DNA of 64,000 nt from Trichosphaerium sp. ATCC 40318 (lineage: Eukaryota > Protista > Tubulinea): positions 124,001 to 188,000 of the forward strand of contig JALMLS010000397.1 of assembly GCA_038496445.1 (NCBI GenBank), read 5' to 3'. The translations under genes and the position numbers were made by a program. The notes under the pieces are model-generated. The model did not search any database and was not told the DNA's origin. It was given only the letters and a program-made list of their open reading frames with translations. This document shows, in pieces, positions 1-64,000 of the stretch (the first letter of the stretch is position 1; every line of letters starts with the position of its first letter).

Positions 1-186
1 CCCACCGTTGTTCTTCCTACGCTCATAATTAGCAAAATACGAATAAATATAACGCTACTATACCTCAGTAACATCGTTTATGAAGTCTGCGTCAGTTTCC
101 CAATCATCGTCGTCATCCATACCAGGATCAGGTAGTTTATTAGGATCATGGGCACCCAAGTCTTCTGGTCTACCGTAAACACTCAT
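1..186 (-). CDS. Cortactin/HS1-like protein, N-terminal acidic (Arp2/3-binding) region; continues off the window
   Basis: Exon 186-64, a 47-nt GT-AG intron (63-17) and exon 16-1 give MSVYGRPEDLGAHDPNKLPDPGMDDDDDWETDADFINDVTE|EEQRWG, matching the cortactin NTA motif [21 protein letters not shown]. Confidence 0.7.
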
Positions 187-491
187 TGTAACGGGTTTTA
201 TGTAGTTTAAAAATAGGCCAGGAAATATAAGGTAAGACAAAGTCAAACAACCCAAAAATTGAAATAAGTGATTGCCTATGAGTGCCAATCAAACTAAGTA
301 AGGAAGAGCTATGGCTGTTTCGATAGTGTCTTGCATTTTCATGCAAATCTTGGTGTATTTCTCAGTACTATAGAACTGCATGAAGCTAAGTTTTGTAACA
401 TTATTTAAGCACGTGTTTTAGACTACTTTGAATACGTCGCTATTCTTTTTGGATGTAGGCTTAACTCTTACACTTAAAATACCTTTAATCA

Positions 492-3400
492 ATGCGGATT
501 GTCTCAATACTTGTAGTACTTTGCGTGGTGGTACTAGCGCAAGTATCTACAATACGTACAAGACTACAATTTGAGGATAACTTTTTGAATTCTGTCCCGA
601 GTTCTCCCGGCGCTTCGTTGGATGTACAGCCAAGTACTAGCGCGGATAATGTTACTTTCATCGATGGTCTCTTTGGAAAAGCGTTGCGGTTCTCTACACA
701 GCGTTCTGGATCGCTATTAACGCTACGTACGCTACTTCAATGATTTTTTCAGTCACGTGTACAAAGATTCTATTAACACGTTTTCAGCTGGCAGTTTTAC
801 GCCATTCACTGCAGTACCTGCAACTTTTTCGTTGTGGATAAGGCAGTATAGATACATGCTATTTTCTCGCTCAATTTTTACATTTTCTGGTAGTGGGTTT
901 GGCATAGAGATAGATATTGGTACTCTAATCTTTTTTTTTTTTCGCTTGGATTTTTTTTTCTGATAGTCGTTTTTGTTATTGTTTAGGTGGCCTTACATGC
1001 GGTTCTCGGTGCATATCAGTTGAAGCTAGTTCTAGTGGAGAATCAGGTACACTTCAAAGAGCTTATTTAAGCGTCGTTTTAAACGATTGTTGTCTTTCAG
1101 ACGATGAAACTGGTCACGACGTATTTAATTCGAATTCTGAATGGGTATTGTTGACAATAGAGATTACAGGTCCTTCTGATGCACATGTTGTAAGCGTAAA
1201 CTGTGTGGCTACGCAGTAGCCAGTAGTAGCGAGCTATTGACTGACGAATCTTTTCTTTAGGTAAAAGTATACAGGAACAATATCCTTCTCGAAGTGCTTG
1301 ACGCTGGCGGACCAGCTCTTTCTTCAGTGTTATCAACAACACAACTATTGATTGGTGGATCTGGTGTAGATATAGATGAGTTTCGATGGTACAGTACCAT
1401 TTTTTCAAATTCAGAAAGGCACGTGCTCAGTAATGCCGCTACTTTCTTATAAGCCTCACTCAGATGTTCACAAGTCATGTGTGGAGTATTTAATGAAAAC
1501 ACTGGAGCTTGTTCATCCCCAGATTGCTCCTCATCTATTGACGGTAATCAATCGGAAAGTGGTAGCAATTTAAGCATTGTAGTCATAGGTAAACATATTA
1601 CAGTTTGTCTATTTGAAACATGATACTAAACAAACAATAGTGCTATCTGTGGTTGTATTATTGTTGCTCATTATTATCATTGCAATAGCTTCAGTATTCA
1701 TTTACAGATGCGTTGGTAGACGTAAACTAAAAACACAACATGCTACTGTTCTTAATACCATAGCAAATAGTGAAAGCGTTGGTGTGACTCCTATAGAAAC
1801 ACGTGATGCTTCACGTACGCTTTTTTTTTTCATAACACGCATTTTTCTTCATTTCCTTTTTCGTTTTATGGTCTCCTTCGTTCTTGCGGTAGCTTTGAAC
1901 GTAAACTTCATAGTAATCTATTCACATGTTATTCAGAGTCTGCTACCCGATCACAAAACCCCAGTAGGCTTACTGTGAAGCGAGGTATTGCTACAAGTAT
2001 AAACAAAGAAGATAGATACAAAGTAACAAATCCTATTTTACAATGGGTTATTCCAAGGGAGTATCTTGCATTGAAGGAAGTCATTGGTAAAGGAAAAAAT
2101 GGTCAAGTAATGCGAGCGTTATGGAATAACTATAAAAATAAAACCACCATCACGGTACGCCTAATTCTTCAGAACATATCTTTGTCAATATTGTTGTTAA
2201 TTTCTTACTGCAGGTTGCTGTTAAAAATATCCCTCCTCGGTACTCACGAAAAGATATTATGGATACTTTACGAGAAGAAGTGACAATTGCAATGTACGTC
2301 ATTACAACAACGAAAAGTCAAAAATGCAGTCTCGAGATTGATTGTCATTCAAGTGTTTCTTCTGAAAAATCTCGTGTTTGACTGATTTGTGACAAACTCG
2401 AAAAAACCTCACACCTTTTCCTGTAAAGTATAGTACACTTACAAAATCTTTATTTCAGGACAGTACCTACACACCCAAATATTGTTAAGGTATGTCACTA
2501 GTGCTATAAAAATGTGATGCTTATTTTTTTTTCTTTTATGTAGATTTTGGGTATCAGTTTTGACTCTTCTGATTCGTTAATGATGGTAATGGAGTATTGC
2601 GATGGTGGTAGTCTGCAAGGAAAGATACTGTCAGGTCAACAATTAAAAGATACACTTTATGGTATTGTAAGTGGTATGGAGCATCTTCACGCAAACAAGG
2701 TTGTACACAGGGATTTAGGTACATACACATTCCAGTTCTTTTTTTTTAGTGTTTCCCATGAGTTTTCACGTGATTCACGAGCAACAAATGTTTATTTCGT
2801 ATGCGCGCGTTCACTGGAAACCAATAGAAGTAACAAACAAGAATTAAAGGGCATGTTGTGTCACGTTAGTGATCACAAACAGCTTCCAGTTTTTTTCAAA
2901 TTATTTCCCACCAGCGTTGAACTAAAGTATAGTTAACTAACCTGTTTTTTTTTAGCGGCAAGGAATATATTAGTTCATGAAGGGGGTGTAAGAATATCTG
3001 ATTTCGGTTTCAGTAGACAAATGAACAGTGTAGACCAGGTTCAAACAACACAACTAGAATTTGGACCTTTGAGATGGATGGCTCCAGGTACGCTGTTGTC
3101 ACTATCTGTTTGTTTCCTGCTATTGTTGTTTTCTCACTAATCACGTTTTTTTAATAGAATTTCTAAAGAAACAATATTCTCTTTTATCTGATGTGTGGTC
3201 TTTTGGTATTGTAATATACGAGTTAGTTGTACGTCTTTTTTTTTGTTTTTTTCGCAACCAACTACTGCAATTGAAAAACAAAATCCTAAACGGGTTTCTG
3301 CTTCTATATTTTCTTCAAGTATACTACCAATACAAGTATAAAACAGACACGATTTTGTTGAAAAAGTAGCAGTAAAATCAATTGATTATTAACGTTTTAT

Positions 3401-3748
3401 GTTCATACAAATCTCTGAAGCTGTTGAACTGAATTATTTTGTAGACTGGAGAGGAACCTTACAGAGGACATAACATGCTTGAAACAGCAATAAAAATCAG
3501 GGATCACGGATACCACCCAACACTACCTAGTAATACTCCTAAATGGATTGTAGAAATCGCAAAGTACGTAGCAATCATCATTGTTTACCAACAACTTTTA
3601 CACGTATCACGTGTTTTTCAGAAGTTTTTCCACTTTTCATATCTTTTTGTACAATGATTTGCTAACCGGTTTTTTTAGCTTTTGTTGGATGTATTCACCT
3701 CAAGAAAGGCTGAGTTTTACAGGATTAAAACAGCGTATACCTGTATGA
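492..3748 (+). CDS. Receptor-type tyrosine kinase(-like): signal peptide, LamG/concanavalin-like ectodomain, TM helix, kinase domain (multi-exon)
   Basis: Signal peptide MRIVSILVVLCVVVLA; GLFGKALRF/FSLWIR ectodomain motifs; TM LSVVVLLLLIIIIAIASVFIY; kinase motifs GKGKNG, VAVK, HPNIV, VVHRDLAARN (spliced), ISDFG, GPLRWMAPE, SDVWSFG, CW. Confidence 0.85.
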
Positions 3749-4156
3749 AAGAAAAAAAAAGAATATAACATGTTTTCACCGATATGCATGGCAAGCAACT
3801 ACCTTCTACCGGTAATGTACATATTGAATCAATTAATAAACATACTACAATACATAATAGCCTTTCATAAACGAGAAAAGTATCACATGTAACCCTCATT
3901 AGATCAACTATTCCATCCTCAATCTGCAACTACGACGGTCTAACCTACCACCATGGTTTTCAATCACTTGGCACTTGAGGTGCCGTAATACATTAATTGA
4001 TGACCAATATCCCTTGAGTGTGTCCCTGTGATTACACTTTGATCACTAGACGCAACCTTGTTCTTTAGTTAGTTTTGATTGAATTTGGTTAGGGGTTACT
4101 GGGATATTTGTTATACAACCATGGATTGTGGGTTGGGAGGCTGATTTTTGCTTGCT

Positions 4157-4199
4157 ATCTGAAGGGTTGTCGTATACTGTCGTTGGACCTGGTCCATAT
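4157..4199. repeat. Short dispersed repeat, copy 1 (copy 2 at 5640-5691)
   Basis: atctgaagggttgtcgtatactgtcgttggacctggtccata vs atctgaagggttgttgttgtcgtatactactgtcgttggatctggtccata. Confidence 0.75.
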
Positions 4200-4254
4200 G
4201 TAGTCTGTGATATTCGTTGTAATCTATCAAGTATCAACTTACTTTGACACAATT

Positions 4255-5230
4255 TCAATACAGTAGCATATTTGCTATCTTGTCAAACAGAAATTGTTCG
4301 ACTTGAAGGCCACAACACCTTACGAACTCTATGCAATTTTTTTTGTACATAGGAATGGTAGGCTGGCTCCTGTTTTCATGTATGTACTGATTACGGCCAT
4401 CGACAATGAGCGTCAGAAGCAGGAAAGCTCTTTTTGGATTCGGAATTACCCAAGCAAAAGTGCTTTTCCAGCAATCTGTCGGAACCCACACGCCGGCGAT
4501 TTTTAGTTGTTGTATTTCGCGGTAAACAGTTATATCCGATCCTTTCCCAGGGCGCTTCCAAAACCAATGGGGATACTTCATCTACATGAGTATATACCCT
4601 CCACAGAGCTTTAATTGCGAGCCACCTTACAAAGAAGCTAGCTGTACTTTTTGTTGGCAGACATTTTATCGACAACAACTCAGAGCTTGTATTCGTTCCA
4701 TTTTTAAACTCTGGAAGTTTCAAAACCGGGTAGCTGTGAAAAGTTAGGTTAGTTTAATAGCACAAAGAAATGGTGATAGCGTACTTGTTGTCAGCGACAC
4801 TCGGTAGTTTGGTTCTAGGTACAAGTCAAAATATTGATACAATAAAAACAAAAAAAACAAAACCGACGTACCTTGTGCACTTAGCTCCATTGTCAGGTCT
4901 GCTTCGGTATTCTATATCCTTTTCCCCATTGGGTTGTACTTACGTTCACTACATGAGTGAGAAACAAAAAAAATATCACGTTGTTTGTAGTGACATACTC
5001 ACTGTACTTTGGCCTGATGTAGCTGTCTTTGTTTGGTTTCGATTGTAAGTAGCTCCTTCTTGTATCGTCTGTTTCGGGGGTAACACGTTTGTTATCTACA
5101 ATACACTTAGCGAGTGAATACTAACACAACGTACAGCTTCCAAACGATAGTGAGTTTGATGCCGGTGCATTTGCTCCCCGAACTGCTCGATTGCTTTTTT
5201 GACGTCACTGGTTCATGTCTTGTTCTTTTA
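4255..5230 (-). CDS. Hypothetical multi-exon protein (5' end unresolved)
   Basis: Open exons bounded by GT/AG signals; terminal exon ORF 4581-4255; no recognisable domain. Confidence 0.35.
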
Positions 5231-5639
5231 GTGTGTGTAGGAGATATTGGTTTTCATTATTAACCACTTAACACATACTTTATCAAGTTGTCATAGCGCT
5301 AGTAGTGGTTTAAAACTTGAATTAATTAAATCCAGACATTCGTTCAATTTCTATTTTATCAAATCAATCACGTTTTTTTTTGATTTTTTGTTTTTCGCAA
5401 CGGTACCAAGCACAATTCAGAATACTGGAGACAGTATCTAGCGATTTATTAAAACAACGCAGTGCTTTACGATTTGGGAGGGAACTAGGATGTATAAAAT
5501 ATCAATTTTTTTGGTGTAAAAATAATAAACCCAGGGTTGGTTTATTTACTTTTTTAACATTTGCTGAGAATGCGTATTTGCTTCTTTTAGATCACGGATT
5601 TCTAATTAATTGATGTCACATTTTGAGTAAATTTTATTT

Positions 5640-5691
5640 ATCTGAAGGGTTGTTGTTGTCGTATACTACTGTCGTTGGATCTGGTCCATAT
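5640..5691. repeat. Short dispersed repeat, copy 2
   Basis: Same sequence as 4157-4199, with TGT and TAC triplet expansions. Confidence 0.75.
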
Positions 5692-5781
5692 TGTTCAAAC
5701 GTCTGAAATGTGCTGCATATTCAGTCCTAAACTTTGGGTTCATTTTATTGGCTCTCTCGTTTTCCCAAACACACGTAATAT

Positions 5782-8317
5782 TCATATAGTATCAACATAA
5801 AATCCATTGTCAATTGTTGATTCTAGATCAGGGAACACTAAATCAGATTCATTCAGTTTAAAAAAATCAATCTCAACTGGTAAAGTATCATCAGGTGTAT
5901 TGATTCTTTGATTATTATCAATTAATAACCCGTATGAGTCATGTGTTGTATCTTCAAGCTTATATAACTTATTGAATAATGATGTCTTATCATAAGGTAA
6001 GGAAACCTCATCAGCCAGTAGAACTAGTGACCTATAATTTTTGTCAACATAAACTTCTTTTTTTTTTTGGTTCAACTTCAAAAAACTGCTTCACCTGCGA
6101 TTGTGTAGGCAAGTACTTTGTCACAATATATAAAATAGAAACACGTACCGTATTAAATTACTATTAGTCTTACCATACCGATCATGGAGCACCTCCAGCG
6201 CCTTATTCAAAGCGTAAACACAAAATTCAAGAAAAAAAAAGGAAAAAGTTTGTACCTCCTGAAAGAATTCAATATCGCCAGCATGAATAGCAATGGAGCA
6301 TATATCATGAATAGCGTATTTATGTAAAGGGCATTCAAACAATGTTTCTCTCATTAACTTAAACAGTGCCTTTCCGCGCTAAATAAACGAAACAAGTCAG
6401 CAAAAACCAAAACAATAATCCAATAGAACTCTTTACATCGAAATTAACCAAAACCACGTACCTTCAACGCTTCATATGTATTACCAACACCATAATAACT
6501 AAGTATCATACAAATTTTAGCTAACACTAACCAATTTTGTGATATTAAAGGATGAGCATTTGTAATACTTTGTAGACCAAACTTTTTGGCTAAAGATATC
6601 TCAAGCATGAAGCTTGCAAACGTGTCTTCTGACTATATAGCTGATGTTATTAACCATGCAATGGCTAAAAAGCAAGATTAGTACGTACTATTTTATGTAG
6701 ACGAAAACCAACAGATCCTGATGTTGAATATTGACCGCGGCCAGACAACCTGACTTGATGCGAAATAGTCATCCAAATCTGTTTGAGTTTTTGAGTTTTT
6801 GAGTTGATTTAAACAATGTACCTTTCCTACAGAAACCCATCCAAGTTGAAGAATTAACGGTGGTGGAAGGGCCTCAGGTGAACCTTGTGCTAAGTGAGCA
6901 ATCTCATTTGAAGCACTCATTACTCTGCTAAGTGCTTCATCCCTAAGAAAATGCTGAGCCTTGTTCATAAAGTATCCAAAACAGTAAAGCAGTTCCCTAC
7001 CTATCAGTGAACATGAGAGGATTGAATAATCTACATCTCCGTTGTGCATGCTTGAAATATGTATATTCTTTATAACAAGGATCTTTCGCTAACCGGTCAA
7101 ACATTTCTAAACACGAAAATTGTAAGAAAAATCGGTTTAACAAGTTTCGCAAACTACATCTTACCTGATCCTTGTGTTAGATAATTTGAAGCTTTATTAT
7201 CAGGTGGAGTTGCCTCAAAGAACCCTGCATCGCCTCCAAGTAACATTAACCCACCTAGAACCAGAAGTAAGTCACATAGCAATCAATTGTATTCTCAAAG
7301 GTACCAGCAACACTAGGATGACTCACATGTGATACAGAGCGTGCAGTACGCTCAGCTAAATCATAAAAATGTTTCGAATGGACAGGAAAGCCCTCTTTGG
7401 AGCCCAAAGCAAGTATGGTTAACACTTCAAAAAGATGTGGATCTGATGACCAAGCTATGAATAGTTTGTTATAATACTTCGATAAAATATCGAGTACTTG
7501 TGCAAGTCTGAAAAGATTCAATGATACTCTGCGGTGTCCAGAAAGATTTGAGTGGAATACCCTACACAACATGTTATAATAGAGAATGAGCAAAACTAGT
7601 GTTACTCTCAAAGATGTTGAACAGTGCTTCAAAGTTGCAAAAGAAGACAACGAGCAGACAAAGTAAAAACGGAAAAATGCTAATGTACGTACATATTGAT
7701 AGTAATATCTGGCATTGTATAATTTAAGCCAACAAGATACATGTGCAGTTAAACTCAAATGGGCAGACAGACTCCAAAGAGTAGACTAATTAAATAAGAG
7801 ACCTCCAACGAAAAAAAAAAAAAAAAACCCAAATCGGTAAAAACCACGTGCCTGTTGGTTGACAACGCGCTCATACATTTGACGCCAGTAATTAGTTTCC
7901 TTGTTTTGTAGTGCAAGCTCTTCGCGTAATTTCTTAATCTCTGCGTTCTTTACGGTACCTTGAAGAGATGTTAGCAATAAAACAAGTGAGAATCGAAGCA
8001 AACACGCGGAAAAACTGGTGGGCGTATTAGAAACAACTGCTAACTGAGCGTACTTAGCATAGGACCTCTTTTTTTAGGTGCAGAGTAAACACAAACGGCG
8101 TTCTTCTTTAAACATCGTGCGCATGGCGCTTTACCATCACATTTGGCATGACTTGTTCTACATGCTAAACAAGCGCGGCTAAGTCGTTTTGGTTTACCCG
8201 AGTTTAATTTTCGTTTTTTTGTTGGCGTTTCTGTTATGTTACACTCTGGTGCGTCGATAGGTGTATTATGGAGCCTATTTCCGTCAGATTACGTATAATT
8301 ACGTGTAATATGTACAT
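5782..8317 (-). CDS. Zn(2)-Cys(6) binuclear-cluster transcription factor (multi-exon)
   Basis: About 8170-8060 encodes RACLACRTSHAKCDGKAPCARCLKKNAVCVYSAPKKRGP (C-x2-C-x6-C-x5-C-x2-C-x6-C), followed by a coiled coil (EIKKLREELALQNKE) and a long helical region; the zinc-cluster exon is absent from the ORF track. Confidence 0.85.
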
Positions 8318-8624
8318 GATGCGCTATAAAACCTGTTTCTAACAATACAGTGTAAAGGAACCTACCTATACAATAACAATAAGGAAATTGGGAGGAGAAC
8401 GAAGGATTTCACAAAACGAGTTGACTTAACTTGAGAATAAAACGTTTTTTTGGAGATGTCAACGAAGCGGTTTCAGCTTTAACAACTTTTTGGTGTAAAC
8501 GGTTTAGACCCAAAGCGAATCCGTTATCAAACATGGAAAAAAAGAGCATTGGGATGAAGGAATTAGTTTCGTTTCTTGGTTTTTTTGTTAAGCATTGTCT
8601 TACTAAAATACCTTAGAAGAAATA

Positions 8625-8690
8625 GCTGTTACCGATGAAGGCTTGAAGACCTTGGCAGGAGTACACACCATCAACTTGTCATCTTGTTTT
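8625..8690 (+). pseudogene. LRR gene remnant related to 30856-32346
   Basis: Encodes VTDEGLKTLAGVHTINLSS, compare VTVDGIKALAGVHKISLS; no surrounding ORF. Confidence 0.55.
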
Positions 8691-8875
8691 TCGATTTCTG
8701 CCTATAAATTATTGTTAACAACTTCCCATCAAAGTTCATATCCTTGTAGTGGTCTAGACCTCTTAGGCTTCATGTTTAAAAACCCATGTTTACTAAACAA
8801 GAACAGCCTCAAACATTAAATACAAATTACTATTTATTTATGTACAGTCTTGGATCTTTTTTTGCATTTTTGTTG

Positions 8876-11516
8876 TTAAAAGTAGGATGAGGGGACCCAT
8901 CCTTGCTCTCCTTTTATTTCTGCTAACCACCATCCTGAATCATCCCTATCTATGATACCTATCTTCTCCCCAGCCTTAAAACCTGAAAATAAATCAGAAA
9001 AAAGTGAGAAACAAATATTGACTTAAACGTGGTTCAGCTGCGCGCTTGTTCACGGATTTTAAAGCTATCAATAGGAAGATGGGTTATAGGTTATACGTAC
9101 TAAGTTTTTTGCTTTCACCAAATTGTTCATCAGGTGCTGTCTCATAACCGAATTTAGCAACAACCCACTCTTTTATTGTATCATCAAAAGAGTCATATTC
9201 GCCATCTTCAGTTGTAATGAATTTTCTAGGACTAGACATTGATGTACTCAATGGATCTCGTTTACAAGGTCCACAAACTCTTACAGCTTTCTTTAATAGT
9301 AACATTAGCGAAGGGAATGGATTTAGAAAATTGTTCGGAAAAAAAAAAAGAAAAACGTACAAATCCTTGACCTGGTAATAACTTTCGTGATTTAGAGCAA
9401 TCTCCACAAACAACGCAACCACACTGGCGACAGTGATGCTAAAAATACATTAGAATGATTATAACACAGTCTACAAGAACGTACTCTTCTGAAAAAAGTT
9501 GTGAATTTGGCTTTACATATTGAGCAATGCTTGCTTTCGTTATCAGGAACCCAAACAGGAGCTACTGCTGTTGGTTTTGGTTTACCTCTATTGAGGGTAG
9601 TTTCTTTCAATTCTAGGTTATCAACAGCCTTTCTTATTTCTGTTAACCACTCGTATTTCTCTTCTACAGAGTTTGCAAGTAGAACAAACGATTTAGATTC
9701 ACTGCGTAGTTGAAAAGCATTGAATAATTTTCTTGTTGCTACACGTAAATAAGTCCGACAATAAGCAAGTAGTGAATCAACAGCTACGTGATTGGTTTTG
9801 AAAAGGAACTTCTGGTACGTACGTTCGTCAGGTATGTCGTTAAGAGCTACTGCAATTAATGGAAGCATTGTTATGTTTGTATAATGCTTGCTAGGTAATA
9901 ACGTAGCATAAAGAACCAGATCGGAGAACAAGAAGAATCTACGCTTCTTCCTATCCTTCCTACATACTTTCTTCAAATCTCCTTCCTTAATAAACAATCT
10001 TCCTGGCTTAATGATTTCAACTTTTTCTAACTTTTTTTGAATACGGCATAACTTCTGCCTATTCTCTGCATCTTTGATACTTGTATTAACATCATCAGCA
10101 ACAAGTTTCATTTCTGTAAGAGCTTTGTTCAGATTATTAAAATCAGGATGAGTATTTTCTGTTTTTTTCAAGTAATCCTCAATAAGTAACTTGTATCGAG
10201 GAATTCCTAGTTCAAGAGCATAAGTTAAGTGTCTACCATATTTTTTCTCGAAATAAACTATTCAAACTCTACAACAATACGTACTTTGTACTGGCATAAT
10301 AAGAAATGAAGCGAGGTTTAACCCTCCAGAACGTGGATCGTTCTTTAAAGTTTCTAATAATTCTTTAATTTTAGGCTTATTCTCAAACTCATCCAAGGTC
10401 TTTAGACCTTCCTCATATGCGGCTGCATATTGTTTATACATTTTTAAGAATGGAGTCTAAATAAAATGTCAGATTCCAAGAAAAAAATTAGTTGTGAAGA
10501 AAATAATAAGTACCATCTTCAAAAGACAGTCTCCAAGCGTAGTTGTGGTCTCATTAAATGATTGTAGACGCTGGAGTAACTCTCCTAGTAATACAGCGTT
10601 TACTTGTAAAATATCTTCGATATTCATGAACGCCTTTGACAAGTCTTCTTTTGACATTTGAAAATCCTCATTTAGCTCAATATACTTCCCAAGTGGTTGC
10701 TTGTACAACTACAATAATTCAATAAGGTATAAGAGTTTATCCAAGCGTCGTACGTTACGCGCAATAAGAAGTGACTTGTAGTACGATTGCTCAGAGCTTA
10801 AAATCTCTAAAGCTATTTTTGTGCGTTGGCTACCTAACCCACAAGGAGGTGTAACGGGTTGTAATAAAGGTATATCAAGCCAACCATCTACAAAAAAAAA
10901 TCGTCAGATGGCGTTTCAAACCACTCAAACAAAGCGCTAAACCTACCTTCTACACAACCCATTATCCCTGCACCCTCAATGACTTGGCTGTTACGATTTC
11001 CTGCCTGCAGTATGCTTTCTGAAACTTTGCTGACAATCCTATTGCCAACAGATGAAGAACGCCTTCGCTTGCCTGTTGGAGTGCCTGGCTGTAATTTAGG
11101 GGTACTCTTGTGGCGTTTGTTAATTGGTGATGGAGCTGCCAAAAAATCGCCGGCGCCTGCAGCTATAGTACGCTGTCAAATACTGTTTAACATCCTAAAG
11201 TGGCATGTACCTGGTTGGTTCCTTGTGGGAGGTATCAAACTACTGTGTGACACGCAGTAACTGTTTGGTTGTGGTCTTTTGGGTAAAGAGCGTTTCACCA
11301 TAGGTATTGAAAGCGTTGGTCTCTTTCCTAGGCCTTTTCTGCCTGCTTTAGGAAGTGGTCTTGGCTTCTTTTTTCCAAAAGCAGCGGGGCTTGCTCCAGC
11401 TCGATTTTTAGGACCCCCAAACTTTGCAGGTGCCCTATAATCAAGTAAGAGTTTTGTAAATTGAATTACTGCGCCAACCTTCCTCTTCCTCCTCGCGCTG
11501 TTGTTCTTGTGCGCAT
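8876..11516 (-). CDS. FGD-like Rho GEF: Pro-rich N-terminus, DH, PH, FYVE, SH3 (multi-exon)
   Basis: EILSSEQSYY, FLIMPVQRIPRYKLL (DH); KEGDLKK...FFLFSD...EEKYEW (PH); [30 protein letters not shown]...CGPC (FYVE); DDSGWW...GWVPSSYF* (SH3). Confidence 0.9.
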
Positions 11517-11795
11517 ATTGTTGCTTTTCAAAGGTTAAAACACAAAACAAAAACTATCAACCTATACGGCGTTTAGAGCGACGTAAACAAACGCGTAGGT
11601 AACTGTACCAGAATTTTTGTTGCCTAAAGCCTATCCAGGCACGTAGTAGCCTAGTCTGATGACTTTTTTTATTTTCTGACAAATAAAGCCAAGAAAACGG
11701 TTGACTTTATGACAGCTTAGCAATTCGTCTACACGTTAACACAAGCAACTAATAATATGCACCAAACCAAACTTTACAGCGTACAAAAACTTTTA

Positions 11796-13734
11796 TCATG
11801 ACTTTTTTGTCTTCTTTTTTTTACCTTTTGGAGTAAAGCTTGATTTAACTTTGTTGGCTACAGCTTCCTTTAAAATAACATCCCAAGTACGTCTTTGGTG
11901 AACCTCTTCTGCGCTTTCCCTCATTTTCTTCTTTGCATCCCAATAAAATATGCTCTGTATGTGTGACTTGACTTTTTGCTGTGGATGAGTAAACTTAACA
12001 TCGCCTCTCTTAACTGGTTTTTCATCCTTTTTGAACTCCTCCATAAGCTTCTTTTGGTTCTCTGTTAGTTCCTTTGGTACTACAATATGGAAAGTAACGA
12101 TTTGATGTCCTCTTTGAGTATTGGCCGCATTAGGAACACCTTTCTTTCTAATAATGTATTGCTCTCCTGATTGAAGTCCAGGTGGCAAAGTAATTGAAAT
12201 TGGCTCTTCGAGTGTAGGCACAGTTACTTGATCACCGAGAATAGCTTGTGACATTGTAACAGGAACATTGATGTGTAGATTCTCATTCTCACGCCAGAAT
12301 ACATCATGCTTTTTGATGCGTACTTGAAGGAGCAGGTGGCCTAAAATACATTAGAAAAAAAAAAGAAACTTGTAAAAAATACACAGCGAAAGTGGAGCTT
12401 GTCATTTGTTATGTTGTACCTGGTTCTCCACCCACACTCCCTACATTTCCTTCGCCCTTTAAACGTAAAACTTGACCATGTCTGACACCTATTAGGCGTA
12501 AATACATTTTCTCCTTACAATTTAACTAACCAGGTGGTGATACAATTTTCACAGTTCTATTAGTGTATTTTGATGTGTGCCCAGCACCACCACACTCTAA
12601 ACAAGGGTCCGCAATTATAATACCATCGCCAGAGCAGTTTGTACATAAAATACTTTTGCCGTCCTACAAAAGAGTCAAACTTTTAATCAAAAAAAAAAAA
12701 AAACCAAACTGTCATACCTGCTCTACATGCCCTGTTCCATCACACACTGTACAATCTTCAACTGGGGTATTAGGTTTTGCTCCAGTTCCAAGACAACTTG
12801 GACAATTTCTCTAACAGTCTTATGAGCATGTACAAAGAACAATAAAGATTTTCACTAAAAGAAAACGTACAATGGAATCATAATTGACTGAAGTTTCACA
12901 ACCAAGAACAGCGTCTTCAAAGGAAAGCTCTAGTTGTTGAACTATATTCTTACCACGCTTTCTTACTCCTTTAACAGCATCACCACGTCTCTTATCTTTC
13001 TTTTGGAAGAGTAAACTCATATTGTAACCAAACTGCTCTTTAAATAATTTTTCCATGTCAGAGTCTGACATATCGCCGTCATCGGATTTAACACCACTCC
13101 AACCGTACAAATCATAAAGCCTACGGCTCTCTTCGTCTGCGAGAACCTGAATAAAATCAGCAAAAAAAAATATGAGAAATAGACGCTTGTGAGGGTAAGT
13201 TTCGCTCTTGTTTTTGCGTTGGGTGTTGTTCGTGGTCATTATTGGCGAGAAATAAAAATAAAGAAAGGCAAAAAATTTGTGCAAACCTTGTACGCCGCTG
13301 CGATCTCTTCAAACTTCTCTTTAGCGTCAGGTGATTTGTTTGTATCAGGATGCCACACTTTTGCGAGTTCGTAGTACGCTTTTTGTTAACAGTTAACATT
13401 AAAGGCCTCTACCCGGTTTAATACGCACCCCTTTTAACATGTTTGGTATCAGCACTTTTGTTTAGACCGAGTATTTCGTATACATCGCGTTTCTTTGCTT
13501 TTAATTGTTAAATAATACCTCAGAGGTTTACATACTCATTTTCTTAGCGTAGAATCGCACTGGGGAGAACTACATGACATTTAGCTACATTCTCACATTT
13601 TTTATGCGTACAGTAGGGCTAGCAACGTGTTTCCTTAATACATTGCGTTTGGAGCCAACAGAGGTACGTTGTCCTAAATTTGAGCGCTGAACTGCGCGGC
13701 GAGTCGCATAGCGTGCCCCTGTTGCCAACAGCAT
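11796..13734 (-). CDS. dnaJ: Type I DnaJ/Hsp40 chaperone, probably mitochondrial (multi-exon)
   Basis: Arg-rich presequence; J domain with WHPD; four CxxCxGxG motifs; DnaJ C-terminal domain ([15 protein letters not shown]). Confidence 0.9.
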
Positions 13735-13821
13735 GTTATTGAGTTCAGCACTTGGCTCTTCCTTAATGTGACTTGTCACCTAAAAGCCAGAATACTTTTT
13801 AAGTGTCGGTGGCATTCAGCA

Positions 13822-15186
13822 ATGGCTAGTAGTATTTTAGGCAACGCGTCTTCAATTTTGTTGTACATTAGAATTAGCTTTATCTGTTGGTTCAGATACG
13901 CATGGCTAATGCTATGTTGCGCCATCGCCTGGCTCTCTTCACGCAGACTAAAGCCAACAAGTGGTACATACCACAAAATCGTAATGATAGGTAAGAAATT
14001 ACGCTCCTGCCATCGTGACATTACATAGGCGACGGTTTCGCGTTTGGTTACGGAGATTATGTTACAATGGGTCAAACACCAATAGGTAACGCCGGAAAAT
14101 ACTTTTGTGCTTATACTAAGCTATTTACAGGCCTATCAAGACGTATACTCATCGAAATGTCAAAAAATAAGTGGGTTGGTAGCCAAGCATGGCGTGTAGT
14201 TAATAAAGGCGTTTACCACACAACGTCAAACGATTGGCAGGTTCGTGAACGACCCAAAAAGCTATCTTTGAAAACCCGAATTGTTCAGTTATACTGCCCA
14301 AAACACCTCATATTTTCGTGTATGCCACATACAACTAACGGCTCATATAGCCAAAAAAAGAACTTTTCGAAAAGACGTTCGCTTCACCAATGATCAAAGA
14401 TTGCGAAGTTGTCATCCTCATGGTAGGCTCAATGGATCGTAGGTGCGATGACTTTAATTGATTGATCGCTTTAAAACGCAGAAACAACCTTTTTACAAGC
14501 GTTTTTAAGTGAATCATTTCTTACGGTGTTCAAAGGTATGGAAAGAAGCCATACTCTATTGCGTCTACTGTAGCAAATATTAAATTCTTGGCTGGAGCAC
14601 TAAGACGACAAAATAAGATTGTTATAGTAGCTACACTACCTGTAAAAGGGAGAAGTTTGAAAGAAAAGGATTTACTTCTTAAAACAAATGTTGTACTTGA
14701 AGAGTGGTTAGAGAAAGTAAGTTCTAAACCTCTTGATGGTAAAGGAAGGATAATTAAAGGACCTCAACTTCATTCAAGAAAGTATATGAGTCCTATCCTA
14801 TACTCAGAAGATAAAGTCCATTTTAACTCAACAGTACGTCATTTCTTTAAACTCTACTTGTAGTATCTAATAACATTGTTTTAGGGGTACGTACATACTC
14901 ATGTATCAGTACAATTTGTCAACAACTGAGATAGTTCAAGTGGCTTTGTAGTCCGTGAAGCTTTTTTCATGTGAAGCTTGCTCAAGTTGTTTTTTTTTTT
15001 TCAAAGGATGATCATACAAATAAGTTGTCTGCCTTTTGGTTTATTTTCTTTAGGTATAAAATGGTTGCTGCTGATTTTGGTGTTATACTTAAAAATGTAA
15101 TGCGTCAAATAGAATGGAAAGAATGGAAGCCAAGACTTGCTGAAAAGTATAGTGATGATTCTGGAGTTCCAGCAGTTCAAAAATGA
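13822..15186 (+). CDS. SGNH/GDSL-hydrolase-fold protein with atypical catalytic motifs (multi-exon)
   Basis: Spliced KIVMIG|DGFAFGYG (block I), EVVILMVGSMD (block III), EDKVHFNST..Y (block V DxxH). Confidence 0.6.
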
Positions 15187-15429
15187 TTATCAATTTTGAC
15201 ATAATCTGCTTTTGTTTTTTAGCAACCGCCTTCGAATAGGTTAAAAGTGTAGACTGATTCTACAAGCTCGTTGATGTACATACTAATAAATAGAATTCAA
15301 GAGCAATGAAATTCGGCCTGATTTCTTAAAACAAGGTGAATAGTGAGAAATTAATCTTGAAATTGTTTATATTTTTGTAAGCGTTCGTTACTACTTATAA
15401 ATTCACATACAATCGTTTTGAGGTATACA

Positions 15430-15767
15430 TCAGTTACAGATGACGGTATTTCAGCATTGGCTGGGTGCATGTGATAGATTTGAGCTTTACGTCTGTGACA
15501 GACAAAGGTGTTAAAGCATTAGCAGGTGTACACACAATACTTCTTGTAGCCTGTGATATCAATGGATCATGTATGGAAAGCCTTTCAATATCCCACACCA
15601 TTGATACATCACTTACAAACACAACAGATGATTGGCTTGTTTCTCTTTCTTGTGTCAAGATTTTGAACATTAAACACTGTCTTAGTATTACACACAACAC
15701 AATTCAGGCACTTAGAAATAGAGGAGTATCAGTAACTTGTAACTCTCTGTACTTGCTGAATTTTTAA
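15430..15767 (+). pseudogene. Truncated LRR gene (3' fragment of F-box/LRR family)
   Basis: VHVIDLSFTSVTDKGVKALAGVHTI...; no upstream F-box or clear start. Confidence 0.55.
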
Positions 15768-15865
15768 CCTGCAAGAATTGCACAAGGGTATGGAGGAATT
15801 TGAGAATACAGTATGGGACTTATAATTTAGTTTGAGGTTGGAACACGTGCGTTTTTTATTTTTAG

Positions 15866-18643
15866 TTACAACAATGTAAGCATGCCAAATATTAATAACA
15901 ACATTGAAATAATACCTAAATAACTTTGTTTCACCACTGCATGACTAGTTGGTGCCGTTCTTCGGCATGAAGATCTTGTTGTAAAAATACATGTACCATC
16001 CAAAGGATTACAAGTATCGTCAGTACAAGCATCATTGTCATTACAAATTACTGTTTGATTGAAAACACATTCTCCAAGTTCACATACTAAGCTTGTACAC
16101 ATATCGTTTTCATAAGTAGGACAGTCATTCACTGTATCACAACCAAAGTCTATAATGTTCAATAAGTACACAAAGGTTACAATGTTACATGGAAGTTCAA
16201 GTCAAACCTGAAAATGAAACGCTGATTGGACCATCCTAAAAAAAAGTTTTAATAAGCAAGCTGCGAAAAGGGTTATTTCGCCTTTGGAGAAAGACGTACT
16301 AGATTTCCTCCTACGAAAATATGATAGTCAGTGTTAGCATTAACCGGAAACTCAAGTTGAGACGCATCACCACAAGCTAATAAAAGTTAAGGAGAAAAGT
16401 ATTACATCACTGCTGATCTTGTTTTTGGCTTACATTCAGTAGATCCAGTTTCTTCTGCAACACAACGTGCATTCAAGCGACAAGGTCCTTCGATAACGTA
16501 TATTTCTGTATTTACTTCTGTTCCATTCAAACACGTATCAACTGCAATAGGTGACGCTATAGCACCAACACTCCGAGTGAACCATGTTCCCTTTTGTTTT
16601 GGTTACTTCTGTTGAAAAAAATTTGGTACGTTCCTACCTTTTTTGCTCTGAGCCAACAAGCGCTTGTATGCTCAGTAGTAAGAGTTCTTGAGTCAAAGTC
16701 AATTGGTAGTCCATCCGCAACTATTGGCCTAGGTGATAGGCAACCACTCTCTGGAGAAATTTTACCAGCTATTACGAAACTACGGTCAGAAAGACAATGT
16801 GATAAAGTACATGAAATCAACGCACTTGGTGGGCATGAAAGACCGCAAAAAATATCTGCTGTTTCAACGCAGAACTTATCCCATTCAACTTCACAACAAT
16901 GTGGATCAAGTGTACACGTGCAAGTAGTAATAACAGAATCCGAACAGAAAGGTGTATCTGCTATAGAGCAACAGTTCTGGTTTTGATTTCTTTGACATGA
17001 GTTTGCCAAGCTTATACATCCAGTTGTGTTAGAGCAACTATCTACTGTACATGAAATACCCTAATACTGGATGTTTGACAAAGGCTATTAATAGTATATG
17101 TGGGCGCACGTCATCACAAGTTTCAGCAGCGATGATGCAATCACCAGTAGCAGGATCACAAGTTTGAGTCAAGCAAGGTGTATCTACAGTACCATTGCAC
17201 TTTGGGTCCACAACACATTTACCATCAACAAGAGTGTAAATACTACATTTGTCTGAGCCTGTACATTCAGATGCGTTTGATACAGTATCGAAAACAGCAC
17301 CACTTGGGTACGTCTCAGTCGCCCAACACCGCATTCTACAAAGACATGTCAATGACGCCGATCGAACAAGAAAAAAATAAAGTACCTTGCTATTTGTTGT
17401 GGTGTAAACTCAGTTACACATGCATCTGGAGCGTATGACATTATGTTTTCGAATGGAGTATCACCCCAAGAGTTTCCTCTACAATCTCTTCCAGATGGAT
17501 TACTACACTTAAAGTTGACAGGTGTCGGGTTTGTATCAGAACATAAATCGCCTTGTAAACGAAGTAAGTATTGAAAACATTCTTCTAGTGGAAGCTTGCC
17601 TGCAAAGTCGCTTGGTTCTCCAGCATATTCATAGCATCCGAGGCATTTAGGGGACTCTGATGGTCCTGCATGCACATGTCTCAATCCTATCATGTTGTTA
17701 TTTAATGATGTTCAGTAGCTGCTGTACCGAGTTGATGGCCAAGTTCATGACTGAGGGTTGTTTCGCCTTCTCCAACTGCATCTGCGTTTAGGACAATACT
17801 TCCGGATCCCATTTTAGCATTGGCATCCCATGGAAAGGTAGCTTCACCAAGAAGGTACGTATCAGCAGGTTTGAATACAATCACGTTGATTTGATTTTGT
17901 GGGTCCACCTTACAACAAAGTTAGAGAATTTTATGGGATTACTCTATTCAAGAAGCAAGTGAGGCGCTATACTTCTTTAGAACCACGAAGTAATAACGGT
18001 AAAAAAACATTGTAGACTTCATTGAAAAGGCACGCACCGCATTTTCTTCTTGCATTGCGTCAAAATCATAATCATTTATACGTCCGCTCCACCTTGAAGA
18101 TACAACAAAATCAACAGAGCCTGTAAAATTAAACTTGGCTTGGGCATAGTCTTTGTTAAGCTGAACGATCTAAAAAAACGCACGTGATTAAAAAACAAAA
18201 GCAAAAAAACTTTCAAAGCTGCTACCTGGTCATCAATCGCTTGGCGAGAAACTTGTGGTTGAGCTGAAGAGCTTTCTTTGAATACAATAAAATGAACGTT
18301 GAGGGTTATGTAATCGCTATTTTCATTGAGGAGCCATAAGTCTCTAATGATTTCTTGAGTTTTTAAAGATTTTTGTGCTGCACACTATCTTTTTTGGCTT
18401 ACCTCTCCTCAACAAGGTCGCATTTACCCTTGGTACAAACACCCACGTTCTCTAAATCTCTTTTGGATCCGCGATGAGTTCCACACCAACCTTCTGGTTT
18501 ACGCCTCAGGTTTTTAGGCCCAGAGGTACGCTTGGCGCAATATGCAAAGCATAGTAAGGCTACATAACAAGCACATTAGGTAAAATTATCATCAACACCT
18601 TAGTCTTACCTAGAAAGATAGCAGCTAGTAATTTCTTGCGCAT
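15866..18643 (-). CDS. Secreted or membrane-anchored M43 (pappalysin/ulilysin-like) zinc metalloprotease with Cys-rich and Dicty CTDC repeats (multi-exon)
   Basis: Spliced signal peptide [19 protein letters not shown]; LLGEATFPW; HELGHQLG|LRH (HExxHxxGxxH); CSDTNP; ENIMSY Met-turn; [19 protein letters not shown] repeats; C-terminal hydrophobic anchor. Confidence 0.85.
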
Positions 18644-19141
18644 ATTGTTCAATAGTGTTCGATAGTTGCTTTGAATGGTTTATTATGGACGGAAAATGTA
18701 ACACATGCGGGTGCACTCATCTATATTTCTTTGAAAACCCACAACAGTAGCTATATCTTGCGCAAGCGCATTTAAAAAATAAACTTGGAGCAACCACGTG
18801 GTTTTTATGGAAAAGTTAAAGGCAAGTCTTGCTATTTCGATGAAAACGGTCCACATTGCAAGACTCGCGCTAGTTAATTTCAATGAAGAACACCAAGTCA
18901 TTGACACTGCTAAGGAAGCTACAAACCAAAGCATTTTCATCAATTCACCAAACTATCTCAGTTGAGGGAGTTTGATAGAAGCTTCTGTTTTAAAGTATCG
19001 TCAACAAGCTCCTCCAATAATCCTGTAGAAACTACAACTACATGGCTGGAAAGACTCTATGGGCGTAATTAACGCCCCAGTAGACACGACACTATGCCTT
19101 ACAACTCGCCAAGAGCATGTAAAAAAGCAACAAAAGTCTTT

Positions 19142-20490
19142 TTAGTTTTGAACAGCCGGCTGTTCTACATTCAATACATTTTCTTTGAGTTCAGTTCCAT
19201 ATGATGTAGTTTGCTTTACAGGAACCATTGTAAAAACGATTGCAAGGATAAATCCTGCTTGAAGTAACCTCTGAACAACCTGGAAAATTACATCAATAAT
19301 CACATGCTCCTCAGTCTCTTCCGTATAAACTACCAACAGCATTGTATTCATCACTAGAACAAGTATAATAGCCACCGCGTATATAACACCAGACGAAATA
19401 AGGACCAAGAATATCTAAGTTTATAACACAAGATAAGAAATAGATAGATACAGACGACTCTGAAGTGAGAGAAATAAGTTACCTTGTACCGAAATGATTT
19501 GAATGTTTCTTTGCTCACTTTAAGAATTGTTCTTGTTCTAAACCCCATGTACAATAAGCCCGTTCCAGATATAATACCGAATACAATAATGTACGCAGCG
19601 TACACAGGACCGGAAACTTCACGAGCTCTAAGGTTTGTACTGACAACAATAGCATAATAGGCAAACTCTATAATCACAAGTACTACAACATATAGTTTAG
19701 CGAGGATAGAACTCTAAGTGTCGTCATTAAATTCCGTACTAGTAATTAATATCCACGAAGTGTGACTCACAAAAATCCTCATAAAAGGTCCTGGTCGTGG
19801 TTCAATCAATGCCCTTAACAGTTGTTACAAACAACATTTTTTGCACGTTGCATTAAACGCAGTACCATAGTCTAAGTAGAAGAATTACAATTGTAACCAA
19901 GCAAGCATATGTGATAGCGTCAACAAACATTACAAAGTGCCATGACAATTGTCTTGTGAATAGAGGATCAAACACGCAAAAAATAAATCCAGCTAAAGAA
20001 AGATTGTTAACTAACTTCACTTGAAAAAAAAACCAGAAATCCACTTTGTTTACCTGTACTACCGATAACGGATACAAGCCAAAGAAGTTTAACAGTGATG
20101 TTTTTATACTCATAAGGCGGTTTGTATATCTTGTAACGGATGATACAGTATCTAAACACAATTAACAATTAGGAGTCATTTACTTGCTTGTATTCGCGGC
20201 GTTACATTGTATAGAGCCAAAGAAGACCGAAACACAGCCCAAAGAAGATATTGAAAGCCAATACTGCAGAAACTACAAAAAAATCCTTAAAACTTGTTCA
20301 AAAATCACGTGATTACCACCAGCTTTTAATTCGCACCTAAAAAACCAACCTTGTATTATTTTTGGAATTTTTTTCGCATCGAAATAGCGTACCAATCTCC
20401 TGCACGCGATGCAAAGCATATACATTCTCCCTCCTGACATAAACCGCCTCCATGGCAATTATTTTCATAGCATGTCGTTTGATTCTCCAT
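19142..20490 (-). CDS. Orphan EGF-like + 7TM receptor, copy A (multi-exon)
   Basis: MENQTTCYENNCHGGGLCQEGECICFASRAGDW|C, then seven hydrophobic segments; exon-intron structure shared with paralogs. Confidence 0.75.
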
Positions 20491-20773
20491 CTGTTACAGT
20501 CCTTGTGTTAGAAGCAGTTCGTTCGTATAAAGAGTTAAGTTTCGGGTACTTATTTTCAAGAGTTGTGTTGAATGCTTATTCTCCGCTTAGGTATCTTTAT
20601 TAGTATGTCACAACTGTATGTTTTCGATTATTTAACTGTCAACTCGATTGGTGAGCTTCCACAATTAGGTAAAACACCTTTTTGAACAAATTTGAAATGC
20701 CAATTGCCACGTTGCTATGAGGCGATCTTGTACTTTTATAGCGGAATAGTATGTTTATTGTATACGATTTGAG

Positions 20774-21590
20774 TTACTTAGCAAGTACTGGCTTTGCTTT
20801 TGGTTGTTTGACTGGTGTCATTGTGATAATTATTGCAATGATAGATCCTGACTGTAATAGCTTTTGCACAGCTTGAAAAGCAACTTCAATAATCACATGC
20901 TCTTTTTTATCAGCACGATAGACACCTAAAAGCAAAGTTGGCATAACTAGAAGTAGAAGAGGAGCCACAATGTACAAAATACCAGACGATACTACAAGCA
21001 AGAAAATCTGAACAAAGTAAGACATTCGTTACAAAAAAAAAGGAGAAAAAAATGAGATACCTTAACCCCATGTACAACAAGCTTGTACCAGATACAATAA
21101 TGAATAAACTGAATACACAGAAGAGTGCAGCATATATGGAAAAGCCAACATCACGTGTTTGAAAGTTTGTACCAACAACAATAGCAAAATAACCAAACTC
21201 GCAAACAACCACAACTACAACAAGATTATTATTGAACTCTGGGCATTAAATCACATACTTGCCATTAATACCCAAGAAAGGTAGTTGATAAACATTCTCA
21301 TAAAATATCCAGGTCGAATGTTTTACGTAGAATTAAAAGCAGTACCACATTAGCTACAATGAACAGCTGTGAAATAGCCACTAAAACAATCCGAAAGTAG
21401 TACCAAAACAACTAATTACAGACACAAGCCACAGAAGTTTGATAATGATGTTTTTGTGCTCATAAGGTGGTTTGTATATCTTGTAACGCAAGATACAGTA
21501 TCTACTTAAATAATGGCCTACTTTGGACGCTTTGATGGTATTGTATCGTTTTACATCGAATAGAGCCCAAGCAGCCCAAAACATAGTTTG
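20774..21590 (-). pseudogene. EGF-7TM receptor copy B, 5'-truncated pseudogene
   Basis: Aligns to copy C but lacks the EGF exons and has internal deletions near 21063, 21318 and 21350. Confidence 0.75.
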
Positions 21591-21862
21591 CCATCTACAT
21601 CACAGCCACCGAATAAAAAAGGTTCACTAGACGAAGACGCTCTTGCAAAGTCAGTAGCTAAAGCAAACTAGTTTTCATACAGAATGTCATGCCAAGTTGC
21701 AAACAGGAGAGGCATACAAATGCCTCAAAAAGTCGGAGGTCGTTTGCAAAGACTTGACTCATTATCGCTCAGATAAGAAAATTCCTTGAGCTTGTCAAGC
21801 AGTTACTTGAAACATCTGCTGTAACTGGACGCGACCGTATTAAATCGACCGAAGTATCAAAA

Positions 21863-22120
21863 ATGTCCAAGTTTATGAATAAGGTGTTCAAGAAGAACAA
21901 AGACAGGGAAGAGTTGATTTGTGATACTCGCTCCGCTTATTCAATGGCTCTTGTAATGGATAACTGGTCCAAGTATGGTGCCTTGAATGAAGGAGACAAG
22001 CCTAACTACCATGATTTTACAAAAGACACCTATATGACGCCAATAACTACTCTTTTAAACTTAAGCCTTTTTTCTTTGAGTTTAACTGGAAAGCTATCGC
22101 CAGTTCTTTTGTCGAATTGA
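21863..22120 (+). other. Unidentified coding-like fragment adjoining the truncated end of copy B
   Basis: 85-aa ORF within about 500 bp of coding-like sequence; no recognisable domain. Confidence 0.2.
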
Positions 22121-22392
22121 TTTGTTCTATTGTATTAGGTAGAGACAATGTAGCTGCCTTAAAGAATGAGCAGTAATCTTGTGTTTACTGGCTTGCTCAT
22201 AGCAAGTTGGTTTAGCACAACATACTATGTGTACTCCTAGTTGTGTTTTGTATGCTTCAAGACCTGCTAGTTAACATGGTGAACTTTAATAGTTCCACAT
22301 TTAACCTTTTGAATAAATTTGGCCCCAATTGCCAGCTATGAGGCGGTCTTGTACTTTTAGCGGCACAGTATGTTTATTGTATACGATTTGGG

Positions 22393-23670
22393 TTACTTAG
22401 CAAGTACTGGCTTTGTCTTTGATTGTTTGATTGGTGTCATTGTGGTAATTATTGCAATGATAGATCCTGCCTGTAGTAGCTTTTGCACAGCTTGATAAAC
22501 AACTTCAACGATCACATGCTCTTTTGTATCTTCAGGATAGACACCTAAAAGCAAAATAGCCATAACCAGAGCAAGAATAAGTGCCATAATATACAAAATA
22601 GCTGCTGATACTACAAGCAAGAAAATCTGAAAAACGAAATGAGCACAAAAAAAAGGAGCAAATAATAAGTTACCTTGTATCGAAATGATTTAAATGTTTC
22701 TTTGTTCACTCTAAGAACCTTCCTTGTTCTAAACCCCATGTACAAAAAGCATGAACCAGATACAATAATGAATAAACTGAAAAATACAGCATATATGGAA
22801 AATGCAACATCACGTGCTTGAAGGTTTGTACCGACAACAAGACCATAATAACCAAGCTGGACAAAAAACAGAACTACAACAAGATTATTATTGAACTCTG
22901 GGCATTAAATCACATACTTGCCATGAATACCCAAGAAAGGTAGTTGATAAACATTCTCATAAAATATCCTGGTCGAGGTTCAATCAATGCCCTGAGTATT
23001 TGTCTTACAAACATGATTTTTGAAATACTCAGAAGCAGCAAATTGTTTTAAGAGCATTAAAAGCAGTACCACAGTCTAATTATCAGAATCACAATTGCAA
23101 ACACACAAAGATATGTCGCAACATCAAAGAAGAAACTCAATCTCCATGATAGGTGTCTTGTGTACAAAGGATCGAACACTGAAAAAAAGAATCCAGCTAC
23201 AATAAACAGCTGTGAATAGCGACCAGAAGCAATAAGACAGTAGTACCGAAACACCAAATAACAGACACAAGCCAAAGTAATTTAACAGTGATATTCTTAT
23301 GCTCATACGGTGGCTTGTATATTTTGTAACGCAAGATACAGTACCTAAACTAAAAGTATTGGAAAAAAAGATTAAACAACAGGTGAAAGCGTGGTACAGA
23401 GTATAGAGCCCAAGCAGTCCAAAGCACAGCCCAAAGACGATATTGAAAGCCAAAACAACAGGTTCTACAATAATATTGTTAACAGTGATCAAATATCACG
23501 TGATTACCGCTAGGTTTGAACTGGCACCTAAAGAACATTTTACCATTCGAAATAATCGACTTTGGTGCTTACCACTGCCCTGCGTGTGATTCAAAGCATA
23601 TACATTTACCTTTAACGCATATCCCGCCCCCATTACAATTATTATCAAAGCACGAAGTGGTATTCTCCAT
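22393..23670 (-). CDS. Orphan EGF-like + 7TM receptor, copy C
   Basis: MENTTSCFDNNCNGGGICVKGKCICFESHAGQW|CQF plus 7 TM segments; ends KPVLAK*. Confidence 0.75.
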
Positions 23671-23754
23671 TTTATAAGAAATGGAAGAATGACTTGACGG
23701 ATTGTACAAACGGCAAGACTTTTTTTTTGGAATTTTTTATTGCAATTAAATGCC

Positions 23755-23776
23755 ACTATGTAAGGCTAGTTTGTCA
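23755..23776. repeat. 22-bp direct repeat, left copy
   Basis: actatgtaaggctagtttgtca, identical at 26282-26303. Confidence 0.8.
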
Positions 23777-25017
23777 ACCTTAATTACCAACGAAAACAAG
23801 TAATTTAAACTATACAGAATAGTCCTCTTACCTTAGGTTTTATTTATCAACAAGACGCAAGGCATCTAAATATTGTGGAAATAGAAAGACCACCAAGTGA
23901 GTCAACATAAAGCGTACAACATGAGTATGGTAACTCTGACTATTCACGAAATCCATTTTTAGATTGTTGTCGAAACAAATCCAATAAATGCTCTTATTTG
24001 TTGTGTTATTGACTAATTGTTTTATAACAAATGCTTGTCGCAAAATGTCGCGATATTACGCGAAATCTCGTGAAATATCACGAATGCACTTTCGAATTTT
24101 GCCAAAAGTAGTGCTACCCATTCTTTTCCATTTCAACATAACGTTGGTACTTTTCAATTGCTGCTATTTTAGGCATGTCATGGAGTAATTTTATGGAAGA
24201 GGTTATACAGCAATTGTAGTATCACATCAACCTGTTGCATGATTGGCGATAGGACGCCTTAAAATACACTCCGAGAACTTTTAGACTAATGTTACCTCGC
24301 CTTGCAATACTGTAACTTAAACAATGTAAAGAGTATGAGTTCACCAATATTAATCAGTATTATGCACGGAATATGTTTAACAACCAGAGACGTTATGGGA
24401 AGGGATAATTCAAAAACTGCAAAATTTTCCGAATTTGCAGTACTGCAACCACCACTTTTTTTATTGCTCTAAAAGGATTGTACAGTCTCAAAAAGGGCTC
24501 AGAATTTACTAGTTGGAAACAAATTACAAAATTTAAAACGTAAATGACGCCATGTGATTTTTTCGAAAAAATATTGTTTTGCCATAACCCCCTATCTTCA
24601 ATATGAAAGAAACTGCCTAGATTGTTTTGTGAACCTAGCAACGAAAGTTCGGTTCCATTGTCTGGGAACTGTACAACCTTGTGCGGAAAATAAAAAACCC
24701 CGCTCTCCACAACATTGTAATTATTGGATGGATAGGTAAGGGCAGATCATTACCAAGCTACATAATTGAGACTTTTATACTCAACTTATTTTTATAAAAA
24801 TATCACGCTATCATGTGATAAAATATATAGATCAGTGCATCTAGATCCATAGATCTAACCTTTATAGGGACAAAGGCAATCCAAATTTTATATGAGTTGG
24901 GCCTCGTTATATAAATTTACCCTTTTGCCTGATGTGATTTAAACACACTAGCGCATGAGAAAGTTACTAGCAAATCATTATACTCAAGTTTTCAAACACT
25001 AAACAACAAGTGGAAAA

Positions 25018-26019
25018 ATGGTACGAAACAAATTTCCGCTGTTCTATCTCTTCATCTCACAGTATAACCAGAACTGGATTATTTTATTCGTTTGTGTGGC
25101 ACTCTTCCTGATGCAAGCTGCAGCGCTAGACACAAGCAAAACGCCTGGAGAAAACTTCGACCTCAGCAACTGGAAAATAACACTTCCTGATTCGTCAGCA
25201 AGCGAAAGATCACCTTCTCAAGTACGCAACTATTTTCCCACTTTCTAAGAATTTATGCCTGTGTAACATTGCTGTTAGCTGCGCACATACACTTCCAACT
25301 ACTTTTACACCGGAGGTGATGGATCGATGACGTTCTATTGTCCTTCGAATGGCGGTACAACAAGTGGATCAAGGTATCCAAGATCTGAGTTACGTCAACT
25401 CTGTAACCCTGATGACGATAACTACGTACACAACAGCAATGTTAAGCTAAAACTAACACTCTGCGTTCTTTTTTAGAATTGGCACATATCTGATAAAAAC
25501 GTGATGAAAGCAAGACTCAAAGTTGATAGAGCCAAAACGAATGCCAATAAAGTTATAGTACTTCAAATTCACGCTTTTGACGCCCCACCTCTTATCAAAA
25601 TTCAATGGGAATCTAACGGGAACATCTACGCTTTGTACAAGAAAAACAGAGACGGTGACGATGCTCCAAAGGTATGTATAATAGTTATAATTTGTCTCTA
25701 CCCTGGAAGTTAGAATTAACGCAAACTTGAGGTTACTCTGGGCAGTGTTGGATTTGGTCGTTTTGACATGGAAATACATGTACGTCCTCGACATCATGTA
25801 ACTTGTTTTGATGTTTACCAATAGGCTGACAACGGACGCCTTAAAGTGTACCTCAATGCTGCTAAAACACTGGACGTGGATGTGGGTGGGTATTGGAGCA
25901 GCTTCACAAACTACTTCAAGGCTGGTAGCTACTTGCAAGCAAACTCTGGTGATCAGTTCGCTACAGTCCGATTCTATGAATTGGATATCACCAGCCAAGG
26001 ACCTTGTGAAGAAGATTAA
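25018..26019 (+). CDS. Secreted polysaccharide lyase family 7 (alginate lyase), about 5 introns
   Basis: Signal peptide; PGENFDLSNWKITLP; GGTTSGSRYPRSELRQ; VIVLQIHA; NYFKAGSYLQ (the three conserved PL7 regions). Confidence 0.9.
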
Positions 26020-26281
26020 ATAAACTGCTCACACTTTCAATTCAAGTTGCCTACACCAAGTTTTAATACAGTTTTTGTTCACTAGTGATACATATCCTTT
26101 AAAAATGACACGTGGGCACCATGTGTTACCTTAACAAGTGAACGTAAAGACTTAGCTGAATCTTGAATAAGGCCATTAAATACAACGTCCACTATTTCCA
26201 AGTTAGAAACTGCAACGTTTGTCAGACTTAGAGGCTGGTCACATTATTATTCCCTTCCTGTTTGACATCTTCTTGGTGCAA

Positions 26282-26303
26282 ACTATGTAAGGCTAGTTTG
26301 TCA
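26282..26303. repeat. 22-bp direct repeat, right copy
   Basis: Identical to 23755-23776. Confidence 0.8.
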
Positions 26304-26326
26304 GTTCTGTCAAAGGTGTCAAAAAG

Positions 26327-26645
26327 TAACGCCCTTCCGTGAATAATTTGAATACAGCCTACATTCACGACTAAAAAAATTCATTCATGCACACAGTAAA
26401 CGGTCGAAAATTGCGCAATTTGATGGCTGATTTTGACTGGATTTGTGGGTTTTGGTGTTCTGTTGACTATTCCGATTCGGTTTTCAAATGCCATTTGTTG
26501 AATCTATCCATTTGGAACATCGCTAGGTGCTGCAAACCAAAAGCTCCTCAACATCCTGACTCACTAAATGCCAATGAATATTAATGAATATGGCTTACGG
26601 ACAATGAATGTGAATATTGCTTGTATTCATAACGGAAGGGCGTTA
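26327..26645. mobile_element. MITE with TA flanks, copy 1
   Basis: Perfect 14-bp inverted ends including the TA, taacgcccttccgt / acggaagggcgtta; internal tgaata repeats; no real ORF. Confidence 0.75.
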
Positions 26646-26820
26646 TCAAAAACTTGAAATATCTTTCAAAAAAACAGGATGATCGCAATAAAGTTTCCGG
26701 CATTTCGAGAGTTTTTCTTGTTTAGGTTTCCTATTTATTTATTACTATCTCACTACAATGTGTTTTCGGCTACTAGTGACTATGTTGAGCTTTTTTTTCT
26801 ACATCCACAACAGGTGTATG

Positions 26821-28142
26821 CTACAGTACATGGTGGCGAGTTTCTTGGACTTTTGTGGAAGCTTCAATAGTAGTTAACTTGGGTGCACTAACGGATTTGA
26901 CAACAGCTTTTGAACTTGATAGACTGACTGGTTTCATTGTACCAACTATTAGAACAATGGTTGCTGCATGAAGTAGCCTCTGCAGAGCTTGGAAAACAAC
27001 TTCAACGATCACATGCTCTTTTGTATCTTCAGGATAGACAAGTAAAAGCAAAACAGCCATAACCAGAGCAAGAAGGAGTGACACAATATTCATAATACCT
27101 GCCGATACTATAAGCAAGAAAATCTGAAAAAAGACGTGAGCTTCAAAAAAAAAAAGAATAAAATAAGATATACCTTGTATCGAAATGATTTGAATGTTTC
27201 TTTGTTGACTCGAAGCATCTTTCTTGTCCTAAACCCCATGTACAAAAAGATTGAACCAGATACAATAATGAACAAACTAAAGAATACAGCATATATGGAA
27301 AATGCAACATCACGTGCTTGAAGGTTTGTACCGACAACAAGACCATAATAACCAAACTCGACAAAAAACAGAACTACAACAAGATTATGTTTGGAACTCC
27401 GGGCATTAAATTACGCACTTGCCATGAATACCCAAGAAAGGTAGTTGATAAACATTCTCATAAAATATCCTGGTCGAGGTTCAATCAATGCCCTAGAGTA
27501 TTCGTTACAAGCAAATTGTTTTAAGAGCATTAAAAGCAGTACCACATTCTAATTATCAGAATCACAATTGCATACAAACAAGCATACGCGATAGAATCGA
27601 ATATGAAGCTCAATCTCCATGATAGTTGTCTCGTGTACAAAGGATCGAACACTGAAAACAAGAATCCCTCTACAATGAACAAATATAAACAGATGAAAAG
27701 CAATAAAGAAATAGTACCGAAACACCAAATAACAGACACAAGCCAAAGTAATTTAACAGTGATCTTTGTAAGCTCATATGGTGGCTTGTATATTTTGTAA
27801 CGGACAATACAATATCTACTCGAATATTAGCCTATTTTTGGATCGATTTGTTTGTCTTGACTTGTTTTACATTGTATACATCAAAAGCAACCCAAAACAC
27901 AGTCCAAATACGATATTAAATGCTAATACAACAGATGCTATAAAATACTTGTTAACAGCCGATAAAATACCACGTGAGTACCATCGGCTTTGAATTGGCA
28001 CCTAGACTAATTTAACTCCGAAATCGTCGACTTTTGGTGCGTACCACTGCCCGGAGCGCGATTCAAAGCATATACATTTATCTCTAACACATAGGCCACC
28101 TCCATTACAATTATTATCAAAGCACGAGGTGGTGTTTTCCAT
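26821..28142 (-). CDS. Orphan EGF-like + 7TM receptor, copy D
   Basis: MENTTSCFDNNCNGGGLCVRDKCICFESRSGQW plus 7 TM segments; same intron positions as paralogs. Confidence 0.75.
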
Positions 28143-28736
28143 TTTGTGAATGTAATATTTTCAAAGACTTGATTGAATTCTCCGCTTTCCGTTTTGATGT
28201 GCGCTAAAAATAAGCGAATTTCTGTGGCGGGAAAAAAAAGTAGAATTTGAACGATTTGAACTAGTGGGTATTGTGGTGATTTGTACTTTTTACCTACACA
28301 AGTGCAAAGCAGAGCGATTCATACCATTGACATGCAGCTATCTCTTTTTGTTCAATGTCTCCGTTTAGATGTAAGTAGCAATGAAAGTGTTTCAATGTTG
28401 GATAAGGAAGGTTTTTGTAGGTGTAAAAGAAGAGTGTAAGAAGCTGTTGAAGAACAAATAAAATAAATACACCTAAACTACGGCTGAGTATTATCTGCTT
28501 CCGTAAACTAGATTTAAAAAAGGCGTTTAATTTGCACGTGATTGGCTAAAGTCTCACTATTTTTTGTTTCTTATACAGCACAGAGATCCTGTGGAACGCA
28601 CCTTTCATCCAGTTACTAAAGCATAGACTAAAGCTGAGTAATGCAAGGTGTACGCTTGGGGTCAGAAAATAATGAACGAATAGATGAGTAAAGGCAGTGG
28701 CTGGTTTGTGTGGTCTTTATTTTTGCTTAGGAGCTT

Positions 28737-30131
28737 TTACAGATCGACTGTATTCACTGTTCTCTCAGCAATACTTGGTGTTGCAACTGTGCTCATTGTT
28801 CCAGCAGAACTTGTTTTTTCAGTACCACATGATTTTGTTTGCTTGACAGGTATCATTGTGAAAATGATAGCAAGAATAAATCCTGCATGTAGTAGCCTCT
28901 GAATAACTTGGAAAATCACTTCAACAACCACTTGCTCTCTTTTATGTTTAGTATAAACTATTACCAACAAAAAGGTCATAACCATAACGAGAAGAAGACC
29001 AACAGTATATATAATACCTGTTGATACAAGAAGCAAGAATATCTAATCCAAAATTAAAAAAGTAAGCACGTACACGTGCACGGAAGTATGTCCATGACCC
29101 AAAAAAAAACAGAATAAGACGTGAGCTTCAAAAAAAAAAGAATAAAATGAGATACCTTGTATCGAAATGATTTGAATGTTTCTTTGTTTACTCGAAGAAT
29201 CTTCCTTGTCCTGAATCCCATGTAAAGTACACTTGTACCAGATACAATGCCAAACACAAAAAATATGGCAGCATAGGTAAGTGTAGCCTCATCACGTGCT
29301 TGAAGGTTTGTACCAACAACAAGACCATAATAACCAAACTCGAAAAAAAAAAGAACTACAACAACGTTATTGCACTATTGAGCACTGCTTTTTGTTCACA
29401 TCAAGTTTCGTACTTGCAATAAATATCCGTGAAAGGTAATTAATAAACATCCTCATAAAAGGTCCTGGTCGTGGTTCAATCAATGCCCTTAACAGTAATT
29501 ACAAACATTTTTCGAAGCGTCGGAAAGTTGCATTAAACGCAGTACCATAGTCTTAGTAGAAGAATCACATTGCAAACAAACAAGCATATGTGATAGCATC
29601 AAAAAAGAAGCTCAATCTCCATGATAGTTGTCTCGTGTACAAAGGATCGAACACTGAAAAAAAGAATCCAGCTAAAATGAACAGTTATGAAATTGTCACT
29701 AGAAGCAATAAGAAAGTAGTACCGAAGGAACCAATAACAGACGCAAGCCAAAGAAGTTTAACAGTGATATTCTTGTGCTCATATGGTGGCTTGTATATTT
29801 TGTAACGCAAGATACAGTACCTAAACTAAAAGTATTGGAAAAAAAGATTAAACAACAAGTGAAAGCGTGGTACAGCGTATAGATCCAAAGTAGTCCAAAA
29901 CACAGCCCAAAGACGATATTGAAAGCCAAAACAACAGGTTCTACAAAAATATTGTTAACAGTAATCAAATATCACTAGGTTTGAATTGGCACCTAAAGAA
30001 TACTTTACCATTCGAAATAATCGACTTGGTGCTTACCACTGCCCTGCGTGTGATTCAAAGCATATACATTTACCTTTAACACATATCCCGCCTCCATTAC
30101 AATTATCAAAGCACGACGTGGTGTTCTCCAT
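28737..30131 (-). pseudogene. EGF-7TM receptor copy E, mosaic; 1-bp deletion gives a premature stop
   Basis: GCA ATG TGA at about 29570 where paralogs have GCA ATT GTG ATT; otherwise full length (could be a sequencing error). Confidence 0.65.
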
Positions 30132-30387
30132 TATGAAAGACTAATTGTGACAGATGAGCTTGCCAAATTATCTACTTTTTTAGTTTTATCCACAATTAAC
30201 GGTGTACCAACCAAAACAAGTGGTTGTGATTAACATGGTAAAAAAACCTTGACCGTACTACAGGTAATCAAGAATTCATCTCATGTTTAAACATTGGGTC
30301 AACTTTTAACATAATTTATTGAGCTCTTTGCTAACAAATTTGTTGGGAATGTTGGTACAAACTGCGACATCATAACACGAGATGACA

Positions 30388-30580
30388 TAATGTCTTTCCG
30401 TTAAGAATGAATAATATGAATACAGGCATGTTAACAAATACTAACGACTAAAAAAATTCATTCATTGTTCATGCTCCTCTAAATCCTGCGTCCAAACGCC
30501 AGCGAATATTCATGAATGAATAAACATAAATTTGCCATGGGACCATGAATATTGCTTTTCTTTACACCGGAAGAGCATTA
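30388..30580. mobile_element. MITE with TA flanks, copy 2 (shorter, diverged)
   Basis: Ends taatgtctttccg / cggaagagcatta; shares acgactaaaaaaattcattcat and tgaatattgctt with 26327-26645. Confidence 0.65.
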
Positions 30581-30855
30581 AGGTGACTTCTTCAAAGTAT
30601 AAAACTGAATACATTCGGCACGTGATTCTGTAAAATATGAAACTGGTACAATTTCATCTCGAAAAGCACAAGCCCGCTATATTGCGATTGTGAAGGCTTA
30701 TCAACGACGACGTAACCATGCCATGCTTTAAACTGAACAGCAATGTAACCGCCTTTTTTGTGCAGCACAAGACACGCGACAAGTGTCACGGAGAAATTTC
30801 GTGATTTTCTACTCAGACAAAGCTGCTAACATACAACGCACACAACAAAGAAAAA

Positions 30856-32346
30856 ATGTCTTCTCACTGCAGCAATTCATCCACTGACCAAGTGTCTTCA
30901 CATCAATCCGTCCCATTCCTCCCACCAGAGACTATATCAAACATCCTGAGGTTTTTAAACAAAAAACAGCGCATCAAGGCATCTACTGTTTGTCACATGT
31001 TCAACGACATTATCCGCTACATTGTCGGTCTTGATATAATTACAATCAACTCGTTCCACTGCAATGTTCTACAAGGCAGCCCATTACTGAAAAACACAAC
31101 AATCTCATTTGGTACTAAAGCGTCGTACACCTACAGAACCACTATATCAGAGGTTGAATTATCTTGTCTTTCTGGTGTTCATAGTCTTGATCTATCTCAT
31201 GGTTTGTTTAAAGATCAGGCTATCCTCTCTTTAGTACAAGGTGGACACAACATTCACAACATAAATCTGCGTACTACAGAAATTACAGACGTATCACTTC
31301 AAGCCCTTAAATCTGTTCACACTATTGATATTGTTGGATGTAAAAATGTTACAGTTGATGGCATAAAAGCACTAGCTGGCGTACATAAAATTAGCCTATC
31401 TGTGCAAAAAATATCATGGATCAAACATCTTTGTAGTGCGCATACTATTGAACTAGAGAGATCAAAAATGATTGAAGAAGATGAAGTCAACTTGACCTTA
31501 ACAAATCTCAGAAACCTCAGATTGTATCGCTGTAAGATGGCACTCACATTTACAAAACATTTAGTCACTCTTGAATATCTTACAATCATTAACAACAGTG
31601 TCTATAATATCACAGACTCGAGTTTGAAGCACTTGGTCAATCTTAAGCACCTTGAACTTTCTGATGCCAGCAGCATTGCAGATGCAAGTTTGAAACATTT
31701 GGTTAAGCTGGAGCACCTCTCACTTAAATCTTGTGTCTCTGAAATTGGACTGGCATTCAAGTACTTGGTTAATCTCAGACGCCTTAAACTTTCTGGCTGT
31801 TCAAAAAACTTGTACATTGAAGATGTAGCAACTATACTTGAGAAGCTTACACTCCACTGGTGCAAAGAGGATACAGACTTGGGTTTGAAGCATTTTGTTA
31901 ATCTGAAACACCTCGACATTGACCACAGTAATATTAAAGGATCAGCATTTCGGTACTTGAATAGTCTTACACACCTTACGCTTTCTGATTGTGACGCAAT
32001 TGTAAACTCGAACTTAAGCAAAACAACCAGTATTATTAGTCTCAAGATTTCTGATTGTCCAAGCATAACAGACGCAGGTTTAAAGAGCTTGGTTAATCTT
32101 GAGCGCCTTGAAATGTTCAGGATCTACAAAATAACAGACAAAGGCTTGAAGAACTTGGTTAATCTTGAGCATCTTGGACTCATATGCTGCGAGAGTTATG
32201 CTACGAAACTAAAGAATTCAATTACAAAAGGCTGTTTAAAATACTTGACATCTCTTGAGACTCTTGAACTTCGTGAATCTACTACGTTTACTAAGAAGTA
32301 TGTCGAGAGCCTGGGTATTACATTGATAGAGAAGCAGTATTATTAA
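30856..32346 (+). CDS. F-box/LRR-repeat protein (single exon)
   Basis: F-box LPPETISNILRFLNKKQRIKASTVCHMF; many LKHLVNLKHLxL..C..ITD LRRs. Confidence 0.9.
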   Translation: MSSHCSNSSTDQVSSHQSVPFLPPETISNILRFLNKKQRIKASTVCHMFNDIIRYIVGLDIITINSFHCNVLQGSPLLKNTTISFGTKASYTYRTTISEVELSCLSGVHSLDLSHGLFKDQAILSLVQGGHNIHNINLRTTEITDVSLQALKSVHTIDIVGCKNVTVDGIKALAGVHKISLSVQKISWIKHLCSAHTIELERSKMIEEDEVNLTLTNLRNLRLYRCKMALTFTKHLVTLEYLTIINNSVYNITDSSLKHLVNLKHLELSDASSIADASLKHLVKLEHLSLKSCVSEIGLAFKYLVNLRRLKLSGCSKNLYIEDVATILEKLTLHWCKEDTDLGLKHFVNLKHLDIDHSNIKGSAFRYLNSLTHLTLSDCDAIVNSNLSKTTSIISLKISDCPSITDAGLKSLVNLERLEMFRIYKITDKGLKNLVNLEHLGLICCESYATKLKNSITKGCLKYLTSLETLELRESTTFTKKYVESLGITLIEKQYY

Positions 32347-32600
32347 CATATGTAGTCGCCAATCGTACCTATAAACAATGAACTAATGTACTCTAAGTCT
32401 AATATTTTTTATCATCAAAATCACGAAACACTGTTTTGGACAAGTGATTAAAATCCAACAAGCGGATCAGTTACAAAGCTTAGTCATATGTGAAACAGTG
32501 GTTAGTTGAATTAAAAGAAAATAATATCTGTCTTCATTTTTTTCACGTGTTTTTTGTGTTTACCATCTTTAGCATTCAAATTGTATTGATTATCTATTTA

Positions 32601-34869
32601 TTATTGTTGTACACAATAGGTATTATAGTAGCTCCTTAAATAAAGTAACTGTGCTGGATTTCTTATCATTCCTTCCCTTGGAGCCCTAACAGCAGCAACA
32701 GCAGATGTAGGATCATAACCAAGGTGTACTAACATAGCACCAATAAATAAACCTGTTCTTCCTTTACCACCATTACAATGAACAACCATTATTTCATCTC
32801 TATCAATCTTTGCTAGAGCAATCATGACGTTCTTGTGTAGGTCTGACATATCCTTTGGTAACCATTTATCTTTTATTGGGAAATGAATAGTCTCAATACC
32901 TTTCGATTGAATGCTAGTAAAGAAAGAACATGAGAATAAAACTCGGAAATCAACAAGTGCAAAAAAAGCAACAATCGCCAAACATTCAAAGCGAACACAG
33001 ACAATTTGAGATGACAGTAGCTTTTGAATTAAAAAGAAAAACTCAATCTAAAACAGTTGAAGAAGAGTTTAGAACGAAAAAAGACAGTTTTTTACCACTT
33101 AGCCATTTTTAGAGGCGTCATGATGCAGGCACTTACAAAAACGCTACAAAGAGAATACGTACTATTCAAAAAAATGTGGAATACCCATACTTTCAAGTTC
33201 TTGTTCTCTTACCAAAGTAACCAATACTGTTAAAAAAATATTAGTACAAACCTTTCAATACAGGTAAAAACAAGGTTGTAAGAAAAAAACGAGAATAACA
33301 AAGTGTCACATTTTGACTTTCTGACAAACAAAAAATGATTAAACGTTACCTTGAACACCATGATTCAGTAGTACTTGAACATCAGCGACCAAATCCCTTC
33401 TGTGATTCTTTTTATTACGTCCCATACACATAGACATGCCTATACGGCCCTTCTTTAGAACTCCATCATAGAGGAAGTCAACTTGTAATGGATGACTTCT
33501 AGATGTCCTCATATCTGTCAAAAACCAATTAACTCTCTCATCTGTTGTGACATCTTGAGGTAATTTATTCTGAGAATCCCACACTCTAACAACTGCTCCA
33601 TTTGCTTTTAGAAGCTCACATACTTCTATACGGTTCGCTGCAGCTGCATGATGCATTGGTGTACCGCCACTATAAAAAATAAATTAGCAAAGAAGTCCAA
33701 AATCTCCTGCTCAAATTTTTCGTAATGATGACGTGCTAGTTATCTTTTGCGCCCAATGGCGCTCCTCTCTTAATCAATAGGTCAATATGTGAACATGGAG
33801 ATAAATGTGTTGCTTCATGAAGAGCACTAACACCACCCATTGTCGTAGCTGTAACCTGTAAAACAAATTAAAACAATAAAGAAATAACACAAAAAAAAAA
33901 AACTAGAGTAACAAGAAACGTACACTTGCTCCCTTATCAAGGAGTGCTCGAAAGAATGAAAGGCTACAACCAGAACAAGAAATTATCAAAGGTGTGCGAC
34001 CACCTTTATCCTTTATATTTGGATCAACACCAGGATGATTAAGAAGCATAACACCAAGCTGTTCAGACTTTGATAAAGCGATATTTTCAGTGTCAAGAAA
34101 ATTTCCACCAGAAGAACTAGAAGAACCGGTTCTTGCGTTTATACCTAATGCTCTCGTTTCTTTGGCTATTTTTCTACACAGTAAGTGTAATGGAGCTGTT
34201 CCATTATTATCTTTCAAATTTATTGCGATCAGAGGCTGTGATAGTAGTAATTTTGTTATGGCCATATCGTCTGCGTTTATAGCGTAGTGTAGACTGTATG
34301 CTCCTTCAAATTTAAGTTAGTTGGAGAGTTTTTCGTTGATACTGCGTAAAAAAAGCGTACCATTAGCGTCTGTAGTGTTTGGGTCGAATCCTTGCAGTAG
34401 CAGCTGGCTAATGCGTTCCACATTGTGAGCCGTTATAGCAGTGAAAAATTCTGAGATTGTAGTAGGGTTGTTTACAACTGCGCGCGTGTGTTTGTAGTCA
34501 GAAGGGATTGCTAGCTCCTTTCTGTTACCAACGAAAAAAAGTTATGTACTGTACAATAAAAGCGTTACAGTACCTCAAAGCATCTGTTTTCTCTTCATTT
34601 ACATCAGGAAAAACATTCCATAGCGCCTAATTGGTTATATGATTTATACGGAGCTAGAATTACACACCTCTGTTGTAGGCAATACAGCTGAAGCTGAGGT
34701 AGTTTTTGGAGTTGAAGGCGATCCAAACGAAATTAATGTACCCTGAGGCGGTTCAGGCGCTTGCCTATGAGCGTCTGGTACAACCGCTGGAGCGGGACGG
34801 CTCTAAACATCGAAAATCAACGAAAAAAAAAGATCAAAATGCAAAACGTACAAAGGGGTTATAACTCAT
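32601..34869 (-). CDS. Ankyrin-repeat + CDKN3-like dual-specificity protein phosphatase (multi-exon)
   Basis: Ankyrin motifs (GTAPLHLLC, GRTPLIISC, GTPMHHAA); GRIGMSMCMG...RDLVADV; HFPIKD; catalytic HCNGGKGRT (CX5R). Confidence 0.85.
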
Positions 34870-34953
34870 GAAGGAAACAAGCCAGCATCACCGAATAAAA
34901 AAATTAAGCTACTGTTTCAAAAAAAGTCAATACATAAGCGCTAACATTGCACC

Positions 34954-36673
34954 ATGCTCGCACTACGCATTGGTAGGACCCAATTAGCGCGAAATAGTGC
35001 CAAAAAACGACTTTGTCGTTATTCCTCCACGAATGATACGCCCAAAGGTAAAGGTGTATCTGCAAAAAGCAAAGCAGTCTATTCAAAAAGCAAGAGTGGA
35101 ACAGAATATGTCACACTACACCTTGATGGCTTCAGAAAGAGGAGGTTTAAAGCAAACGAACTCAAAACTGGCAGGGGAGAGAAAAACTCCAACCTCTTGG
35201 CTGCGGTTTTCCCATCCCGTAAGGAGGAGCAAGAAGGAGATGACGATTTCAAAGGAATAGACAGGATAGAGGAAGAAGAAGAACAAGAAGAACGACTCGT
35301 CGATGACGAGCCTCATGTACTAGAAGGGGAGACAGAAGTAACAGAAGATTCACTTCTAGACGAAATGGCTGCAGAACAGGATGCCGAGAATGACTACGAA
35401 CTTGATACACGCCTAGAAGATCTCCCAGAAGATACCCTGAGAGCGCTAGAGGAGTATGAATCAAAAATGACGTATAAATCACCAAACACTACAGAGATGG
35501 AACCACGCGAAAAGGCTAAAGTACATAAGGTAGAAAAGGCTTCTCAGCTTAATTTCTACCGTTTGGCGATGTACGACGATTTGCGCAAGAATGCTGATAG
35601 AATGGGTAATTACCCAATTACATCCGCGAAAGCGCGTCGAAAAGCTTGGGAGCTCCACTGCCTTGATCCAGGTACCGTCTAACTTAAAATTATACAAAAT
35701 AGCTTTAAAACGCGCTCGCTCACCTGATTGTATTCTTTTTATCGTTAAAACCGCGCTCTCGCTCTACTTTATTTTAAATACGCTTTACTAACGCTTTCCA
35801 TCAGAATACTGGACAATGAAGCGCTTATCTGCTGTATTTAAAGTGCGTGCCGATGAAATGAAGTTTTACATGTATGTCAAAGCAACTGCAATGAAAGGTA
35901 CAGCTTTTTTTCGTTTGTTTTTTTTTTGTTATTGTAGTTGAGTACCTCAACTAATTTCTTTTTTTTCTTCTTTAGCACGTAAGCTTGGTCCTCAATATGT
36001 GAATGCTGGTAAAGATGATCGTATTGAACAGCTCTTGGGTAAAGAGTTTGGTGAACTAGACTTTCCAGACACCATCATGACGCCTGGAAAAGATGACCCA
36101 CCTAAGGTGGATAATATTGCTTATTATCATTTGGATGATAATGTTCGCTCTCAACGATTAAAGCAGATGGTTTCTTCAATGTCCAAGAAGTACCGTGAAG
36201 CGCCTAAATATGCTAGACAGTTTATTCCTAAACCTCGAGCACTTGAAGCAATCTTACCTTCGAGAGCAAGAGAAAATATCTACAAAAACAAAAAATTGGC
36301 TAAATTCATCATGTGGGATATTTCGCCTTCCCGCGATTTATATAACCGAAAAGTTCTTGTCAGAGAGACTGACGGTTCTTGGAGAACAGGTGATTGGGAT
36401 GAAAGACGCTTCACACATGAAGCAAGACGCTACATGCGCTGGCGACTACGTGTACCAATCCACATTCCAGACGATGAACAAGAATCTAAAGTTCATCCTG
36501 ATGAACAAGTACCAGAAGGTTACAAGCCTAGTATGCCAAACCCTGAAAAATGGTACCCTGAAGATGCTACAAAACAGCTACAAGCCATGGGATCCAAGAA
36601 AGGACATTGGGGTCTTAAAGGCTTTAGTACTTTCAAGGAAGTTGTTGGTCAATATAAAGTCCGCTACGATTAA
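34954..36673 (+). CDS. Probable mitochondrial small-subunit ribosomal protein (mS45/mS22-like)
   Basis: Basic presequence; WELHCLDP|EYWTMKRLSAVF helix-turn motif; FIMWDIS...KVLVRETDGSWRTGDWDERR resembles the mS22/mS45 VVREPxGxLRxAxWEER motif. Confidence 0.55.
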
Positions 36674-36924
36674 ATGTACAATAAAACTTGATAGCAGACG
36701 CTCTCTAATTATGGTGTCATACCTTTCTTTCTCCTTATATATATGATAAAAAAAAAGATAAGCAAATACACTATGAACGTATGGTTGTCAATAAGCAAAG
36801 TGACACTTGACATGCGAAAAAAGAAGATTTTTGTCGACTTAATTGTTTTTGTTGAAGAATTTGCTCTGAAAATGTAAGTGTCAACACCGTTTTGGTATTG
36901 GCAATACGCGAAGGGCCCTTTTGT

Positions 36925-39900
36925 ATGTTCCTCTACTCCTTAACGCTACAAAAGCCCACTGCGATAAGTGATAGTATCTTTGGCCACTTTTCACGAGGTG
37001 ATGCTAATGAAATAGTGACGAATATTGGTACAGCTGTTGGTATTCTGCGTTTAGAAGAAGGTAAAATCGTAAAAGTCGCACAGAACGATTTATTCGCCAA
37101 TGCGCATTCTATCGCGTTACTACGCCGTGAAGGTACGCCATAGGTGACTATTACACAAGTTAAAACAACTTCAGAGATGGGTGTCGATGAAATAGCCGTT
37201 GGTAGCGACTCTGGCAAGATAGTATTCCTGCGGTTTAATTCTCACCACAATGTTTTTGAAAAAACACTTGAAACGCCCTTTTTGGGTTTACCGGGCTGCA
37301 GAAGAGATGTACCAGGTACTGAAGGCGTAAAATACGTTCAAAACACTCAATAAAGGCGGTTCACTAAAAGAACCCGCCACGTTAAATATCAAGTTAACTA
37401 TTAACTAACGCTCAGGACACTACATTGCTGTCGATCCTAGAAATCAAGCCATCATGTCAGCTGCTCTAGAATCAAATCTAACAGCATTTTACATTCCTTC
37501 AATCAATCAAGCACCTGAGCCACCAGCTACACTCAACAAACCGAATACTATTATTTTTGGGCTTATTGGACTGGATGCAGGATACGAGGGGCCTATGTTT
37601 GCTACTTTAGAACTAAACGTGGATTCGCAGTCTCAAACGTCGCAAAAGAGTGTAGTATATTACAAGGTAGATCATGGACCGGTTATACGACAGATTGGTG
37701 CCTTACCAGCGCCAAGAAGTGCAAACAAAATTATACCTTACTTGGGCGGTGTTTTAATCTGCACGGAAGAAAACTTGATTGTTTTCCAGCAAAGAGATCA
37801 AGATCCTATTTCGGCTGAAATGCCAAGAAGAAGGAATAATAATGGTCCTTGTTATCTGATTGTTTCTTACTATACGTCTATCAATACCCAGTATGCCGTT
37901 ATACAGAATGAACTTGGAGATATATTCGTTGTACAGTTGGACGCGGTACGCGGAAAGACTTTTTGACATTTTTTTTTTTCGTGTTTTTTTCTGACAATTG
38001 GAAGTTTTTTTTTTTGTTGGATTTTTCCTCACGTGTGTAATTACTTTTGATGTTTGTCTTTTATACAAGTGAAAGTACTTTGGTTAGTGTATTTTTTAGT
38101 AGTGGAAAAATTTATTTTGTTGAAATTAATAATGGTTTATGTCGACCTTTCTTTTTTTTTTTGACATTCGATTTTTTCTAATTTGACTTGTCAAGTACTT
38201 CTAATTTCTCTTTTTAGGGTAGCCTTAATGTTCATTATGTTGAAACAGTTACTGTTGCTAGCACTCTTCTTGTTGTTGATGAGCAGTACCTATTTGTAGG
38301 TTCAGAATTTGGTGATGAGTACGTGTTAGCAAAGCAACTATTATTCACCCAAAACATTGTGAAAGTTCGCTGCCAGTTTTAAGTTTATCCACATTCTAAC
38401 ACTAAATTAGTGATTGGTATAAAGTTACATCGTTTGGAGACACTGGGATGTTTGTAGATACCTATACCCCAACACCTTCAGGCAAACTTCTTCAACATAT
38501 TGAAAAAATAGCAAATGTCAATCCTATCGGCGACATGAAGGTTAGTTAGATATCATGTTTATGTTGTACGTCTCAAGTGTATCCTCACTGTGTTTTGTTA
38601 GGTATTAAATGTTCTTAATGCTGTTACACCTCAAGTATATTGCTTGTGTGGCACTGGTAGTAGATCTTCTCTTCGCATGCTGTGGCATGGTATGCCTGTT
38701 CAAGAAAAGCTATCAATGAAATTACCTGATCAATTAACAACTGGTGAACCGACCGGATTGTGGACCGTAAAGCTCGATAATGCAGGTACAATCTTGATTT
38801 ATACACCTTTGCCTCTTGCACTTTGTGATCTTGATTCAAAGTAACTGGTTCTCGTTAGATCCATTTCAAAAACACATTGTAATCTCGACACCTCAAAGTG
38901 TTGCCATGATAGTAGTTGGCTCTGATGGTAATATCCATCCTGTAGCAAACAGTGGGTTGGTAAACCAAAGAACCTTTCACGTGTCAAGGTGGGGTACTGA
39001 TTCGTTAATCCAAGTACGCTTAAACTCATTGCTTCGTTGTTTAATTTTGTTTTTCAATCAAGGTTCACTTGACTGGCATTGCTATTATATTGAATGGTAT
39101 GACCGTTGATCGATGGAATGTGCCACCACCAGATAGACGAGTTACTTTAGCAGCTGCAACGCCTACTCAAGTGATAATTGCAATGAACAAAGGTAAGGCT
39201 AAATCTCCAAAGTTGCATTTACTTAACCTATGTTTTATAGGCGAGATTGTTTACTTTGAACGCTCTCCAACAACTGGGAAACTGGATGAAAAAATCAGAT
39301 ACAGATTAGGTGCCGAAATACGTGCTCTTGATATAGGTCCTCCAGACCCAACAACCCTAAAGTACGTGAGCTTAGTGAAGATTTTACTAATTACTTGTAA
39401 TAACAGGTCTCAGTATTTGACTATTGCTGACAGCAGTGATTGTGTTCGTATTTACGTTATAATGGATGGCAATATGCACGCAATGTCACAAATGGTTGTG
39501 AAGAATCCAACGAGTTCTGTATTACTAGCAAACACCGCAAAAGGACTTTCATTGATTGTTGGAATGAAAAATGGATTTTTAATTAGATCTAAAGTTGATG
39601 AAACTACTGGAAAGATTCTTAGTATGAGTACAAAGTACGTTAATTATTTATGCATAATTAGCTTCTAATATGATTTAGGTACTTGGGAAATAGAGCTGTT
39701 CATTTGTATAAGGCTTCTATAAAAGGAAAGAGTACAATTCTTGCTTTGTCTAATCGTACTTGGGTTATTACTGATTATTTTGAGAGAAACCTCATTGTAC
39801 GTTTTTTGGTTCGAAGACTACACCAAAAATTCTAGCAGTTTACTCATCAAATACTCTGAAACCTCCATGACCGGTGTGAAAATTAGTTTTGCTTTGTTGT

Positions 39901-42377
39901 GTTGTGACACGTGCAATCCGGATTTTTTTCGCTTTTTTTTTCGCTTGGTTATTATTTGCACTTACAGTTATTAGACGCCGCTATCTTATCGTGTCGCTGT
40001 TTTTGTATGTCCTTATTCTTCACAATTCTGTCGTGAAGGTATAGTAGCTATATTAACTCCAACAAGCGGTGGACAGTCTCAATTTAGGTACACCAAAGTT
40101 TGACTGTTTTTTTTTGGTTCAATTTGTTCCCAGTTTTGCTTGTTATTTGCAATTGGATTATGCTGTTAGTAACTGTTCTTATTATTATAGGATATTTCAG
40201 TGGATCCCTGATAAGTTAGAACAGACTTTCAGTCAGACGAGTGAAGTTTTATCTTATACTCCACAGGCTTTTATTGTTCACCCTTTTACGAACAATAACT
40301 TGCTTACAATTGAGAGTGATCCTGTTCCAAATAGGCGTACTGGATTAGATATACATGGTGTACGTATAAAGAACACAAAACCAACTACTATTACCAATTA
40401 CGTGCACACATTGAGGTGTCACTATTAACACTTACAATGAAACAACCATATTGTGGCTACTGTTTTAACACTTGTTTAGACTGATGTCGCGCCAAGATGG
40501 ACGTCATGTTTGCGAATGCTCCAAGTGACTAGCAATAGCAACACAACAATCACCACCGAGTCCTATCCAGCGAATGAAGCAGCGGTCAGGTAAAACTAGC
40601 CTAACCTTTGATTCTTTTTCTCGTTTACCTACTTTTGTTTTAACAACACTTGTTTTGTTATAAGCTGTACCAGGGAGGTGTTAATGTTTTTATTCTAGTC
40701 TATGCAGCTGTACATTTAAAAACCTAAAGGGAGAGACCTATGTTTGTGTTGGTACTGCTGTTAACTACGACTCTATACAAAAGGTACTTCTGTTGTTTTT
40801 TTTCGTCACTTTATTTTCATCTTCGATGTGTTTTACTAATACTCTCAAGTCCGCTGAGAAGGGATATATCTATACATACCAACTTGTGAATTCAAGGAAG
40901 AAATTCCAACTTGTTCATAGAACAACACTTAATGGTGCACCAGGTGCAATGACTTCTATTCATGGACTTTTATTGGTTGGTGTTGGAAATGTTTTGGGTG
41001 TTTATGATCACAGGAAGAATGGTTTAGTTCTTAAAGCTGATTGTAAAAGTATATCGTGGCCTATTGTATCTCTTAGTGTTTCTGCTGATGGCCCAACTGC
41101 AACAAGACAACGTATTGTTGTTGCTGACTCTTCAGAGTCTTTTCATTTCTTGGAATATAAACGACATAATAATGCTTTTACTATTCTTGCTGAAGATCAA
41201 GTACCAAGGCACGTGTGTTTGTTAATTTTCTTTATTTAATAGTACTTTAAAACGTTTAAATGCTTACGTTTTTTCTAGGTCTATTACTGCTGCTGTATTG
41301 CTTGACTGTGAAACAATTGCTGGAGGTAACTTTTTACACTTGTATTTTTTCATTGAAGTTCTTTTTTCATGTATACTTTTTTCTGCTTCACTGTACATAT
41401 TCTTTCTGGTGTTTAACTAAGCTTAAATATCCTTGGAGTTATCCTCAAAAACAAATCTCGGGTTTGCATGCAAACACGATTACAAGTGATTAATGTTGTT
41501 TTTTTTATTTGGTTTTATTTAGTGACTCAACTTGTTTTTGACAGGTGACAAGTTTGGTAATATTTTTATAATGCGATTGCCTGAAGACTTTGATGAACAG
41601 AGTAAAGGGAAGAAATTACCTTTGGAGAGTTGGAGTCTGACGTACAACAACAGAGCTTCGGCAAAGGTAAAACTACAAATATAATTTGTTAAAAGCTCTT
41701 TCTCACTTGTTTTGTATTAGCTTGAAACCCTTTGTAATTATCATGTTGGCGACTATATAACGTGCATGGTTAAATGTAATCTAGCACCAGGTACAGTTAT
41801 TTCTGAGAAAAACACTTTGAAATGAAGCACAAAGTGTGCAAACATAAGTGTTTGCTTTTTGGATCAAGTTGATGATTTTTGTGCGTTGATTACTTAGTTC
41901 ACTTTTTTAGGCACAAAAGAGATTATACTATATTCTACAATGACAGGTATCATTGGTGCACTCTTACCAATAACAGATAAAGAAAGTGTCGATTTATTTG
42001 TAAAGTTGGAGTTTTTAATGAAACAAGAATATAAACCACTTTGTGGTAAAAGTCATCATGACTTTAGATCGTCATACTCCTTGTCAAAAGTACGACTTTT
42101 TTTATCATACCATTTCTTTAAAATCTATATTTTCACATAAACCCCACGTGCTTTTTAAGCGGTGAGTGTTGCTGTGGTGGCGCTTTCTGTCGAAACCAAA
42201 AAAAACCCCCAAAATTCGATCTGACATGATTTTTAGAATGTTATTGATGGTGACTTGTGTGAGCGGTTTTATCAGCTTAGTGATGCCGGTCAAGCTGATG
42301 TTGTAAAGAAACTTAAACTTGAGAGTATTGCACTCATGTATCAAAAGATTGAAGCACTAAGAAGTTTGTGTTTGTAA
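36925..42377 (+). CDS. SF3B3: SF3B3/Rse1-like splicing-factor subunit (DDB1/CPSF-A family), divergent, many introns
   Basis: MFLYSLTLQKPTAI; VGSDSGKI; GCRRDVPG; CGTGSRSSLRML; GDKFGN; LCGKSHHDFRSSY; NVIDGDLCERF. Confidence 0.85.
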
Positions 42378-42753
42378 AAAAAAAAACAGAAAAAAAAAGA
42401 ATAAAAAAGTTGACCAAGTATTGACGTCTAGTTGCTCGCAAACGTTTTAATACTTATCAATTTTAGTGCTTGATAAGTTTAAAAACATAAACATAATTGA
42501 TTAAAGGCGCTGCACATAGCTAGGCTACACAATGAGTTCAAATAATTATAGCTAACACGAAACCTTAAATTCTCATCAATTATACATGTTGGCCTAGGCA
42601 CTTGCTGCAGCTCATGTAATCTGTTTATTATAGTAAATAAGTTACTAGAGAAGGTATCAAAGCTACTATTCCTAGACATTTAAATCCGTGAAAATGTGTC
42701 ACATTTTTTCATCAAAATTCCATATTTGCTTTGAAAACTTAAACCAAAGCAGC

Positions 42754-44523
42754 ATGGAAAACATAACAAGCACGTGCTTTGAGAATACTTGTAATGGAGG
42801 CGGTAAATGCCTCGACGAAGGAGAATGTATATGCTTTAACTCACGTTCAGGAGAATGGTACCCACAACAGGTCGTTTATTAATAAATCCGTTCCCGTAGG
42901 TGTCAATTCAAAGCAGCTGGTAATCACGTGGTTATATTGAACTATTTTTAACGTGTTTTGGTAGCTTCTACAGTGTTGGTGTTCAATATAGTTTTTGGGC
43001 TGTGTTTTGGAGCGTTGTGGATCTATACAATGTACGAAAAAGCCATATACGAGCGTAGAAGACTGTATTTGTTAATTTATTTGGTAGATACTGTATCATT
43101 CGTTTTAAAATATATAAACCACCTTATGGTTATAAGGTCATCACTGTCAAACTTCTATGGCTTCTATCTATCATTGGCAGCACGGGTAAAATAAAACAAC
43201 GCACATGTCACGTGCAGTTTTTTTTCAATGTAAAAATGACTTGAAGACGACTGTGGGGTTTATCCTTTTGTAGAATTTTGTGCCCACTGTTCGTTTTTCT
43301 GACCTGTATTTCTTGTAGATGTTTAGATATCTACACAAACTAGATAATTCACCAAGTATCTACATAGATATTACAGTTCTATTCGTTCAAGTCCTACTGT
43401 TGTTCCCCACATGTCGAAACTGCTCATTTTATAAGCGAAATGAAACGTAAGGCCATTCTGTGGGTGGGGAAAAAAAAAAAGTAGGATTTGAATAGAACTG
43501 TATACAACGTTTTCAAAACTTCCATATTTTCCCTTATTTTCAATTATCTAGATATTTCGCAACTAGATAATTCATTATCTAGATATCATCTCGTGGACAA
43601 AAAACGTGATATTTTGTTTGAGTTCTTCGTTTTTTAATAACTCTGATGTAGCCGGATTTATTTTTTCGGTGTTCGATCCCTTGAATACTAGAAACTTGTC
43701 CTGGCAGTTTGTTATGTTCATTGATGCAAATACATACGCTTGCTTGTTCGTAATCATCATTCTTCTTCTTAGACTATGGTACAAATCTAAACTCTTCCTC
43801 TGTTGAAACTGTTGTTAATGGAAGTTCAGGGCGTTGATTGAACCAAGACCAGGGACCTTCATGAAGTTCTTTGTTAGTCACCTTTCTTGGATATTAATTG
43901 GAAGTACGTAATTCTGTGAACAGAGGAGTCTGGTGTAATATTTGTTGTCAGTCTTACACTTTGTAGTACTTGTTAGCATAGAGTTTGGTTATTTTGCTCT
44001 TGTTCTCGGTTCAGGCTTTAGAGCACGATATGTTGGTGGTCTTTTATATGCTATATTCTTTGCTACAGTAGGTATTGTATCTGGTGCTAGTCTACTTTAC
44101 ATGGGGTTCAGAACAAGAAAGATTCTTCGCATAAACAAAGAAACATTCAAATCATTTCGATACAAGGTATCTTATTTTTTTCTGCTTTTTTTTTCTGTTC
44201 ACGTGCCTTACTTGGATTAGATATTTTTGCTTCTTATATCAGAAGGTGTTATATTTACTTCTGGCCTTCTTCTTCTTTTTATCATGACTGCTTTGCTTGA
44301 ATTTGTGTTTACACAGGAAATGGAAGAGCATGTGACGATTGAAGTGATATATCAAGTAATTCAGAGGGTACTTCAAACAGGATTTATTCTTGCTATCGTT
44401 TTCACAATGACACCAGTGAAAAAAACAAAGTCAAGTGGTACTGAAACAAGTACCGAAGGAACAATGAACACATTTGCAACACCAAGTATTGCTGAGAGAA
44501 CAGTGAATACAGTCGACCTGTAA
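42754..44523 (+). CDS. Orphan EGF-like + 7TM receptor, copy F (inverted, outside the tandem array)
   Basis: MENITSTCFENTCNGGGKCLDEGECICFNSRSGEW plus 7 TM segments; ends ATPSIAERTVNTVDL* like copy E. Confidence 0.75.
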
Positions 44524-44749
44524 AAGCTCCTAAGCAAAAATACAGTCGATTTGTAAATATCCGCTGTGAAATTCAACAATAAAGAACTATAACACTGTAA
44601 CAAAGCAGTGCCTAATTAGAAGGTTAATGACTGTAAAGTATAATTTAAGTCTAGGTTAAGAATAAATCAAAAGAGCAACTAGCACGTTTTTAAGCGTCCT
44701 GGCACCCTAATACTAACTTGCTACTTCACAGAATTTACCTTTTCAACAC

Positions 44750-44835
44750 TTCAGTAACCAATGAAGGCATTAAAGCACTTGATGGAGGTAATGCGAAAAA
44801 CCCTTCAGTAACCGATGAAGGCATTAAAGAACTGG
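44750..44835 (+). pseudogene. LRR remnant (two repeats)
   Basis: cttcagtaacc(a/g)atgaaggcattaaag twice = SVTNEGIKAL / SVTDEGIKEL. Confidence 0.5.
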
Positions 44836-45348
44836 GGGAAAATACATTTACACCTTTGGTACAGTGCTAAATGCTATTAAAGGGAATACTATAGAAGGAA
44901 TGAAAGACGTGGAATTTGGAGTACATTCAGCAAACTGTTATTGGTAAGAAGCGAACGTATGGCTGACACTCGACCCGAAAGAAGTTGTTGTCACCTAAAA
45001 AAAGACAAGCCAAAGCTTGTATAGATGTATATGGTTTGTTAATGGGACGCAAACAGAACACGTTGTGGTAATTAGAACATACACCAAGTTAAGAAAAGAT
45101 AAATTTTATTAGGTTCGTATTTACAAAGTACAAGATTTGTAATGGATTCATGGTTCTGAGCGCGTGTACAAGTCGCTGATGGACCGTGCCGATGTATTTT
45201 GCATTTTTTTGCTTGGTACTAGGTTTTGTACCTATGTATCGAACACAGACAAAATTTCAAAACCATTGAGAGCATGTAGAACTTAAAACAAGGACTGTAT
45301 TGCTCGTTGCAAAAAAGAGCCTAAAGTTAAGTGAAACAAAACGTAAGC

Positions 45349-45650
45349 TCATGCAAGAAAAAAAGTCGGATTTAAACGATTTGGTGTAGAATTTACCCTT
45401 GGAGGGTACGGCTGACCTTGAGGATACCCAGGTTGTGTACCATAAGGTTGTGGTGTAGTGTATGGTTGCATTGGTGTGCCGTAAGCAACTGGTTGCTGAG
45501 GTTGAGGTTGTGTTTGATAAACCGGAGTAGTGTTAATTTGTGGAGATACAGTGGTGTGCGTGGTAGCCTTTGTGGTTGGTAATAATATTTCCACCCATTC
45601 AATGAGCTTTTCATTACTGCAGGCCACTCAGATCAAGTAGAACCAAGGAC
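45349..45650 (-). pseudogene. Gene fragment: PH-domain-like C-terminal helix plus P/Q/Y-rich tail
   Basis: WFYLI*VACSNEKLIEWVEILL then QPQPQQPVAYGTPMQPY...; in-frame stop, no start. Confidence 0.3.
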
Positions 45651-45674
45651 CTTTGTTGTACACTGTACATTTAT

Positions 45675-47976
45675 TTACATTGTTTTTTTTTGTAGTTGTC
45701 TCATGCACATACTTTGTGTTTATGATTATCTGGCATCCACCGCTTAAGCGGTAACTCTTGAAATGGTATAAGATACCACTTTAACACAAACACCTGTACT
45801 ATCCCAAACCTAGATATTGAGTTAGAGGTAAACCTCAGAAACATAAGAAAATTATAAGAAAAAACCCCGCTCTCCAGCGTATCTAAAAAACGCCTAGGCT
45901 TACATTATGCATATGATATTCACTAAATAGAATCCATCATATTCAAACTGTCTATGAATTAAATCTGCAATAAAAAGACTCATAGATCCTACCAAAGTAA
46001 GTACATCAATGATAGTAGTTTTTTTTTTTTTCAAAAAGACGACATACTTGGCCAAGCAGAGCTCATGTTATAAACAGTCCATAAAAATGTCATATATGTT
46101 CCGCTTATCGATAGATCACATATTGTTGTAAAAAAAGAACCTATACCAACCATCATCATAGTATTAAGAGTCTAAAAAAAATGCCATCAGAAAGTTAACT
46201 TGGTTAAACGTTTAACGAGGTTCAAAATTTTTTGCTTACTTGAGACAATATCCCTGCTGTGAAGACAATAATGACGTAGATATTTGTAATAGTGCTTGGA
46301 TATATTGATACAATGACCATACCAACAGGAATCAAGCACAGCCGCGCAATAAAGGCAAGGAAAAACTAAGAAACAAAATTTCAGAAAAAAAGCAAACAAC
46401 CAAACAATATTTGTTAGGACGCACTGCATGTAGAGGTTGTTTTTTGATGTATGGAGAACAATACAATGTTACTGCGATCTGTACAGGAAGATCAACTATT
46501 GCTGCTAATGCATACAGATGCCTTGGAAAGCCTTTTGCAATAAGCCTCAATGCAAGCAAATTATCAACACCAGCAAAAGGTAACCTATCCATGATTAAGG
46601 ATAACATTACTTCAACGTGATATGTACCTGCTCATTAGTAATATACATATCAACAATCGCACATCTTTTCAGTGAAGGTGGAAATAAGCAGAATAGTAAA
46701 AAACGACATTAAAAAAAGGGTGAGTAATGCCAGCGCATTCCCAAAATGTGTTAACTCACATTGGATACTTTTTAGCATAGCTATTTGTCCAATGAGTTTA
46801 TAAACGCCTTTGATAGATAATGTAGGTTCATCTAATGATAACGTTGCTCTTGGTTTCTCTGACTTGAACAAGAGACCGACATTAACTACTAGGTAAATGA
46901 AACCAATCATAGCCATGTACTAATACAAATATAAATGTATGTATTTCGATTGAAGTTAAATTCTCAGCGTAGCCTGTACGTACAGTGCTTAGAGATAATA
47001 TTGGCTTATCAACATCTGATGTTCCGAGATAATGTGTACAGAATTCTCCAGAATTGAGCGCAAGAAACACAGTGAATGATAAGAAAAATCCAATTCGGAG
47101 ACCTATAGTCTATGTTATTGTATTAGTGTCATTAAGTTTAAACCGATTACTAACTTGGCATGTTACAGCGTAAGACCTGTTCTGAGCGTTGAGTATAGAT
47201 ATTGCCCAGCCATCAACAGCGATATCTTAAAAATAAAATCATTAAAGACACGAATATTGTTTTTACAAAAATGGAGAAAACAGAGCCACGTGGCATGCCC
47301 ACACAACTACAAAATTTACTCCGTGTACCTTGTGTAGCAACGATAAGTATTAGTACAAAGAAGGTACTTATAATCAACCTACAAGGATGAAATTAAAACT
47401 AATTTACAACCAAAGTTGTGGTTTTTGCATAATAAAGAAAAAAAAAAACGTTTGTGCGCACGTGATGTTCATTGGGTCTTCAAGAGCGCTCTCAATGAAT
47501 GTGCTCATGTAAATCATTAAAAATGCTACAGAGAAACCTAAAGGTATGACCCATGATTTACGTCGGCCTTTTAGGTACACTGTTAGAAGCGCTAAACGCC
47601 ACGTAGGCTTTTTTTTACTGAAAACGTACCAAATGATTCAAAGTATACAGAATCTACTACTGGTGACCTTTTATAGTATTATTGTGGCGTATATACGCTG
47701 TTTAAGGCTTACCAGAAAAATTTCAAGCTGTAGGGATAACGCGCGAACGAGAATAAACCTAACGTATGTAGTGACGCTTTACGCTCTTGTAGGATGAATG
47801 GCATGGACATATACTGTATTCATCGTTAACACGGTTTTAATAGCGTAAACGCACGCTCAATCCTACTGCGATCCCCTGGATAGCATCTTTGACATGTCAG
47901 AGTAGAAAAATAGCGTAAACTTACACAAAAATGTCAAGAGGATCAAATCCGGCCATTGGGAAACCGATTTGAGCAT
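45675..47976 (-). CDS. MFS acetyl-CoA transporter AT-1/SLC33A1-like (multi-exon)
   Basis: LILLTFL|YAIQGIAVGL; GRRKSWVIP; DIAVDGWA; FLSFTVFLALNSGEFC; ISGTYMTF; DGFY. Confidence 0.8.
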
Positions 47977-48216
47977 ACCACTGTTGGTTTAAGTAAAATT
48001 CAATGGAATTGTTGTGATAAATAACTTCTCCTTACAACTGTTTTGCAATTCAACTCTGGTCAACCCCTAAAAAGGCATGTTGGAAATGTCCGTTACAATC
48101 AATTATAGTGCACTAAAGTATGCTGGTAACACCATGCGCTAGTGATGCGCTCATGTTCGACAATCACTAAAATGATGTTTGTACAATTTACTTTATTTTC
48201 ATTACAATACTATCAC

Positions 48217-48942
48217 TTAGAAATCTTCAGCCAAAGTCTCAACGTATGGTGTTCCTTGAACCACATGGAGTTTTTCAGTACACACCCCATCATCATATAC
48301 TTCTTTATATACTTGACCATTCTCTATGAAGACCTGTACTCCGTGATGCTTGCCATACTTAAAAAACTCATGTAATGTCAAGTTACCATTTTCGTCCCAC
48401 TCACGTGTGACACCATCAAGAACGTCATAGTTATATGTCGTTTGACTCTTGATTGTACCGTCTCTATGGTACTCCTTATGGACGCCATTCTTCTTGCCTT
48501 CTAAATAGCCACTCTCTGAAGCTAACCAATAACACCCAGACCACTCGTAGTACTTGTAAACGCCGTTGTAAGCTCCGTTCAGTAACTGGCATTCATGTCG
48601 CAGTTTACCGCTTAGATCCCACGCACGGTATCTACCAGTCTTTTGACCATGCACAAACTTCTGCTCAGTTACTAAGCGTCCCTGTACGGCATGCCAACAA
48701 TACCACCATCCGTGTTTTTGCAAGTTTAAGTCGAATCGGGATTGTTTACAGCAAGCCATGTCATAGCAAAGCAGAGGCCACGCAATATACACTTCACGTA
48801 TTTTAAGCAGTTTTTTTTTAATTCGACAAGGTAATGCAGCTAACCTAAACGTTTAGTTAGCTCTGTTGGCGGTTTTAAAGATTTTGTGTCTGTTGTAACT
48901 AAAATTAGTTTGTTCGGCACGGAAGAGCGTACACTTTGCCAT
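48217..48942 (-). CDS. MORN-variant (MORN_2) repeat protein with F-box-like N-terminus; 5' end uncertain
   Basis: GKKNGVHKEYHRDGTIK, DVLDGVTREWDENGNL repeats; frame extends upstream to AALPCRIKKKLLKIREVYIAWPLL. Confidence 0.75.
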
Positions 48943-49146
48943 AATCGATAATTCCATCGTTATTAGTTTGCGTTGAGCTACTTTTAGAGTCTCTGTGGTT
49001 ACTCATCTTGTGATCTCAATCCAAGCAGTGTATGTTGTTTAATGGGGTACGAACCAATTCTTGTTGTTCTTTCAGTAGATGCGTTTATTGCGGCGATTAT
49101 TCAATATAAAAACCGACAATGATTCACTGATTTCAATTAGTTTTTT

Positions 49147-50272
49147 TTACTGTTGTACATACAAGTGCTTATTTGGAGCTTCTATTGCCATTTTTAATGA
49201 TATGTTCATTACAGACTGCTGTAATGGTGATAAAGGAGCGCTTTTGACGGCAGTATCTGATTGATTATTCCAAGGAGAAAAAATAAACTCTTGTTTTCCT
49301 TCTATGCTAGTACCCTTTCTTCCTAAGAAAGAAGCTTAACTAAGGACTCAACAAAGCATAAGTACTCCCTATATAGAGTTATTACATACCTATGTGAACC
49401 AATACATATCCAAGACAGGCTCTTCTACTTGTAATAGCTGCATGGAGTTGTTGTTCTTTAGCATCAAAATTACCAGTTTTATGAGCGAGAGCTTTACTTA
49501 ATTCTGGTCCTTTGGGGACCTTCAAAGACGTGATAACACCATTTATATCTATAACAACACTACTGAGATACCTTGTATTATCACCTACAACAAATTAGAC
49601 ACGATAGAGGTGCTTACGGGTCAGATTTGGCCTGACAAAACTACAACTTCAAAATAAGTACTTACCAACGTTGAAACTCATTTTACCGGCTGTGTCTGCA
49701 AATATTTTAGATTGTAACATGTCAAGGTTAGATCTCGCGCTTTTGCAAATAACTTGTATGTCTTTAGTGGGTGAACTCTTTAGTTCATCGCTGTATTTGG
49801 CAGCAAGTGTTGAAACGGTTAACATGTCTTGTGTTGCCTTGTTTGAAGCGTCTTTTGATGCACTGAGCTTGAATTGTTCTATCGCAGCCAAATAATCGCG
49901 TTTTAGCATCAAAACGGAACCTATACGCTTATTGAGCCAGATTCGATTTGTAGTTTTTATAATCTAAGTGCATTGTGGTTGCGTGCCTTTGCGATAATAG
50001 CCTTTAAACCACTCTGGTTTAACTGAAATTGCTTTTTCTGCGTCCGCAAGCGCTTCATCGTATTTATTAGCGTAGGCATACGCCGCAGAACGGTTACTGT
50101 ATAAAATTTCGTTGCTGTCATCTAATTTAATACCTTTTCATTCATTAGCAACGCGTACGCTTCGCAAACTACCTAACGTACCCTCACTGTACAGATTTAT
50201 AGCTTCAACGAACTTGCGCGCTGCGTAAGCTTTGTTGCCTTTGTTTTTAAGTTCTAGAACTTCAGGATCCAT
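49147..50272 (-). CDS. TPR-repeat protein (STI1/SGT-like TPR N-terminus), multi-exon
   Basis: LKNKGNKAYAARKFVEAINLYSE; LYSNRSAAY...ALADAEKAISVKPEWFKGYYRKG. Confidence 0.8.
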
Positions 50273-50418
50273 TGCAGAGTTTATCAGTACTAACAAATGG
50301 ACTTGGTCAACTATGGTTTTTTGGCAGTCAGCTTAAACTTACATTGTGCATCATTTTGTGTCGCTGCACGTGCTGGTAACTTAACCAACGCTTTAGGCGT
50401 AGTATAAATTAAACATTA

Positions 50419-53138
50419 GGGACTATTTTTGGTTGTGGTTCACACCTCTCATATGAACGGTTTTACGTATGTAAATATATATCTAGAACGAATGGCTCTA
50501 TTGTTAAGTTCTAAGTGTGAAATAAATTATTTACTTTTTTACGTATTTTTCGGTGTTTTTTTTTATGACTTAACAAAAAAAGCACCAATTGAGCTTTGTA
50601 TGCTACAAAACTCATGATTCAAGCAATTAACCGTAATAAACAATGCCTGAAATGCAATACACGCATTGTTGGCAGTAACAAAGCTTATGCCACAAAAATA
50701 CGTAACCACATATACAAAGTACCTGCAAACGGTGTTTACCGCGTGGAAAACGCTGAAAACATTGGTTTACTGTGTTCTGATTGTCGAAGAATTGAGATCC
50801 CATATATCAAGGTAGGGCAAGCGTGTACAAGCGTTTAACTTATGCTAGCGCATCTCACATCTATTTAACACATATACAACTTATTTTCAAGCCTGTACAG
50901 CTTTGCGTAATTCAACAACACGCATTATTTGAATCCAATTTATACAAAATAATTTTGTTTTTCAGGAGCACCAGAAAGTGGGTCGGCCATATAAAGTGCC
51001 TGACATCGAAGTAGACGTAGATGTGCAAGGGTACTACAAGCTAACAAGCATATCTAACATTGTGTAGAAAATTAGAAAAATTACATTTAGACATTATTTC
51101 GGCAATAGATAGTGTGCTGATGAAGCATGACTCAAGCCTTGTGTCAACTTGGCACAAAACCTACAAAGTGTATGACCATCTAAACAGTGTATCTCAGCCA
51201 TATAAGTTACTGGCAGATAATTTAAAAGTGTTCTATGATGCTATTCCATCCAACTCTCCTATTCGAACAAGTGCTATCCAAACATTGTTTACAGGTATAC
51301 CAGTACCTATGGCTGCGAAAATTGTTGGTGTTACTGAGAGGAGCATTTATAAAGCACGTAAGAGTGAGGTTAAACACCTTGATTATTATTTACGTGACTT
51401 GGGGATTCCTCGATGTCGTAAACAAGATACTTTAGATATTTTATTGACTTGGATTTCTGAAAACTGTGGAGTTGAATCAGGTTCAAAACATCGATGCTAT
51501 CATGGTACCAGGTTCACCATGTACAATGATTATTGTTCTTGGGCCCTATCAAAAAATCTACCAACTTTTAGTGTCAGTAAGTTTGACAACGTTTGGAAGC
51601 ATGAGCACATTTCTTTAAAACCAGCTGATAAATTTGTCTCAAAAGACTTTGTTGAACTTGGTGAGGTTAAGGGCGAATTGCTAGAGCTTGAACAACAAGA
51701 AACCATAGATCAAGAGCACCTCAATAAGCTCAAAGAGAAAATTAAAAAGCTGCAAACACAAGAGGACTTTGCTCAAGCTCGAATTGCTGAGTATAAGTTA
51801 GATCATAGCAATTTAGAAAGCTTTTTTAATATGTTGGTACTAACAATTGATTTTATGTCAACTCAGCTAAGAATGGGAATGAATATAGTAGATTTTATAC
51901 TGGTGCTAGCCACCAAATGCCCAATACAACTCCCAGAATCATTACTCAAACATCAAGTTAACACTGAAACACCCTTGTCAAGCACCAAACACCGGCCTGA
52001 ACGAAAAACTTCACTTCCAAAAAACAAAACAAAAAGGAAAAGAAAACAACAAAGTGCTAACTCACACACAAAAGCTTTACAACAACATAAAAAACAAAGA
52101 AAATTATCTGTTCAAGATACCAATATTGAATCTAAAGCTTTTAAACCACATGTTATCTACCTTCACTTCATGGCAAAGAAAACCAAAGCCAATCCAGTTA
52201 CTCAAACATTTGATTTTGTGCAATATGTGTTAGAGCAATTGTATGAACACGGTGTGTTTGAGCAATTCTCCAATATAACCATTTGGAGTGATGGATGTGG
52301 TAAACACTTTAAAGCATATGCAGCACAATATTTTATGGGTTTGTTTCAATCACGAATGAAGAAACCTATGGTATGGAAGTTTTTGGCACCTCTTCGGGCA
52401 CACAACAGAGCTGATGGAGCAGCTGGCATGATTAAAAAAAAACAACATGCCTATACAGCAGGTTCTTTTGTGCTTGAAACTGTTCCCCACTTGGCATATG
52501 CTTGTGAGCACTTAAAAAACACATACATATTTAATGTCAATACCTTGAATTTGCCTGAAGTCATAGAAGTAGTAAACCCAAAGCAGAATTTTACATTCAT
52601 GCAAAATGCTTTTGAGTTTAAATACAAAAAAAAAAGTAGGGAACGTGTTCCAAAATGTGGACATGGTTGTATCAAACCATGTGATCATGTATGTGGCTAT
52701 TGTAGAGGTGACACTAGAGATTGTGTAGTTATTAATGTAGGCACGCGCAATGGCACTACACTGGATTACCAAGAAAGGACAATTTTTTCAGCTGAAATTT
52801 TAGAGGCAGATGATAATAATGCTATGTGGAACACCGAAAGTGATAAAAATCGCCGTAAACCAAAGAATATAACCCGTACCCGGCACGTGTTAATTGAATT
52901 ACCTACAGAAAATGGTGGTGATAGAGGAGAAGACTATGATCCCAGCTATAAATAAATCGTTTTTACATTCAATGAAATGGTTAATTAAAGTGCACTATTT
53001 GTTACTAGAAACGCTTGTTTAATACCCCATATAGACACATATGCGATCTACTACATACATAAAAATTGGGTAAAAATAATGTTTTTGAGGAGTGCTAGAA
53101 TTTTTTTGAAAGTGTGAACTGCTTACAAAAATCGTCCC
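50419..53138 (+). mobile_element. DNA transposon (Sola2-like), apparently intact
   Basis: Imperfect about 27-bp TIRs gggactatttttg...gttcacac / gtgtgaac...caaaaatcgtccc; TA on both flanks; encloses the transposase gene. Confidence 0.8.
50614..52955 (+). CDS. DDE/D-type transposase (Sola2-like) with two 5' introns
   Basis: N-terminal CxxC...CxxC; HTH-like AAKIVGVTERSIYKA; VLTIDF, IWSDGCGKHFK, AHNRADG catalytic-like motifs; C-terminal Cys/His cluster. Confidence 0.8.
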
Positions 53139-53625
53139 TAATGAAGCGGTGCTCATTTTAGCTGGAGTTAATATTGTGGTGAGATCGGGATGCTATTTCA
53201 AGATAGAAACAAATACAATGTTAGAACGTTGCAAGCAGTAACTTGACAGGTTTAGGAAGAAGCCTTCCATGTCTAGGTGGCTCAATAGCAACAGGAGCTT
53301 GCTAATCCTTCACATCTTTGATGTACTTTGGAGTCAATAGAGTCTGCTTCGCCAAGTCATTTAGGATGTCAAAAGCTGGATAGAAATAAGTCACTAAAAG
53401 ACAAACAGTATCTTACACGTAATGAAACACGTGTTAATGTAGTAAATTGTGATCAAGCACATGCTAGTTTTTGTTGTGGACATTTGGGCAGATAAAACGT
53501 ACCTTGCTTACAATGTTCTGAAAGTTAGAATAAATAAGCCAGAAAGATGTAAAATACAAGTATTTGTTTATTGTACATTAGAAAATGTTCCGTTATCCCT
53601 TCACGTCTCGCTCTACTTAAATTTT

Positions 53626-54373
53626 TCACATCACAGTGCAAAGACTCCTTCTTTTAATGCGTGTTGATGAGTTGTGCAACTCTGCCTTCCTTATCTCTCG
53701 TACAACTTGAAAAAAAGCTTCTTGAACGTTTTTACGTGTTTTAGCTGATGTCTCAAAAAAAGGTATGCCATAATGCTGTCCAAGTTCTTGTCCTTCTTCT
53801 TTACTAACTTGTCTGTCTTCTTCCAAATCAACTTTATTACCAATCAATACAGAAGGGAATGAGTCTACACCCCTCACCCTAAAAAACGAAGGTCAGAAAT
53901 ATTTTGATAAAATTTTGAGATAAAGTTCCTCATTGTCTGTTTACTTACGAACCTTTTGACTTCGTCGTAGAAAGCTGCTACTTCCTCAAAAGAGCCACGG
54001 CTTATAGTCGAGTAAACAAATAAAAATCCTTGGCTTGTGCTCATGTACTGTACGTTAAAACAGTATATTAGTTGATCAATTGAAAAAAAGCACTTACTCG
54101 ACAAATTGGAGTACACTCTTCTTTTCCTGCTGTATCAAGAATATCCAATTCAAGCGCCTCTTTGTCTACAACACACCGTTTTCGATACCTACATAAGAGT
54201 TATAACGCGTTTTGAGCATAAGTTGTCAAAAGATTGTGTAATGGTTAAAACGCTTACGAATCTTCTATTGTAGGGTCATATTCATCAACAAAGTGGTTGT
54301 TTATTAATTGTATTGTAAGCGTTGATTTTCCAACGCCACCACCGCCAATAACTGCCATTTTATATTCAGACAT
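53626..54373 (-). CDS. ras: Ras-family small GTPase with altered switch II
   Basis: [34 protein letters not shown], CaaX CTVM. Confidence 0.9.
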
Positions 54374-54417
54374 CGAAAGCGCTCTCTGTCACGTTAAAAT
54401 TGAACTTCTCGATGTAC

Positions 54418-55824
54418 AGAGATGTTTACATATTTCAAAATATTTCAAATATTTCAAATATTGCAAATGTTTTAAATGTTGCGAAATTGTTGAAAAACCT
54501 GCCAAACTTTTTGTCAGTCGGTTGTTAAGAGTTACGCTAAACACCTGAAAAGCATTCTACGGTAGTTTGGTAGCGCTAGAGCCAGATTACGTAAGCATTC
54601 CACACATGCTTATCGGCTTTAAAAGATACTGTTAAATAAGGTGGTGGAGTGTGAGAGCATAAAATTACGTTGTAAGCGCGGAAAAAAGTACTTACTTAAA
54701 AGCAAAAACTATTTGCCTTAAAAGGAAAGTAGCAACATAAACTCCTTGAACACGGTTTCATGATGCCTGCACATTATATAGCCTTTTAATTGTTCTAAAT
54801 ATGTAGGAACTGAAGTTATAAGTGTTTTACAGCGTTTAGTGGCTAAAAAAGTTAATTGCTCTTTAAAATCAAAGAACAATACTATATAAGTGTTATTCAT
54901 GCGTAGAATATGCGTTTCCAAGCATAAAACGCCGTTTAAAACAAAAAGGCAAGAAAAAGGTATAATGCCAGGCAATGCCATCGATATTCTCTAAACTATA
55001 TAAACAGCTCATATACTTCTGTTTCTACATATTCACAGTTTGGACCGTTTTGGCCCTAGCCTTTAATATTGGTTTTACGAAAAATTCCAGCTTTAGAAAA
55101 CTGGCCATTTTTAAAAACACATAAACGTGCCAGCTAAAATACATCACTTGCAATGCATGTGAGTATATTGATGGCAATAACTGAGATGTAAAATTGATTG
55201 TTTGATAACTTTGGGAAAAAAAAAATGTAAGTGAGTACTTTTTGTGCAAACGCTATTGGCATGCGTATTTTTACAATTGATCATAGTGGTACCACTATGC
55301 CATATACTCATTTTCTAATGAAGAAAAGCGTAGAACATAACATATAACATCAGTGTAGAATAGCAAACCTTTTGTTTCATCAAATATCATTCAACAAACT
55401 CCCACATTTGAGGCACTTTATTGTGCATTTACTTTTCAATAACATGCTTTGAGGCTTTTAAATACGACCATTGACACATACTCAAAGTGATGAAAACATA
55501 ATTGATAATGTGTGCAATAAGTATAACTTAGCTAAACAATGCTTAAAAAGTCACAAAATTACACTATTTTTTAGAGTCATTGTAGGCTACATCACTGTTG
55601 GTGAATGTTTCATACTCTCTATATATTATTTACAGTATGTATGGCTACTATTTACTCAAGCGTCAATCATAAAAAACTATTTTTAACATCAAAATAATTT
55701 TGTTTTAAAAGTGGAGTGCTTACATAATCTGGCTCTATTCTGTTTTGTTTCAAGTGTTACATTTATTTCATAATATTTGGAATATTTGTAATATTTGAAA
55801 TATTTGTAACCAGAAAACATCTCT
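54418..55824. repeat. Outer imperfect inverted repeat of aaatatttc tandem units enclosing the TIR element
   Basis: agagatgttt...(aaatatttc)n at 54418-54470 mirrors (aatatttg)n...aaacatctct at 55770-55824. Confidence 0.55.
54579..55735. mobile_element. Non-autonomous TIR DNA transposon
   Basis: 25-bp TIRs with 2 mismatches, gagccagattacgtaagcattccac / gtggagtgcttacataatctggctc; TA on both flanks; no convincing ORF. Confidence 0.8.
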
Positions 55825-56048
55825 TACCTACGACCACGCAGAACCAGAAATTTGTTTTATAAAAATAGAATTCAACAAAAGCTATTTAAAAACCATATCA
55901 TCCCTTGGCAAGTGTTGTTTAATTGTGATTTCCTTTATTTTACTATTTACAAAATCGTTGTTACCTCAGCTTATCGTACAGGTATACTTGTTTTGGTTTC
56001 ATTGGCCCTAAACTGAGGCACCATCGTGATATCTACCATAGGTCTTTG

Positions 56049-56693
56049 TTAGTATCTATCCTTGAATGCACCTTTGACATAAAAACGTTGATCTATCAAG
56101 CTCCCATTCTCACTCCACCACTTGTATTCCCCTTCAAGTTGACCATTAACATAAAAACTTCTTCTTTGCAATTGACCATTGGCATAATACTCACAATGAA
56201 CTCCTTCGACTACACCATTTACAAAACACTGTAGTGAACTCAATTGCCCGTTGTAATGCCAACATTTAAGCTCCGCAGTATTATTATTGACAACGACATA
56301 CTGTTGCCTCAGTTCACCACCACGATACCACATCTTATATTCTTCTTTTTTGTCATCAACAAAATGACTCTGTTCCTTCAATTGACCAGTGTCAAACCAA
56401 CATTTACACTTGCCATGGCGTTTACCATGTATCCAATACTGGTTTTGTATAATTTGAAATGTTGATGAAGCTCTGCCTGACACGAGGAGTTCAATTTTTT
56501 TAAATTTTAGCCATTTGCCATGTTTTTTTAACTCACCATCAAACCTTGTTGTTGCTGTTTTTTTAGATAACAAAGGCCATATTAGATAAACATCAAAGTC
56601 TAGATCTTTAATATCAAGTTGTAACTCCACAGGAAGGTTTAATAGGCCACAAACACCTGGTTGCTTGGATTTCGTAGATTGTACAGCACCCAT
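56049..56693 (-). CDS. MORN-variant repeat protein with F-box-like N-terminus (single exon)
   Basis: MG start (possible myristoylation); LLNLPVELQLDI; NGQLEGEYKWWSENGSL repeats; paralog of the 48217 gene (VYxxWPLL, KHGxW). Confidence 0.8.
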   Translation of the reverse strand: MGAVQSTKSKQPGVCGLLNLPVELQLDIKDLDFDVYLIWPLLSKKTATTRFDGELKKHGKWLKFKKIELLVSGRASSTFQIIQNQYWIHGKRHGKCKCWFDTGQLKEQSHFVDDKKEEYKMWYRGGELRQQYVVVNNNTAELKCWHYNGQLSSLQCFVNGVVEGVHCEYYANGQLQRRSFYVNGQLEGEYKWWSENGSLIDQRFYVKGAFKDRY

Positions 56694-57441
56694 ATGGTTA
56701 TTTAGCTGCTATCACGTGATTTTATGTATAATTGTAACGTTCTAACTACTTTGCTTATTTGTTGTCATCACGTGATTCTGTAGCAGGTTAATAGTTTTAA
56801 TTTGCGTTAGCACGTGTCTACTGGTTTTGGTATTTGTGTTGCACAAAACTTAAAGTCAACTTAGTTGACTTCGAATGGAGAACATTGAGCTTCCAGTGGA
56901 GCTGTAATAGAGTAATGAGCAATAGATGGGCTACCTTGCTAACTCGTGCACATACTTATACACAACATTCTTTGTACACCCGGTTCGTGGCACATGATAC
57001 AACGGCCTGGGAATTCAAAAACTTCATACAAGTTGTAATCCTGTTTCTGGCGTCGACTACAAAGTAACTCTTTTTAACAAAGGGTTAATGAGCTTACAGT
57101 GGCTCTGATGCTCTTTACCAGGACTACAATTGTGTATGGGGTGTGTAGTATAGACACTTTGGATGAACTAGCATGTGTAAATTCTCTAGTAACATTCTTT
57201 GTAAGAACCAACAACGGTCTTGTTGACACTGCTAATGATTGACTCTACCTGTTGCGGATGGCTTGTTCTGTTTTTTAACTTGTTATTTCTGCAATAGCAC
57301 ATGCTGATAGCCTGCAGTAAGAAGAATCTTTTCAATACAAGATGTTATATTGATACATTGTCTTTCATACCACAAAGCAAATATCTCTTTTAAAGAGATC
57401 ATTCATTATAGTTGGTCTTACACGTGTCTTTACAATGTAAA

Positions 57442-58788
57442 CTATTCATTTTTGTCATCATGCAACCAACTTTTCCTGTGATATCTAAACTTTGGTCTAT
57501 CTTCAAGTTCAAGGCACTCATGTTCACTAATATTAGAAAGTTTGAAGATTATAACATTGTCCTCCGTGGCTTTTATGACATACATACATCCATTCCATAT
57601 AACCATACCTCTACTTCCCCACAAACGTGAATCTTTCACATAATCATAAGAAACAGTCTTAAACGATGGAAGATCCATCTTTTCAAAGCTATTCACATCA
57701 TGCCTATAAACCATTATAGATCCTAAATCACCAGATTTTGTTGTTTCAGGTTGACGTATCATAGAAACAACACACTGTTCACCATGTCTATGAAAATACT
57801 CTTTTAGCATTCTTGTACTCTTTGTTGCAGACTCAGCGAGGAATAAATCATTCCAGTATACACCACCAGGCCCTGTATACATCATATATAATAGAGCTGG
57901 TGTACTATTATGTACAATGTAAGTTACAAACTCACAACATGCCCACAAGTCGTAGTTTGGATACGCGGCTGCAAACAGCTGCACAACTCCAGTTTTTAAA
58001 GAGCATTCAAATGCTCCTGGTGTACCGACAAAGAATATCTTATCTTTATCTTCTGGATGTGCACATACTGGCATGTCCAGTGTTTCGAATGGTTTGCCAT
58101 TGTATTTTAAGTCAACAGTACGGTGAGTCTTTGCTTCAATGTCATAGACAAAGAATTTTTTTGCGCCCGAACAAAGAAGAAATTTGTCATCACAAGTTAC
58201 AGCTAAACTCAAAGGAGTTAGGTCTGCTATGATAGTACGTCCTGCAGATATATTTTTTAAGTCGATGCAGAAAACCTTGTAACGGCCACAGAAAAACAAC
58301 TAAAGGAACATTATTGTTGAATATACGAAAAAAATAAACTGCTCAACTGCTCATGCAACTCACTTTTCCTGATTGTGTTACAACGTATGGCTCTACATCT
58401 AGTGCCAACGTTTTCCCTTCATACCATATAGCCGATGTATCAGAAACGCGATATTCCTAAAATAATCTTAAGATCATATGAGAAAACTCAATAATTTTGT
58501 AAATGTCCAAGCACAAAAAAACTTGTGTTTCAGATTAGCGAAACAGATTTTACGTTATTTGACAAAAAACTGCTCTGTGGCAACGTACCTTGTATGCATT
58601 GGTCATACTATGGCAACAACTAAACTCCTTACAAGTACAAGCCATGGCAAAAGCTGTTTTAGCATCAAGTTTATTAACAACTCCCAAATGGGCCGATAAC
58701 GTTAGAGACGTGAATGATAGAGCGTCACAAGTATCTTAAAGCATAAAACGTTATTATTAGGTTAAAGACAACGCTATGTACCTTCCAT
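57442..58788 (-). CDS. Putative F-box protein with beta-rich (propeller-like) C-terminus
   Basis: Spliced N-terminus FTSLTLSAHLGVVNKLDAKTAFAMACTCKEF; 285-aa terminal exon rich in beta-strand patterns. Confidence 0.5.
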
Positions 58789-59536
58789 ATCAACGAATAG
58801 TTCTTTTGAATGTGCGGCGACGTTGCAGTAGTAAATAGAGTGTGAATGTTTTGCTAAGGCATTATTTGTTGTCGCAAATATTTCATTAAATGACTTGTCT
58901 ACTTAGACGGTGCTTTTTATGCACTCAAAAAGGAGGATATGGTAATTGAAAGCGTACTCCTTTTTTTCTTGCTTTTGTACGTGGTATTATGGCTTCTCAG
59001 AAATTTCTGCATATCAAAAAGAAAAATCTAAATAAAAACACAAGCCATGAACGTCTAGATGCGATGAATGAGTGTACAAGTTTTACAACCTTGAAATTGC
59101 TTCACAAGCGTATATTTTTACCTTTTTTTTGTCTGTGTTTTTATTGGGTACTTCAAATGATTGTGGTGGTGATTGTCCGGTTCAACAAATGATAAGACTT
59201 TTACTTAATCACTTCAGATTTACCGATAGAAGTATAGGTACATAACACATATTTATAGTGACGGGTGGTGTTGGCGGCTCGACAGGTAAGAAAGCAATAA
59301 TGCAAACCAATTTTCTCCATAAAAAACCGTGTCTCCAGGTTTTAACAAATTACTCCAAGTAAAGATCTCTGTGGCAGAAGTTTTACAAATATATGGTGTA
59401 CTCTTTAAGATATTCACGTCAATAAATCACGTGATGTTGATGTATCTTCACCTGAAAAAAACGAGAAAAGCATGACCACTATTGATTCGAGCACTTGTTC
59501 GATTGTAAACACAACCTTTTACAACAACAACAACAA

Positions 59537-60852
59537 ATGCATCTCATCAACTTACTCAGTTTAATCTCTTTGATTTCTTGCACTGTTATTGCTTCTTGCG
59601 ATTTTAAATACGATAACTCGATAAGTGGACCTATTAACTGGGCAACATTTTGCTCAAATCCAGGTAAGTACATTTCAGCACCACACTAAAAAATACCTAT
59701 TGAATCTTTGAGTTATCCTATCACATAACGCTGTCTAGCCATACAGTTTTTGTTTTTCTGTTCATGATATTCTCATGTTTTAATGTCTAATAGATTGCGA
59801 TGGTTCAAGTCAATCTCCTATTGATATAAAGGGCGCTGAAGCTGTTCTAGACTCAAATCTATTGCCAATGGTTCGATGCTTTCTACATTGAATCTAATCT
59901 TTACGACTAGAACACGCAATATGGAACTACCGCTGAGTACGAACTAAAAAACACTGGGCATGGCATTCAAAGTACCTCTCATACTATTTACAATACTCTC
60001 ATCTTAGTATTTTTTAGTTAATGTTGATGATAAGTCTTTGTCAACAACAATTACTGGAGAATCACTGCCTCTTATACAATTTCATTTACATACTTTGAGT
60101 GAGCATACATTTGATGGATCATCCAAGTCCGCTGAAGTTCATTTGGTACAACAAAATCTTTCGCTTAACAACTTCACTTCTTAGCAATAGAAATTGTTAA
60201 CCACTTTGTAGGTTCATATTGTAGATTCAAAAATCACTGTTGTAGGCATCGCTTTTGAGGCTGATACAAGTGTTACAACAGAAGATCCTTTTATTGCAGC
60301 GGTTCGATTGCTTCTTTTTTGTTGGAAAACAAATCAAGTCATTTAATGATTGTTTAGTTGACACCTATGTTGCCTCTATTATCACCTATGTTGCCTCTAT
60401 TATCTGGAAACGTAACGGCTGTAACACTAAACGTACGTACGATTTACTAGTGCAAACAGAACAATCGCGTCTTTGGTTGCTTGTCTTACTTGTTTTAGTT
60501 GGAAGCAACTCTTGGAGAGTCTGTTAATGATAAAGAGTACTACACTTACTCAGGTTCATTGACCACACCACCATGTTCTGAGGGCGTACAGTTTTACATA
60601 ATGAAGGACGTTAGAGCAATTACAGTCGATCAATTCAATGCTCTTCAAACAGTTCCTGTTCTGAAAGGAAACGCAAGACCTGTACAACCCCTCAATGGCC
60701 GTCAAGTCTCAAAGTTTGTGCCTAGTTCTGTCGAGCCTACTTCTCCAACTGCTGCTCCAGTCGACACATCTGCACCAGTTGACGCTTCAAATGGAAGCTT
60801 CTTACAATTAAGCATTGTTGCTTTATTGGCTGTGTATGCTATCGTAATGTAA
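59537..60852 (+). CDS. Alpha-carbonic anhydrase, secreted and probably GPI/membrane-anchored (multi-exon)
   Basis: Signal peptide; GPINW, QSPIDI, NTGH, QFHLH..SEH, AEVHLVH, YSGSLTTPPCSEGV, GNARPVQPLNGR; S/T/P stalk and hydrophobic tail. Confidence 0.92.
60362..60403 (+). repeat. 21-bp exact tandem duplication within a carbonic anhydrase exon
   Basis: cacctatgttgcctctattat twice. Confidence 0.85.
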
Positions 60853-61138
60853 TAAACTGTTTTTGTTAAATTTGAGTTTATAAGTAGTCTATTGTCAAAC
60901 GAAAAAGGTAAACTAAACTATTTATTGAGCTTGTCATTTCCAAGTTGGACAAGTTGGGTTACTAGCACAAGCTGAACTGAAGTACCGATCCATTACTTCT
61001 CGGCACAGAGACTTTGGACCATTTACTCATTGAGTACCCTTTGGGTATCTTGTTGAAAGTAAAGACAACGTGGCAAATTGCCATTAAATAGGCGTCGAAA
61101 GCCAAGAACTTGGATACCTTCTTATTTAGCCATGTGAT

Positions 61139-61708
61139 TCATAAGTGAGCGCATGTCTTCATCTTTTCTGTTACTTTAAATCCTTCAACTTTAAGGCTCT
61201 CACTCTTCTCAACAGTAAACTCAAGGGTTACTCCCTTGAAGAAACTCAGAGTCTCTTTGAGTTCCCTTTGAATTGATGTGTCACTGTAAAATCCTAACGA
61301 ACCAGAGAGGCCAAGCATCTCAAACGCTATAGGTTGTTGATTGGCATTGGTGAATACTTTCGCCACAGTGGTTATAACCTGTTCACGAGCCGAGACGGAA
61401 GCAACCCTGATATTAAGTAAAGTCGTTGGGCGTTGATTTCGTTCTTCTTTGTCGTAGGATTCTACTGCGCTCTTGAAATTACTCTGAATAGTCTTTTTGG
61501 ATTTGAAAGTGTCGTTAAACGTAATGTTGTCTGGAGTCCGAACGGAGTCACCATTGTCCAACAGAATATGGTATCCTCTGAATTCTGCCTCAAACGGATA
61601 CTTTTCACACATATACTCCCTTTGCTGGTATTCATAGTACGCCTAGTACAGTCTTTAGCATTATGTAAAGTACGACTGTTTAGTACTGTTACTCACTTGA
61701 TCATCCAT
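61139..61708 (-). CDS. Hypothetical protein (2 exons)
   Basis: ATG GAT GAT CAA|gtgagt...tag joins in frame to the 157-aa ORF; no domain recognised. Confidence 0.45.
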
Positions 61709-61804
61709 AGTGTTCCGTTAGTATGGGTGTCTCTGAGAGTGTTGACTTAGTAGAGGGTTTAAGCAGTGATTTCATGCGCACGTGTGTCAAAACGTTTAAT
61801 GAAA

Positions 61805-63262
61805 ATGTTGGTAAAACTACTTCTGTTGGTTTTAATAGTTAGTATCTACGGAGGTAGTACTATTTATAAACTCTTCTAACGATTCTAGAGCTTGTTGACG
61901 TATTTCAAAAACACACAGAGGGTTTTGAGTGTTTTCGCGTTCCTTCACTTCTACGCATCTCAAATGGTACATTAACGCTGAATTTAGTCACGTGATAATA
62001 AAAAAAAATACTATAGGTGATTTAATAGCTATCGCTGAAGGGCGAAACAACACGCCAACACCAGAAACTTGTTTGCAAGATGGTGGGAAAACAGAAAAGG
62101 CACAAGAACAATCAACTTCGCAAAACTTTTCTAAATTGGCATCCAGGCCGTAGTTATTAAGATTTCACACGACAATGGCACGTCTTGGGGTCCCTTGAGA
62201 ACTCTTGAATCGTATGAATGCGGTGGAGGATACGAATGCGGATACCAAAACATTGTTGAAGATGTCAAAACAAATAGCTTGTTTATTGCATATTCAACGC
62301 ATGTTGGTACTCAAATGATTAGAAGTAACGACTATGGAGTCACGTGGTCAACACCTAAACGACTAAGTGACGGATTTCCAAAAACATTCCGCAACCCAGC
62401 TCCTGGACATGGTGTAAGTTTTTCAAGAAGTGTATCTTGATTGCTTATGTATTCTCTTAGCTTCAACTGTTACAACCTTGTATGTCTACCAAGTGTCACC
62501 AGTACAGATTAATAATACCATTTGTCTGCTCTATAAATGGAACTGAGCACAGTTGTCTGATTGCTAGTGACGATCATGGAGCCACATGGCATTCAGCTGG
62601 AGTAGCACAAGCTGGCTCTAAAGAGGCGCAACTTGTACAAGTACGTTAAGTTGTTGCAATCAATTGCACCCTTTATAACCTTCATTGCAGCTCATTAGCT
62701 GTGGTGATGATGGAACGGTTTATTTGAATGCAAGGAATTTTGGAGAAACAAAAGGACACAGATTGAGTGCTTTATCTTTTGATGGCGGAGATACTTTTTC
62801 TTCATTTTCTGTTGTGACAGATTTAACAGAACCAGTCACCAACCAATGGACTGGTATAGTAGGATCTTTAATAAGGTAATGCGAACTACTGTAGGTTAAC
62901 GCTGTCAATTAATTTTCTGAAATAGGTGGACGTATGCTACTGATACAGGACTCAACAAGTACTTGACTTTTTTTTTTGCTGATAACTAACTCATTTAGGA
63001 TTCTATTTTCAGATCCTGGTGCACAAACTTCAAGGTCTAATTTGACTGTTTACATGACAACAGATGAAACGTCAACATGGCATGAGAGTAAACTTATAAA
63101 TGAAGTCACGTGATTATTGTTAGTAGTAAATTATTAATTTTTTTGTGTTAGGGTCCAAGTGGCTATTCCGATATGGCAAAAATCAGTAACGCCCATGTTG
63201 GCATTCTCTTTGAACGTGGGTCTCCACTTCCATATGACAAGATATCATTCTTGCAATTCTAG
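61805..63262 (+). CDS. Secreted GH33 sialidase/neuraminidase (BNR repeats), multi-exon
   Basis: Signal peptide; FRVP; AIAEGR; Asp-boxes SHDNGTSW, SNDYGVTW, SDDHGATW, SFDGGDTF; PAPGHG; YLNAR; RSNLTV; GPSGYSDM. Confidence 0.88.
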
Positions 63263-63289
63263 GAACAAAGACGCCTGGAAACACCGCAG

Positions 63290-63548
63290 CAATAAAGCAT
63301 TATCCAGACGTTGAGTGTATCTGTCTTTGTTTTTACAAACATTTTTGACATGTCGCTATTTACTGACAGCCTTGGTATCATAAAATCTATTACACAGCAT
63401 GGAATTTTCTTGTTAGAAATTAGCAATGACATGCAGTATCTCATTAGCACATGACAATGTTTTTTTGTGCGAGTTCCAGCAAGCCTTCTATTGGCGTATC
63501 TGCTAGAATATTTAGCCATACCTCTAATGGAAGCTCTACATTCTCCAT
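63290..63548 (-). pseudogene. Frameshifted F-box gene remnant
   Basis: MENVELPLEVWLNILADTPIEGLLELA, then a frame change in an A-run. Confidence 0.4.
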
Positions 63549-63588
63549 TCGAGGTCAAGTGACACCAAAGCTGCTATTTTCAAATCCA

Positions 63589-64000
63589 TTAGAAATAATT
63601 TACCAGTTGTTTCATAATGGTAATAAGTTTTCTAGAAACTGTGCAATCACACATGACACAGCGGTTTTAACTCACTTTTAAACAACTCTTTTAAAAAGAC
63701 AAAGCTGAGAAGTTTTAAAGTTTCAATTACATTCAAGAAAAGTTCCTAACAATGGAGATAACTTTATCTTGTAGATTTAGTTACACAAGGATTATCATTT
63801 GAATACGATTTTCTTAAACTTCTTCTTCCTCCAATATGACAAAGCAACTTTACATAATGTTCTCACATTAGGAATGTAATCCCTGACTTGTTCATGTACA
63901 TCTTGATCATCCAAGTCATCTAAGATTTAGGTTAAACAAGAGTAATGCTTATAAACTTACAGCAAGCTAATTCAGCATATGCTAACAAGAAAGCATACAA
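63589..64000 (-). CDS. 3' exons of an unidentified gene entering from beyond the window
   Basis: GT/AG-bounded open exons (DLDDQDVHEQVRDYIPNVRTLCK...; SRKLITIMKQLVNYF*). Confidence 0.4.

What the first reader, a model, noticed from the sequence alone, without database searches (positions are those of the whole stretch)
19142..44523. Expanded orphan receptor family: one signal-peptide-less EGF domain on a 7TM bundle (six copies)
Seen: five tandem minus-strand copies (19.1-30.1 kb) and one inverted copy (42.7-44.5 kb). Five of the six start MEN[QTI]T (an N-glycosylation sequon), then a single 6-Cys EGF-like module of about 30 aa and seven hydrophobic segments; copy B has lost the EGF exons. Predicted intracellular loops are near-invariant (YKIYKPPYxHK, ALIEPRPG, GFRTRKILRxxKETFKSFRYK), while TM5-7, the extracellular loops and the tails vary. 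Known: animal EGF-TM7 adhesion GPCRs have signal peptides and GAIN domains, and neither is visible here. Inference: a lineage-specific GPCR-like family (possibly GPR137/TOM1-like fold) with a conserved effector face and a diversifying ligand face, e.g. for prey, kin or pathogen recognition.
Basis: partly seen in the sequence, partly recalled or inferred. Interest (0 to 1): 0.8.

Follow-up and report, generated by a model that had tools for sequence, protein, structure and literature searches.

The report
Orphan EGF-capped seven-helix membrane protein family
A microbial eukaryote carries six clustered genes (four intact, two decayed) for small seven-helix membrane proteins, each capped by one EGF-like module; no relatives were found in public databases, and at least two copies are transcribed and spliced.

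Summary
Six paralogs lie at the stated places: five tandem on the minus strand and one on the plus strand.

What I added:
- **Gene structure.** Each gene has 8 exons and 7 tiny GT-AG introns (42-78 nt; one of 466 nt). A 20-nt micro-exon supplies the sixth EGF cysteine.
- **Protein.** The products are 305-330 aa: a 40-aa N-terminus without signal peptide, holding one tenascin/teneurin-type EGF-like module, then seven hydrophobic helices. The positive-inside rule puts the EGF module outside.
- **State of the copies.** A, C, D and F are intact. B is a deletion-ridden remnant. E is a gene-conversion mosaic with a frameshift and a lost splice donor.
- **Expression.** An MMETSP transcript ORF equals copy D exons 6-8. 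Contigs of a second public run show spliced D and A transcripts.
- **Selection.** It is purifying throughout (dN/dS 0.2-0.36). The cytosolic loops are the most constrained. The outer face shows no positive selection, so "diversifying ligand face" is not supported.
- **Relatives.** An exon-7 profile run against 1.84 billion representative proteins found only the gene's own transcript; a metagenome scan, a viral-contig scan and a C-terminal-half profile against PDB found nothing.
- **Family.** Language-model features of three separate pieces point weakly to THH1/TOM1/TOM3-GPR137 receptor-like folds. Pfam and fold searches could not confirm this.

The full-length spliced protein had no reference, so it was neither folded nor searched.

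The parts
19142..20490 (-). Copy A, intact, 318 aa. Exons 20490-20393, 20336-20317 (micro-exon), 20272-20206, 20151-20054, 19992-19866, 19813-19740, 19682-19483, 19414-19142.
   Evidence: Spliced model with GT-AG introns of 44-68 nt. A contig of run X1 joins exons 1-3 with exactly 100 nt removed, equal to introns 1 plus 2; its loose ends map to 20427 and 20179.
20777..21586 (-). Copy B, pseudogene remnant. It has no EGF exons and only a TM1 remnant. Exon 4 is intact. Exon 5 (TM3) is almost wholly deleted. Exon 6 is cut at its 5' end (ALIEP lost). Exon 7 is cut at its 3' end (the ICL3 motif is lost). Exon 8 is intact.
   Evidence: DNA alignment of the six copies and mapping of the remnants.
22393..23670 (-). 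Copy C, intact, 305 aa. Exons 23670-23573, 23527-23508, 23464-23398, 23344-23247, 23196-23070, 22991-22918, 22873-22674, 22626-22393.
   Evidence: Spliced model; 80% identical to D.
26821..28142 (-). Copy D, intact, 328 aa. Exons 28142-28045, 28001-27982, 27937-27871, 27815-27718, 27669-27543, 27492-27419, 27373-27174, 27123-26821.
   Evidence: Spliced model. P0001, an MMETSP transcript ORF of 179 aa, equals part of exon 6 through exon 8 at 100%. An X1 contig with no mismatches shows introns 5 and 6 removed.
27982..28001 (-). The 20-nt micro-exon 2 of copy D, encoding (W)CQFKAD. It supplies the sixth EGF cysteine. Equivalent micro-exons: 20336-20317 (A), 23527-23508 (C), 29992-29976 (E, 17 nt), 42900-42919 (F).
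   Evidence: This is the only GT-AG solution that keeps the frame in all five copies. It completes the pattern C-x-C-x5-G-x2-C.
27374..27422 (-). Alternative GC-AG version of D intron 6. Its donor lies 4 nt upstream of the productive GT donor at 27418 and gives a frame-shifted isoform.
   Evidence: Joint 27373/23 to 27423 in an X1 contig. The productive junction is the one seen in P0001.
28737..30131 (-). Copy E, probable pseudogene and mosaic. A 1-nt deletion in exon 5 (within 29579-29563) brings a stop after 127 aa. An 8-nt deletion removes the donor of intron 2 (within 29983-29966). A 3-nt in-frame deletion lies in exon 1.
   Evidence: The window-by-window identity is mosaic: the 5' third matches C (91-98%), 29564-29514 matches A (97%), and the 3' end matches F (83-98%).
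42754..44523 (+). Copy F, intact, 330 aa, inverted relative to the array. Exons 42754-42857, 42900-42919, 42965-43031, 43088-43185, 43652-43778, 43830-43903, 43967-44166, 44221-44523. Intron 4 is 466 nt.
   Evidence: Spliced model.

Best explanation
This is a lineage-restricted, tandemly amplified family of small (305-330 aa) seven-helix membrane proteins. The N-terminus has no signal peptide. It carries a conserved N-glycosylation sequon at residue 3 and one tenascin/teneurin-type EGF-like module that abuts TM1. TM1 is inferred to act as a reverse signal anchor, so the 40-aa EGF cap faces the outside or a lumen. The short loops holding YKIYKPPY (ICL1), ALIEPRPG (ICL2) and the basic stretch GFRTRKxLRxNKETFKSFRYK (ICL3, formed by helical extensions of TM5 and TM6) then face the cytosol. 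The most likely working model is a receptor or sensor. The EGF cap and the short outer loops would contact a partner or ligand, and the near-invariant cytosolic face would engage one common intracellular partner, a G protein or another effector. The fold is probably GPCR-like, nearest to the THH1/TOM1/TOM3-GPR137 group. Shown here: gene structures, copy states, transcription and splicing of A and D, purifying selection, and absence of detectable homologs. Inferred: topology, receptor function, effector coupling and fold family.
For: Six paralogs with a shared 8-exon structure. Seven hydrophobic segments. K/R counts of 12-13 on inner loops against 3-4 on outer loops in all four intact copies. 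The cysteine spacing is C-x4-C-x5-C-x4-C-x-C-x8-C, and EGF_TEN, EGF and EGF_2 are the top Pfam hits (E 2e-4 to 5e-3). In-frame stops lie upstream of the starts. Transcripts: P0001 from MMETSP equals D exons 6-8, and run X1 holds spliced D and A contigs. Whole-gene dN/dS is 0.22-0.36, with the lowest dN in the cytosolic loops. The six invariant motifs examined (four cytosolic-loop motifs plus one each in TM2 and at the TM2/ECL1 border) hold 25 variable nucleotide sites, all synonymous. AlphaFold2 secondary structure of P0001 gives four long helices, with TM5 and TM6 extended through ICL3. Language-model features of three separate pieces (D TM4-7, D TM2-3, F TM6-7) each give THH1/TOM1/TOM3 or GPR137 as the best named family, with other GPCR-like 7TM families following.
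Against: No Pfam 7TM family matches any piece. The EGF hits stay below Pfam's gathering scores. The atlas scores (0.76-0.91) are lead-level only. The AlphaFold2 models of the C-terminal half are poor (pLDDT 56-58), and the Foldseek search on the first of them was meaningless. No ligand, G-protein link or localisation is known. The full-length protein could not be folded or searched. The outer face shows no diversifying selection, which one might expect of a recognition receptor.
Confidence: 0.55

Rival explanations
1. The proteins are endomembrane (lysosome, phagosome or vacuole) seven-helix scaffolds of the THH1/TOM1/TOM3-GPR137 type, with the EGF cap in the lumen. They would organise small GTPases or nutrient signalling on organelle membranes rather than sense ligands at the cell surface.
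For: THH1/TOM1/TOM3 and GPR137 are the best named families by language-model features for three separate pieces. The size is similarly compact (about 300 aa, short loops). GPR137 is lysosomal (PMC12716839), and TOM1 co-purifies with the small GTPase ARL8 (PMC3234234, abstract).
Against: HMMER finds no match to PF06454 or PF27607 in any piece. GPR137 carries no domain outside the 7TM (PMC12716839). Those families are usually low in copy number, not tandem arrays (my own knowledge). There are no localisation data.
Confidence: 0.25
2. The proteins are not signalling receptors. They would be structural, adhesive or transport membrane proteins in which the EGF-like cap serves cell-surface or matrix contact, and the conserved basic loops serve trafficking or lipid binding.
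For: No family assignment could be made. EGF-like modules commonly mediate adhesion (general knowledge). No G-protein link was found in the window.
Against: All named language-model neighbours are GPCR-like 7TM families. TM5 and TM6 extend as helices around a basic ICL3, as in receptors. One invariant cytosolic face across paralogs that are otherwise only 56-67% identical (A or F against C or D; C and D themselves are 80% identical) suggests a shared protein partner.
Confidence: 0.15
3. The cluster is a decaying, non-functional gene family, and the transcripts are noise.
For: Two of six copies are broken. The X1 contigs show a retained intron in A and a frame-shifting alternative donor in D.
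Against: dN/dS is 0.22-0.36 over whole genes. The invariant motifs differ only synonymously. Four reading frames stay intact across 8 exons, including a micro-exon. A productive spliced transcript ORF exists.
Confidence: 0.04

Closest known systems
THH1/TOM1/TOM3 (PF06454) and GPR137 (PF27607) seven-helix proteins
   Same: Compact seven-helix proteins of about 300 aa with short loops. They are the best named neighbours by protein-language-model features for three separate pieces of the family.
   Different: No HMMER-level similarity. GPR137 has no domain outside the 7TM (PMC12716839), whereas this family has an N-terminal EGF-like cap. This family is a tandem array restricted to one organism.
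Animal EGF-TM7 adhesion GPCRs (ADGRE/EMR/CD97, ADGRL4)
   Same: An EGF-like module on the outer side of a seven-helix bundle.
   Different: Those have a signal peptide, several EGF repeats, a GAIN/GPS autoproteolysis domain and a 7tm_2 bundle (general knowledge). Here there is no signal peptide, a single EGF abuts TM1 (40 aa in all), there is no room for GAIN, and no 7tm_2 match.
Remi-sans-famille (RSF) GPCRs of choanoflagellates and other eukaryotes (PMC12716839)
   Same: An orphan seven-helix family with only a weak structural link to THH1/TOM1/TOM3. A polar, Q-rich segment lies before or within TM7; here it reads [FY]Q-x-x-Q-[RK]-[LV]-L.
   Different: [quoted passage not shown] That motif is absent here, and only a loose resemblance was seen by eye. 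No sequences were available for a direct comparison.
Tenascin/teneurin-type EGF repeats
   Same: Cysteine spacing C-x4-C-x5-C-x4-C-x-C-x8-C with an NGG-G-x-C core. EGF_TEN, EGF_Tenascin and EGF_Teneurin are among the best Pfam hits.
   Different: A single module at the extreme N-terminus without a signal peptide, and scores below the gathering cut-offs.

Membership tests
EGF-like domain | Six cysteines in EGF spacing and the pattern C-x-C-x5-G-x2-C (PROSITE EGF_1, recalled from my own knowledge) | tested here: met
   Read directly in the spliced models of A, C, D, E and F once the micro-exon is included.
EGF-like domain | Pfam EGF-type model above its gathering score | tested here: not met
   The best scores are 17.6-21.6 bits, against cut-offs of 21.5 (EGF), 22.1 (EGF_2) and 65 (EGF_TEN). 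EGF families are nonetheless the top hits, at E 2e-4 to 5e-3.
Adhesion GPCR (EGF-TM7) | N-terminal signal peptide | tested here: not met
   The N-terminus is hydrophilic (MENxT...), and in-frame stops lie 2-27 codons upstream of the start in all five copies.
Adhesion GPCR (EGF-TM7) | GAIN/GPS domain before TM1 | tested here: not met
   Only 40 residues precede TM1, and the EGF module fills them.
Adhesion GPCR (EGF-TM7) | 7tm_2 (PF00002) transmembrane domain | tested here: not met
   No piece matches PF00002 at E up to 10. Only pieces were tested, not the full length.
THH1/TOM1/TOM3-GPR137 | Match to PF06454 or PF27607 | tested here: not met
   No match for any of 14 pieces or for P0001 at E up to 10. 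The full-length protein could not be submitted.
THH1/TOM1/TOM3-GPR137 | Fold-level similarity of the seven-helix bundle | tested here: inconclusive
   Language-model features favour this family for three pieces (scores 0.76-0.91). The AlphaFold2 half-models have pLDDT 56-58, and Foldseek gave only noise.
RSF GPCRs | [quoted passage not shown] | tested here: not met
   The motif is absent. Only [FY]QxxQ[RK][LV]L is seen at the start of TM7 (alignment; motif from PMC12716839).
G-protein-coupled receptor in the functional sense | Seven helices with the N-terminus outside | tested here: met
   Hydropathy gives 7 segments. K/R counts are 12-13 on inner loops and 3-4 on outer loops in A, C, D and F. 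This is a prediction, not an experiment.
G-protein-coupled receptor in the functional sense | Coupling to a heterotrimeric G protein | not testable with these tools
   No data.

The most novel reading that the evidence does not exclude
This is a previously undescribed class of GPCR-fold receptor. A single, signal-peptide-less EGF module sits directly on TM1 and acts as the ligand-binding or tethered element. The architecture would have arisen independently of animal adhesion GPCRs, and so far it is confined to one protist lineage, where it expands by tandem duplication and gene conversion.
Probability: 0.3. Interest if true: 0.65.

Novelty: new variant of a known kind. Interest (0 to 1): 0.5.

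Why it matters
If the receptor reading is right, an EGF module was joined to a seven-helix bundle a second time, outside animals and without the signal peptide and GAIN machinery that animal EGF-TM7 receptors use. If the THH1/TOM1/GPR137 link holds, this would be, as far as I found, the first member of that poorly understood group with an ectodomain, which could give a handle on what such proteins sense. The family is also a compact example of an 8-exon gene with a 20-nt micro-exon kept intact through duplication, gene conversion and decay. It remains one orphan family in one organism with no functional data, so its general weight is moderate.

Tried and rejected
1. Treating D's exon 4 to exon 5 stretch as one exon. 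Rejected: all copies share a GT..AG intron there, which removes the apparent frameshift in C and the stop in E.
2. A 57-nt intron 1 in D giving '...GQC/RWYSRG'. Rejected in favour of the micro-exon, the only solution conserved in five copies.
3. A single 100-nt intron in A (20392-20293). It also fits the RNA contig length and stays open, but its acceptor is absent in C, E and F and gives a stop in D (and my reading of the alignment).
4. The look-up of encoding contigs for P0001: nothing on record.
5. A search with the 98-aa N-terminal piece: no hits in its length window.
6. A profile of the C-terminal half (A5) against the 5.8-billion collection and against PDB: only the gene itself, or noise.
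7. Metagenome and viral contig scans: nothing.
8. Alignments A2-A4 of exon fragments were misaligned by MAFFT. A5, with anchor rows, is clean.
9. AlphaFold2 of P0001 with A4 and with A5: pLDDT 58 and 56. Foldseek against Swiss-Prot models gave noise.
10. Repeat search in F's 466-nt intron 4: nothing telling.
11. Left out: folding, Pfam/HHpred or topology prediction on the full-length spliced proteins.
Full report
**What is there.** A tblastn search with my spliced model of copy D finds the same six copies and no further fragment in the 64 kb. Five copies lie head to tail on the minus strand: A 20490-19142, B about 21586-20777, C 23670-22393, D 28142-26821 and E 30131-28737. One lies on the plus strand: F 42754-44523.

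**Gene structure.** A DNA alignment of the six copies, together with enumeration of GT..AG junctions, gives a shared structure of 8 exons.
- The introns are 42-78 nt long. The exceptions are F intron 4 (466 nt), E intron 7 (113 nt) and E's putative 35-nt intron 2.
- Two points differ from a plain ORF reading. First, a 48-61-nt intron splits TM2 in every copy. In D it happens to be open and in frame; in C and E it explains an apparent frameshift and a stop.
- Second, exon 1 ends in '...G-x-W'. A 20-nt micro-exon then encodes (W)C[QE][FL]K.. and supplies the sixth cysteine.
- This is the only solution with canonical splice sites and an open frame in all five EGF-bearing copies.
- It completes the spacing C-x4-C-x5-C-x4-C-x-C-x8-C and the pattern C-x-C-x5-G-x2-C.

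**The protein.** A, C, D and F encode 318, 305, 328 and 330 aa.
- The first 40 residues hold a conserved N-x-T sequon at Asn3 and the EGF-like module.
- All five starts have an in-frame stop upstream (2, 24, 7, 4 and 27 codons for A, C, D, E and F), and the N-terminus is hydrophilic. There is therefore no signal peptide.
- EGF-type models are the top Pfam hits for the 40-aa cap (EGF_TEN, EGF, EGF_2, EGF_Tenascin; E 2e-4 to 5e-3), but they fall below the gathering scores.
- Hydropathy gives seven segments.
- With the EGF module outside, the loops predicted to be cytosolic hold 12-13 K/R and the outer loops 3-4, in each of the four intact copies. An N-out, C-in topology is thus the favoured prediction.
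- AlphaFold2 secondary structure of the C-terminal half shows four long helices. TM5 and TM6 run on through the basic ICL3.

**State of the copies.**
- B has no EGF exons and only a remnant of TM1. It has lost nearly all of exon 5 (TM3), the 5' end of exon 6 and the 3' end of exon 7 with the ICL3 motif. It is a pseudogene.
- E has a 1-nt deletion in exon 5 that stops the frame after 127 aa. An 8-nt deletion removes the donor of intron 2, and a 3-nt in-frame deletion lies in exon 1.
- E is also a mosaic.
- E's frameshift could still be an assembly error. No DNA reads were available to check it.

**Expression.**
- A profile of exon 7 (A1) was run against 1.84 billion representative proteins. It found one true hit, P0001 (179 aa, E 2.5e-35).
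- P0001 equals copy D from the middle of exon 6 to the stop. Its source label is an MMETSP transcript ORF. This confirms junctions 6/7 and 7/8 from RNA. MMETSP is, to my knowledge, the Marine Microbial Eukaryote Transcriptome Sequencing Project.
- One public run (X1) holds three short contigs.
- The first contig matches D without a mismatch and skips intron 5 exactly as modelled. It skips intron 6 from a GC donor 4 nt upstream of the productive GT donor, which gives a frame-shifted isoform.
- The second contig has loose ends that map to copy A. It joins A's exons 1 to 3 with exactly 100 nt missing, the sum of introns 1 (56 nt) and 2 (44 nt), and it retains intron 3. A single 100-nt intron would fit that length too, but it is not conserved in the other copies.
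- The third contig is 95.8% identical to D's last exon, so it comes from a copy or allele outside the window.
- At least A and D are therefore transcribed and spliced.

**Selection** (Nei-Gojobori estimates on the spliced models).

| Region | dN/dS or other measure |
|---|---|
| Whole gene | 0.22-0.36 |
| EGF cap | 0.09-0.26 |
| Outer loops | 0.13-0.29 |
| Cytosolic loops | 0.14-0.25, with the lowest dN (0.07-0.15) and 78-92% identity |
| TM5-7 | 0.23-0.68 |
| C-terminal tail | about 1 |

- dS is near saturation for the A/F against C/D pairs.
- The six invariant motifs examined (KIYKPPY, ALIEPRPG, LYMGFRTR and KETFKSFRYK on the cytosolic loops, VKLLWL in TM2, VFDPL at the TM2/ECL1 border) contain 25 variable nucleotide sites, all synonymous. 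Their constancy therefore reflects selection on the protein, not only recent conversion.
Nothing indicates diversifying selection on the outer face.

**Relatives.**
- Apart from P0001, the exhaustive exon-7 profile search returned only repeat-protein noise.
- Searches with P0001, with the 98-aa TM2-TM3 piece and with a clean profile of the C-terminal half (A5) found nothing else within their length windows.
- JGI metagenome contigs, IMG/VR and PDB gave nothing.
- No Pfam 7TM family matches any of 14 pieces.
- By sequence the family is an orphan. The caveats: the exhaustive profile covered only 66 positions, and the organism's full-length proteins are not in the collections.

**Fold family.**
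- Protein-language-model look-ups of three separate pieces each give THH1/TOM1/TOM3 (PF06454) or GPR137 (PF27607) as the best named family. The pieces were D TM4-7, D TM2-3 and F TM6-7 with its tail.
- For the third piece, the further named hits are other GPCR-like bundles: GOST_TM, GPR180/TMEM145, Tmemb_40, Gpa2_C and 7tm_2. Scores range from 0.76 to 0.91.
- By the tool's own calibration these are leads, but they agree with one another.
- A recent survey states that GPR137 has no domain outside its 7TM. It also describes another orphan family (RSF) with a weak structural link to THH1/TOM1/TOM3 (PMC12716839). The RSF motif NxLQxxMNxL is not present here.
- AlphaFold2 models of the C-terminal half were poor (pLDDT 56-58). 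Foldseek on the first returned noise.
- The full-length spliced proteins could not be submitted, because they have no reference. The decisive fold and HHpred tests are still to be done.

**Verdict.**
- Supported: this is a real, expressed, lineage-restricted seven-helix family with an EGF-like cap and a conserved cytosolic face.
- Not supported: only four of the six copies are intact, and the outer face is not diversifying.
- Open: the receptor function and the GPR137/TOM1-like fold remain inferences.
- Earlier scan notes on this genome list many other unusual 7TM fusions. I did not check them. If they hold, this family is one of several receptor-like expansions in this organism.

Noticed in passing
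window 27374-27422 (-): In run X1, D intron 6 is spliced from a GC donor (GCAAGT) 4 nt upstream of the GT donor used in the MMETSP ORF. The result is a frame-shifted isoform.
   Followed up: partly
window 26914-27125: An X1 contig is 95.8% identical to D's last exon and only 87.6% identical to C. It therefore comes from a D-like paralog or allele that is not in this window.
   Followed up: partly
window 43186-43651 (+): Intron 4 of copy F is 466 nt, against 48-61 nt in the other copies. The repeat search showed only short direct and palindromic repeats and no clear transposon ends.
   Followed up: partly
I did not check this.
   Followed up: no
window 30856-32346 (+): A single-exon 496-aa F-box plus leucine-rich-repeat protein lies just upstream of copy E (Pfam F-box, LRR_8, LRR_4).
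   Followed up: partly
window 48217-48792 (-) and 56049-56693 (-): Two ORFs with MORN_2 repeat variants (Pfam E 3e-9 and 6e-18).
   Followed up: partly
window 37454-39668 (+): Exons of a gene with RSE1/DDB1/CPSF1-type beta-propellers (first and second propeller domains by Pfam).
   Followed up: partly
window 9392-10171 (-): An ORF with a PH domain followed by a FYVE zinc finger.
   Followed up: partly
window 51060-52955 (+): A 631-aa ORF without any Pfam match. I did not check this.
   Followed up: no
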